64,000 nt of DNA from Chiloscyllium plagiosum (GCF_004010195.1 NC_057718.1:48667859-48731858); one strand, 5' to 3'; positions 1-64,000 are shown, numbered from the stretch's first letter. The notes: generated from the letters alone by a model not told the origin. Translations and numbers: made by a program.

Positions 1-153
1 CTTTTTCAAGCCTGAAAGTATATTTGTACTTTAAATATTAAATAATGAAGAGAAACAAGAAAGATTTAAAGCATATTTACAGATTTTGACCAGATTAAAG
101 GTCACGGAGCTGTGCTATGGTAAATAATCTCTGGAGATCCTGAAGAAACTTAC

Positions 154-283
154 CTTTATTTTGCTCATGGTACTGCGGTGCATGGGATTAGGTGAGTTTC
201 TTAGTGTTTGGCTTGGCTTTCCTCACACTATCATATTCCCTGCAACAGCTGTTCTGTCCTTTTCATCGTCCAGACATTATTAG
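154..283 (-). other. Candidate spliced exon (5'UTR/start-codon exon or lncRNA exon)
   Basis: Minus strand reads ctaat (branch-like) + ttttttcttccccccacag| acceptor (AG at 284-285) and AAG|GTAAGT consensus donor (148-153). All three frames contain stops; the end could read ATG..MHRSTMSKIK in phase 0. Confidence 0.4.
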
Positions 284-459
284 CTGTGGGGGGAAGAAAA
301 AATCTCATTAGAAATTATTTGAGCTTCTTAAAATTGCTTCAAAATTAGCCCAGTACTTTATTATGACAACTTCAACATGCAGCCACTTTGTAGCACAGAT
401 GGTGGGAGAATTTTTATTTTAACTTTGGCAGGTGAACCAGACTTGACAATTTAACATTC

Positions 460-630
460 TCAAGAACAACAACTGGCTTTTAAATGGCACTATAGGGCCT
501 GTAGCAAAATGTCACAAGACACTTTACAGGAGTGTAAGCAGACAAAAATTGACACCGAGCTCAAGATTGAGACTTTAGGACAGGTGACCTAAAGCATGGT
601 CAAAAAACTAGGTTTAAAGAATCATTTTCC
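460..630 (-). mobile_element. Degenerate L2-like LINE 3' end
   Basis: Resembles the reverse of a vertebrate L2 3' tail (acaacaactggctttt...cactttacaggagtgt...ggacaggtgacctaaagcatggtcaaa). A similar decayed copy lies near 26905-27100. Confidence 0.35.
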
Positions 631-2454
631 ATGTGACCTGCTCCCTGTTCCCTTGATCAACACAGCTCATGGAGCCAACTGAGGACTGTATATAATGCAT
701 ATATATACATGTTTCTTATATTCACAATATCACTGCGTTTCAGGCAGAGTCAGATACTCAAACCTCAGAATACACAAGGCAATCTCATTCCTGACTGTGT
801 CAGCTGCACCCAGGCACCACCCCCAATGCCTATGCTGCCAGTCTTACCCAGATGTACTATTTATAAACAGCATTAGACCCCATCCAATGTCTTGGCCTCA
901 TCTGCTGCCATTAGAAAGTCTATCTGACTGGACAAAGAAACAGCTGAAGGTAATGCCAAAGTAAATATATCAAATTTGCTGGGTGGACAGGGAGACACAG
1001 GTGGGAGGGTGGTGGGAGCCTAGGAGCAGAGCGATGAAGTCTAATGCTTTGGAGGGATGGTGCTGGAATTTAAATTTAAAAAGATCAAATTCATTAAGCA
1101 CAATGGCTGAACACACCCATTTTCTAAATACATCTTTTCAAATCTGGTAACATTGGTGATTCTAATGTCTGCCGAGGACTCTTTTATTGCAAGCCATTGG
1201 TGGGTAAGATTACATTTAATGTGGTACAGAAACAGCTTGAAAGCTGCAAAAGCAAAATCAACTGCTCTAACATGGCAATTTTCACCTCATAAAGCTTAGT
1301 ATGAGCAGACCAGCATGTGTTCACACCTCTTACAGCATGATTATCTAAATTTATAATTTAGATTGAGTAAAGTATACATATGCTATAAAAGAAGTCCATA
1401 AAAGCAATCCATAAAGGAACCACTTAACGTTGTGAATTTCATCAACAATTAAATGCAAGATACCTACATTTTCAGAATCATGAACTGTGAAAATATGTCA
1501 AAACCGATTGTGAGCAAACTAAAAGTCTGATTTATAATGAATAGGGACCCTAATTTGTCTTTGGGCTACGTAATCAAGCCATTTCAAGAATTCAAGGACT
1601 TTACTTCGCACCCTTTTGGAAAAGGTCAAAGATCAATAGTACCAGTTCCCCTTGGCACCTCATAAATTTCAATTGAAAATGATTACGAGGAGGCAGGCTA
1701 AATGGCTTCTCAAGTTTGATCAAGATAGTTTTATCCAAATTGCAATTCAAAGTTGCAAACAATGTATTGGGCACACAGGAATTTTCACAATCCAATTAAA
1801 GGTTTCATCCAAATTACAGAGATTTTCAGTTCATTTGTAGAATGTGGAAAGTTAGATAGTCTTCAAACAATTGCAAGATTGTGATTAACTTCTGCAGCAT
1901 TTAAATCCCTAATTACTGATTGAGTATGTTTGATTAATATCTGAATTATACCATGTTCTATTCTTGATATTAGTATGATTCAGTCGTTAAGTTGGTTTTA
2001 AAATGTGAATTACATATTTGTTTTAAAAATTGAATAAATGCAGAAACTAAATTGAGACAGAGCAATTTGCTTGTTCTTTGGTTGTTTTACAGTCATGGGT
2101 TAACTGTTTAAGTGTCTTAATATAGTGGACAGCATGTGTATGCTCATTCTATACTGGAAGTGCTCTATTTGCCATATTCATTATTCATGATTGGGGGTGG
2201 CCGAGGGTTGGTAAACTCTGTTTACTTTTAAGGATTTAAATTGAACTGTGGACCATTACAAAATAAACCGGTGTAATGTCAACCTAATTTCTAATGAGCA
2301 AGGTGTATAACGTTAACCTGAATTACAACATTACTCTCAGAATATATAATGGTTGTGGGTGCGAATTTAATCCATAATTGGCCTGTATGAACCTGTGTTG
2401 AAAGTACATTATGCTGAAATGAATGGTGTTGGTCAGTGTCCTTGATGTGAATGA

Positions 2455-4063
2455 GATTTAAAAATCGAGGTAATCTCTGTGTGGAGCCACCAGAGATGGA
2501 TGAGATCCTAAATGAATATTTCTCATCAGTATTTACGGTTAAGGAATTTGGGAAATTAATAATGATGTCTTAAAGAGAGTCCACATTTCAGAAGAGGACC
2601 TACTGGAAGTTTAAAAATGCACTAAGGTAGATAAATCCCTGCGGCATGATGAAATGTATCCCAGGAATTTGGGTGAGGCGTATGGGAGGAAATTGCAGAG
2701 TCCCAGTAGAGATATTTGTATTATCAACAGCCACAGGTAAAATGCCCAAAGGCTGAAGGAAGGCTAATGTTGTGCCATTATGAAATGCCTGGGTACTATA
2801 GACCACTAGTATCTGTCATGGCTAAGTTGTTAGAGGGGATTCTGAGAGTCAGGATCTACATGCATTTGGAAAGGCAAGAACTCATTTGGGATAGTCAGTA
2901 TGGCTTTGTGCATGGGAAATCGTGTCTCATGAAATTGATTGAGATTTTTGAAGGGATGACCAAAAAAGTAGATGAGGATAGTGTGGTAGACCTGGACTTT
3001 AGCAAGACCTTTGATAATGTACTGCATGGTGGGTTATTGAGTAAGGTTGAATGTCATCGGATCCAGAAGACAAAGGACGGCGATAGAGGGCTGTCTTTCA
3101 AACTGGAGGCCTGTGACCAATGGTGTGCAAGAGGATTGGTGCTGGGTCCATTGTTACTTGTCATTTATATAAATGATTTGGATGAGAATTTAGGACGTAT
3201 GGTTAGTAACTTTGTGGATGACACCAAGATTGGTGGCATAGTTGGACAGTGAAGAAGGTTATCTGGGAATACAGCGAGATCTTGATCAACTCGGCTGGTG
3301 AGCTAAGGAGTGGTAGATGAAGTTTAATTTAGCAAAATGAGAGGTGTTGTATTTTGGTGGAACAAACAGGGCAGGACTTACACAGTCAATGGTAGTGCTC
3401 TGGGGAGTGTTATAGAACAAAGAGATCTAGGAACACAGGCTCATAGTTCCTTGGAAATGGAGTCATGGGTGGACAGAGTGGTGAAGAAAGCATTCGGCAT
3501 GCTTGCTTTCATCAGTCAGAGCATTGAGTATAGGAGTTGGGGCATCTTGTTGTAGCTGTATGAGACATTGGTAAGGCCTCATATGGAGTACTGCTTGCAG
3601 TTCAGGTCACCCTACTATAGAAAGGATATTATTAAACTAGAAAGATTGCAGAAAAGATTTACTGGGATGCTACCTGAGAGTTAAAAAGAGAGGCTGGTTA
3701 GTCTGGTTTTTTTCCTTGGAGCAGAAGAGACTGAGGGATGACCTTATAGAATCTGTAAAATCATGACAGGCATAGACAAGGTAGATAGCCAACAGCTTTT
3801 CCCCATGGTAGGGGAGACTGAAACAAGAGGTCATAGATTTAAGGTGAGAAGGGGGAGATACAAAAAGGTCCAGAGAGGCAATTTGTTTCACAAGAGGGTG
3901 GTGACTGACTGAAATGAGCTGACAGAGTGGTGGAGGTGAATACAATATTGTCTTTTAAGAAACATTTGGACAGGTACAAAACACAGGCAAATGGGACTAG
4001 TTTGTGATACTGGAAGGGCTGAAAAGCCTGTTTCCAAGTTGTAAAACTCTATGACTCTATGAC
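2455..4063 (+). mobile_element. CR1 LINE, 5'-truncated, decayed ORF2 (RT)
   Basis: ORF pieces read PGYYRPLV, QYGFVHGKSCL, DLDFSKTFD, LGPLLLVIYINDLD, FVDDTKIGG; ends in a (ctatgact)n tail at ~4048-4063. Confidence 0.92.
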
Positions 4064-4438
4064 AATACCTCTTTCCTGCAAGTATTAGATAACAATGTTC
4101 AGCTGTATTCAAACCTTGAATGCATCACTTTGAATATACAATTAGATTTTAATTACCAAAGGATGGTCCCATGAACAATTGTTTTTCCAATAAAGTAAGC
4201 ACACTGTGTTCCAAAAGTGTTTTGCAACTTGGGAAGTATATTTGGAAACATAATTATCATTGCAGTATAGAAAATGTGTGCCAATTTGTGAAGTGAAAGA
4301 TTCTACAAATGTTATTTCAAAAGGTATTTCATTGGCTCAGCAGTACTTCAGGATGTGAAAAGTGCTGTAACTGTATGCATTCTTTCTTACAAATGAAATA
4401 AATTTAGCCAAAATGACAAAGATGTATTGTACCATATA

Positions 4439-4645
4439 CAGTCAGTTCTATAATAACACGGTAGTTCTGTTCTCATGCAGTTCTCTGCTATACGAAAATT
4501 GCATAATAGCAGCACTACCTAAACTAATAGGGCCAGAATCATGTTATACCAATACACACTTTAAAAGTTCACGCTTTAGAAACAGTATCAATCGCATTAT
4601 AACAAATTTGCTTTAGCAAAACGTGCGTTGTAGCAGAATGACATG
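4439..4645 (-). mobile_element. Tigger/pogo-type MITE
   Basis: TA-flanked, with imperfect TIRs cagtcagttctataataacacg / cgttgtagcagaatgacatg. Both ends match the termini of the Tigger at 36215-37782 in the opposite orientation. Confidence 0.75.
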
Positions 4646-5032
4646 TATTGATGGGACAGAATATCAAACAATCTATCTTAAAGGTGGCCTGAGGTTCCTT
4701 CTCAATTCTGTGATGCATTCCTGTTCTTAGTCCTGAGGGGTGGTGCCATTTCCCCGTATCATTGTATACTTATGGTGGGCATGTCTAACTCAACTTTGAA
4801 TGTTTTCTGGATTTCGTTGATAAGATTATTTATAGATGATCTTTCCTTCACATTTAGCTCTAAAACTATTTTGGCTCTTTTCTATTGTATTAGTACAGTT
4901 TCCATCAAATGTCATGAAGGTGACAATTTCAGGAATTTTGAAATATCAAGCTTTTCCGTTTTATTACTCAAATACTGTGAATGTGAAAATTCAATCTGTT
5001 ATCTCAATTCTAATTTGCATTGCATCATACCT

Positions 5033-6674
5033 GGTAAAAACAATGACTGCAGATGCTGGAAACCAGAGTCTAGATTAGAGTGGTACTGGAAAAGCAGGGA
5101 CAGTGCTGAGCTGGAAGTTTGGAACTGGGGTGAGGTGGGGAAGGGGAAATGAGGAAACTGTCGAAGTCCGCATTGATGCCCTGGGTTTGAAGTGTTCCGA
5201 GCCGGAAGATGAGGCATTCTTCCTCCAGGCGTCTGGTGGTGAGGGAGCAGCAGTGAAGGAGGCCCAGGACCTCCATGTCTTCGGCAGAGTGGGAGGGGAG
5301 TTGAAATGTTGGGCCACAGGGCGGTTTGGTTGATTGGTGCGGGTGTCCCAGAGATGTTCCCTAAAGCGCTCTGCTAGGAGGCATCCAGTCTCCCCAATGT
5401 AGAGGAGACCACATTGGGAGCAATGGATACAATAAATGATATTGGTGGATGTACAGGTAAAACTTTGATGGATGTGGAAGGCTCCTTTAGGCCCTTGGTT
5501 GGAGGTGAGGGACGAGGTGTGGGCGCAGATTTTGCAATTCCTATGGTGGCAGGGGAAGGTGCCAGGATGGGAGGGTGGACCTGACCAGGTAGTCACGGAG
5601 GGAACAGTCTTTGCGGAAGGTGGAAAGGAGTGGGGAGGGAAACATATTCCTGGTGATGGGGTCTGTTTGGAGGGGGCGGAAATGTCGGCGAATGATTTGG
5701 TTTATGCGAAGGTTGGTAGGGTGGAAGGTGAGCACCAGGGGCATTCTGTCCTTGTTATGGTTGGAGGGGTGGGGTTTGAGGGCGGGGATGCGGGATGTGG
5801 ACGAGATGCGTTGGAGGACATTTTTAACCACGTGGGAAGGGAAATTGCGGTCTCTAAAGAAGGAGGCCCTCTGGTGTGTTCTGTTGTGGAACTGGTGCTC
5901 CTGGGAGCAGATACGGCAGAGGCGGAGGAATTGGGAATACGGGATGGCATTTTTGCAGGAGGTAGGGTGAGAAAAGGTGTAATCCAGGTAGCTGTGGGAG
6001 TCGGTGGGTTTGTAAAAAATGTCGGTGTCAAGTCGGTAGTCATTAATGGAGATAGAGAGGTCCAGGAAGGGGAGGGAGATGTCAGAGATGGTCCAGGTAA
6101 ATTTAAGGTCAGGGTGGAATGTGTTGGTGAAGTTAATGGATTGCTCAACCTCCTCGCGGGAGCACGAGGTGGTGCCAATGCAGTCATCAATGTAGCGGAG
6201 GAAGAGGTGGGGAGTGGTGCCGGTGTAATTATGGAAGATGGACTGTTCTACGTAGCCAACAAAAAGACAGGCATAGCTCGTGCCCATACGGGTGCCCATG
6301 GCTACCCCTTTGGTCTGGAGGAAGTGGGAGGATTCGAAGGAGAAATTGTTAAGGGTGAGGACCAGTTCGGCCAAACGAATGAGAATGTCGGTGGAAGGGT
6401 ACTGTTGGGGACGTCGGGAGAGGAAGAAACGGAGGGCTTGGAGGCCCTGGTCATGGCAGATGGAGGTGTAGAGGGACTGTATATCCATGGTGAAGATGGG
6501 GCTGGGGAAACGGAAGTCTTGGAGCAGGTGGAGGGCGTGGGTGGTGTCTCGAATGTATGTGGGGAGTTCCTGGACTAGGGGGAATAGGACAGTGTCGAGG
6601 TAGGTAGAAATGAGTTCAGTGGGGCAGGAGTATGCTGAGACAATGGGTCGGCCAGGGTGGTCAGGCTTGTGGAT
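5033..6674 (-). mobile_element. Penelope-like element (RT + GIY-YIG endonuclease), 5'-truncated
   Basis: RT motifs DIQSLYTSI, QTKGVAMGTRMG, FLRYIDDC, LPFLD; Cys-rich linker and GIY-YIG (NIIYCIHCSQCGLLYIGETG...RFREH...VAQHFN); terminus matches other PLE ends in the window (28455-28500). Confidence 0.95.
5075..6488 (-). pseudogene. Frameshifted PLE RT/GIY-YIG polyprotein
   Basis: ORFs 5541-6488 (RT) and 5075-5596 (endonuclease) overlap in different frames, implying a small deletion near 5575. Confidence 0.85.
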
Positions 6675-7224
6675 ACACCTTCCAGCTCATATCGTGATAG
6701 ATAGTGAAAAATAAGTAAAATTACCTTTTTCATATGTTAAACAATATCATTCACGTTAAGATATATATCTGGTTGCAACCTCTATCCTTTACACAGCTAC
6801 TTTACATGAATCCTTGTAGGATTTAAGAGAACAGTTCAGGACAAATAACAGGAAGCATTTTTTTGCAGAGGGTTTATCAGAGTTGGGATGGATTTCCAAG
6901 GCTGTGAAGTCAGCATCCTGATTGTTTACAGAAAAAAATTAAAATGTTGCAATTTTGAAAATGCTGCAATTTTCCTTTGCCTAATGACTTATTTTGGTCA
7001 GACCTGGAAATGTGTCTTTCAACTTTCTTGTCCTCCTGTATAATCATCACAGTGGTAATTTCTTGAACAAAATTTGTCTCTTTTATACTGCGACAAGAAA
7101 AAAAGCCCTTTGATAGATACATCACAAACGCAGACATTTTGGTATGCCAAAAATGCAAGCCATTAGAGATATAGTAAGTTACTGTTCTAGAATAATCAAT
7201 TTCTATCTTGTGATTGTGTGATGA

Positions 7225-7372
7225 CATATATACACAATGGATATAGTTTATTACTTGATATATTCACTAAGAATATATGGATTATTATGTCAAGTATACA
7301 TTCAGAGTATATGGTTTATTGCTCAACATGTACCCTCAGAATATATTGTTTATTACGCCTTGTATACATTGC
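7225..7372. repeat. Degenerate ~32-bp tandem repeat, about 4 copies
   Basis: Recurring cagaatatatggtttattac-like unit. Confidence 0.45.
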
Positions 7373-7374
7373 AT

Positions 7375-7578
7375 CCATGATATCGAGGTGCTGATGTTGG
7401 ACTTCCGTGGACAAAGTCAGAAGTCACATGACATCAGATTATAGTCAAACAGGTTTATTTGAAATCACAAGGTTTTGGAGCTCTCCACCATTTCACCTGA
7501 TGATGGCGAGCACTCCGAAAACCTGTGATTTCAAATAAACCTGGTGGATTATAACTCTGTGTGTGTGACTTCTGACTT
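7375..7578. mobile_element. Short inverted-repeat PLE-terminus insertion
   Basis: Arms aagtcagaagtcaca...gaaatcaca / tgtgatttc...tgtgacttctgactt; 12-bp direct repeat tatacattgcat at 7363-7374 and 7579-7590. Confidence 0.75.
7493..7528 (+). ncRNA. Degenerate minimal hammerhead ribozyme motif
   Basis: tcac-CTGATGA-tggcgagcactcc-GAAA-acct-gtga; stem I tcac/gtga pairs; the cleavage-site region looks mutated. Confidence 0.4.
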
Positions 7579-7629
7579 TATACATTGCATGATTTATTCC
7601 TCTCTATATAAATACAGAATAATGAATCA

Positions 7630-7755
7630 ATGTTCTGAAGAAGGATGATTGGATGTTGACTCTGCTTCTCTCCCCATTGATGCCTCTTGACCTGCTGAAT
7701 TTCTCCTACAATTCCTGTTTTTGTTTCAGGTTTCCAGCATTCACAGCTCTTTGTT
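7630..7755 (+). mobile_element. Decayed PLE terminal sequence
   Basis: ttctgaagaagg...gacctgctgaatttctc...gtttccagcattcacagctctttg resembles the other PLE ends; similar relics at ~9118-9250 and ~9660-9735. Confidence 0.45.
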
Positions 7756-8442
7756 TAAATTCTTGGTTTCATGTCTCTACATTGAATCACACTAAGCTTC
7801 AACCAACTTCATTTCCCACATATGACACAGATGGCTTGAGTATTTGGGACAGCAAAACTGTAAGCATTTGGGAGGCATTTGTTTTCTTATTGCAGTATCT
7901 ATGAGGTTCAGCAAACGGTTATATTAAAGGAACGATCAGTTGACTTATATGCTAGAAAAACAGATGAAAGATTTGATTTTAACATTCCCATGTCTGACAG
8001 GAATTGGATGTGGAAGTGGATTGAAAATGGAGTAGCATAATTCCCTCCAGCAGACCATAGGATACAATAGTCTGCACCATCTTTGCAGGCATGTTCGAAG
8101 GAACTTATGGTTCAATGCATGCTCTCAATGCAGGCAGGTGAAAACCTGAATGATTATTCCATATTCAGGACCCGATAATGTCATTTGAGTCCCAATGTGA
8201 ATTCAACAGCAAAGATTTCGTGATAAGTAAACTGGCACTAAGGAGATGCTGTCCCAGAAAGATGGAAAAAATTAGTTATTTTAATTATTTAAATATTCCT
8301 TGTCAGGGTCATTTGGAGGTGGAGCACATAAAGATCTTTAGGACCCCCATCCATACTCTTGGCTTTGATCTTGCCTAACTGTAGTCACCTCTGCTACTCA
8401 TCTGCCCCCACCTTAATTACTGCTTTCAATAGGTGACAGCTG

Positions 8443-8783
8443 GAGAATCACAGAATTGCTGCAGTGCTGATAGAGGCTATTTGGACCATCAAATCTTCAC
8501 TGACCCTCTGAACAGTATCCCACCCAAACCCATTTCCCAAACTTATTCCTTTAGCCCTGCATTTCCCATGGCTAATCCAGTGAACCTGCACATTGCTGGA
8601 CACTGTGAACAATTTAGCATGGCCAATCCACCTGGACTGTGGGAGGAAACCGGAGCACCCAGCAGAAACCCACACAAACACGGGGAGAACATGCAAACTC
8701 CACACAGTCATCCAATGCTAGAATTAGACGCGTGTCCCTGGCACTGTGAGGCAGTAGTGCTGACCACAGTGACACCATGCCAC
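8443..8783 (-). mobile_element. HE1/V-SINE-type tRNA-derived SINE
   Basis: Minus strand shows a tRNA-like head and the core tgtgtggagtttgcatgttctccccgtg...ggtttcctcccacagtcc shared with the other copies. Confidence 0.85.
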
Positions 8784-9904
8784 TCATAATGTTCCCACAG
8801 GACCTGGTGGTGGCTTCCGCATTCAAAAAGAGTTTCCCTACTAGCCAGCCATGTGACTGAATTGAAGCCATGCTAACTGGTGTTTCAGAAACAAAGATAC
8901 ATAGTTTTTATTTGTGAAAGGAGATTATTAACTGCCTCAGTCTAATAGATCTCACACCAATCTCATATTCTCACAACTGAACATTATCAATATGTACTCA
9001 AAGCAAGTTAATAGCATATGTTCGTTTTAACCTCAGCAATGACATTCATCAACATTAAACATGTGAATAACAAGGAGTTAGCAGACCAGGTACTAGCTCC
9101 TACAGGATTAGGAGACAGATTCTGAAGAAGATTCTGGAAAAGAGTCACTGGATCTTTCTCCTTACAGATAACGTGAGACTTTCTGAGCCTTTCCAGTTAT
9201 TTCTGTTTTTATTTCTGATTTCCAGAATCTGCAGTTCTTTTGGACTTTTTGTTTAGGATAGAGATTCCTTTGGAGATGGGAATGACAACTGGAATTTAAA
9301 AAGGTTGGATATGCACTAAAATATCATCAGGCTAATTTGTTGTTCAAGTGGCTGCATCATGCCTTAGTCAAAGTGCGAAGGTGTTTTCTGGAATAGTTCA
9401 GGAAGGCTTTGAATGCACATGATTACCACTAGTATTGATAATGAAGGGAATATCACAAATTATCTGCCCTGTTTCAATCATATTGGTTCTCTCTCCCTGC
9501 AAAAGGACCTATGGCACTCAATTAAAATGGAAATACTTCAAGGGAGTTGATTGGCAGTTCTATTGGAATTTAGGAGATGTATTTTGAATTGGGAAAAAAA
9601 AACTTGCAATTATTGAGTGCCTTTCTTGACCACAGGACATACCAAACAGCTTTACAGTCAATGACTTACTTTTGCTGTCAGATCTGCTGCATTTCACTAG
9701 CAATTTCTGTTTTTGTCCACAATTCTTTGTTTTGTTTATGTACATTGGAAGTGTACTTAGTATTTTAAAGTGAGAAACATGGTGGTCAATTTGAGATCAG
9801 CAAGCTCCTGTAAATAGTATGGTAATGACCAGATTATCTGTTTTTTGAACATCCATTGAAGGCTACATATTGGTCAGGACAACAGGAAGAGCTCCCCTGC
9901 TTTT

Positions 9905-11888
9905 ACAGGAAACAGTGCAGTGAGATCTGAAACAGGCTGTCATGCTTGAACAGGTTGATGTTAAGAAGGAGAATGTGCTGAAAATTCTGAAAAACATAAG
10001 GATAGATAAGGCCACTGGGCCAGATGGGATATACCCAAGATTGCTACAGGAAGCAAGGGAAGAGATTGCTGCGCCTTTGGCAATGATCTTTGTGTCCTCA
10101 CTGTCCACTGGAGTAGTGTCAGATGATCAGAGGGTAGCACATGTTATTCCCTTGTGCAAGAAAGGGAGTAGGGGTAATCCTGGGAATTATAGACCAGTCA
10201 GTCTTATGTCTGTGGTGGGCAAATTATTAGGATTCTGAGAGACAGGATTGATGATTATTTGGTAACAGGATAGCTCAATTAGAGATAGTCATCATGGCTT
10301 TGTGAGGGGATGGTCATGCCTCGCAAGCCTTATTGAATTTTTTGAGGATGTGACAAAACAAATTGATGAAGGTAGAGCAGTGAATGTGGTGTGCATGGAT
10401 TTTAGCAAGGTGTTTGATAAGGTTCCCCATAGTAGGCTCATTCAGAAAGTAAAGAGGCATGGGATACAGGGAAACTTGGCTGTCTGGATACAGAATTGGC
10501 TGGCCCATAGAAGACAGAGGGTGGTAGTAGGTGGAAATATTCAGCCTGGAGCTCGGTGACTAATGGTGTTCCGCAGGGATCGGTTCTGGGATCTGTGCTC
10601 TTTGTGATTTTTATAAATGACTTGCATGAGGAAGGGGAAGGGTGGGTTATTAAGTTTGTCAATGACACACAGCTTGGTGAAGTTGTGGATAGTGTGGAGG
10701 GCTGTTGTAGGTCGCAACGGGACATTGACAGGATGCAGAACTAGGCTGATAAGTGGCAGATGAAGTTCAACATGGAAAAATGTGAAGTGATTCATTTTGG
10801 AAAGTCGAATTTGAGTGCAGAATACAGGACTAAAGGCAGGATTCTTGGCAGTATGGAGGAACAGGGGGATTTTGGGGTCCATGTCCAAAGATTAGATCAG
10901 ATTGGATTCCCTACACTATGGAAACAGACCCTTTGATCCAACAAGTCCACAAACACCCTCTGAAGAGCAACCCACCCACACTCATTCCCTCCCCATTTAC
11001 CCCTAACAAATGCACCTAACACTATGACAATTTAGCATGGCCAATTCAACTGACCTGCACATCTTTTGATTGTGGGAGGAAACTGGAGCACCCGGAAGAA
11101 ACCCACACAGACACGGGGAGAATGTGCAAACTCCACACAGACAGTTGCTCGAGGCAGAAATCAAACCCGGAGCTCTGGCATTGTGAGGCAGCAGTGTTAA
11201 CCACTGAGCCACCATGCTACCCCTCAAAGATGCCACCCAAGTTGATAGGATTATTAAGGAGGTATATGGTGTGTTGGCTTTCATTAACAGGGGATTGAGT
11301 TTAAGAGCTGCAAGGTTATGCTGCAGAGCTATAGAGTCCTGATTAGACCACACTTGGAAGAATGTGTTCAGTTCTGGTTGCCTCATTATATGAAGGATGT
11401 GGAAGCTTTAGTGAGGGTGCAGAGGAGATTTACCAGTTGCTGCCTGGTCTGGAGGGTATGTCTTGGTGAATAAAGGTGGAGGGGGCTAGGGCTTTTCTCA
11501 TTGGAATGAAGAAGGGTGAGAGGCAACTTGATAGAGGTGTACAAGATGGTGAGAGGCATAGATAGAGTGAATAGTCAGAGACTTTTTTCCAGTTCAGAAA
11601 TGGTTGTCACATGGGAGCATAATTTTAGGATAATTGGAGGAAGATTTAGGGGAGATGTCATAGGTAGCTACTTTACATAGAGAGTGGTGAGTGTGTGGAA
11701 TGCACATCAGTGGTGGTAGTACAGTCAAATACATTAGGGACATTTAACCAAATCTTGGATAGGCACATGGATGATAGTAAACTGAAGGGTATGTAGGTTA
11801 GTCTGATCTTAGAATTGGATAAAAGATCAGCACAACATTAAGGGCCGAAGGGCCTATACGGTGCTGTACTGTTCCATGTTTCATGTTT
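9905..11888 (+). mobile_element. CR1 LINE, 5'-truncated
   Basis: GPDGIYPRLLQE, PGNYRPVSLMSVVGK, DFSKVFDKVPH, GVPQGSVLG, KFVNDT; CR1 3' UTR at ~11800-11888. Confidence 0.92.
10890..11220 (-). mobile_element. HE1/V-SINE-type SINE inserted in CR1
   Basis: Minus strand head gtggctcagtggttaacactgctgcctcac...ccgggtttgatttc (A/B-box-like), conserved core and CR1-like tail; interrupts the CR1 RT between gtccaaag and ccctcaaag. Confidence 0.9.
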
Positions 11889-12105
11889 AATTTCTTACTT
11901 TTATGTTCACTTAAGAAGACAGATGGAACCCTTGTTTAATATTTTATCCAAAAGATAACATCTTCACCAGTGCAGGACTCCCTGAATACTGCACAGGAGG
12001 GTCAGTCCTGATTTTATTTGTTTCAGTCCTGAGTTGAACCACCTTCTGTCTCTGAGGTTACTATTAATACTACGTTTTGAAAATGCTGTTCTACCCACAG
12101 TGATA

Positions 12106-12655
12106 TGAAGATCAAGAAAGCACAACAACGCGTCTACTTCTTCAGGAGGCTAAGGAAATTTGGCATGTCCATAAAGACTCTTATCAATTTTTATAGATGC
12201 ACCATAAAAAACATTCTATCAAGATGCCTCACAGCTGGTTACGGCAACTGCTCTGCCTAGGATGGTAAGAGAGTACAGAGAATTGTGAATATATCCCTGT
12301 CCATTACACAAGCCAACCTTCCATCCATTGACTCTACCTACACTTCTTGCTGCCTCAGGAAGGAAGCCAACATCAACAAAGACCCCTCCTGTCCTGGTTA
12401 CGCTCTCTTCCAACCTCTTCTATTGGGCAGAAGATACAAAAGCTTAACCACACACTACAGATACAAGAACAGCTTCTTCCCCGCTGTTATCTGATTTCTG
12501 AGTGGGCCCCTCAAAATTTTAAATTTGTTGTTGACCTCGATCTTTGTGCATCTGCTGTAGCATTTTAGTTCTCTGCCTGGTATGATCTGTCTGTACTGCA
12601 CACAAAACAAAGTTTTTCACTGTCCCTAGGCCCATGTGACAATAATGAATCAATG
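12106..12655 (+). mobile_element. Rex1/Babar-like LINE 3' fragment
   Basis: KKAQQRVYFFRRLRKFG..., ITQANLPSIDSTY, DPSCPGYALFQPLLLGRRYKS; homologous to 59088-60068. Confidence 0.75.
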
Positions 12656-14080
12656 CAAAAAATACTGCCAAGGTTTTAGTCTTTGTGTTGCTTTGTTTGC
12701 ATTGTGGGTGGAGTGATCACGACAACTGGCCAATGTCATAGTGAGAAGTTCAAACTATTGGATGCATGGGGTCCATTTAAAACCAACTAGTTAGCTGCCT
12801 CTGCATATCAGTTGCTGGTAGGTAGGTCAGGACAGTGAAAAAATAGCCAGAGCCTGCAGTAAGGGGTAAATAAGAAGGCTGGACTAATTGTAAGGAAGGG
12901 CGGGACTGGGGGGTGGTCTGGTAAGGGTTGGGAGTTGTTGATGACACAGTGTTTTACTGAAGAAATGAAGGTTTAACAACAAAGTGCAAGAAGAGAAATG
13001 AAGGTCATCCTGAATCCAAAAACAAAGTTTGCCAAAACAAAAATTATTCTTGTCGGATTTGCTTCCAACAATCACTTTGAGTGAAGTTGAGTCTAGCCTG
13101 CTTTGAAGAATGGACACAAGTGCTCTTGGGCAGATACTGTACAAAATACAGCCATAATGATACAGGGGATCCTGAATGCATCATACATGTTTGATTTGCA
13201 GGGCTTAATGAGGTTCTGTCTCTTTCCAGTGGGAGACCTGTCTGACTAAAACAGGCCTGCTCAAAAATCAGAGGGTTGGCTTTTGAAAGAAAGTTGGCAT
13301 GAATTGATTTTTTGTAATATTAACCTCATTACTGTGTTTGGTCACATGTAGCAATTGAATCTAGCAGCAATAAATAGAGGGAAGAATGTTCCATGGTCCA
13401 GAAAATACACTGAAGGTCAGAAACTCTGCTTATCTAGTTTTATATTGAATATTTACTTAAGAAATACAATTGTTATTATCTATAATTTGAAAAACAATAA
13501 TGATATCTGTATATTACTCTAAACCTTCTGTTTTTCTTTGTTATTGTAATCTTATTTATTGTTAAGTTGATAATTCAAGCCACAGTTTATTTCAGTTTGC
13601 CAATGTCAAGGAGATGATGTGAGAGCATGTGATATGCTCAGTAAACCAAAGCACAGTGACAAAAGTTTCTGATTGATGCTGGGATGACCACAATTATTTC
13701 GAAGTTGTGCGGGCAAAGGCATGCGCTGGTTGGTAGAGAACATAGACTTATGGAGAAGAGTGCTTAATGCTACTGAAGACAAGCAATATCTGACAGATAA
13801 CATTTAATGTATAATTTAAGACATACTAATTTTTTCCACAGATGATTATGATAAAGACATATCAAAGCAATAAAGTTCAACAATGAAAAGAATGACAAGA
13901 CCATTAAATAGCTGACTCAGAGTTTTGACAATACCCAGATGCTTTTTCAGTCTGCACACCCGTCTCTTAGAATTTGAACCTGAACACACAAAAATGTGAC
14001 AAGATATTTTAGCAATGAATTTGTCTTGTGTCTTGCTGGCGAATAATTTGTGTTGGGCTGTTTCGAGAGAAGACATTGAC

Positions 14081-14278
14081 TGATTGAATTGAATTTGAAT
14101 TGAATTTATTGTCACGTGTACCGAGGCACAGTGTAAGGCTTTGTCTTGCAAACAATACAGGCAGATCACAGAGTTAAGTAGCATAGATAGTAAATAATAG
14201 GGAAACAGCGACAAAAACAAAGACATGGGTACAGGCGAAAGCTAAGAGTTTGTGAGTCTATTCAGTATTCTAACAACA
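14081..14278 (-). mobile_element. Rex1/Babar-like LINE 3' UTR
   Basis: Nearly identical to 59088-59280, including the (attga)n tail. Confidence 0.75.
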
Positions 14279-14489
14279 CTGACTAACACCATTTGACTGC
14301 AGAATTGGACTTTCTCTTGTTCAATTATTCATGCTGGGTTTTCTTTTGAAGTTTCTAAAAATGATATGCTTGATAAGACCAAAGTTGAACTGAATTGAAT
14401 TGAATTATATTCAAGGTGAGGAATATTATAAATGGAACAGATTTGTTTGGCCAATTTTGAGACCTGAATTCTCCAATTCCCACTTCCTT

Positions 14490-17400
14490 GATCTTGTTTA
14501 ATAAGCTGTTGCATTGTTTTGGAACATTGGGGAAAAAAGATCAAAACAACGGCACTTTTAAAAGGAGGAAGACAGACAAAAGGCAGCAACCACATGGTCA
14601 GTGACGGAGAGAGAGAAAGAAACCTACAATACTAACTAACACAGCAGTGAATCTATACAGTGACTGGTTCTGCTGTTTGAGTTCATGTATCTCTGGACAT
14701 TGGAGTGCATCTAGGAAAAATTAACAAACAGTGAAATTCACAGCTAACCTTGGAGGAACCTGTGTGGGAGAGCTCACAGCATCGGAACAGATAAATGCAT
14801 AGTTTTTAAGTGTACCCTTGCTGTAAGTCTACAGTAGTGAGTAGATTGTTCAGAAACACTCCCCAGGACCTTACCATTAAATGTATAAATCCTGCTCTGA
14901 GTTGCTTTTCCAAAATGCAGCACCTCGCATTTATCTAAATTAAAGTCCATCTGCTACTCCTCAGCCCATTGGCCCATCTGATCAAGATCCCATTGTATTC
15001 TGAGGTAACCTTCTTTTCTGTCCACTACACTTCCAATTTTGGTGTCATCTCCAAAATGACTAACTATCCCTCCTATGTTCACATCCAAATCATTTATATA
15101 AATGATGAAAAGCAATGGACCCAGCACTGATCCTTGAAGCATACCACTCCAGTCTGAAAAGCAACCCTCCACTACCACCCTCTGTCTTCTACCTTTGAGT
15201 CAGTGCTGTATCCAAATGGCGAGTTCTCCCTGTACTCCATGAGATCTAACCTTGCTAACCAGTCTTCCATGTGGAACCTTGTCGAACACCTCACTGAAGT
15301 CCATAAAGATCATGTCTACTGCTCTGCCTCATCAATCCTTTCTGCTACTTCTTCAAAAAACTCAAACAAGTTTGTGAGACATGAGTTTCCAAGCACAACG
15401 CCATGCTGAATACCCTAATCAGTCCTTGCCTTTCCAAATACTGTCCCTCAGGACTCCCTCCAACAACTTTCCCACCACCGACGTCAGGCTCACTGGTCTA
15501 TAGTTCCCTGGCTTTTCCTCACCACCTTCCTTAAATAGTGGCACCGCATCAGCCAATCTCCAGTCTTCTGGCACCTCATCTGTGACTATCAATTATACAA
15601 ATATCTCAGCAAGGGGTCCAGCAATCACATTCCTAGCTTCCCGCCAAGTTCCAGGGTACACCTGATCAGGTCCTGGGGATTTATCCACCTTTCTGCATTT
15701 CAAGACATCCAGCACTTCCTCCTATGTAATATGGAGATTTTTCAAGATGTCACCATCTATTTCCCCACATTTTATATCTTCCATGTCCTTCTCCACAGTA
15801 AGCATTGATGCAAAATACTCATTTAGTATCTCTCCCATCTCCTGTGGCTCCACACAAAGGCCGCCTTGCTGATCTTTGAGGGGCCCTATTCTCTTCCTAG
15901 TTACCCTTTTATCCTTAATATTTTTATAAAATCCCTTTGGATTCTCCTTAACTCTATTTGCCAAAGCTATCTCATGTCCCCTTTATGACTTTCTGATTTC
16001 CCTCTTAAGTATACTCCTACTGCCTTCACTCGATTTCTCCTGTATATACCAGACAAAGGCTCCCTTCATTTTCTTAACTAAAACCTCAATTTCTCTAGTC
16101 ATCCAGCTTTCCCTACATCTATCAGCCTTTCCTTTCACCCTGACTGGAATATATTGTCTCTGGACTCTCGTTACCTTATTTGTGAAGGCTTCCCATTTTC
16201 CAGCAGTACCTTTATCTTTGAACATCTGCCCCCAATCAGCTTTTGAAAGTTCTTGCCAAACACTGTCAAAGTTAGCTTTCCTCCGATTTAGAACTTCCAC
16301 TTTTAGATCTAATCTATCCTTTTCCATCACTATTTAAAAACAAATAGAATTGTGGTTGCTGGCCCCAATGTGCTCCTCCACTGACACCTCAGTCACCTGC
16401 CCTGCCTTATTTCCCAAGAGTAGGTCAAGTTTTGCACCTTCTCTAGTAGGTACAACCACACATTGAATCAGAAGCATTTCTTGTACACACTTAACAAATT
16501 CCTCTCCATCTTCACGCTTAACACTATGACAGTCCTAGTCTATGTTTGGAAAGTAAAAATCCCCTATCATAACCACACTATTATTCTTAAACAGAAATTT
16601 CCTTAAAAAATTGTTTCTCAATTTCCTGCTGACTATTAGGGGGTCTGTAATACAATCTCAAAATAAGGTGATCATCTCTTTTTTTATTTCTCAGTTCCAC
16701 CCAAATAACTTCCCTGGATGTATTCCCAGGAATATCCTCCCTAAGTATAGCAGCAATGCTATCCCTATTAAAAACACCACTCCCCCTCCTCTCTTGCCCC
16801 CCCCCGCCTTTGTACCCTTCCTTTAGCATTTGCATCCTGGAACATTGAGCTGGCAGTCCTGTCCATCCCTGAGCCACATTTCTGTAAGATTAGATTCCCC
16901 TACAGTATGGAAACAGGCCCTTTGGCCCAACAAGTCCCCATGATCAATCCTCCATGATCACCACCATTACCACCACCATCGCTACCTTACTACTTTAAAT
17001 CCTCCCAAGCAGCACTATCAAGTTTTCCTGCCAGTATATTAGTCCCCTTTCAATTCAAGTGCAATCCGTCCTTCTTGTACAGGTCACTTTCACCCCAGAA
17101 GAGATTCCAATGATCCAAAAATGTGAATCATTCTCCCCTTCACCAGTTCCTCAGCCACACATTCATCTGCTCTATCCTCCACTTCCTACCCTCACTAGCT
17201 CGTAGCACTGGGAGTAATCCAGATATTACAACCCTCATGGACCTTCTTTTTAAATTCCTGTCTAACTCTCTGTATTCTCCCTTCAGAATCCTATCGTTTT
17301 CCCTTTCTATGTCATTGCTTCCAATGTGTACTATGACGTCCTGCTGGGCCGTCTTCCCCTTGAGAACATTCTGCACCCTCTCTGAGACATCCTTGATCCT

Positions 17401-18490
17401 GTCACTAGGGAGGCAACATACCATTCTGATTTTTCGCTGCTGGCCACAGTCAAGTCTTCCTGTGCCTCAGACTAGAGAGTCCCCTACCACAATCGATCCC
17501 TTGGAAGCCCCCTCATTATATCATAGCCAGTCTCAATACCAGAAACTTGGCTGTTTGTCCTACATTCCCTTGAGAGTTCATCACCTCCACATTTTCCAAA
17601 ACAGCGTACTTGTTTGAAATGGGGATAGCCACAGAAGACTTCTGCACTACCTGTCTACCCCTCCTACTTTTCCTGGAGTTAACCCATCTACTGGACTGTA
17701 TCTGCGGCTTTTCTTATTTCCTATATCTGCCATTCATCACACCCCCTAGCTCTTGTAAATTCCTTTTTGCCTCTAACTGCCACTCCAACTGGTCCATAGG
17801 ATTCGCAATCACAGACACTTCCTGCAGTGATAATCATCAGAAACATGGAAACTCTCCCTAAATTCCTACATCTGACAAGAAGAGCACTCTACTAAAAGCC
17901 ATCTTTGCTGCTTCACAATCTACAGACTCAGAAAATAGCAACATCTTTTTGCTCCAAAGCACAGTGCTCCAGGTTAACTTAGTACTTTTGATTTGTATTT
18001 TTAAACTTTAATCAAATATCAGATCTGAGGATTTATAAGGATGTTGCCAGGGTTGGAGTATTTGAGCTATCGGGAGAAGCTGAATAGGTTGGGGCTGTTT
18101 TCCCTGGAGCGTCGGAGTCTGGGGGGTGACATTGCAGAGGTTTATAAAATCATGAGGGGTATGGATAGGATAAATAGACAAGGTATTTTCCTTGGGGTGA
18201 GGGAGTCCAAAACTAGAGGGCATAGGTATAGGGTGAGAGGGGAAAGATGTAAAAGGGACCTAAAGGGCAACTTTTTCACACAGAGGGTGGTGTGTGTATG
18301 GAATGAGCTGCCAAAGGAAGTGGTAGAGGCTGGTACAATTACAATATCTGAAAGACATCTGGGTGTGTATATGAATATGAAGGGTTTAGAGGAAGATGAG
18401 CCAAGTGCTGGCAAAAGGGACGAGATTAGGTTAGGACATCTGGTTGGCATGGATGAGTTGGACTGAAGGGTCTATTTTCATGCTGTATAC
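14490..18490 (+). mobile_element. Full-length CR1 with internal ~3.15-kb inversion (5'UTR +, body -, 3' end +)
   Basis: 14490-14848 is the reverse complement of 50040-50400 (5'UTR of the intact copy). 14849-18015 carries RT, endonuclease and SGNH ORF1 (MVCCLP..KDVSERVQ..HIGSND) on the minus strand. 18028-18490 is the CR1 3' end on the plus strand. Confidence 0.88.
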
Positions 18491-19224
18491 TTTATCCAAA
18501 GTCTAGGACACAACATTGGAGAGCTGTATTCAGGAATGGAACACGTGATCCCAATGCAGGGGAAATGGCATTCTAATCAATTCTTGCCCCCATGACCCAT
18601 CTACATATACACAGTTGCACCTTTAATATCAAGCCATTGGCATAAAAGCTCTTGAAGGCATTTATAACCATATAAATATTTTCAGTAATTGTAGGTTCAT
18701 TCAAATCCAACTGTGGTGGCTTTCCAGTATCCACTGTGACTATGTTTTTTGAGGTTAAATTAGTGTAAAATATATCATTCCAACTTTGAATTAAACTGTT
18801 AATATTGCATAATATATTTTTATTTTACAGTCAGGTTACTGATATCTGGAGGGGGAATTTTGACATAATTACCTTTTGTCAGAAGCCCTTTCGGCTAGAT
18901 TTTCTCAATAGAATGGTTCCCCCAAATGTAAATGCATCTTCTGATCCAGATGACTTTATTTGCATTCATTTATAAATTGCTGTGGGTGTGAGTTTAAAAT
19001 CAATGATCTGATTTTGCGCATGCCTGGGTTGCTCCCCCTACTGGTGCCGTTCCATATTCAGTAGATGTAAATAGTGTTACAGTCGTGAAGAGAGTGAGAG
19101 AGCTTTGCTCTAGGTTAAAGCAGCTGCCGAGAATCTATGTGTAGACCCCGATAGCCCACAGATACTATGGAGAAGTACTTAATTATGCTAGTAGCTCTGT
19201 AGCCTAAAACATAGAATAAAGCAA

Positions 19225-20280
19225 CTGGCAAGCGTCCAGGCTAATACACTGGGGACATGGATTCACAGTAGCTAGTGGAATTTAAATTCAATTCATAAAG
19301 AAATCTGAAATGGAAAGCTAGACTGGGCTTTTCTTCCTTTTGTTTTCGGTGGGAGGTGGTAGGTGTCTTTAAGGGCTAGTAATTTCCTGCTCCCAATGGC
19401 CAGAAAGTTGATCAGATCAAGTGCCAATCCATTATTTAAGTACTGACTGCTTCAGTTCTTGGTCAGCCAGGTCCTGCAGGTGGGAGAAGACCAGCTCTGG
19501 TTGAAGCTGACAACTATTGGAAGTTGGTAGTGATTGGGACTTTCTAATGGAAAGTGTTTTCTTTGGGTTGTGGGAGTGTGGAGGGGGGAAGGTGTTGAGG
19601 ATCATGAGTTGGATGTCACAGGGGAGATGTGTCGGGGAGGGATTGGGGACAAGGTCATGGGAATGGCTTTCAATGGTCCCATCCTTCTTTCCTCCATCTG
19701 TGCCTCCAAATTGGGTCCAAATTGGGTCAAATTGAAACCCCCTTCCTGCCCTCTCCCACCTAAACTAGGCAGCGGACTGACTGCTTTTTCCTGTTGGGAA
19801 GACAGCCACCTGTCATGCTTGCCTGTCGGGCAGGTAATGAGCTGAGCTCTTTCAGTGATTGTTAATTGACCATTCAATAGCCTTAATTGGTGGCAGGTTG
19901 GGAAGGTTGCTCACAGATTTGCCTTCTCAGAAATTAATTGCTGAGGTAGCAGGAAGAGGGCAGGTAACCCACTCAATATTGGCTTTTCCCATTACACCTT
20001 CTACTTCTTGCTGGGAGGGGAAAATCCCACCTCTAGTGTTAAAATATCTGAAATTATCATCAATCATCCTCAAAACTCAACTGGTTCTCATTGCTCGTTA
20101 GGGAATAAAATCTGCTGAACATTCTTGATCTGTCCTGGCTCAGATCCACAGCAACATGGTTGACACTTAACTGGTGTCTGAAATGGCCTAGCAAGCTTCT
20201 CAAGGACAAGGACAGTTAGCATGGACGGCAAATACCAGCCTTTACAGCAACAACCACATCCCATGATAGAATAAATAAAA
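19225..20280 (+). mobile_element. Family-B SINE split by a ~700-bp insertion (19325-20035)
   Basis: Head (ctggggacatggattc...ggaatttaaattcaatt) and body/tail (cagatccacagcaacatggttgac...cacatcccatgatagaataaataaa) are colinear with the copy at 55730-56060; the insert has weak TIR-like ends gggcttttcttcc / ggggaaaatccc. Confidence 0.5.
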
Positions 20281-20544
20281 ATGTAAAGCTAGTAAACCTT
20301 AGCCTGCTTGGTGATTATATTGATGAAACTGTCAAAATGCCTGGGATACACTTGACAAGTTAAAGACTTGATAAAGCACCTCACACAGCAGGTATACGCA
20401 TTGAAAATTCACATGTAGGTATCATGTGAATCCTCTTACTCAGAGAATGCTGTTAAAAATCCGATCTCTAGAATTCCATTTTGTAAGAAAGAAAACTGAG
20501 TATCAACTTTATGCTTCTTAAAAGTCTTCAGGGCACCCTGAAAT

Positions 20545-20758
20545 ATTTTCCAGTTGAGAAAAAATGACAATTTACCTGCCCTTCTTTGAACGAGTAACAT
20601 GGGATTCTTCACACTCACCTGAGACGTGGAAATGAATTAGATTCAAAAGATCTCTCGGGACTGGCAGCTTCAAAATGCTCAACTTTTTGGCGTGGACGTG
20701 AACCCACAATGTTCAGATTCTTTGGTGAGAGTGCTACCCACGAGCCACATTTGACACA
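20545..20758 (-). mobile_element. Decayed DeuSINE-like SINE
   Basis: cctgcccttctttgaa...catgggattcttcacactcacctgag...gtgaacccacaa...gagagtgctacccacgagccac (reverse of a tRNA-like head). Confidence 0.5.
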
Positions 20759-21759
20759 GTCAGTATGTTGAAGTTGGCAGTTTGTTACTGAGAAATTCTA
20801 AGAGCTAACACACATTTAACAATTTGTTGATGCATCCAGGCATTACATCATTTAAAATTGCTCTAGTTTAAACAAATACTCATATTCTGTTCCCTTCTAT
20901 GAATATCACTGCATTGATGATGTATTTGTTTATCAAATGCTCCTCTTTAAACAGCAGAGCTCTCTTTGACACTATATTCGAGCTGACATGTACAGTGGCA
21001 ACAGTCCTCATCAATATCAACTGTTCACAATGCACGCTTCAGGACTTTTTAAAACAAGCTGCAGGCTGATTCTGTCATCTCTGAAAAGAAGTTCATACTT
21101 TGGGCTTTTATCTCTCATATGGTCTTTCTGGTAATAATTGTTATCACAAAGTGACATTAGTGCTTTGAACTGAATCAGAATTCCAAATAAAACAGCAAAT
21201 TGCTTTCATTCAATAAATATTTGGGAGAAAAGTTTGAAAATATGGCCTAACTACTATAGCTTTGGAAGAAGAGATTGTCCAGAACTGTATTTTGTTTTCA
21301 TGTTCTACTCCTTTTCACGTTGGCTAGCTTTGTGTTTGTTTTAAAACTACAGTAAAAATAAAGTGAATTGGAGTGATTTCTGTCTGCCTACAACCCCATT
21401 CAAAAACAGGTAGTAGGTAATTTAACTTTTAAAAATAAAAATGGTATCATCCACCAGCTACCCAACACTCACCTGCAACAACTTTTAAGCGAGAGCTAGT
21501 TGGAAGCTTTCTTAAAATTATTAGGTTAGGATCTGACACAATCAGTATGATAAGGTTGGCTGTTTGTTACTGAGAAATCCTAAGTGCGAACACACATTTA
21601 ATGTTGATACATGTAAGATCCAAAATACTTTTCAAGAGTAGTTTAAAAGCAATTGAATTTGCAGAAATACCAAAATTGTAAATTAGCAGCTGGAACATAT
21701 TTGCAGCAGAACAGACTGAGTTTTGTATTATATTGATAGATACTTCAACCCCAAAGAAC

Positions 21760-22990
21760 AGAACAGTCAAGGGATACAATAGAAGCTCATGCAAAGAAGA
21801 TGAAGGCATGTCCTCATGGAGTAAGCAGTGTTCTCACTGCAAGAAGCAAAACCATTTTGCATATAAGTATAGGACTAGTAGGAAGCACAAAAAACAAGTA
21901 CAGAAAACCTTTGGAGATATATCAGCTGAAGATTCTGATGAATCACCATATAATGGATTGGTCCAGAAGGGTGAATATGTGACATATGTTTTGTGATTGT
22001 TGGAATGACGACTGGAGGAGGAGAACATCAAGTCAATACAAAGTATCGGATAACATTAATATATTATGCAACATCATTTCCTTCATAGACTGAAGTGGCT
22101 CAACAAGGCAATCCAAAAGCCAAGCCCTTGAACATAAATTTGGGGCAATATTGTGGCACAATACTCAATACAAATTAATCTGTGACCTGAATGCAACAAC
22201 GTGAATGGAGATCTGGAGTTCCAAATGATAGATAGTAAGTAAAAGTTATTTATCTCAGTTGGATCATGTCCAATAATTCAACTGATAAGCTTCAACATGC
22301 GTAAAGAGATTTGCAACGTGTCACAACACATTATGAAATTAACCATGGAACAGATCGTAGAGGAGTATAATTATGTATTTACAGGACTGGGATATCCAGG
22401 AGACTAACACCTCAAATTCGTGGAGAGTGTTAGACAAATCCTATAACTGCTGAGGGAAGTTTGCACTGCCTTCAAACACAAATGAAACAGAGGGTCAATA
22501 AAGTAATCAAGAAAGTGACAACTCCTCCAGAATAGAAGATATGTGAGCAGAGAGTTTACCCAAAACCTCTAAATAAAGCACTGAAGCGATCTTACTATCT
22601 CATGCCAATGATTGAAGGAACTTTACCACAACTTGGAAAGACAAAAAAACTTTACTGTCAGAGATGCAAAGGAATACTACTGGCAAGTGAAGCTAGATGA
22701 AAGTTACAGTTTTCTAATGACATCCTGGATGCATTTTGAGAGATACAGCTGGTTGTACATGCCATTTGAAAGATCTGTAACACGGGACGAATAACAATGC
22801 AGACAACACAGGACAGTGACTTTCCCAGAGTGGAAATGATAGTGGAGATTATGGATGCAGACACATGGGAAAGTGGAAAATTTTCCTTTTTCAATATGAA
22901 GCTGCAGCATGATACTATCTTTAAACCATGAACCTGGCAGAGACATTGAATAAAGCAGACAAATGCACCTTGCACAACAATCAAGCAAAG
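21760..22990 (+). mobile_element. Decayed Ty3/Gypsy gag-pol remnant
   Basis: Zinc-knuckle-like CSHCKKQNHFAYKYR; EEYNYVFTGLG; RT segment FTVRDAKEYYWQVKLDESYSFLMTSWMHFERYSWLYMPF. Confidence 0.8.
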
Positions 22991-23689
22991 TGCTCAATAA
23001 GATGAAACTCTCCAAGTGTTGCAAACATTGTGATGAAAGGATAGCCTAAAAGCATCAAGGACACACTTGTTGCTCTCAGATCATTTTGGGCAGACAGTCC
23101 AAGTTGGCATATAGTACAAAACAACAGTCATCTCAGTTTTAGTCAAAAATCTGCCTTTTGAAACTGGTCACAGCTGAAGATTAAGGGATGCACGGTTTTC
23201 TTTTTTAGATCTAGGTCCATTTTAATAGTGACATCAGATGTCATCAGATCAATGAAACCACCAATTTTATTGTTGTCAAACTTTACCAGGTTCCACATTA
23301 AAGCGAGTCAGTCAATATTTTTAGACAAATTATTGTTTTTTTTTAACAAAAATTAACTACTCCAAGCAAAGATGCAAAGAATATTGGCAAACATTTAGAT
23401 AATTTAAATAAATAGATCTAGCATTACACACAACAAATGAAGGCACAAACATACTCGAGTCAAAGGAGAAAGAACGTAAAGGAAAACCCGAGGTGCTAAA
23501 TTTAAAGTATTTTTGCCAATTGTTAAACTCATGTAAAAAAGTTCGGTCATGGAATGTCCCACATGGTATTATATGGCTATACGTGCACAGGAAATTGGGA
23601 ATAAATAAAGCCATTCAGATTGCAAAATTTGCTCCGCCATGGTGACAGAATTAACTGGCATCCTGCCCAACCATGATGGCACTTACCAG

Positions 23690-25375
23690 TTTAGAAGATG
23701 GGCAGAAAGACCCAGAGGATGGTGGCACATATTCATGCTGGGGATTGAGCAGAATGAAAAAGGAGGAGTAGTGATCTGATACTGTGGTAAGAGGAATAAT
23801 GAATATAAGCTAGTATCCGTGTCAGGAACAGATCAACATCTTCATACTCACCCACTGTAAAGCCCCTTTTGTATCCAGTTAGCAAGCTCCCCCTGAATTC
23901 CATGTGATCTAACTTTACTAAATATTCTACAATGGAACCATTTCAAAGGCTTTATTAAAATCCATGTAAACAGCTTGTATCACTATGCCATATCAATCTT
24001 CTTTGTTAATTTCTCAAAGAGCTCAATCAAGTTTGTGAGACATGATTTCCCTTGCACAAAGCCATGCTGATTATCTTTAATCAGTCCTTGCCTCTGCAAA
24101 TAGATGTCAATCCTATCTTACAGAATCACCTCCACCAACTTACCCATAACCAATGTTAGACACACAGGTGCACAGTTCCCAGGCTTGTCCTTACAGCCTT
24201 TCCTAAATAAAAGCACAACATTGGCCATCCTTCAGTCCTCTGGCATCTCACCTGTGGTTAAAGATGATACAAATATCTCTTCTAGGGGCTCTGCAATTGC
24301 TTCCATCCTGTCTATCCCTCCTAAATATCAAACATTCCTGGGTATTCAGTTCCCAGACTAGGTCACCGTGCAGCTATGTTGCTGTGATGTCAATTGGATC
24401 TTGTATCTCTTGTATCTCTGTTTGTACCTTTAGATCATCTATCTTGGTGTGAATGTTGCCTGCATTCAGTAACAATTCCCTTAAATTTGTTTTATTTTTG
24501 GCATCATTGATGTTCAGCTTCATTTCTTCTGTCTTCTAATGTTGCTAGCCACTTTTCTAATTCCAGTTATCAACTTTTTACTCCTTCCAATTTGGGTTAC
24601 TCCACAGGCTCCCATGCCCCTGATAAATTAGTTTAAACCCACCTAATGAGCAAATCTCCCCGTGGGAATATCAGTCCTAGTCCTGTTCATATGTAACCTG
24701 TCCAGCTTGTACATATCCCACCTGCCAGAAACAGACTCAATACTTCAGAAATCTGATGCTGATGCTCCTCTACCAGTTCTCCAGCCATGTGTTCAATTGA
24801 TCAGTTTTTTTGTTCTTACACTTACTATGACAGGGCACTAAGATTAATCCTGAGATTACAGTCAGAATTACAGAGATGTACAGCACAGAAACACTCCCTT
24901 CAGTCCAACTCATCCCATTTGCTTGCATTTGACCTATATCCCTCTAAACCCTTCCTATTCATACACCCATCCAGATGCTTTTTAAATGCTCTAATTGTAC
25001 CAGCCTCCACCATTTCTTCTGGCAGCTCATTCCATGCATGCACCACCCTCTGCATGAAAGTGTTGTCCCTTAGGTTTCTTTTAAATCTTTCCCCTCTCAC
25101 TTTAAATCTATGCCTCTAGTTTTGGACTCCCCCCACCCTGGGGAAAAGATCTTGTCTATTTATCCTATCCATGCCCCTCATGATTTTATGACTTGAGCTC
25201 CCAGTTTTTAATTTCCCTCCTAACTCCCTGAAATCATCCCCCTTTCTATCTGCTCTATTGGTACCAATGTGGACCATGAACTGTTGTTGAACCTTCTCCC
25301 AGCAGGATGTCCTGCAACTATTCCATAACATCTTGCCTCTGGCACCAGGGAAGCACCGGTTCATCATGATAGTAG
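23690..25375 (-). mobile_element. Old rearranged CR1 (ORF1 SGNH, endonuclease start, RT fragment)
   Basis: Minus strand: MMNRCFPGARG, VHIGTN, RELGGKLK (ORF1) and an RT segment at 23850-24310; a plus-strand ORF1 block-I-like piece at 23690-23850. Confidence 0.65.
24862..25188 (-). mobile_element. Younger CR1 3' end inserted in the old CR1
   Basis: RGERFKRNLRDNTFMQRVVHAWNELPEEMVEA; similar to 34648-35000. Confidence 0.9.
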
Positions 25376-28286
25376 AACATACTTGAGAGTCAAATAGCCT
25401 TCTTCTGCTCCTGTGCCTTAGAGAATTAGCAAAGTGTCCTTTGCTTAAAAGTTCAAGATGTGTACAGGTCCACATAACCTTTTAAAAGCAAAACTTCAGA
25501 AACACCTTTTCAAAACAATATACAGTATTAGGATCTAAAATATCTAGTATAAAATGTTTTCAAAGCGGACAACATGTCCTCAGGAGAAACACTATCTTTA
25601 AATTTGGACAGCCTATTGAAGTCTGAGGTCTCCTTCACTACTTCTTTGGACAAGTGGGATTCTCTTTGAAGGTTCTGTGTAGACATGATGGGCTGAATGG
25701 CTTCTTTCCATGCTATAGGGAGTCTATGATTCTGTTCTATGGTTCTAAGCAATTGACAACCTGAGCAGCAACAGCCTGCAGAGTTAACAATGTCTGTATA
25801 TTGGTGTCTATCTCTGGCCTCACAAGCCTCTGAATACTTTCAACATTCCTAAACTAATACATTGAATAGAAAGCCTCTGGGAATGTGTAATGTTTTCACT
25901 CCTGTTTAAATAGTATTGTCCATTTTTATGTCAAGTTCTGCAAATGATGTTGCAGTCTCCTCCAATTAAAACTTTGGTCCATCATCTCCATACAAAATGC
26001 AGTCAATCCCCCTCAAAATAAAACGTTGTGCACTGCTATTTGACCTTCAGGCTGTTGACATCATCAATTGTGGGAACAAACAGTAAACAGCCGTATAGTG
26101 TTTGAGAGTTGAGTTTTTAACAGAGGAAGACATGTTTGTTCCATATGTTGCTATGATATCACAGGTCAAAGAAAGGTCTAGTAGTTGCAAAATCTTTTGC
26201 AGATTTATGTTTTGACCCTTGGCAGTCATTAATAACAGGTGACTTCTATCATCTTGGCATGGATTGCTTCCCAGATTTGGTCGCGCTGCTGGACAATACT
26301 TGCTCCCATTGTGAGGTCCAGTCATTTTACAGTCTGGCCATAAAGACACCATACATTATTTCTTAAATGTTTCATTAATTCAAAAGGAGAAAAACATTGT
26401 TTTGGCTAGACTGTTTTGAGTAGGCAAGGTTTTCCTAACAAATATCATTCTGTTTTTCACTGTTGTTATTTGATCCAAAGAAAATGATATGCAAGTGTGT
26501 TGACCTTTTTCTTTCAAAGAAAAGGAAATTGCTTTTAACAAACGCTCTTAAATGTTTTATTGTACAGATGATGATGAAGCTCCCCCTGCTACATTAAATC
26601 CTTGCTGTTGTAAAGATGTTAAATGTTTGCTTTTCTATTTCCTATTTCCATTTTATTCCCAGAGAAGAATGAAATATTTCACTCAGTATTTTTTTAAAAA
26701 CATAAACATCAAGTAATGTGAGATTGTGCTTCTGGTCCGAGACCAAATTGTACAATGGTAGAGAAAAAAAACATTTACACATTGGTAATATGTTAATAAT
26801 GCTTCTAATATTGATGTTCTTTCTAGTGTCTGATCACTGTGCAAAATGTTAAACAATTGTTGGACTCTTTAACATCTATAACACATCCAGTTTACAATAG
26901 CAAAAAAACTTGCATTCCTGTAGCAGTTTTAAAACCAGAGAATGACCCAAAGGAGCATTATTGGAGAAAAAGTAACACAAAATCAAAAACATAGTATTCA
27001 GTGGGGGTGTGGATGAGTCATTGATGTACTTTATGTTTCATTTTCAAAGGAGAAAAAATAGTGGAAAGGAATAGTCATTTAGAGAGGGAATTTCTAAGCC
27101 TATTACCAGCAACAAAGTAAGTGGGAGGTACATAAGAGATCAACTTTGGAGATGTGCAAAGTTCTCAGAACATGCAACCAAAAATAATTACTTTTAAATT
27201 GTATCCAAAACACAAAGCTGGTACAGTACCTAAAGCACCATTTGTATAGTATTCCCACCAGAGTCCCCAAACTAAAACCTCGGTAGGTTTCAGTCACTTT
27301 TGACTTCAACTGCAAGGATTCCATTATTTTGTCTATCACTGATGTCATCAGTCTGCTCTATAATATGCTAGATCATTTTGTTCTCCTTGTTAAATATATG
27401 ATTTACATTAGCTATTAGCAAATGTGAGATGTTGCACTTGGAAAGGCAAATTAGGGTAGGATTTATACACTTAATGGTAAGGCCCTGGGGAGTGTTGCCA
27501 TACAAAGAGATCATGGAGTGCAGGTTTATTGTTCCTTGAAGGTGGTGTCACAGGTAGACAGTATAGTGAAGAAGGTGCTTGGTATGCATGCTTTGGGAGG
27601 TCAAGTTGCAGCAGTATGGACAGCGCTTAGGCAACTTTTAGAAGCACATCAAAGTTTGTGGATGACACTGAGGTGAGTGGTAGAGCAAAGTGTGCGAAAG
27701 GAATTGAGTTTCAAAACATGGAGGTTATGTTGCAGCTGTACAGGGTGGTGGTGAGGCCACACCAGGACTACTGCGTGTATTTTGCTCTCCTTACTTGAGA
27801 AAGGATGTACTGACACTAGAAGGATCCAGAAAAGGTTCACTAGTTGATTCCGGAGTTGAGAGGGGTTGGTTTATGAGGAGAGACTGAGTAGACTGGGATT
27901 ATATTCATTGGAATTTAAAAGAATGAGGGGCGATCTTATAGAAACATTTAAAGTTATGAAGGGAATAGATAGGATAGAAGTAGAGAGGAGTTTCCATTGG
28001 TGGGTGGAACTAGGACAAGGGCGCATAACCTCAAAATTAAGGGGAGCAGATTCAGAACTGTATTGAGAAGGAACTTCTTTATCCAGACGGTTGTGAATCT
28101 ATGGAATTCCTCGTCTAGTGAAGTAGTTGAGATTTCCTCTGTAAATATTTTTAAAGCTAAGATAGATAATTTTTTGAACAGCAAAAGAATTAAGGAAAAT
28201 GGTGAGAGGGTGGGTAAGTGGAGCTGAGGCCACGAAAAGATCAGCCATGATCTTACGGAATGGCAGAACAGGCTTAAGGGGCCAGA

Positions 28287-28500
28287 TTAGAGTGGTGCTG
28301 GAAAAGCACAGCAGGTCAGGCAGCATCCGAGGAGCAGGAAAATCAATGTTTCGGGCAAAAGCCCTTCATCAGTAAGGGCTTTTGCCCGAAATGTCGATTT
28401 TCCTGCTCCTCAGATGCCTCCTGACCTGCTGTGCTTTTCCAGCACCACTCTAACCTAGACTCTGGTTTCCAGCATCTGCAGTCCTCATGTTTGCCTAGTC
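28287..28500. mobile_element. Short inverted-repeat PLE-terminus insertion
   Basis: 80-bp arms 28287-28366 / 28374-28453 with a 7-nt loop; 11-bp TSD aaggggccaga at 28276-28286 and 28501-28511. Confidence 0.85.
28345..28372 (-). ncRNA. Minimal hammerhead ribozyme motif
   Basis: Minus strand CTGATGA-A-GGGC-TTTT-GCCC-GAAA-CATT; the opposite arm reads GAAATGTC. Confidence 0.5.
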
Positions 28501-28874
28501 AAGGGGCCAGAAGTACCTGAAGTGTAGAGAGAGGCTGAATAGGCTGGATCTATTTTCCCGAGAGTGTCAGAGACATTACAGAAGTTTATAAAATCATGGG
28601 GTCATGGAGAATGTGATTAGTCAAAGTCTTTTCCCCAATAGGGGAGTCCAAAACTAGAGGGCATAGTTTAAGGTGAGAAGGAAAATATTTAAAAGGGATC
28701 CAAGGGAACTCTTTTCATGCCCAGGGTTGTGTGTGTGTATAGTATCCTCTTGGAGCTTTCTTTGATCCTTGCTTTATTTTAACTGTACATATTTCATTGC
28801 TTATTTTATCAGTCAGTGTTATGTCTACTTGCTCTGTCCTCCTGTTAAATACTGAAGTAAAATAATTATTTTAT

Positions 28875-29353
28875 ACAACTACACTCAAGAAGCTTGACAC
28901 CATCCAGGATAAAACAACCCGCTTGATTGGCACTACATCTACAAACGTTCAATCCCTCCACCACCGGCGCTCAGTAGCAGCAGTGCGTACTATTTACAAG
29001 ATACACTGCAGAAATTCACCAAAGACCCTTAGGCAGCACCTTCTAAACCCATGACCACTTCTATCTAGGAGAATAAGGATAGCAGGTACTTGGAGATACC
29101 ACTCCAAGTATCTCCAAGAGTTCCCCTTCAAGCCACTCACCACCCTTACTTGGAATTATACTGCCATTCCTTCACAGTTGTTGGGTCAAAATCCTGGCAT
29201 TCCCTCCCTACCGGCATTGTGGGTCAACCCACAGCAAGTGGACTGCAGTGATTTAAGTAGGCAGCTCACCACCACCTTCTCAAGGGCCAATAGGGATGGG
29301 CTATCAATGCTGGCCAGCCAGCAATGCCGAAGTCCCGCAAATGAATAAAAAAA
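28875..29353 (+). mobile_element. Family-B (CR1/L2-group) LINE 3' end
   Basis: TTLKKLDTIQDK...SLHHRRSVAAV C-terminus; tail gcagctcaccaccaccttctcaagggc...gaataaaaaaaa repeated at 41790-41877, 52990-53105 and 63900-63970. Confidence 0.7.
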
Positions 29354-29639
29354 ACCAAGTCATCACCTTTACTATTATTGTGGCATAAATCTGTTTATAC
29401 TTCTAACTCTCAGATGCCTCTTTGTATTGAGATGTTATGTTTGGCTTGAGATTGTCTCCAATTTTGAAATTACTTCTCTTTGGACAATGTACGTTTATAC
29501 AATGATTATATGGTCATACACCACTGTTGTCAAGTGTTGTCTCTTCTTGTGGTACCCTTTCATCACTTGCTCTACTGGACTCTACTTTGATCACTCTTTT
29601 ACACAAAGTTGCCTGACCTTTATGCATTACTAGTCAATT

Positions 29640-31340
29640 TTGTGAGCTCCACAAATTTGTCTAAATTGGCTCTGACTTGCTGGTTATAGCTACAGAATGA
29701 GACTCTTTTCTACAATAGCAACATCTTTTTTTGCTTGATTCACTGTTGCTCTTGCAAGTGTATCCACTTTAACTTGCAGCTTCCAGCTCGGCGAACAGAA
29801 CCACAGCAACGAGCACCCAAGCTACAAATCTTCTCACAAACTTTAACTTGCAGCTTGCTTGGAACATGGAATACACCATTGTCATATCTCAAGAGACTAA
29901 GCTTGAAACTTTGAATGCATAGAGGCATTTTTAAGATTTCTTTTGAGCTCAATAATGTTACCAAAGGCCTGTTATCTGTCTCAATTTGAAAGTACAATTT
30001 GATTATATAGTCTGTGAACCTTTCAAATCACCATCTTAATGTTAACATTTCCTTCTCTACGGGTGCCTGCCTCTGTTCAGTCTCTATCAAAGCTTTCAGA
30101 GTGAAATAGACCAGTTTTTGTGTTTTGTCAATTTCTACTTGAATAAAGACTGTTCCTAACCCTGAACAATGCATCCACAGCTCTATGGTGTGTTAACCTG
30201 GATTGTGTAGAGTATGGAGCTCTCAGAGGAGGTGGTGGAAGCTGATACAATTACAACATTTAAAAGGCATCCGGATGGGTATATGAATAGGAAGGGTTTA
30301 GAGGGATATGGGCCAAATGATGGCAAATGGGACTAGATTAATTTAGAATACCTCATCAGCATCAACTGGTTGGACGGAAGGTTCTGTTTTGGTGCTGTAC
30401 ATATCTGGCTGTATGGCTGTTCAACAGTCATCTGGCACCACACAGTTTTCCAGCAATCAGTTAAAATGTATAGTTATGCTTCAGCTATCTCAGAATGAAG
30501 ATATGAGAGAATTTCAGAAAAACCATTCAAGCTGTTCAAAGATTTAGGCAAATTTAAGCTGGAGTATTACATAACTCTGCAGGAAAATGCTAAACCTTTC
30601 TGCCTGTCCACTCCCAGGAAGCCTCCTCATCCTTTCACAGGAGAAATTAAATCTCAGTTAGACAGCATGATAGAAAATGGAGTCAAATCACTGATGTCAG
30701 AACCAACACTGTGGTGCTCAGGGCTAGTAAGTGATCCCAAGACAAATGAGGAACTAAGACTTCTATGCAGATTTCACTCACTGTCAATAAACATGAGGTC
30801 ACAAACTGTGATTAATTATATTAATCAGTTTTGGGGCTCTAATTTCGGCCTGCAGAGTGAATTGGATTTCTTGTTCCAATGTAAAATCCTCCTTGGATTA
30901 AAGAAAGTCTGATACCTTCTCATTCCTCACACGTGATCACTGTATAGTCTTTAATTAATTCATACCTCCACAGCTCCATAGCCACAATATGTTGCTGGAC
31001 AATATAAATCCATTTAAAATGAATGGTAGCTGGTTAAAGTAACACCATCAGAATGGTGTAATAAATATACTTTCAAATGCAGTGTCACTGATCAAATCTT
31101 GCCCATTTTGTCACTAAATTTTCTTTGGGATTAAAGTACGCATCAAATGTTTGAATCAATATATCATTCTCCATTGTATTATTTTCCCATGCTTTTTCTT
31201 ATCAAACCATCACCAGCTGTTGGATCCATGGCATATAAAAATATGCTGGCTGGATAATGATGTTTCCTTCATGTGTAAGCCTGAAATGCTTCTATAGTAT
31301 TGAACTACTGAATCCAGAACTTCCAGTTTGCTGTCATTGT
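29640..31340 (-). mobile_element. Decayed Ty3/Gypsy element with an inverted internal RT segment
   Basis: Minus: gag-like NWKFWIQ..FLYAMD..FDAYFNPKENLV..CGYG..ELIKD (30830-31340) and RNase H ALIETEQRQAPVEKE..FQIETDNRPLV..IQSFKLSLLRYD..HVPSK..DTLARA (29700-30210). Plus: RT N-terminus KPFCLSTPRKPP..SEPTLWCSGLV..PK (30500-30790). Confidence 0.8.
30215..30420 (+). mobile_element. CR1 3' end
   Basis: gaggaggtggtggaagctgatacaattacaacatttaaaaggcat...ggtgctgtac, matching other CR1 3' ends. Confidence 0.85.
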
Positions 31341-31379
31341 GAGCCTTCTGTATTCTTAACTTGTTGAGGGGGCATCAAT

Positions 31380-31570
31380 TGGCTGGATAGCTGGTTTGTG
31401 ATGTTGAGTGATGCCAACAGGACAGGTATAATTCCCACACTAGCTGTGGTCAGCATGAAGGTCAACCTCACCTGAGATATGGTGACCTTCAAGCTAAACA
31501 CAGCACCAGTGTCTTTGTCTAATGAGTATGCAGCCTGATGGTTCTCTGGGACTATGGTAACTATTACGAA
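31380..31570 (+). mobile_element. tRNA-derived SINE (third family)
   Basis: Colinear with 45575-45810 (ctggtttg..atgccaaca..catgaagg..cacctgag..ggtgacc..tctaatgag..gactatgg). Confidence 0.5.
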
Positions 31571-32116
31571 ATTGTTGAAGTTGTGTTGCCATCCTAATGT
31601 ACCATCACATCTGACTGACCTGGGGCAGTACTTAGATTTTTCCTTTGTACCATTGATGTGTTCAAATCTTGTGCTTTTCATCTCCAGAGTTACCTGGATT
31701 GGTGACTAGACTACAAATCTTTTAAGGTTCTTTATCCTGCCCTTCAGAACCTTCAGGCTCTGCAGCCCTGTATTCAAAATCTTTTAAGGTCTTTTTCCTG
31801 CCTTCAAAGTCTTCCATTTTCCAGGTCTTTTCTCATGGTCTTCCTAGGTCTTAGCCAACCTTCATAGTCTTCCTTTTTCAGTTGGACTCTCTTTTAGCTT
31901 CGGATTCTGACTCTGGAGACGTTTCACTCACTAGCTAACCCTGTGTTTTATCCTGAGCTTTAAGCCAATATATCTTCCTGAACGTTGAAGTTAAAGCCTG
32001 GAGTAACTCTGGTCTTGGGTATCTGCACATGTACCATTGCTGAAGCGTCTTGCTCCTTATTTCTAAGGAAAGCTTTTCAACTTCTTAAATATTGTGACAA
32101 TCACTTATTTACAACT

Positions 32117-32470
32117 GGGCGGCACAGTGATTCAGTGGTTAGCAATGTTGCCTCACAGCACCAGGGACCTGGGTTTGATTCCAGTCTTGGGTGACAGTGT
32201 GTAGTTTGCACGTTCTCTCTGCGTCTGCATGGATCCCCTCTGGGTGCTCCAGTTTCCTTCCGTAGTCCAAAGATAGACAGGTTAGGTGGATTGACTATGA
32301 TAAATTGCCCATGGTGCCAAGGAATGTGTAGGTTCAGTGGATTAGCAATGGGAAATGCAGGATTATGTGGATAGGATAGGGGGGTGGGATCTGGGTGGAA
32401 TGTTCTTCAGAGGGGAGGGCAAACGTGATGGACTGAATAGCCTGCTTCCACATGTAGGGTTCTATGGTTC
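32117..32470 (+). mobile_element. HE1/V-SINE-type SINE
   Basis: gggcggcacagtgattcagtggttagc (A box) ... gggtttgattcc (B box), conserved core, CR1-like tail. Confidence 0.85.
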
Positions 32471-33148
32471 TCATACGTAGTAGTGTAAGTGTAATTTCTA
32501 AGAATTCTTTCTTCAAATGCTTTTTCTAGACTAATTTATTTTCTCTGACTGAAGATAGAGTTTTCTAACTAGTTATATAATCATAATTTACATGAATCTC
32601 ACTGTACCACACTAACCCCAATTTTATCTTGTCTTTCCATAGACTAGAGAATTTCTATATGAGGGTTCATTCATGTACCTTCCTGCCTGTATTGTCTCTG
32701 GTATTTGAATCTCTCCAATGCGTATTAGTGGACAGACCTGGAATCAAACTATACTCTGGCCAAAGTGTAGTCTAGCTTGATTTCCCCTACTGTTCTACTA
32801 TTGTAGCTCAATAATCTACTATGTTTATTGATTGCATTGATGCTCAGCATTGACCCAACATGGTGTGTCTTAATTTTACATGGGCTCCAATTCTCTTTGA
32901 ATTTTACCCTTTATTATTTCAACAAGTACTCAAGCCACTTCAATCATCTTCCTAAATGCCTCCAATTGTCACCTCTCTATAATCTGCTCATTTATGTATT
33001 TTATTCCTCTCGTTCTGAATAGTCTGATATGGCTCCTCAGGTTCTATTATCCCACTGTAATTTGTCATGAGATCTTGCCTACAATGTTCTTTTCTGTAAC
33101 CAGTTCTATTCCTGAATATTTGTTAAAAATATACATTTGTTATTTATA

Positions 33149-33926
33149 AGATAAAAGATAGGGAGGAGGGACTTGGGGGAGGGGTGTTGGGAATGCGATA
33201 GCTGGAAGGGGTCAAGAGGGCTGTGCTGGATCCGAACTTTGGGACTGAGATAAGGTGGGGGGGGGGGGGGAGGGGAAATGAGGAAGCTGGAGAAATCTGC
33301 ATTCATCCCTTGTGGTTGGAGGGTTCCTAGGTGAAAGATGAGGCGCTCTTCCTCCAGGCATCATGTTGCCAACGTCCAGGGCAGTTGGGTTGGTTGGTGC
33401 GGGTGTCCCAGCCCTGTGGCTGAACACTTTAACTCCCCCTCCCACTCCGCCAAGGACATGCAGGTCCTTGGCCTCCTCCATCGCCAGACCATGGCAACAC
33501 GACGCCTGGAGGAAGAGTGCCTCATCTTCTGCCTAGGAAACCTCCAACCACAAGGGATGAATGTAGATTTCTCCAGCTTCCTCATTTCCCCTCCTCCCAC
33601 CTTATTCCAGTCCCAACCCTCGGACTCAGCACCGCCTTCCTAACCTGCAATCTTCTTCCCGACCTCTCCGCCCCCACCCCCACTCCGGCCTATCACCCTC
33701 ACCTTAACCTCCTTCCACTTATCACATTCCCAACGCCCCTCCCCCAAGTCCCTCCTCCCTACCTTTTATCTTAGCCTGCTTGGCACACCCTCCTCATTCC
33801 TGAAGAAGGGTTTATGCCCGAAATGTCGATTCTCCTGCTCCTTGGATGCTCCCTGACCTGCTGCGCTTTTCCAGCAATACATTTTTCAGCTCTGATCTCC
33901 AGCATCTGCAGTCCTCACTTTCTCCT
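33149..33926 (+). mobile_element. PLE 3' fragment with inverted 5' partial copy
   Basis: 33149-33410 is inverted relative to 33411-33926 (VAEHFNSPSH..RRLEEECLIFCLGNLQPQGMN); 14-bp TSD atttgttatttata at 33135-33148 and 33927-33940. Confidence 0.9.
33800..33827 (+). ncRNA. Minimal hammerhead ribozyme motif
   Basis: CTGAAGA-A-GGGT-TTAT-GCCC-GAAA-TGTC downstream of the PLE ORF. Confidence 0.5.
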
Positions 33927-34647
33927 ATTTGTTATTTATAGCCAATATTACCTCTGAGGTGATAATTGATGCAATGAAATTTTACATTCTTTTGGTAAAT
34001 CCAGGAATATTGTTCAGTGGTACATGACACTCAGTGGAAAAAGTCAGGGCTCAGATTGTGAACAGTAAATGGAAGCTTCTTCTGTGGTGAAAATGAGAAA
34101 ACGTTACTTGTAACAAGAGTCACACTTCTGTGGAATGACTTGACTGTACTTCCCCTAATAAAATACCTCAGGCTTTAAGACAACCAGAAGAATTGTATCT
34201 GGAAAGATTTAACTTTCAATCTCTTGCATGGAGTTTCCAAAAAAAGTAAACCTCAGCAGATTTTCAGAACCACTATTAGACAACCCTAAAGAATTGGGAA
34301 GTATTGTTGAAACAACAGAACTTACTAAATGTGTTATAATAATCTGACTCACATTGCACATTTCAAACATAGTCTTTTAAATAATTTAAGGATTAAAGTT
34401 ATGCTGTTATTTTTTCATTTACAACAAGACAGAAGTGATAGGATGGAATAATTTTAATCCCATCCATCAGAGGCAATTGATCTACTAATTCAAATTATCC
34501 AGGTTATTTACCTGCTCTGGAGCTTCTGGGAGATAACCATTTTAACCTGCCGTACTGAACGGATGGGAAGGACATCTGTCCAAAGCTGATTTGAGGGTAA
34601 GGAGGTGGCTGGGAGCATCTGGAATCAAACTGCATTGTTAGCCGGAT

Positions 34648-35820
34648 AGAGTCATAGAGTCATAGAGATGTACAGCATGGAAACAGACCCTTCGGTCCAA
34701 CCCGTCCATGCCGACCAGAAATCCCAACCCAATCTAGTCCCACCTGCCAGCACCCGGCCCATATCCCTCCAAACCCTTCAAATTCATACACCCATCCAAA
34801 TGCCTCTTAAATGTTGCAATTGTTCCAGCCTCCACCACTACCTCTGGCAGCTCATTCCATACACATATCACTCTCTGTATGAAAATGTTGCCCCTTAGGT
34901 CTCTTTTATATCTTTCCCCTCTCACCCTAAACCTATGCCCTCTAGTTCTGGACTCCCCGACCCCAGGGAAAAGACTTTGCCTATTTATCCTATCCATGCA
35001 CCTCATAAGTTTGTAAACCTCTATAAGGTCACTCCTCAGCCTTTGACGCTCCAGGGAAAACAGTCCCAGACTGTTCAGCCTCTCCCTATAGCTTGAATCC
35101 TCCAACCCTGGCAACATCTTTGCAAATCTTTTCTGAACCCTTTCAAGTTTCACAACATCTTTCCGATAGGAAGGAGATCAGAATTGCACGCAATGTTCCA
35201 ACAATGGCCTAACCAATGCCCTGTACAGCTGCAACATGACCTCCCAACTCCTGTACTCAGTATTCTGACCAATAAAGGAAAGCATACCAAACGCCTTCTT
35301 CACTATCCTATCTACCTGCAACTCCATTTTCAAGGAGCTATGAACCTGCACTCAAAGGTCTCTTTGTTCAGCAACACCCCCTAGGACCTTATCATTAAGT
35401 GTATAAGTCCTGCTAAGATTTGCTTTCCCAAAATGCGGCACCTTACATTTATCTGAATTAAACTCCATCTGCCACTTCTCAGCCCATTGGCCCCTCTGGT
35501 CCAGATCCTGTTGTAATCTCTNNNNNNNNNNNNNNNNNNNNNNNNNNNNNNNNNNNNNNNNNNNNNNNNNNNNNNNNNNNNNNNNNNNNTGTCGAACGCC
35601 TTACTGAAGTCCATATAGATCACATCTACTGCTCTGCCCTCATCAATCTTCTTTGTTACTTCTTCAAAAAACTCAATCAAGTTTGTGAGGCATGATTTCC
35701 CATGCACAAAGCCATGTTGACTATCCTGAATCAGTCCTTGCCTTTCCAAATACATGTACATCCTGTCCCTCATTATTCCCTCCAACAACTTGCCCACCAC
35801 CGAGGTCAGGCTCACTGGCT
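34648..35820 (-). mobile_element. Young CR1, 5'-truncated, spanning an assembly gap
   Basis: SLTSVVGKLLEGI..QHGFVHGKSCLTNLIEFFE..YMDFSKAFD; C-terminus KLERVQKRFAKM; (gactctat)n tail at 34648-34667. Confidence 0.93.
35522..35589. other. Assembly gap (68 N)
   Basis: Run of N. Confidence 1.
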
Positions 35821-36079
35821 TGAGGGCTCAGTGTCTAGCCCTGAAGACCTAACACTACTGCAACTAAATTTCTAATCAGCTCATATGATAGGGCAAGGTC
35901 TTTGACTACATGGTTGAATGACAGTTCCTACCCATCACTCCAATGGCTTCTACATTGTTCAATACATCACAATCCCCATCATTCATACAGCATCACTCCC
36001 TGGTACTCAGGACTCATGCCTAACACCTAGGCTTTCATCAATTACTGACCAATGTTGTCAGCCTCAAGCCTAACACTTA

Positions 36080-36210
36080 CTTAAGGGCTACGGGGAGAAT
36101 GCGGGTAAGTGGAGTTGAAATGCTGATCAGCCATGATTGAATGGCAGAGTGGACTCGATGGGCCGAATGGCCTTACTTCCGCTCCTATGTCTTATGGTCT
36201 TATGGTCTTA
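36080..36210 (+). mobile_element. CR1-type 3' tail
   Basis: gatcagccatgattgaatggc...gggccgaatggcc...(tcttatgg)n tail. Confidence 0.75.
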
Positions 36211-36498
36211 TATACAGATCATTGTCCTATAATGCACGTTTCGTCAATGCGGTTTGGCTTTAATGTGAATGGAGAATTGGGGAATGATATTTTAAAAACA
36301 CAAACTCCCATTAGCGATTATGTGATTCCATCCCCGGTTACCTTAGGTCCACTCTAGGTGTTCACTTCAGGTCAAGCCAAAGAGGTTGGATGACGTGGTA
36401 AATTTTTTCTAAGGTGTTCGAAGATGTTTTAAGAAATTATTGCAGAAGAAAAGATTTGGATTTGAAGATTTTCCTCATTCTGGCCAATGCACCAAGCC

Positions 36499-36720
36499 GG
36501 AGGAGAAAGTGAGGACTGCAGATGCTGGAGATCAGAGCTGAAAATGTGTTGCTGGAAAAGCGCAGCAGGTCAGGCAGCATCCAAGGAACAGGAGAATCGA
36601 CGTTTCGGGCATAAGCCCTTCTTCCTCATTCCTGAAGAAGGGCTTATGCCCGAAACGTCGATTCTCCTGTTCCTTGGATGCTGCCTGACCTGTTGCGCTT
36701 TTCCAGCAACACATTTTCAG
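36499..36720. mobile_element. Very young inverted-repeat PLE-terminus insertion inside Tigger
   Basis: 88-bp arms 36537-36624 / 36634-36721 with one mismatch and a 9-nt loop; perfect 14-bp TSD caatgcaccaagcc (36485-36498, 36721-36734). Confidence 0.9.
36632..36659 (+). ncRNA. Minimal hammerhead ribozyme motif (best preserved copy)
   Basis: CTGAAGA-A-GGGC-TTAT-GCCC-GAAA-CGTC: intact core, palindromic ACGT in place of helix III, GUC cleavage triplet. Confidence 0.6.
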
Positions 36721-37852
36721 CAATGCACCAAGCCATCTACCATTAGTGAGCTTTCTGAAAACATCAAAGTGCTGTTTCTACCTCCAAACGCAAACTGTCT
36801 CATTCAACCCATGGACCAGGGTACAATAGCAGCTTTTAAAGCTTATTATTTAAGGCACACATTTAAGAAGCTTATTGAAGCTAATAAGGGAGATAATCAG
36901 GTCAGTGATTTTCAGTTTTGGAAGAGCTTTAACATTAAGACTGCTATTGACATCATTGTGGAGGCCTGGGGTGGTATCACTGAGGACTGCTTGCACACAG
37001 TTTGGCTGAAACTTCTCCCAGATTTTCTTCATGATTTTAAAAGTGTTGAACCATCAGAGGAGCTTCCAACAATCAAAGAACATTGTGTTGCTCTTGCGAA
37101 GCAAGTTGGATTTGAAAAAGTGGAGACTGATCTATAACACCTTGTTGCTGCAGGGAAAATTGAAGCTTGAGATGAAGATGTTGAAGTCCAGGATGCTGCA
37201 CCATGAGAACTTCCCACTTCTCTTGAGACTTTTATTCTGAGGGAAGTTGAGAAGCAGTTGCAACTCTTACAAGACAATAGCTGCAATACAGAGTGCAGCA
37301 GGATAGCTGTTCTTATCTGGCACTCTCTATGAACAGCTTCTTCATAAAAGAAGAAAAATGGCAGAGCAGTAAAAACTCAATGCCTTTTTTAAGCCAACCC
37401 CCAAAAAGCAGTCTGAGGACAATGAACCACAGCCATCCACTTCTAGACTAAATATTTTCTTTCATCGTAACCTGCACCCAGAATTCACCTGAAAGTAATG
37501 ATGATGCTGATGATGACCATTAGCCCCATCTTAATACAGTAATGTAACTCAGCAAACTCAGAAACCCCTTAAAGTGTTAAATTTATTGATTTTAACATTT
37601 ACATAGACTGTGCCATTGTTTGTTTTAGACTAACTACTATTTTTGGTTTGAAGTTCACTGATATTGTTGGTGGTTTGCCTCAACCCTGTTTTTCCCATAG
37701 GCTCTGTTATTTTTATTACACAATTTTCTATAACACGAGGATGCACGAAAACGCAACCATTGTGTTATTGCAGAACAGACTGTACTTCTGGTTGTTCAGC
37801 TATGGAAGGCACTCAAACAAAATGCAGCACCATCACTGACATTCTTCTCTCT

Positions 37853-38112
37853 ATTAGATTAGATTACATTAGATTACATTACAGTGTGGAAACAGGCCCT
37901 TCGGCCCAACAAGTCCACACCGACCCGCTGAAGCGAAACCCACCCTGCACATCTTTGGACTGTGGGAGGAAACCGGAGCACCCAGAGGAAACCCACGCAG
38001 ACACAGGGAGAACGTGCAAACTCCACACAGTCAGTCGCCTGAGGCGGGAATTGAACCCGGGTCTCAGGCGCTGTGAGGCAGCAGTGCTAACCACAGTGCC
38101 ACCGTGCCGCCC
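37853..38112 (-). mobile_element. Young, internally shortened HE1/V-SINE-type SINE
   Basis: Minus head gggcggcacggtggcactgtggttagc..ggttcaattcc (A/B boxes), CpGs retained, (attagattac)n tail. Confidence 0.92.
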
Positions 38113-40036
38113 ACTATGTTGCATGGTATTACACAATTGTAGGGAGCAGAAACAGAACCAGTAGGCAACAAGGACATGTATGTCTCCTGAACAGATTGTT
38201 CTCCACATCATTGCGCTGCCTATGACAGAGCACACGGCACTCAACTTCACTGTATCTCTCGTCCAGGATCCTCAATATGTCAGTGTTTATTTTTACACAC
38301 CAGCAAACCTCTTGTTTGGCTCTATTTTCCACACTGAAGAAAGTTAATACTACTTTTGATACACCATGAATAATGGAATCAAATCCTCAGACAAAAGAAA
38401 TCTTGACAGACTAATTTAGTAAATTTATATTTATTATGAATCATATGATGCGATTCTGATTTAGCTGTTGTGTCAATGGTAACTATTCCATGAGTCAGAA
38501 AGAGATTAGAAATCTTGTAGAAGAAAATAAATAGTACCTACTCCTAAATTTCTGTGTACTGTGGAGTGTTGTTTTTACTTCAGGATATTTCATAAAGAAA
38601 AATCTCCATATATTAGAGTTGTAGTATTTGCTGAACTCCTTGTATAAAGACTCAGAGTGTTAAAATCTTCAGACGTTTTCTGACAAATTCAAAAAAGGAA
38701 ATACATTGTAAAAAGTGTATTTTATATCCAGATTATTGTCTTCTCGTTGCTGTCAGTGCAAAACAAAAAAGGGGAAATAAAACAGGAAGGACCACATTTC
38801 TTAGGACAAAAATGAGAAGGGATTTCATTGTAATAATATTATCAGGCAGCTGTTTTAAAGAAAACAGCCACCACTTGGTTACAGAGAAGTGCTGACACAA
38901 TGGAATTTTCATTTCTGATGTTTCACATACATATAATTCTTGCAATACAAGAACATTGCCGAGAATATTTTTCCATTAATTAATGACATATAAGACATAG
39001 GTTATTGTTGGCATTAATTTTTTTGTTTAAAACTAATTTCACAAGAATGCAAGGTCAATAGATGATGTTTTCATGTTGACATATTGCTATGTTATGGATC
39101 TTTGGAATTCTTGAAAGTTTAGGACAATTCATTTTTATAATCAAAGCTTCTCATAATTAACCTTTCTTTTCAGAAAAATCAGTGCGGATAATAGCTACAA
39201 AACCTTTTCAGTATAATTAAAATGCAATTCAATTTTGTGTATTCCAGGCAAATCCTGGGGGTGATTTTAAGTTTCAATACTCATGTTAAGCGGTGATATC
39301 AGTCTGGCTATTATACAGATTTTCATTTTATCACAAACATTGGAAGGGCTAGTTCCATGGCACGTACAATGGACTTTCCAATATGAATCATTGTACACCA
39401 GCTAAACTATCCCCACTTCACACAAAATAAACAGATCCAACTCCTCAAAGTCACAGAATACATAGAGTACACTTGAAGCGTTTGCAACAATATTAATTGC
39501 AATAGATTTAGTTCACTTATTTGGTATGCAATGGCTAAATTTGCCTCAGGAATGACAATCAATAACGTGTTAGATAAATTATCTTTACTTGTGTCTCAGT
39601 GTCAAATCTCTTGTTTATAATTTTAGCTTTTTGAACCAATGCCCCGTGAGGTCATTCTTGCTGCATTCAGTAACAATGAGTTCCAGAACATGTTGTCAAA
39701 TTATAATACTTTGCTTATGATGTGGAATTCATAGTCTTAAGAGTTTACAATATATCATTAGTTTCTTTTGATTAATATAGTATATTGTTTCAGTTTGGGA
39801 TTTTTAAGCACTATGGGAGAAAAATGGATGTGGCCCAAAAATAGATACATGTGATTTGTGATTAACCCAGGTCTGTTTTTCCAACACAGGCAGTGTGCAA
39901 ACTTAGTGCTATTAATTTAAATGATAGAAGCATGCAGCCCAGTGCTAAATTCTCTATTGAGTAAATGTGTGCCTTAGCAGGGGGCCTAAGTTGGAGCAAG
40001 TTTAGCTCCACTTATAACAAGCTTGCATTACTTATA

Positions 40037-40243
40037 GGGAGAAACTGAGAACAGCAGATGCTGGAGATGAGAGTCAAAAAGTGTGGTGCTGGAAAAGCAG
40101 TATCCGAGGAGCAGGAGAGGCAACATTTCAAGCATAAGCTTACTCCTGATGAAGAGCTTAAGCTTGAAACGTCAACTCTCCTGCTTCTCAAATGCTGCCT
40201 GACTGGCTGTGCTTTTCCAGCGCCTCACTTTTTGACTCTTACT
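40037..40243. mobile_element. Short inverted-repeat PLE-terminus insertion
   Basis: Arms agagtcaaaaagtg...aagcataagct / agcttaagctt...cactttttgactct; 9-bp direct repeat ttacttata (40028-40036, 40244-40252). Confidence 0.8.
40146..40173 (+). ncRNA. Minimal hammerhead ribozyme motif
   Basis: CTGATGA-A-GAGC-TTAA-GCTT-GAAA-CGTC. Confidence 0.55.
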
Positions 40244-40569
40244 TTACTTATATCCAGTCTGTCCCTCAGAAATGGGAGGTGTACTCTGATGTCAGTAGGT
40301 GCTGAAAGTATCGAAGAAAGTGTAGATATGGCATAACAAGGTACAGAACATTCTCACATGGAGGACTGAAGGGCTGGAGATGCAGGAGGTGGACAAGAAT
40401 TGAAAGGTTCTCTCTCATCAAGGGGAAGAGGGAGGAACTCCAGACATAATCATGAATGCAGTAGGAGCAAATACCTGTTCTGGTCTCAGGACCTGGATAC
40501 AGTGCCTAAAATCACTCCATGATTGTCAAGTTCTATGAATGCATTCTAAAATTTAATATACTAACACGA

Positions 40570-41877
40570 AAATCTGGAATTAGGAATCTACTGATGACCA
40601 TGAAATAATTGTTGATTGTAAGAAAACCCATCTGATTCACTAATGTCCTCCAGGGAAGGAAATTTTCCATCTTCACCTGATCTGGCCTACATGTGACTCC
40701 AGACCCATAGTAATGTGGTTGACTCTCGATTGCTCTCTGAATTGGCCGAGCAAGCCATTCAGTCGAATGAATTGCTACAAAGTTTCAAAGAAATAAAACT
40801 GGATGGATCACCTGGGATCGACTGAGGCACCGGAGAAGACAATGGCAAAAAAACTCAGTTGACCCTGCAAAAACCTCCTCACTAACATCTGGGGGCTAGT
40901 GCCAAAACTGGGAGAGTTGTCTCTCAGACTAGTCAGAGACAAAAAAGCCTGCAGATGCTGGAATCCAAAATAGACAGACAGGAGGCTGTAAGAACACAGC
41001 AGGCCAGGCAGCATCAGGAGGTGGAGAGGTTTCAGGTGTAACCCTTCTTCAGGACTGGGGGTCGGTGTGGCGGGAGCTGCAGATAAAGGGGGTGGCGGGG
41101 CCAGGGTGAAGACAGGTAGAGGGTACAACCTGGTTGGTCAGTGGGAGGAATGAATCCAATTGGTGGCAGGGAGCAGTGGAAGGGAGGGGGAGGGGTTAGG
41201 AAGGGAGTCGGGGGATGGGGAGCGAGGTTATTTGAAATTGGAGAACTCAATGTTGAGTCCTCCAGGCTGTAGGCTGCACAGTGGAAGATGAGGTGTTGTT
41301 CCTCTGATTTGTGCTGTGGTTTGTTGTGGCAATGGAGGAGGCCAAGGACGGTCATGGGAGAAAGGGATTGGTTGGGGGGATTGAAATGGGTGGCGACTGA
41401 AATGAGTGGTGACTGGGAGGACTTCCCAGTCACCACCCATTGCAATTTCCCCAACCACTCCTTTTTCGACATGACCATCCTTGGCCTTCCATTGCCAAAA
41501 CAAACCATAGTGTAAACCGGAGGAACAACATCACACCTTCTGCCTAGGCAGCCTACAATCAAGGAAAATCACCATAGGTCCTCAGATAGCACCTTCCAAA
41601 CCCACGATCCCTTCCATCTAGAAGGACAAAGATGGCAGATAATTGGGAACATCACCGCCTTCAAGGTCCTCTGCATCCTGACTTGGAAATATTTTGCTGT
41701 TCCTTCACTGCCATAGAGTCAAAATCCTAGAATTCCCTCCCTAACAGCATTGTGGGTCAACCCCACAGCAGGTGGACTGCAGTGGGTCAAGAAGGCAGCT
41801 CATCAACACTTTCTCAAGGGGATAGACAATAAATACTGGCCAGCCAGCACCACCCACATCCCATAAATAAATAAAAG
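40570..41877 (+). mobile_element. Family-B LINE, internally deleted (5' region plus endonuclease start; 3' end), interrupted by a PLE
   Basis: SINE-like 5' region followed by LTNIWGLVPKLGELSLRLV (40878-40934; APE domain-I N..GL motif); family-B tail at 41580-41877. Confidence 0.65.
40935..41560 (-). mobile_element. PLE 3' fragment with inverted partial copy
   Basis: Minus VATHFNPPNQS..EEQHLIF..PGGLNIEFSNFK; 41425-41560 is an inverted duplicate; degenerate hammerhead CTGAAGA-AGGGTTACACCT-GAAA at 41030-41052 (minus). Confidence 0.85.
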
Positions 41878-43109
41878 TGAACTTTGCAATCCAATCCCTT
41901 TTTCACTTACCTACAATAATTTCTTATCAGGCATGACTCATACCTCATACTCACAGCTTTCTCTATGGCCTCGACACTTGGGTCTGCAGCAAGGTTCAAA
42001 TACTTCATAGCCTACACCCATTGCCAGCTATTTAACCATCTTTCAAGCACATTTCATCACAGTTCACTTTCCTTTGTAGGGAAAGGTGGCTTATAACCCC
42101 TGGCCAGCTGCAAATGCTAGCATGACCCAGTTCAGATGCAACTCCTTACTTGAATGGAGGAAATACTGCTTATCATCACTGGATGGCCAGTGATTGGCCA
42201 ATGATAGGGTGGAAACCATCAAAAATGTCAGCACAATCAAATGTAACCTTCCTTCTCACATCTCACAATCGCTTCTGCTTTATAAGCTGGAGATAATGTA
42301 AACATGCATCATATGCTTTTCTCTTTTCCCTCATTGCAACCCTACAATTGTGGGGTTCATCTTTCAGATACCGGAGAATGGCCACCTGGCCAGTGGCGCA
42401 AAAATGTGAAAAACAGGAGAGATTGATGATAATGAAACATGGTCATTTGGTCTCATTCAAAACCATTAACCCAGACACAGGCACTGTTCATAATGTTATG
42501 GGTGGTATAGAGGCGGGATTTGTAAACATTGAAGCATCATATCTGTAACAAGGATAAAGGAAAGGTGAAGATCCAATGACTTTTATGTTGCAGAGAACTC
42601 AATATCAGATCTTTGACAGAGGGAGCACAGAAAAAGATTGATAGGCATGCGTCATGAAATATGTGGTGAACTGGCATTCTTTTCAGGAAGCGTGAAGTCA
42701 GTACCAAGGAGGAGCAATATGGCAAAGGGTTTTGTGCTCAGCTTGGGGCCATATTTGTGATTGTGGAAATGGTTGCCATTTCTGAAGAGAAAACAAATTT
42801 AACTGTGCCTGATGAGGCTGATTGCTAAGGTCTCAGTTTCAAAAGTAGGACAAGCTGACATTGCTCAAAGTGCCGGTGATGCTATGAAAACTCAAACTAT
42901 GGCCATGAAACCTCAGTTTGTTGATATGAAGGCTCAGATTCCTACCATCATACATTGAGGCATCAGGCTTGAACAGCCCAGCAATCTGTTCTCCCAATAC
43001 GTTTGCAATCAAAAGGCACTCTCAACACCAAAATAACCTGGGCTATAAAATTGATTTTTAAAAAATTGAACCTCAGCTCTTGGGAATAGGATTATATGAC
43101 CTCGGCTGT

Positions 43110-43675
43110 ATATCATAGAATCCCAAAAGGCTATTCAGTCCCCACAACAACCTTCCAAAGAGTATCCCCCTCTGACCTGGCCCACATTATGGGCAATTTA
43201 GCACGGCCAATCCACATAACCTGCTCATTTTGCTCAGTGGTTAGAGCTGCTGCCTCACAGTGTTAGGGACTCAGGTTCGATTCCAACCTTGGGCGACTGT
43301 CTGTGTGGAGTTTGCACATTCTCTCCGTGTCTGCGTGGGTTTCCCCCGGGTGCTCCAGTTTCCTCCCACAGTCCGAAGATGTGCAGGTCAGGTGAATTGG
43401 CCATGCTAAATTGCCCGTAGTGTTAGGTGCATTAGTCAGAGGGAAATGGGTTTGGGTGGGTTACTCTTCTGAGGGTTGGTGTGGACTTGTTGGGCTGAAG
43501 GGCCTGTTTCCACACTGTAGGGAACCTGATCTAAAACCTAACTTAATCTTTGGACTGTGGGAGGAAACTATACAGACACAGCAAAAATGTGCAAACTCCA
43601 CACAGACAGTTGCCTGAGGATGGAGTCAAATGGAGTTCCCTGTGTGGCAGCAGTGCTAACTGCTGAGCCATTGTG
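43110..43675 (-). mobile_element. Older HE1-type SINE, split by a younger copy
   Basis: Minus-strand halves 43110-43230 and 43546-43675 are colinear with 8443-8783. Confidence 0.7.
43232..43545 (+). mobile_element. HE1/V-SINE-type SINE nested antisense in another HE1
   Basis: gctcagtggttagagc..ggttcgattcc (B box), core, CR1-like tail gggcctgtttccacactgtaggg. Confidence 0.9.
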
Positions 43676-45574
43676 AAGTGGGGATACATCAATCAACCAG
43701 TTTGTCTTTGGGCCTGTTCAGAGCCTTAATGGGTCAATTGAGCGCTTCATTCCAACTGCACTATCAGTGTACCCACAACAGGTGAAGGCCCAGGTAAAGT
43801 GGGCATCTGGCAACTGGTACGGCCTTGACAGATGTGTGGAAGTGTGGGAACCTCCTTTTCGGGGACCACAGTGCCCATTGGAGATGTTTTGTGATGAGGG
43901 TATACCACCCTTTAATCCACTACCTGGCCTCAGAAACCAGGTACCCCAACTCTGACACTCTCTTCGCTGGGTTCTGCAAGCTTGGCCCAGCAAGACCCAA
44001 TTTACCTGTCAGTCTGGGCTCCATCACATCCTATTGTTTGGGAACTGTCTGCAGTTACAGCTATTGGCCACTGCTTGAACCAAGTGCTGCTGAGCTTACA
44101 AAGCCAATGGCCAAGCAACTTGGTCAGTGGCACCATAAGATAAGACTAATCTGTTTTGGTTGGATGAGCTCATGGCTGACTTTTCTTCATTCACCCAACT
44201 GGAAAAATCCTCATGATGCAATCGATGAAACCCTCTCTCACATATTCGGATTATTTTCTGACATTGAAGCAATCTGGAACAGTGGTCCAGGAGGATACAA
44301 GAACCATGAAGGTCCTTGTTGAATTGGTGCCATACCTGCTAAATGCATTCATTGTTAATTGATTTGCCAATAATATGCTTATGTAATATACTCATGGGCA
44401 GTGCTGGTTGTTACTTTTCAATTTTTAGCTGATTTTGATTTGAACATAGCTTACTATGCCAATACGTCTTGCTGACATAAAAGTTGGTTAATTGGTAAAT
44501 AACGAGGTGACCTTTAAAAGTTCCGGGGTTCTAAGTTTCGTGACCAAGAGTGATGACATTGAGACCATTGCACAAATTACTCAAAGAGCAAATGAATATT
44601 TAAAGCTTTAGGAAGTGAAAAAGAAATGAGATCAGCTTTGAAGTGCTGGCGACGACTTAATGTGCAGCAAGAACTCCTTCTGGTTCATTGGAATAAAGTA
44701 CTCTCATGGCACAATCCTCACAGCCGACTGAAAGAAGTTATGCGTTCTGTCTGTGGTGCTATAACATTCTCCACACAGCAGGGGTTGGAGCAGACCCTGG
44801 TCTTTTGTATTACTGTCCCTTAGATTGGGCTTAAGATGAGCAAGACAATGGGTGCAAAATTGTCAACCGAGAGAAAATGTATTGTTAGGGAGAAATAGGT
44901 TTACCTGTTAATTCTGGACTTTATTACAATAAAATAAACTGCTTGCTGATGTTGTCCTTAGTTATTCACGGTGCTTTGATAACAATATCTTTTAAAAAGA
45001 GTTATGAATTTTCCAAGAGACTGATGAAAATCATTGATGAGAAGACTTCACATTTTAAAACTTTTATTGGAACAAACAAATTAAAATCAATATTGACTAA
45101 ACTTTACATGATTACTAACGAATACACCAAACTACAAAACTGATATTTTCTATTAACTTCATAACACAAGTGAAAGCCTCATGCTATGGCTATATATTAT
45201 GCTGCATTCTCGTAGAAATGCTAACCTCTGTTTAAAAATCCCAAGCTCTGTTCACCTTCCCCCACCACGATAAATCCTCCAGCATCCTTTTAAAAACAGG
45301 CCCCCTCCTTCGATTTCCTGAGTGTACACAAATGCCGCAAGATATCTTTTATTGATTCCTTGGTTTGTAACTCCCCTCACTTTGCAAACAATGTTATGCC
45401 CTGACCAACATTCTGTTTGTTTATTACTCCAAACCAATCCTTCTGCCTGGCATCTTTTGTGGGTATACTTGTCTAAAACTCCCTGGTGAATTGTCTCTGA
45501 AAGACTGTAATGTGGAAGCAGCAGGATCAGCTGTCGTGGTGTTTTCACTTGTATCTTGCTCTCGGTATAAAGGG

Positions 45575-45810
45575 TGGAGGGTATCAGTTAGCTCAGTTAA
45601 CTGAACATCTGGTTTGCAATGTATTATGCCAACAAAATGTGTGCAATTCCTGCTACCAGCTGAGTTTTCCATGAAGGACTCTCCTTCTCAACTTCCCTCT
45701 TCACCTGAGGCTTGGTGACCCACAGGTTAAACTATTAGAAAGTTGTCTCTTTCTAATGAGAGAGCAGACTTATGGTCTGCCTCAGTAGGATTATGGCACC
45801 TTTACTTCCA
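45575..45810 (+). mobile_element. tRNA-derived SINE (third family)
   Basis: tagctcagtt A-box-like head; colinear with 31380-31570. Confidence 0.5.
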
Positions 45811-46399
45811 ATAAGTGTTGACTTGAGTCCATGTTTTCATGCTGAACAGGTCAGTTAGGCTTGTCACTGAGCAGGTTTAGTAAGATGTTATATGTCCCTT
45901 TCCAAACTGAAATATAAAAAAGAGGTTTTGCATTGTCTACTGGCCAGTAGAATTTAGAGTCATAGCTGAAAGGGAGCATTGAGAGAAAAAAAAGCAGCAT
46001 TTAGCTGGTACTTACTTCTTTACTCAGACGATGGTTAATGTCACATTCATGGTTGAGGGAAGGAGTGATGATATAATAGAATACCCATTTACAGGAAAGA
46101 AATACCCAATATAAGCGAAAATGTCTGTGACAATGTTTCTGGCCCACATAAGCATTCTTCCAACTTAATTCATCTGATTAATATCTCCTCCTATTCCTTC
46201 CTCTTAGGTATTTGTCTCATTTCCCTTTATGCCAACGCCCAAATACATAGGACTAGAGGCCGTCTTCACTCCCAAAATTCGCAGGGGCAGTGGGAAATCC
46301 CATTCCCAAAATATGCAGGGGGCAGTCGTAGAGTCATAGTCAGAGAGATGTACAGCACAGAAACAGACCCTTCAGTCCAACTTGTCCACGCTGACCAGA

Positions 46400-48830
46400 T
46401 ATCCCAACCCAATCTAATCCCACTTGCCAGCAGCCAGTCCATATCCCGATTCACAGACCCATCCAGATGCCTTTTAGATGTTGCAATTGTACCAGCCTCC
46501 ACCACTTTCTCTGGCAGCTCATTCCACACACACACACCACTGTCTGCATGGAAAAGCTGCCCCTTAGGTCTCTTTTATATCTTTCCCCTCTCACCCCAAA
46601 CCTATGCCCTCTAGTTCTGGACTCCCCACTATAGTTAAAAGGTCTTGTCAATTTACCATATGAATGCTCCTCATAATTTTGTAAACCTCTATAAAGTCAC
46701 CCCTCAGCCTCCGATGCTCCAGGGAATACAATCCCAGCCTATTCAGCCTCTCCCTGTAGTTCAGATCCTCTAACCCTGGCAACATCCTTGCAAATCTTTT
46801 CTGAATCGTTTCAAGTTTCACAACATCTTTCCGATAGGAAGGAGACCAGAATTGCATGCAATATTCCAAAAGTGGCCTAGTGAATGTCCTGTATTGCCCG
46901 AACATGACCTCCCAGCTCCTGTACTCAATATTCTGACCAATAAAGGAAAGCATACCAAATGCCTTCTTCAATATTTGATCTACCTGTGACTCTACTTTCA
47001 AGAAGATATGAACCTGCACACCAAAGTCTCTTTGTTCAGCAACACTCCCTAGGATGTTACCATTAACTGTATAAGTCCTGCTAAGATTTGCTTTTCTAAA
47101 ATGCAGTACCCTGCATTTGTCCAAATTAAACTCCATCTGCCACTTCTCAGCCCATTGGCCCATCTGATGAAGATCCTGTTGTAATCTGAGGTAACTTTCT
47201 TTGCTGTCCACCACACCCCCAATTTTGGTGTCATCTGCAAACTTACTAACTATACCTCTTACGCTCTCATCCAAATCATTTATATAAATGACGAAAAGTA
47301 GTGGACCCAACATTGATCCTTGTGGAACTCTACTGGTCACAGGCCTCCTGTCTGAAAAACAAATCTCCACCACCACCTTCTACCTTTGAGCCAGTTCTGT
47401 AATTAAATGGCTAGTTCTCCATGTATTCCATATCTAACCTTGCTAACCAGTTTCCCATGGGGAACCTTGTTGAACACCTTACTGAAGTCCATATAGATCA
47501 TGTCCACCACTCTGCCCTCATCAATCCTCTTTGGTACTTCTTCAAAAAATTCAATCGAGTTTGTAAGACATGATTTCCCACACACAAAGCCATGTTGACT
47601 ATCCCTAATCAGTCCTTGCCTTTCCAAATACATGTACATCCTGTCCCTCAGGATTCCCTCCAACAACTTGCCCACCACCGAGGTCAGGCTCACTGGTCTA
47701 TAGTTCCCTGGCTTGTCCTTACCACCTTTCTTAAACAGTGGCACCACTGTCCTTAATGTATTTGTAAAAACCCTTTGGATTCTCTTTAACTCTATTTGCC
47801 AAAGCTATCTCGTGTCTCCTTTTTGCCCTCCTGATTTCCTTCTAAAGAATACTCCTACTTCTTTTATACTCTTCTAATGATTCACTCGATCTATCCTGTC
47901 TATATCTGCCATATGCTTCCTTCTTTTTCTTAACCAAGCCCTCAATTTCTTTAGTCACCAGCATTCCCTATACCTACCAGCCTTTCCTTTCACCCTGACA
48001 GGAATATACTTTCTCTGGATTCTCGTTATCTCATTTCTGAAGGCTTCCCATTTCCCAGCCGTCCCTTTACCTGCGAACATCTGCGCCCAATCAGACTTTT
48101 GAAAGTTCTTGCCTAATATCATCAAAATAGGACTTTCTCCAATTTTGAACTTCAACTTTTAGATCTAGTCTATCCTCTTCCAATACAATTTCAAAACTAA
48201 TAGAATTATGGTCACTGGCCCCAAAGTGCTCCCCCACTGATACCTCAGTCACCTGCCCTGCCTTATTTCCCAAGAGTACATCAAGTTTTGCACCATCTCT
48301 AGTAGGTACATCCACATACTGAATCAGAAGCATTTCTTGTACACACTTAACAAATTCTCTCCATCTAAACTGTTAACACTATGGCAGTTCTAGTCTGTGT
48401 TCGGAAAGTTAAAATCCTCTTCCATAACCACCCTATTATTCCTACAGATAACTGAGATCTCGTTACAAATTTGTTTCTCAATTTCACTCTGACATTTAAT
48501 ACAATCCCAGTAAGGTGATCATCCTTTTCTTATTTCTCAGTTCCACCCAAATAACTTCCCTGGATGTATTTCTGGGAATATCTTCCCTCAGTACAGCTGT
48601 AATGCTATCCCTTATCAAAAATGCCACTCCCCCTCCTCTCTTGCCTCCCTTTCTGTCCTTCTTGTGGCATTTGTATTCTGGAACATTAAGCTGCCAGTCC
48701 TGTCCATTGCTGAGCCATGCTTCTGTAATTGCTATGATATCCCAATTCCATGTTCCTAACCATGCCCTGAGGTCATCTGCCTTCCCTGTTAGGCCTCTTG
48801 CATTGAAATAAATGCAGTTTAATTTATCAG
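46400..48830 (-). pseudogene. CR1 ORF2 (APE endonuclease + RT), disrupted
   Basis: ORFs 48091-48333, 47955-48155, 47403-47747 and 46648-47376 are consecutive frameshifted pieces. Confidence 0.88.
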
Positions 48831-48959
48831 TCCTAACTTGTTCTCTGCTTTTTCCCTGCCTTCCCTGACTGTTTGACTCGCTTCTTTTCTCAACTGTACC
48901 AGTCTCAGATTGATCTCTTTCCTCACTATTTCCCTGGGTCCCTCCCCTTCGCCACCTTA

Positions 48960-49887
48960 CTAGTTTAAATTCTTCTGAGCAGCTCTATCAAATCTCCCTG
49001 CCAGAATATTAGCCCTCTTCTAATTCAAGTGCAATCTGTCCTTCTTATACAGGTCACATCTACCTCAGAAGAGATTCCAATGATCCAAAAATGTGAATCC
49101 TTCTCCCCTGCCCCTGCTCCTCAGCCATGCATTCATCTGCTCCATCCTCTTATTCCTACCCTCACTAGCTCGTAGCACCAGAAGTAATCCAAATATTACT
49201 ACTCTCGAGGACTTCCTTTTTAAATTCCTGCCTAGCTCTCTTTATTCTCCCTTCAGAATCTCAACCTTTTCCCTTCCTATGTCGTTGGTTCCAATGTATA
49301 GAATGACCTCCTGCTGGGCCCTCTCCCCCTTGAGAACATTCTGCAACCTCTCTGAGACATCCTTGATGCTGGCACCAGGGACGCAACACACCATTCTGAT
49401 TTTTCGCTGCTGGCCACAGAAATATCTGTTTGTACCTCGGACTAGAGAGTCCCCTAACACAATTGATCTTTTGGAACCCGAGGTACCCCATTCAAACCAG
49501 TCTCAATACCAGCAACTTAGCTGTGTATGCTTTACTCCCCTGAGAATCCATCACCCCCTTCATTTTCTAAAACAGCATACTTGTTTGAAATGGGTATAGC
49601 CACAGAAGACTCCTGCATTAGCTGCCTACCACTCTTACCTTTCCTGGAGTTATCCCATCTATGTGACTGTATCTGTGACTTTCTTCTCTTCCTATAACTG
49701 CCATCTATCACACTCCTTGTTCTTGTTAATTCCTCATTGACTCTAACTGTCACTCCAACTGATCCATTTGATCTGAAAGGATTTGCAACCAATGGCATTT
49801 ATTGCAGATATAATCCTCAGTGACCCGTAAACTCTCCCTAAACCCCCACATCTGACAAGAAAAGCATATCACTTTACTGAGGGCCAT
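48960..49887 (-). pseudogene. CR1 ORF1 (zinc finger/leucine zipper + SGNH esterase), disrupted
   Basis: MALSKVICFSCQMW..YICNKCHWLQIL (CxxC..CxxC); LGDSLVRG, MVCCVPGA, YIGTND. Confidence 0.85.
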
Positions 49888-51739
49888 TTTTGCTTCTTCC
49901 AATCTGCAGACCCAGAAAATAGGACTGTCTTATTCCTCCACAAAACACTGCTTCAGGCTAACTTAATACTTATGGCTTATATTTTTTGGTTTAATCAAGA
50001 AACATATCTCAATAAAACATGCAATCAAGGAAAAACCCATTCTACTCACTACTGCAGACTTACAGCAAGGTTCCAAGGCCACACTTAAAACTATTTACTT
50101 ATCTGTCTCTGTGCTGTAACCTCTCCCAAACGGGTTCCTCCAAGATCAGTTGTGAATTTCATTGTTTGTTAAACTTCCCAGATGCACTCCGATGTCCAGC
50201 GATACATGAATTCAACAGCAAAGGCAGTAATTGTGCAGGTTCACTACTGTGTCAGTTAGCAATGTGGGTTTCTTTCTCTCTCTCTCTCTCTCTCCTGAAC
50301 TGACCTCACCATGTGCTTTTGTCTGTTCCTCTCCCTTTTAAAAGTGCCATTGTTTTGACTTTTCTTTCTCCAAAGTTCCAAAACGATGCAACAGCAAATC
50401 AAACCGTGATTGCTGCTCCTGGAATTTGAGGAAATCACCTCCAACACCTAAAATACCTCAAATAAAGTGAAGCCTGTTTCAGCGAATGGGAAAACTCATT
50501 CCCAAAATACATATGGGGAGTAGTGGGCAACTCACACTATGTCAATTGGATGATTTAGTATTGAACAGTTTTATTTCATAACAACTTTCATTTGTGTGTT
50601 ATCACATCCCAAAGTATCTTACATGGTGTGAATGATTTGAGGCAGAATGATTGTGCTAGAGAATGTAAAGTGATGGCAAGTCATTGACAAAAACTGGCAA
50701 GAAAATAGATCAGGATGAAGTATCAGCAAGTAATGTACCAAGGACCTTCCTTCAAGCAAAAGTAACTATTTTATATTTACAGTCTCCAGATTTACACTCC
50801 CCCAAAATGCTACATGGTATAACATAGACATTATTGAATTTATGAACATGTGGAATTGAATATGTAAGCCTGTGAAATCCTTCACAGAGTGTGCAGTTGC
50901 AATCCACGCCAATAAACCCATCACTGAATTGAATTAAAGTATGTGATCTTGAAGTTATTTTTGTATCAAAAAGGACTGAAAACATTCGGTTTGGCCACAG
51001 AGGAGTACAGGAGTTTGAAGTATGATAATTATATCTCTGGGCCTAAAAATATAACTTAACACATTTCAAGTCTCAATCTCCCAGAAGAAAGTTAATGTTA
51101 GAATTTTTAAGAACAAACTTACAACATGCTTTCTAAGCCTTTAAGTACATATCCTTTGTCTCTCCTTTAATACCATCTATCTTCTAACCTTTGGTTTGCT
51201 CTCAGTGAAGATTCTATCATCTGATTAGTGGAGAAGCCATTCTGTTACTTGCTCTGGAAACAGATGCCCCATTCTCCTGTCTAGAGTATCACTCCAAAAT
51301 AGATAATGGATTAGATCATGCTGCCACTCTAAAGACCCACAGACACTTTGTGAGCAACTGTTATTGAGGTGAATTACAAGATCCTTTCCTTCACCCCTGT
51401 TCATAAAGCACCAATCTCTATGTTGGAACACTTCCATTGGATCACATTGATACAAATCAAGACCAGGGATACAGAAAGACTTTTATCCACCAGTATGTTG
51501 ACATATTCCATGATGGCCAATTGATTGATGTAAGTCTCTGGAGTAAAATTTAGATTATGCCACACAGAAAGAAATTCTTTGGTGATATTATATGCATGTA
51601 AGAACTACTGAGAATCCTTCTGAGTATAGGTTAAAGTGGTGCTCACAGACTTGTAGCTCTTGTTTTGCCAAAACTGAGAGCCAAATGAAAACTAACAGTG
51701 GCTGGTGATACCATGAAGAACACAATAGGGAACAGGTAT

Positions 51740-52145
51740 AGAATCATAGGACAGGATCTATAGGGTCACACAATAGAAAGCAGGCTTTCAGCGTGACGTG
51801 CAAAGCCAGCTCTCTGAGAGAGCAATTCAGCAAGTCCAACTCCCAGACCTTTCCCTGTTGCCCGCTTCAGATAATCATTTAATTCCCTTTGAAAGCCTGC
51901 ATGTGGCTGCCTCCATCATACTATCAGCCAGTACATTCCAAATCCTAACCATTCACTGTATTAAAAAGCTTGCCTCTTATCTCCCCTGGTTCTGTGGCCA
52001 ATCACCTTAAATTGGTATCCGCTGGTTCTCAACCTGCTTCCCAACGCAACTAGTGTCTCACTATTTAATCTCTTCGGATCCTTCATGATGTTGAATACCT
52101 TGATCAAATCTCCTTTCAATCTTCCCTTCTCAAAGGAGAACAGCA
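51740..52145 (-). mobile_element. Old CR1 3' fragment
   Basis: LFSFEKGRLKGDLIKVFNIMK..RTSGYQFKV. Confidence 0.7.
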
Positions 52146-52279
52146 TCATTACTGAATGAGCTGTACAAGTTCTGAAGGACTTAGCTACCGGACTGGACCT
52201 GTGGAAGGTGATGAGAAAACAAAGAAGAGGAAAAAAATCTACCTGACCTTGTTTACCTATTGCAGGTCATCTGTCTGTG

Positions 52280-53105
52280 ACTGCATTGGCAAGAATGCCC
52301 ATCACATAGTCCTCATGGAGGTGAAGTCTCCATTTCAGACTGATGGTACCCTCCATTGTGTTGTGTGGCATTCCTACTGTGCCAATCAGGATAGACTCAG
52401 AACAGATTTAGCAGCTGAAGATTGGGTATCAATGAAGCACTGTGAGTGGTACTCCAACTGTTGAAGATGGAGATGAGGGGAATTGTTTTCTCTCAGCAGG
52501 TCTGTGGGACCTTTTTCCCCAGAACGCAGTGGAGGCAGGGTTTTTGAATATTTTTGAGACACAGCTAAATAAGTTCTTGACTAACAAGGGAGTCAAGGTG
52601 GAAAGTGGAGTTGAGGTCCTAATTAGATCAGCCACTATCTTATTGAATGTCGGAGTATGCTCAAGGGGCTTTTAATTTGTACATTTAGATGTTTGCATGC
52701 ATTGCGGCCCATCAACAGCAGCAGAATTGTATTCCACAATGTTCCTTACCCTCATGATCTGGCATAGCTTTCACTCTACCATTAGCATCAAACTGGGGAA
52801 TCAATTGAATCAGTGAGGAATGCTGGACTGCATGCCAGAAACAGTACCAGGTATGATCTGCAAGCTCTCCTCCAAGGTAGTCACCATTCTCCCATGGAAA
52901 TACATTACTGTCCCTTCAGTGTTGATGGGTCAAAGGCCTGGGATACATCCTTAATGGCATCGTGGGTCTACCCATAGCATGTGGACTGCAGCAATTCAAG
53001 AAGGCAGCTCACCACCACCACCTCCTCAAGGGCAACTAGGGAAGGGCAATAAATGCTGACTCAGTTAGTGATACCCACATCCGATGAGTGAATAAAACAA
53101 AAAAA
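52280..53105 (+). mobile_element. Family-B LINE remnants, with a CR1 3' end inserted at ~52465-52690
   Basis: HHIVLME..LHCVVWH..DRLRTDLAAEDW; family-B tail and poly-A at 52990-53107; the insert reads LWDLFPQNAVEAG..IFETQLNKFL. Confidence 0.6.
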
Positions 53106-55729
53106 AAGGCATCAACCTGATGAAGCTGTAACATAGGTTGGATGTAAGCATTGGAAGCAACAAATTATAGTAAGAGCAAGGTGATCCTCAAACCAATGGG
53201 TGAGGTGGGGGGTGTGGGGCGATGTGCAAGGATGTTGTGAAGGATCAGTGAGGCTTTAGTAGGTGATGGAGTTATTTAGGAGTTGGGGGAGGTTGGGTAA
53301 TTGACGGGTTGTTGAGGCCAGTCAGGCTGGCTTCTACTGTCCAGCCAGAACCATTCTGAATAATGGCAGACAATTAAACAACTAGCCGCAGAAGGAGAGT
53401 CCAGAAACATGGTGATCCTTCATGATGAAGATGTTCAGGAAGTTAGGTTTCACTTGTTTGTAGGGATGTGGGCATCACTGGCCAGGGCAGTGTTAACTGT
53501 CCTTGAGATCGTGGTCGTGGATTACTATGAACTACCTGGGTTGGTGGGGTACACTCACAATAATGTCAAGAAGGGAATTCTAGGATGTTGACTCAGTGAC
53601 AAATGGTGAAATAGTTCCAAAGCATAGTTTCCCCATGTAGTCCCTAGTTCTGTTCACAGTCCCCTTCAAACGTCCTCACACAATAGCGAGATTTTCTCCC
53701 TCAGGGCAGGGCATGTGACAGGTCCTGAGTTCGAACAATGATTGAACTCTCTACGTTCGTATTAATCTGAGCCACATACTGGAGGTCTAGCTAACTGACC
53801 ACCCCCAAAGAGAGTTCAAAAAACAAGGTAGAAACATTTCCATCTACCTTCAGCCAGCCATGCCAATTGAATATTGCATCTCAGCTTCTCTCTGCAGTCT
53901 CCCATATCATAAACATCAGTCTGCAATCAATTACATCCATTTCACAGGATATCAGGAAAAGACTGGAGACCTTGGCTGTAGCAAAGACTATGTGTCTTCA
54001 TAACATCCTGGAGGTAACACTGGAGATTGAAATACCAGAACTAGTCACTACATTCCTGCTATGAATCTGGTAAGTATCTGAGGTAGAGTCAGAGATTTGG
54101 GACAGGTCCATGGTCCTGGTTACTTCCTCAGGAATGATGAATTAAAATCCAGTGTAACTCATGGGCAACTACAGAACTGAAGTCCCAGTTGCATACACTA
54201 TACCCGAACCTCACCCCCGACTCATCACTTGGCATCTCAATTATGCCTCGAATCACCAACTGACTGGTCCCAAGTACTCCCCAATCACCCACCAATGCCA
54301 TGAATTCCTGACTGTCCCCCTCATAATCGCTTGTGCCACCCCCTGCGATTGTACTCTGACCCATTCCAACCAACTAACCGCCCCAACCACCTGGTGACAT
54401 CCTTGGTTATTGCCAAGCCCTCTTAAATGCAACCCCTACCACTGACTCAACCTGTACTACTTGTCCTGACTTTACATATCCCTGTTCACCCAACTATCAC
54501 CTGGATCTGACCTGAGTGATTCCCTACCTTGAGTGCACTTACAAACCTTTCTACCTCTGACCTGTCTACCCACCTCAGTTATCTACTACCAGCCACCCTA
54601 CACACCTCTCTATCGATTAGCTCATCAGCCAAACATCTGATGTATCTTTCACTTTACCCAGGTGCCACTCTACCCACTTACTTCATTCACTGTACTGACC
54701 TTCCCATGTGGTCCACTAACCTTTCCACTCTCCCTATCACTCATTCAGTAACATTCACACTGGACGTTACCTCACAGCAGGTAGGGCTTAAGGGGTGGGG
54801 TGTTGATGTCCAGTCTTCAATCTGACACCATAGTGTTCTTCATGGGCTGCTGCACTTCTCATTTCTGGGCTTGCTGGTCTCCAAAGACATGGAAATGCAG
54901 AGAAGCATTGGAGCATTCATGTGGAAGAGCAATGTGACAAGGATCATCGTTTTGTCAAACATTCAAGCAATAAAAATACAAGTAGTTAATTAAAACACGA
55001 GGCACTTGAGCCATTTGACTGGACTGCAGAATAGATTCTTTCATCCATGGACAAATAAGACTATATTTAATTTTATTACATGCACTCAGTACATCACCAT
55101 GAAACTTGTACCAATTCATTAGGATCAGTTTTCATGTGGCTAACTTTAAAATTCTGCAGTGTCTTCATCCTGTAGCCAAGATTCTCAACATTTAAGTACA
55201 TATGGGCTGAGTTAAAAATACCTTGCCTTCCCTTCAAACACTGTATAATTTTCTGTAATCCTGTTCACATATACTTTCCACATGAATCTGTCTGATATGC
55301 CATCACATCAAAATCAGGTAATTCTAGGCTTTGTCACTTATTTAATAGAACAAGCAATAAATGAAGCATAAGACTATTTCAATCTGATGATTTTCTTGTC
55401 TGGATTTTGCTTGGCTTCTCAAAGATCCTGGACTTTTGTTGAGGTAAAGTTCCACGGTTTGTCGTTAATCGTCAGCACCTCATCGGACTGACCTTCATTC
55501 ATGTGTGAGGCTTGACTGTGTATTTAATCATAAAGAGAAGGGGCATAACAGATTCTGCCATATAACATCTACACAAATCCAGCAGGAATCAATGGAACAT
55601 CATCAGAAGCAGAGTCCTTTGTCCCTTTGTGGTCTGCACTGTTTGAAAAGGAATACTTCGTCTAAAGAACTGCAATCTGAAGAATGTTATAAATGAGTCT
55701 GAAAGAGTTAGTATTGAAGAGTGCCATAA

Positions 55730-56060
55730 GCAATGGCCTATTGCTATTATTGCCAGTATGTTAATCTAAAGAGATTGAGATAATATTCTGGGGACGTCCG
55801 CTTGAACCTGCCGAGGCAGCTGGTAGAATTTCAATTCAATAAATGTCTGGAATTAAGAATCTAATGATGGCCATGAAGCCATCATCAATTGTTAGGAATA
55901 AAACATAAGGTGGACTAATGTCCTTAGATGGTCTGGCCTACACGTGACTGCTGCCCCACAGAAATGTGGTTAACTTTTCACTACCATCTGGAAGATGGGG
56001 GATGGGAAATGAATGCTGGCCTGGTCACTGATGCTCAGAACCCGTGACTGAATAAAATAA
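55730..56060 (+). mobile_element. Family-B SINE (decayed tRNA-like head, central domain, LINE-B tail)
   Basis: ctggaattaagaatctaatgatggccatg..ggtctggcctacacgtgact..aatgtggtt matches 40575-40730; ends gggatggg..aatgctggcc..gaataaaa. Confidence 0.6.
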
Positions 56061-57189
56061 CCCATCCACTACAGTGATGTCATATGGACTTATGGGCAGA
56101 ACAGGTAGGGATCTTCATGGAGCGAGTCCTAACATCTTGGCTTCCTCAAAGTCTCTGTAACAATGTATATTATGTCAGTGTTATTTTTAAGTTGTGCTAA
56201 CATGCAATTAAACCATATCTTGTCAGTGGTTTTTCTTCACCTCTCTGGACCAAACAGGCTCTGTAGCTTCCTATACTTTAAGAGGATGGAAGGGGTGCAG
56301 CAATTTTCATTGTGAGCAACAGCTTATACAGTGTACCAAGCTGACATGCTCATTCAACAGAGAAAACTCATATTAATGGAAAAAAACCACATTGGGTCCC
56401 TGTCATTTCCATGAGAATGGCGGGCGGGTGATCTCAATTAGGTGACAGGCAAAAATCAGATTCTTATTGCCGAGATAAACTTCAGAAATTAACTTTGCCC
56501 TGCTCAGATGCCAGGTTACCTATCTTGCCAACATTTGGTGAGAGGACAATCTGAATGTATTTGATGGCATTAATACCATGACTGGCTGGAATTAATTTCA
56601 CCGTCCCAATTCACTTCTGTCTGATTGAGAAACTCAATGCTTCAGAAAGCTGATGGCAAGCAGCAGGTATATATTTGGAGAGTTGCACTTCTTCATCCAC
56701 CATCACGGAAAGTACTTGTTGCTGTGCTCTTATAGCTTAAAATAATGCTGACAGTCACTTATGCTGTCACTTCTCCAAGTACAGGTGACATGTCCTGTCT
56801 CCTTGGCCATCTGCAAGTCCAAATGGCACATAGCAAACAATAGGTAGCTCACAGCACAAGGGCAAGGCTCATTGCACATTGCAAAGGGCTGCTTATGGCT
56901 GAATGCATTTTACTGCAGAGCTTTGTAAAGGTAGAAGGAGGAAATTGGCCAAGGCTGTGCTTCTGTTAGTTAGTGGGGGTATTTGTAACAGTCAGACACA
57001 AACACTCCAGTCAGTCTGGGAGACCACACTTCAGTCAATGTGGAAATGTGCTGCAGTTAATCCAGGGGGATTTATGACAGTCAGTCTGCTAAACTGGCTA
57101 CAGTCATTCTAGGGGGTGTGTTGCAGATAATCCGGGAGTGTGCTCTATGTTAGTTCCGGGGGTTGCTACAGTCCATCTGGGCAGTGAGC

Positions 57190-60100
57190 TGGCATTAGTC
57201 TGGGGAGTGCGCTGTTGTTACTCTGGGGAGAGTCTGGGGGGACTGTGATCGTGACAGTCTGAGGGTGTGCGCTGCTGTTGTCAGTCTGGGGCAATGTGCT
57301 GTAGTCAGTTTAAGGGACTGTATAATAGTCATTCAGGGGGAATGTGCTGATGAAAATCTGAGGAACTGTGATATAGTCAGTCTGGGGAACTATGATGGTG
57401 CTAGTCTGAGGGAGTCTGTTGGGGTGAGTCTGAGGGAGTGTGATTGTGTCAGTCTAGGGGAGTGTGATTGTGTTAGTCTGAGGAAGTGTGCTGGTGTCAG
57501 TCTAGAGGAGTGTGCAGTGTGCAAGTCAAGGGGAATTTGCTAATATCAGTCTGAGGGAGTGTGCTGTAGTCAGTCTGAGGGAGTATGCTGTGTGTCAGTC
57601 TAGGGGAGTGTGCTGTGTGTCAGTCTAGGGAATATTCTGATGTCAGTCTGAGGGAATGTGATGGTGTCAGTCTGAGGGAGTGTGCTGATGTCAGTCTGAG
57701 GGAGTGTGCTTTTGTCAGTCTAGGGGACTGTGCTATAGTCAGTCTGAGGGAGTGTGGTGATGTCACTCTGAGGGAGTGTGCTGATGTCAGTCTGAGAGAG
57801 TGTGCTGATGTCAGTCTATGGGAGTATGCTGTAGTCAGTCTGAGGGAGTATGATGGTGTCAGTCTGGGGGAGTATGCTGTGTGTAAGTCTGAGGGATTGT
57901 GCTGTAGTCAGTCTGAGGGAGTATGTTGTGTGTCAGTCTAGGGGAGTGTGCTGTGTGCCAGTCTAAGGGACTGTGCTGTTGTCAGTCTGAGGCATGTGAT
58001 GGTGTCAGTCTGACGGAGTGTGGTGTTGTCAGTCTGAGCGAGTGTGCTGATGTCAGTCTACTGGAGTGTGCTGTAGTCAGTCTGAGGGAGTGTGATGTGT
58101 CAGTCTGGGGGAATGTGATGGTTTCAGTCTAGGGGAGTGTGCTGATGTCAATCTGAGGGAGTGTGATGGTATCAGTTTAGGGGAATGTGCCGTAGTCGGT
58201 CTGAGGGAGAGTGATGGTGTCAGTCTGGGGCAGTGGGATGGCGTCAATCTGAGAGAGTGTGATTATGTCAGTCTGAGGGAGTGTGCTGGTGTCAGTCTAG
58301 GGGAGTGTGCTGTGTGCCAGTCAAGGGGAATGTGCTAATATCAATCTGAGGGAGTGTGCTGTAGTCAGTCTGAGGGAGTATGCTGTGTGTAAGTCTAGGG
58401 GACTGTGCTGGTGTCGTTCTAGGGGAATGTGCTGTAGTCAGTCTGAGGGAGTATGCTGTGTGTCAGTCTAGGGGAGTGTGCTGTGTGTCAGTCTAGGGGA
58501 ATATTCTGATGTCAGTCTGAGGGAGTGTGGTGGTGTCACTCTGAGGGAGTGTGCTGATGTCAGTCTGAGAGAGTGTGCTGATGTCAGTCTATGGGAGTGT
58601 GCTGTAGTCAGTCTGAGGGAGTGTGATGGTGTCAGTCTGGGGGAGTATGCTGTGTGTAAGTCTAGGGGATTGTGCTGATGTCAGTCTGAGGGAGTGTGCT
58701 GTAGTCAGTCTGAGGGAGTATGTTGTGTGTCAGTCTAGGGGAGTGTGCTGTGGCCAGTCTAGGGGAATGTTCTGATGTTAGTCTGAGGGAGTGTGATAGT
58801 GTCAGTCTAAGGGAGTGTGGTGATGTCAGTCTGGGGGAGTGTGCTGTTGTCAGTCTGAGTGAGTTTGCTGATGTCAGTCTACGGGAGTGTGCTGTAGTCA
58901 GTCTGAGGGAGTGTGATGGTATCAGTTTAGAGGAATGTGCCGTAGTCGGTCTGAGGGAGAGTGATGGTGTCAGTCTGGGGCAGTGAGATGGCGTCAGTCT
59001 GAGAGAGTGTGATGGAGTCAGTTTGGGGGAGTGTGATGGTGTCAGTTTGGGGGAATGTGTTGGAGTCAGTATGGGGGAGTGTGCTGATGAATTGAATTGA
59101 AATGAATTTATTATCACATGTACCGAGGCACAGTGAAAAACTTTGTCTTGTGAGCAAACAGGCAGATCACAGAGTTAAGTTACATAGATAGTAAATAATA
59201 GGTAAACAGCGGCAAAAAACAAAAATACAGGTACAGGCGAATGTTAAGAATTTGTGAGTCCATTCAGTATTCTAACAACAGTAAGGTAGAAACTGTTACG
59301 AAACGGCTGGTGCATGTGTTCAGGCTTCTGTACCTTCTCCCCAAAGGTAGAGGTTGTAAAAGAACATTGCCAGGGTGGGATGGATCTTTGAGAATGCTGG
59401 CGGCTTTTCCTTGACAGCGGGCCTGGTAGATGGACTCTATAGATGGGAGGTTGGCCTTTGTGATTGTCCGTGCCGAGTTCACCACTCTCTGTAACCGTGT
59501 CCGATCTTGGCATACCAGGTAGTGATACATCCAGACAGAATGCACTCGATGGCGCACCTATAAAAGTTGGCAAGGGTGTTCGCTGTTATGCCAAATTTCC
59601 TCAGCTGCCTGAGGAAGAAGAGATGTTATTGGGCCTTTGTAACCAGTGCATTCACATGCAGAGTCCAAGAAAGCTTGTTGTGGATGCCCACTCCCTGGAG
59701 CTTGACACTGTCCACTCATTCTACCTCTGTGCTGTTAATGTGTAGGGGGACATGAGTAACATCCTGCTGAAAGTCAATAATGGGTTCCTTGGTTTTGCCA
59801 GCACTGAGAGCTAGATTGTTCCCAGTGCACCATTTTTCCTGGTCTTCCACCTCCCATCTGTAGTTTGTTTCATCGCCATCTGAGATTCGACTGACTACGG
59901 TGGTGTCATCAGTGAACTTGTACATGGCATTAGTCTGGTATTTAGTGACACATTCATGGGTATACAGTGAGTACAGTAGGGGGCTGAGTACACACCCTTG
60001 GCGGGGGGGGGGCTCCAATGTTGAGTGCTAGTGAGGATGAAATATTGTCCAATTATATTGTTAATGAGGATGTCAGTCTGAGGGAGTGTCTGATGTCAGT

Positions 60101-61008
60101 CTAGGGGACTGTGCTGTAGTCAGTCTGAGGGAGTGTAATGGTGTCAGTCTGAGGGAGTGTGATGGTGTCAATGTGGGGGAGTGTGGTGGTGTCAGTCTGA
60201 GGGAGTGTGATGGTGTCAGTCAGAGAGAGTGTGATGGTGTCGGTCTGAGGGACTGTGCTGGTGTCAGTCTGTGGGAGTGTGCTGGTGTCAGTCTGAGGGA
60301 GTGTGCTGGAGTCAGTCTGAGGGAGTGTGCTGGTGTCAGTCAGAGAGACTGTGCTGATGTAGGTCTGTGTGAGTGTGCTAGTGTCAGTCTGAGGGAGTGT
60401 GATGGTGTCGGTCTGAGGGACTGTGCTGATGGCAGTCTAGGAGAGTGTGCTGGTGTCAGTCTAGGGGACTGTGCTGATGTCAGTCTGAGGGACTGTGCTG
60501 GTGTCAGTCTCGAGGAGTGTGATTGTGTCAGTCTAGGGGAGTGCGATGGTGTCAGTCTGGGGGAATGTGATGGTGTCAGTCTGAGGGAGTGTACTGGGTC
60601 AGTTTGGGGGAGTGTGAAGGTGTCACTATAGGGGAGTGTGATGTTATCATTCTGAGGGAGTGTGATGGTGTCAGTCTGGGGGAGTATGATGGTGTCAGTC
60701 TGAGGGAGTGTGATGGTGTCAGTCTGTGGGACTGTGCTGGAGTCAGGTCTGAGGGAGTGTACTGGTGTCAGTCTGGGGAGTGTGCAGATCTCAGTCTGAG
60801 GGAATGTGATGATGTCACTCTGGGGGAGTGTGATGGTGTCAGTGTGAGGGAATATGCTGGTGTTAGTCTGGGGCAATGTGCTAGTGTCAGTCTAGGGGAG
60901 TCTGCTGGTGTCAGTTGAGGGAGTGCGATGGCATCACTCTGGGGGAGTGTAACGGTGTCAGTCTGAGGGAATGTGCTGATGTCACTCTGGGGGAGTGTGC
61001 TGGTGTCA
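57190..61008. repeat. 24-bp minisatellite (GTCAGTCTGAGGGAGTGTGCTGAT-like), split by a LINE
   Basis: Roughly a hundred imperfect tandem units at 57190-59087 and 60069-61008. Confidence 0.97.
59088..60068 (-). mobile_element. Rex1/Babar-like LINE, 5'-truncated, inserted in the minisatellite
   Basis: QGCVLSPLLYSLYTHEC..KFTDDTTVV..KTKE..IDF; LQRVVNSA..ILKDPSHPG..GRRYRS; (attga)n tail. Confidence 0.88.
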
Positions 61009-61014
61009 GGGCTG

Positions 61015-61340
61015 AACCATACCAGATAATCAATGCACGTCTGTGCCATTTATTCAGGGAGCTGTCATGTTGCCACCATTCTGAAGCATTCCCTGGTGCC
61101 TGCAATTCTCAGCCCACTTGGCACATCCAAGAACAGTTGATTGGCAACAAGGGGTACCCTTTCATACCCTGGCTCTGGCACCCATAAGGACTTCTGAAGA
61201 TGTAATACAGATATCTGGACCATTTCAGCCACTCTGGACCTGAATGAGGCCATTCAGTTTACCCAAGACCTCCAGGGTGTCCTGCATCATAGTTCTCTGC
61301 TTTACCCTCTACACCTTGGCATGACAAAGGGCAGTGCCTG
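61015..61340 (+). pseudogene. PIF/Harbinger (HARBI1-like DDE_Tnp_4) transposase C-terminal remnant
   Basis: MHVCAIYSGSCHVATILKHS / LIGNKGYPFIPWL / LKM*YRYLD / RVSCIIVLCFTLYTLA match the PGS.HD, LGD.GY, LK.RFRCL and C..LHN blocks. Confidence 0.75.
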
Positions 61341-62569
61341 GGACAGGATGAAATGGAGCACGGAGTCAGGGGAGAATCTCTTATGAGGAGGAAGCTGAAG
61401 CTGATTGGGGCTATCCGAGACGTTAAGCTGACAGGGATCTGGTGGGGTGAGCCAGAGAGGCACATGACAATTTGATAGCTACCTACTTCCAGGTGGACTT
61501 GAGCTACCTGGACAGATTTCTTTTGCTGTTCTGTTTGTTATGGACCAGTGGCTGCAGAACACTACATTCTTTATTCAATATATCTCATTGACTGAGGGGT
61601 GTTGCTTTATTGCTTGGAATAAAAGTAATTTTCTTCTTCCACCTGCTCATGATGTGATAATACTGAAGTAGGAAGTTGCGCTCAGAGCAACATTTGCCTG
61701 TTTTTTTGCTGAGCAGAACTCTGTGCAGTCTGTACGTAACAATGGCTTCCAAAACTGGAAGTCAATGCTGAAATGGTGTTGGCCCACCAGTCAACATGTG
61801 TAGAGTCTCCGAGAGGCTGCATGGTCATGAGACCAAGCAACTGAGAGGGCAGGTTGTGTGAGAGACCACAATTCTCTGTGTTGACTGCTTACACCTTCAC
61901 ATCAAGGGGACAGCCATGACTTTGGACTGAAAGACAATTGCAAGTACTAGAGGCCAGCCCTTCTTTAAACAGAAGGCAAATCAAGCCACATTCAGCCTGG
62001 AGATGGTTTGCCAGGTCTGTGACATTCTTCCTGGTGTCATTAGTCCCATCCAGTCCTCTTGCTTCCTCGAGTGCTGAGAGTGTTTTGATTCTATGCAATT
62101 CCATTGCAATGTCTAGTGAGTGAACCTCCAGTATCAGAAGCTGCACATGTGTCAATGTTTCCTATTATGTTCCTTCTCAAGGCAAGGTGAGAGTGACCTG
62201 TCAAGTGTGATATACCAACCTCAATACTGAGTGCCTCATCTGGCTATAGCAATCCTAATCATGGAAAAGACCTTTAGCCCCCACACCCCTGCAAATGCTG
62301 ATCAATTGCCTGCTTGACTTCCATGCATTGCCTCTGTGGGGCCCTTTATATGGCTGTCCCAGGCCTAATGTTCTCCTGTTGAACTGATTGGACAAAGTGT
62401 GTGCTTCTAAACAGTACCTCTGCAGTTTCGAACACTTTGTCCAACTGCTAGATCCCTGATTCACTAGCTACAAGAGAGTACAGGCTGATGCACTGTGGAT
62501 GTGGTGAGACATTGAAAGGTGTTCTGAGGGAAGAGCAACAACTTGTAATGGGAGAGGAGGCTGCACCAG

Positions 62570-62835
62570 CGGCTGACCCGACCTCCCAGTCACTGCCCAT
62601 TTCAATTCCCCCAACCACTCCCTTTCCAACATGACCATCCTTGGCCTCCTCCATTGCCAAAATGAACCACAGCACAAATTGGATGAATAGCATGTCATCT
62701 TCTGCCTGGACAGCCTACAGCCCGAGGACTCAACATCGAGTTCTCCAATTTCAAATAACCTCCTTTACCATCCCCAATTCCCTTCCCAGCCCTTCCACCT
62801 CCCTTCCACTGCTCCCTGCGACCAACCGGATTCAA
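62570..62835 (+). mobile_element. PLE GIY-YIG C-terminal fragment
   Basis: Homologous to 41150-41420 (cccagtcactgcccatttcaattccccc..ctcaacatcgagttctccaatttcaaataa). Confidence 0.8.
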
Positions 62836-64000
62836 GGTATTGTTGGTGGTTGGTGCTTCTACCAAGAAAATCCACTGTTTAAGCCATCATCAGACTTGCC
62901 TGCATAAGAACTAAACTGAAAATAGGATGATTGCTCCAGAAAACTTCCCGTGGGCCATGGTGGAAGTGACACTGATTAAGATGCTCAGTGCCATAGTTCA
63001 ACTCAAAAATGGAAAGTTCCAGCCATTGTCTTTTCTCAGTTAGAGAGAATCACATCCCAAATCTGTTGCTGATCAATTGTGTGCCATCTATCCCAAGGCC
63101 TCTTGACCACACCATGGTTACTGTTAGTTTGGAAGATGCTACTTGTTGTTTAAATGTTACCTGCATGAGAGTAACCAGGAACAACTGCAGCATCACCAAC
63201 TATATGTATGTGATGCCGACTACATAAAATATTTGTATCATTATTGAATAAATAATGCCTTCTTTATTGGTTCATAAGATTTACAATCCTGCATGTTTCA
63301 GTTTTTTTATTAAAATGCAAAATTTCTATCTCTTAATCATTAAAGTCAAAGCTCCTATGTCTTGTTATGATATTGAATCAAAAGACATGTGACAGCAATA
63401 TAATACCACACAACTATTTGGAAATGTAGCAGTAGCATTAGCAAGATTCACTTTCTAGTAGATTTCAAAATATATCAGTTTTTATTAAGTTCTCAGTTTT
63501 TAAAGAGAAAAGTACCTTATAAGGTTATTGTGTCCTATGAAGAAGTAATTTCTTAAGAAGCAGATGACATTGAGTGAAACTGAAACTGTGCTGTCAGTAA
63601 TTTAGGTTCGATGTCAAAATGTCAACTGATGCATTCATCAACATAGCACAGCATAATTAATTGCAACGTAAAGCAGTCCAAAAATCTTTTAAAAATTACA
63701 TAAGTTGATCTTTTAAGTGGTGCATTCCTTATATGGCTCACGAACGTAAACAGAATACAAGCCTATAGTTCTGATGTCTAAATCAAAGTTTAGAATCTAA
63801 CATTGAGAAATGTGAAAATCTGTACATTTTCACATTTCTCAATCTGACTCTCGAATGCGATACCTAGCAAGTCAGTCTGTTGTATTCAAGAAAGTGATTT
63901 ACCACCACCTTCTCAAGCGTTTGGGTAATATATGCGGGCGAGCTACCAATGTCAGAATCTTTAAAATGAATCATGAAAGAACTGCACTTGAAGAGAATAT

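Follow-up and report, generated by a model that had tools for sequence, protein, structure and literature searches.

Minimal hammerheads of Penelope-like elements (PLEs) have been published since 2014 (Cervera and de la Pena, PMC4209133). The six motifs that we examined in a 64,000-nt stretch of the Chiloscyllium plagiosum genome (NC_057718.1:48667859-48731858; "the window" below) share much with the minimal hammerheads (min-HHRs) that this paper describes in the pLTRs of metazoan PLEs: a CUGANGA core, an extra A before stem II, a G10.1-C11.1 pair, a palindromic 15.2-16.2 and no helix III, and also the co-occurrence of several families in one genome, the predominance of solo copies left by truncated PLEs, and close opposite-strand pairs. 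They differ in that the family stem I here has 2 contiguous base pairs whereas the published descriptor requires 3, and in that opposite-strand partners are joined at the core, with 0-30 nt between them, the published distance being 100-700 bp. We did not find shark hosts treated in the text of that paper, and its supplement may list shark examples.

The explanation preferred below also has precedents (PMC4209133, PMC3846280, PMC8557442, PMC11167929). As in the inverted-pLTR/tail units described for endonuclease-positive PLEs (Arkhipova et al. 2013, PMC3846280; Craig et al. 2021, PMC8557442), an inverted 5'-truncated copy is joined head to head, with a palindrome at the junction, a one-sided tail of 30-40 bp and target-site duplications (TSDs) of about 8-14 bp. 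In contrast to those units, the ones found here have shrunk to stubs of ~200 bp whose junctions fall about -9 to +16 nt from C3, with four different centres, and the complete core is located on the tail-less arm in 4/4 palindromes, which appears to be a new detail.

A third point of reference is the anole Poseidon PLE (Frangieh et al. 2024, PMC11167929), whose protein cuts and extends both strands, starting at two sites one tail apart. The likenesses are a tail between two copy ends, a putatively uncut RNA template and no RNA-seq ends at the cut; the anole element, however, belongs to the Poseidon clade and has been assayed, whereas the elements here have a Neptune/Nematis-type CX2-5CXXC linker and are known from sequence alone. 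Lastly, animal non-LTR retrozymes (Cervera and de la Pena 2020, PMC7229834; Li et al. 2026, 10.64898/2026.07.22.740005), described from one sampled chondrichthyan among other hosts, are likewise PLE-derived and non-coding with a type-I hammerhead. Retrozymes form head-to-tail tandem arrays, whereas the window copies are solo or head-to-head; no head-to-tail tandem hammerhead unit was found in the window.

Hammerhead motifs and their elements

The CTGANGA-stem-GAAA motifs that a first-pass annotation had listed were all recovered (6/6; Table 1). Counted as a bare motif (core to GAAA 9-30 nt), the pattern is not clearly over chance in the window (10 vs 5.7, 15/200 shuffles). Five motifs combine a stem II of 3 bp or more with GAAA-NN-UH, where block-wise dinucleotide shuffles lead one to expect 0.10 and 0/200 reach five. 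The motif at 7497 stands outside these five, as its stem II consists of 2 contiguous pairs and position 16.1 is C.

Table 1. Elements, stubs and hammerhead motifs in the window.
Feature	Coordinates	Strand	TSD	Description
Longest PLE copy	5034-6686	-		RT, CX4CXXC linker, frameshifted GIY-YIG
Palindromic stub, family with unrelated flanks	7375-7578		12 bp, 7363-7374 / 7579-7590	Tail on left (minus) arm
Motif 7497	7493-7528	+		4-bp stem I; stem II mismatch; C not U at 16.1 (damaged); tail-less arm
Decayed PLE terminus, new to the list	7635-7763	+		CTGAAGA kept; stem II and GAAA lost
Decayed PLE terminus, new to the list	9122-9250	+		CTGAAGA kept; rearranged after that
Palindromic stub	28287-28500		11 bp, 28276-28286 / 28501-28511	Arms 76/83 identical; tail on right (plus) arm
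Motif 28372	28341-28372	-		Core and stem II intact; no stem I 5' strand; CpG changes at 16.2 and 17; tail-less arm
5'-truncated PLE	33149-33926	+	14 bp, 33135-33148 / 33927-33940	Inverted piece 33149-33411; GIY-YIG C-terminal remnant from ~33413; tailed terminus
Motif 33800	33796-33831	+		Stem I as in the family (2 bp, U.U, 1 bp); 33811 and 33824 privately changed; outside any hairpin
Youngest palindromic stub	36499-36720		14 bp, 36485-36498 / 36721-36734	88-bp near-perfect hairpin, 9-nt loop; tail on left (minus) arm
Motif 36632	36628-36663	+		GGGC/GCCC; GAAACGTC; stem I just 2 contiguous bp; tail-less arm
Older palindromic stub	40037-40243		9 bp, 40028-40036 / 40244-40252	Arms 61/71 identical plus 14 gap positions; tail on left (minus) arm
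Motif 40146	40142-40177	+		Stem II A-U variant; CpG changes at 11.1 and 1.1 (no closing pair left in stem I); tail-less arm
Diverged PLE end	40935-41557	-	None found	GIY-YIG C-terminal remnant; inverted piece 41268-41557
Motif 41052	41022-41056	-		Core and stem II present; 7-nt gap in cleavage region; no stem I

None of the six copies matched the published min-HHR descriptor for RNAmotif (Fig. S7, PMC4209133). Its first part (CUGANGA core, optional extra base, stem II of 3-7 bp, loop of 3-10) is present in all except 7497, and so is the second box, GAAANNUH, although at 41052 the match comes only after the gap, which was measured against seven close arms in the same alignment. A palindromic 15.2-16.2 permitting a dimeric helix III is found in three of the six (C-G in 36632 and 40146, U.G in 33800), and the ACGT palindrome ascribed to the best copies is carried, as GAAACGTC, by two (36632 and 40146). 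None of the five copies that pass the rest of the descriptor has 3 or more contiguous pairs in stem I (2, 2, 0, 0, 0 bp); 7497 does, with its 4 bp, yet fails other parts. Judged by sequence, the copies belong with PLE hammerheads in the wider sense, among which a variant with a 2-bp helix I is known, and fall outside the strict descriptor. The first-pass description of minimal type-I PLE hammerheads in several subfamilies, with an ACGU palindrome replacing helix III, was right. A covariance-model check through an Rfam scan returned 13 matches at E up to 10 with no hammerhead family among them; its miRNA-family matches (36575-36682, 40097-40198 and 28326-28413) are far under threshold and reflect the palindromes. 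A hammerhead pattern search retrieved no stretches from genome contigs and none from viral contigs, and the loci matching a 19-nt flank pattern (114 metagenome, 75 genome) were treated as chance, the best 15 of 189 profile scores being seed-centred and at most 18.9 bits.

Five motifs do lie in PLE termini, as had been proposed for all six. An RT followed by a C-terminal GIY-YIG is encoded at 5075-6686, and the termini at 28372, 33800, 36632, 40146 and 41052 are linked by DNA or protein similarity; the endonuclease remnants upstream of 33800 and 41052 were detected by tblastn, as frameshifts defeat single-frame BLASTP. The end of the 28287-28500 stub matches that of the RT-bearing copy (5045-5096) with 96% identity over 52 nt, and this copy keeps the last ~60 nt of its terminus, the hammerhead having been lost through an internal deletion. 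A CHHRNCKIC linker in frame 5075-5701 fits the CX2-5CXXC zinc finger between RT and endonuclease as defined in PMC8557442, which points to the elements being Neptune-type. For the 7497 family, neither coding sequence nor flank similarity to a PLE was found within the window, the flanks being unrelated, and its assignment to PLEs is by architecture only.

The core is conserved beyond its flanks, being present in 6/6 copies against 10 of 44 invariant flank columns, a comparison that is partly circular because four of the six copies were chosen for the motif. Core identity was read directly from the sequence, as the automatic alignment placed the core one column off in three copies. Covariation in stem II, another first-pass claim, is borne out in part. 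There are true two-sided differences from GGGC/GCCC at 40146 (pair 2, A-U, the 3' U being common to both arms), 41052 (pair 4, U-A) and 7497 (pair 4, G-C), but the remainder includes decay after insertion: the GGGT/GCCC of 33800 is a private C-to-T change, since at 33811 relatives have C in 836 of 916 RNA reads, and contig depth there is 94% and 92% C. The TGTC of the same copy is also private decay, with C, the family majority, at 33824 in 60-86% of relatives. Such decay is fast after insertion at the three CpGs of the catalytic centre: 9 of 21 ribozyme CpGs are mutated across seven arms, and the terminal stem II G-U pairs of 40146 and 41052 fall on a CpG. A13, A14, A15.1 and U16.1 are intact in 7/7 arms. 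At 28372, the inversion junction lies directly against C3, which leaves stem I with no 5' strand. The family letters are complete in 36632 alone; the other five of the six copies are damaged.

Palindromic stubs and predicted folding

TSDs were found at five of nine inserts tested, with scores of 9-14 where random boundary pairs (n = 150) reach at most 8. Four inserts are head-to-head palindromes with a tail of 30-45 nt on one arm only, and the youngest of these sits inside a DDE_1 transposase remnant. The mirror arm, transcribed first, is predicted to pair with everything from the core onward. By nearest-neighbour energies, which leave out tertiary contacts and protein help, folding the hammerhead in context would cost 28.6, 21.9, 46.4 and 15.9 kcal/mol in the four palindromic copies and 4.8 and 3.9 kcal/mol in the two others. 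Four of the six motifs are predicted to be buried in hairpins of 70-90 bp (z = -29 for that of 36632), trapped by 16-46 kcal/mol.

In the model, double-hammerhead energies exceed those of the separate monomers in 13/13 same-strand pairs. The window has no two intact copies in tandem; the nearest same-strand pair, 33800 and 36632, is 2.8 kb apart. This pair can nevertheless make a full 4-bp helix III (4/4) in the modelled dimer, and its members are respectively nearly intact and free of a hairpin trap, and intact in sequence, points that count against the inactivity argued for below.

RNA and contig evidence at the cut site

The available RNA consists of poly(A) single-cell data from organism B, which is labelled as a related species and may differ from the window's own; ~2% of the data was read, and dispersed, partly decayed copies dominate it. 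Both strands yielded family sequence (2773 reads). At 33795 the RNA depth increases 2.8-fold, with 131 loose ends at 33796, where many family copies start, 4 nt before C3 at the front edge of stem I. The predicted cut of 33800 lies between 33827 and 33828. In these low-power organism B reads, RNA ends pile up nowhere, the cut site included, and there is no strand dip, the strand ratio being flat at 1.93-2.10 across the cut; low-level cutting would escape this test because of the nature of the data, the fraction read and the dominance of decayed dispersed copies. A few DNA contig joints at 33827-33829 could record cut templates, which likewise counts against the explanation preferred below. Additionally, head-to-tail joints from 33926 to 33796 (131 nt) occur in contigs of other runs (19 of X9 and 1 of X1), rare against a family depth in the millions. 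We also considered A-to-I editing of the hairpins, as reads of one orientation show more A-to-G at 33856 and 33895, and rejected it because C-to-T and A-to-C rows also exceed DNA and locus variants explain the signal equally well.

No host exon was recognized among the 209 of 222 non-repeat ORFs of at least 52 aa that were scanned in the window (13 inside the PLE body were left out), a scan that short exons or an intron longer than the window could have escaped. A Pfam match at E up to 0.01 was obtained for five of the scanned ORFs, of which an RT fragment alone cleared its cutoff.

Origin of the stubs and role of the motif

Taken together, these are very probably minimal hammerheads fronting a short PLE end module, in what would be dead-end, truncated insertions of uncut RNA. 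The motifs are likely inactive, because most are damaged or predicted to be trapped in a hairpin. The observed basis for this explanation is the five inserts bounded by TSDs of 9-14 bp and, in four of them, the head-to-head palindromes with a one-sided tail. By analogy with the anole PLE (PMC11167929), both target ends would prime reverse transcription on element RNA, one per start site, and the two copies would be joined near the hammerhead. In the type-I topology the cut separates the core, on its 5' side, from the tail, on its 3' side; a copy with both therefore derives from RNA uncut at that ribozyme. The common start at 33796 may represent the template's 5' end. In active parent elements, the motif may have weak activity, either as a dimer or helped by the protein of the element; this would be why the core is kept between subfamilies.

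It is also conceivable, though we consider it unlikely, that the Neptune-type motif no longer cuts even in the parent, given a family stem I of just 2 contiguous bp, and is kept as a structural signal, i.e., a protein-binding site, a transcript start or a template end. The stem I sequence of 33800 and 36632, ATTC/GATT, has no variant among the 40 of 89 rows listed, and the position at which copies begin, at the front edge of that stem, would suit such a signal. Ribozyme mutants left anole PLE insertion in vitro unimpaired (PMC11167929), and Naiad PLEs are described as thriving without the motif (PMC8557442). However, the catalytic letters are conserved and common variation is found only at the free position N7, the 7497 family retains its 4-bp stem I, and the D. 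virilis PLE hammerhead, with a 2-bp helix I, is reported to cleave weakly once helix III is extended (PMC4209133).

Very doubtful is the idea that the ~131-nt module, with the hammerhead at its head, is non-autonomous and akin to retrozymes, spreading by itself out of tandem arrays or circles, with the stubs as its offspring and not truncated PLEs. The 131-nt joints, the sharp 5' boundary at 33796 and the reported descent of retrozymes from PLE terminal repeats (10.64898/2026.07.22.740005) would all be expected of it. The joints are nevertheless rare, no tandem unit is seen at any of the window's nine termini, the terminus runs into endonuclease-coding sequence at 33800 and 41052, and the differing palindrome centres are as expected if each was made at insertion.

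A firm version of the first-pass annotation's proposal, that the dispersed copies form a dense population of live self-cleaving RNAs that cut host pre-mRNA in introns, with dimers in cis or trans, is highly improbable and is not upheld: the intact core and ACGU palindrome of 36632, its modelled helix III with 33800 and the poly(A) reads speak for it, but against it stand the descriptor failures, the four predicted traps, the unfavourable dimer energies, the lack of RNA ends at the cut in the reads used and of a host exon in the ORF scan, the published inactivity of min-HHR monomers and weakness of dimers (PMC4209133), the need of the anole ribozyme for the element protein (PMC11167929), and the reported failure of 8/9 Xenopus retrozyme dimers to cleave (10.64898/2026.07.22.740005).

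Within the preferred explanation of truncated, uncut insertions, we tentatively raise a more specific scenario, itself less probable than not by some distance. In shark Neptune-type elements, a ~131-nt template RNA, its 5' end marked by the hammerhead, might be copied in uncut form from the two target strands simultaneously; the tail-less copy would always reach the RNA start, 4 nt ahead of the core, and its tailed partner would be trimmed into the core at joining. Each stub would then be a self-silencing record of a two-start mechanism, and the rare cut-site joints would stem from a few cleaved templates.

As found, the observations matter little, PLE hammerheads and inverted ends having already been described. 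They do offer a useful caution: counting motifs would give too high a figure for active ribozymes, since most copies are lost to CpG decay and hairpin trapping. Should the tail/core asymmetry and the fixed -4 start prove general across the genome, they would be relevant to how PLE insertion is completed and to what purpose the hammerhead serves. If the two-start, template-end reading is true, hundreds of junctions would make the unsolved second-strand step of PLE insertion readable from the genome.

Hammerhead motifs and their parent element

A pattern scan of the window located all six CTGANGA-stem-GAAA motifs listed by the first-pass annotation. The bare pattern occurs 10 times against 5.7 expected, a count reached by 15 of 200 shuffles; requiring GAAA-NN-UH and a stem II of 3 bp or more gives 5 occurrences against 0.10 expected (0/200 shuffles), namely 28372, 33800, 36632, 40146 and 41052, whereas 7497 fails. 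Adding a self-complementary 15.2-16.2 leaves 3 against 0.02 in window shuffles. The hammerhead feature is real, its assignment to Penelope-like elements (PLEs) is right, and the motifs belong to the hammerhead kind described in 2014. In our literature search, run mostly outside subscription papers and with partial supplements, neither PLE hammerheads of sharks nor the tail/core asymmetry treated below turned up in any paper.

The termini of the same five copies align mutually and with the end of the copy bearing reverse transcriptase (RT), whose own hammerhead has gone through deletion. Thus the claim that all six motifs lie in PLE termini holds by alignment for five; the 7497 insert has flanks unrelated to the other termini and no coding link. 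A profile match places the RT frame at 5541-6686 (-), and the best relatives among 976 matches are Chiloscyllium punctatum proteins (84-88% identity), followed by Rhincodon (74%), which points to a carpet shark as the likely host. In the frame after the RT there is a CX4CXXC linker, along with a weak match to GIY-YIG. Such a linker is a mark of Neptune and Nematis elements (PMC8557442), and by this motif the element would be of Neptune/Nematis type. The C-terminal remnant of a GIY-YIG endonuclease lies upstream of 33800 (E 4e-22), and an endonuclease C-terminal remnant upstream of 41052 (E 0.001).

Features of the window, with arm starts in nucleotides relative to core position C3
Position	Feature	Tail-less arm start before C3	Tailed arm start	State or remark
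7497 (+)	hammerhead copy	~4-7	~+16	without U16.1
28372 (-)	hammerhead copy	~0	~+6	without 5' strand of stem I
33800 (+)	hammerhead copy			two wobble changes
36632 (+)	hammerhead copy	~9	~+2	sequence intact
40146 (+)	hammerhead copy	~4	~+9	stem I closing pair gone
41052 (-)	hammerhead copy			7-nt gap spanning cut
5034-6686 (-)	RT-bearing PLE copy
7635, 9122	decayed PLE termini			of the ribozyme, CTGAAGA alone retained
36466-37376	DDE_1 transposase remnant			E 6e-17; holds the 36632 stub
41268-41557	second inverted junction			within endonuclease-coding sequence of 41052 family
62580-62834	piece of 41052 family			without terminus
57150-61200	diverged 24-bp minisatellite, ~4 kb			interrupted by RT fragment 59716-60027
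2710-3674, 14846-18487, 34664-35827, 46316-49599	many LINE remnants			RT and endonuclease matches; 68 N inside 35381-35827
30031-30912	weak RT_RNaseH match and neighbouring frame			likely a decayed LTR-retrotransposon piece
8460-8790, 10912-11222, 32116-32400, 37880-38112, 43232-43630	dispersed ~300-bp repeat family			presumably a SINE
25531-25839 (-)	weak Pfam p31comet match			E 6.5e-4, under cutoff
22661-22993	weak TRAPP match			under cutoff
4145-4336	weak CHD1-like_C match			under cutoff
46786-46842 (-)	partial U6-like match			E 0.08, under Rfam threshold

Stem II variation and core conservation

Reads and contigs were aligned to 33600-33960 at 85% likeness. At 33811 the window's T is private: 836 of 916 RNA reads carry C, as does 94% and 92% of contig depth. 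The GGGT/GCCC stem of 33800, cited earlier as covariation, is therefore decay. Genuine two-sided differences in stem II do separate subfamilies at 40146 (pair 2), 41052 (pair 4) and 7497 (pair 4). At 33824 the window's T is in the minority (C in 965/1121 reads, and in 59% and 61% of contig depth). In the difference rows listed (40 of 89), the only further ribozyme position was 33804, the free position N7, and none lay in stem I, so that a weak stem I of 2 bp seems to be typical of the family.

Three CpGs lie in the catalytic centre, and 9 of these 21 sites are mutated across seven arms; none of the seven has a change at A13, A14, A15.1 or U16.1. Six copies retain the six fixed core letters, while the likeness of their 3' flanks is 47-91% and only 10 of 44 flank columns do not vary. 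Four of these six copies were picked by the motif itself, and 7635 and 9122, found through their flanks as well, retain the motif too. Judged from such sequence comparison, selection on the motif in parent elements, not in inserted copies, is likely.

Capacity of the window copies to cut

An Rfam scan returned 13 matches at E up to 10, none to a hammerhead family, and the published min-HHR descriptor (supplement of PMC4209133) passes 0/6. Five copies reach its stem I step with 2, 2, 0, 0 and 0 pairs, and 7497 drops out before it. In a 350-nt context, adopting the hammerhead fold is predicted to cost 16-46 kcal/mol in the four palindromic inserts and 4-5 in the other two; the intact copy, 36632, has the highest predicted cost, buried in an 88-bp hairpin. 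Transcription that enters a head-to-head unit from outside produces the mirror arm first. Modelled double hammerheads were less stable than monomers in 13/13 same-strand pairs, with energies that ignore core tertiary contacts. Of the earlier proposal the motifs hold up, but a dense set of copies capable of cutting host pre-mRNA is not supported: no copy passes the descriptor, four of six are in palindromes with a high predicted cost, and the window copies are likely inactive.

Published assays point the same way as these predictions. In PMC4209133 min-HHRs showed no activity as monomers and weak activity as dimers; for the anole PLE, ribozyme cleavage required protein, and ribozyme mutants inserted nonetheless (PMC11167929); and 1/9 Xenopus dimers cleaved (10.64898/2026.07.22.740005).

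RNA run X21 is poly(A) single-cell RNA from organism B, labelled a related species, of which about 2% was read; it has low power and its species may differ from the window's. It placed 2773 reads on 33600-33960, 2708 of them partial fits, as expected of dispersed stubs (inserts reduced to the element terminus) within other transcripts; a second RNA run, X22, placed none. No pile-ups of molecule starts or ends were seen across this interval in X21, at its low power. The read-orientation ratio was 2.08 and 2.10 ahead of the predicted cut, 2.01 across it and 1.93-2.06 beyond, a flat course that, given the low power and possible species difference, shows no depletion at the cut. At 33924, 189 RNA reads run out of the stub into a single shared flank (agreement 0.86) containing AATAAA, which suggests that one well-expressed organism B transcript ends with a stub close to its poly(A) site. 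The 209 window ORFs scanned against Pfam yielded no host exon.

Insert architecture and the proposed template RNA

Target-site duplications of 9-14 bp, exceeding every one of 150 random boundary pairs, flank 5 of 9 inserts tested. The inserts 7497, 28372, 36632 and 40146 each form a head-to-head palindrome of ~200-220 bp, one arm of which carries a 30-45-nt tail. This is the plan of the published inverted-pLTR-plus-tail unit (PMC3846280, PMC8557442), reduced here to a stub. Their junctions are placed at the ribozyme, and all four palindromes have the complete core on the arm that lacks the tail; with n = 4, this asymmetry is only a lead. Unlike the palindromes, 33800 has a tailed end and an inverted 5' piece (33149-33411) that repeats a stretch lying upstream of the ribozyme (~33492-33773), so its second priming would have been internal, not at the element's end.

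We infer two-strand priming and the position of the RNA start; the duplications, tails, junctions and decay are seen directly in the inserts. Most likely the element protein would nick both target strands 9-14 nt apart. Uncut element RNA would then be copied from two start sites separated by one tail, copying would stop close to the likely 5' end of the RNA, just ahead of the core, and the two copies would be joined head to head. The type-I topology implies that the template RNA is uncut. Read depth rises 2.8-fold at 33795, loose ends fall at 33796 in 131 reads, and the same position turns up again in DNA joints, among them a rare 131-nt head-to-tail joint present in 19 contigs of the contig run X9; copies thus tend to start at the leading edge of stem I rather than at the cut. 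At least three rare candidate joints at 33827-33829, the predicted cut, among the rows listed (15 of 51 and 12 of 79), count against this reading. It is a tentative and rather unlikely proposal that the hammerhead marks the 5' end of a ~131-nt template RNA copied uncut from both target strands, the tail-less copy reaching the RNA start 4 nt before the core and the tailed copy being trimmed into the core.
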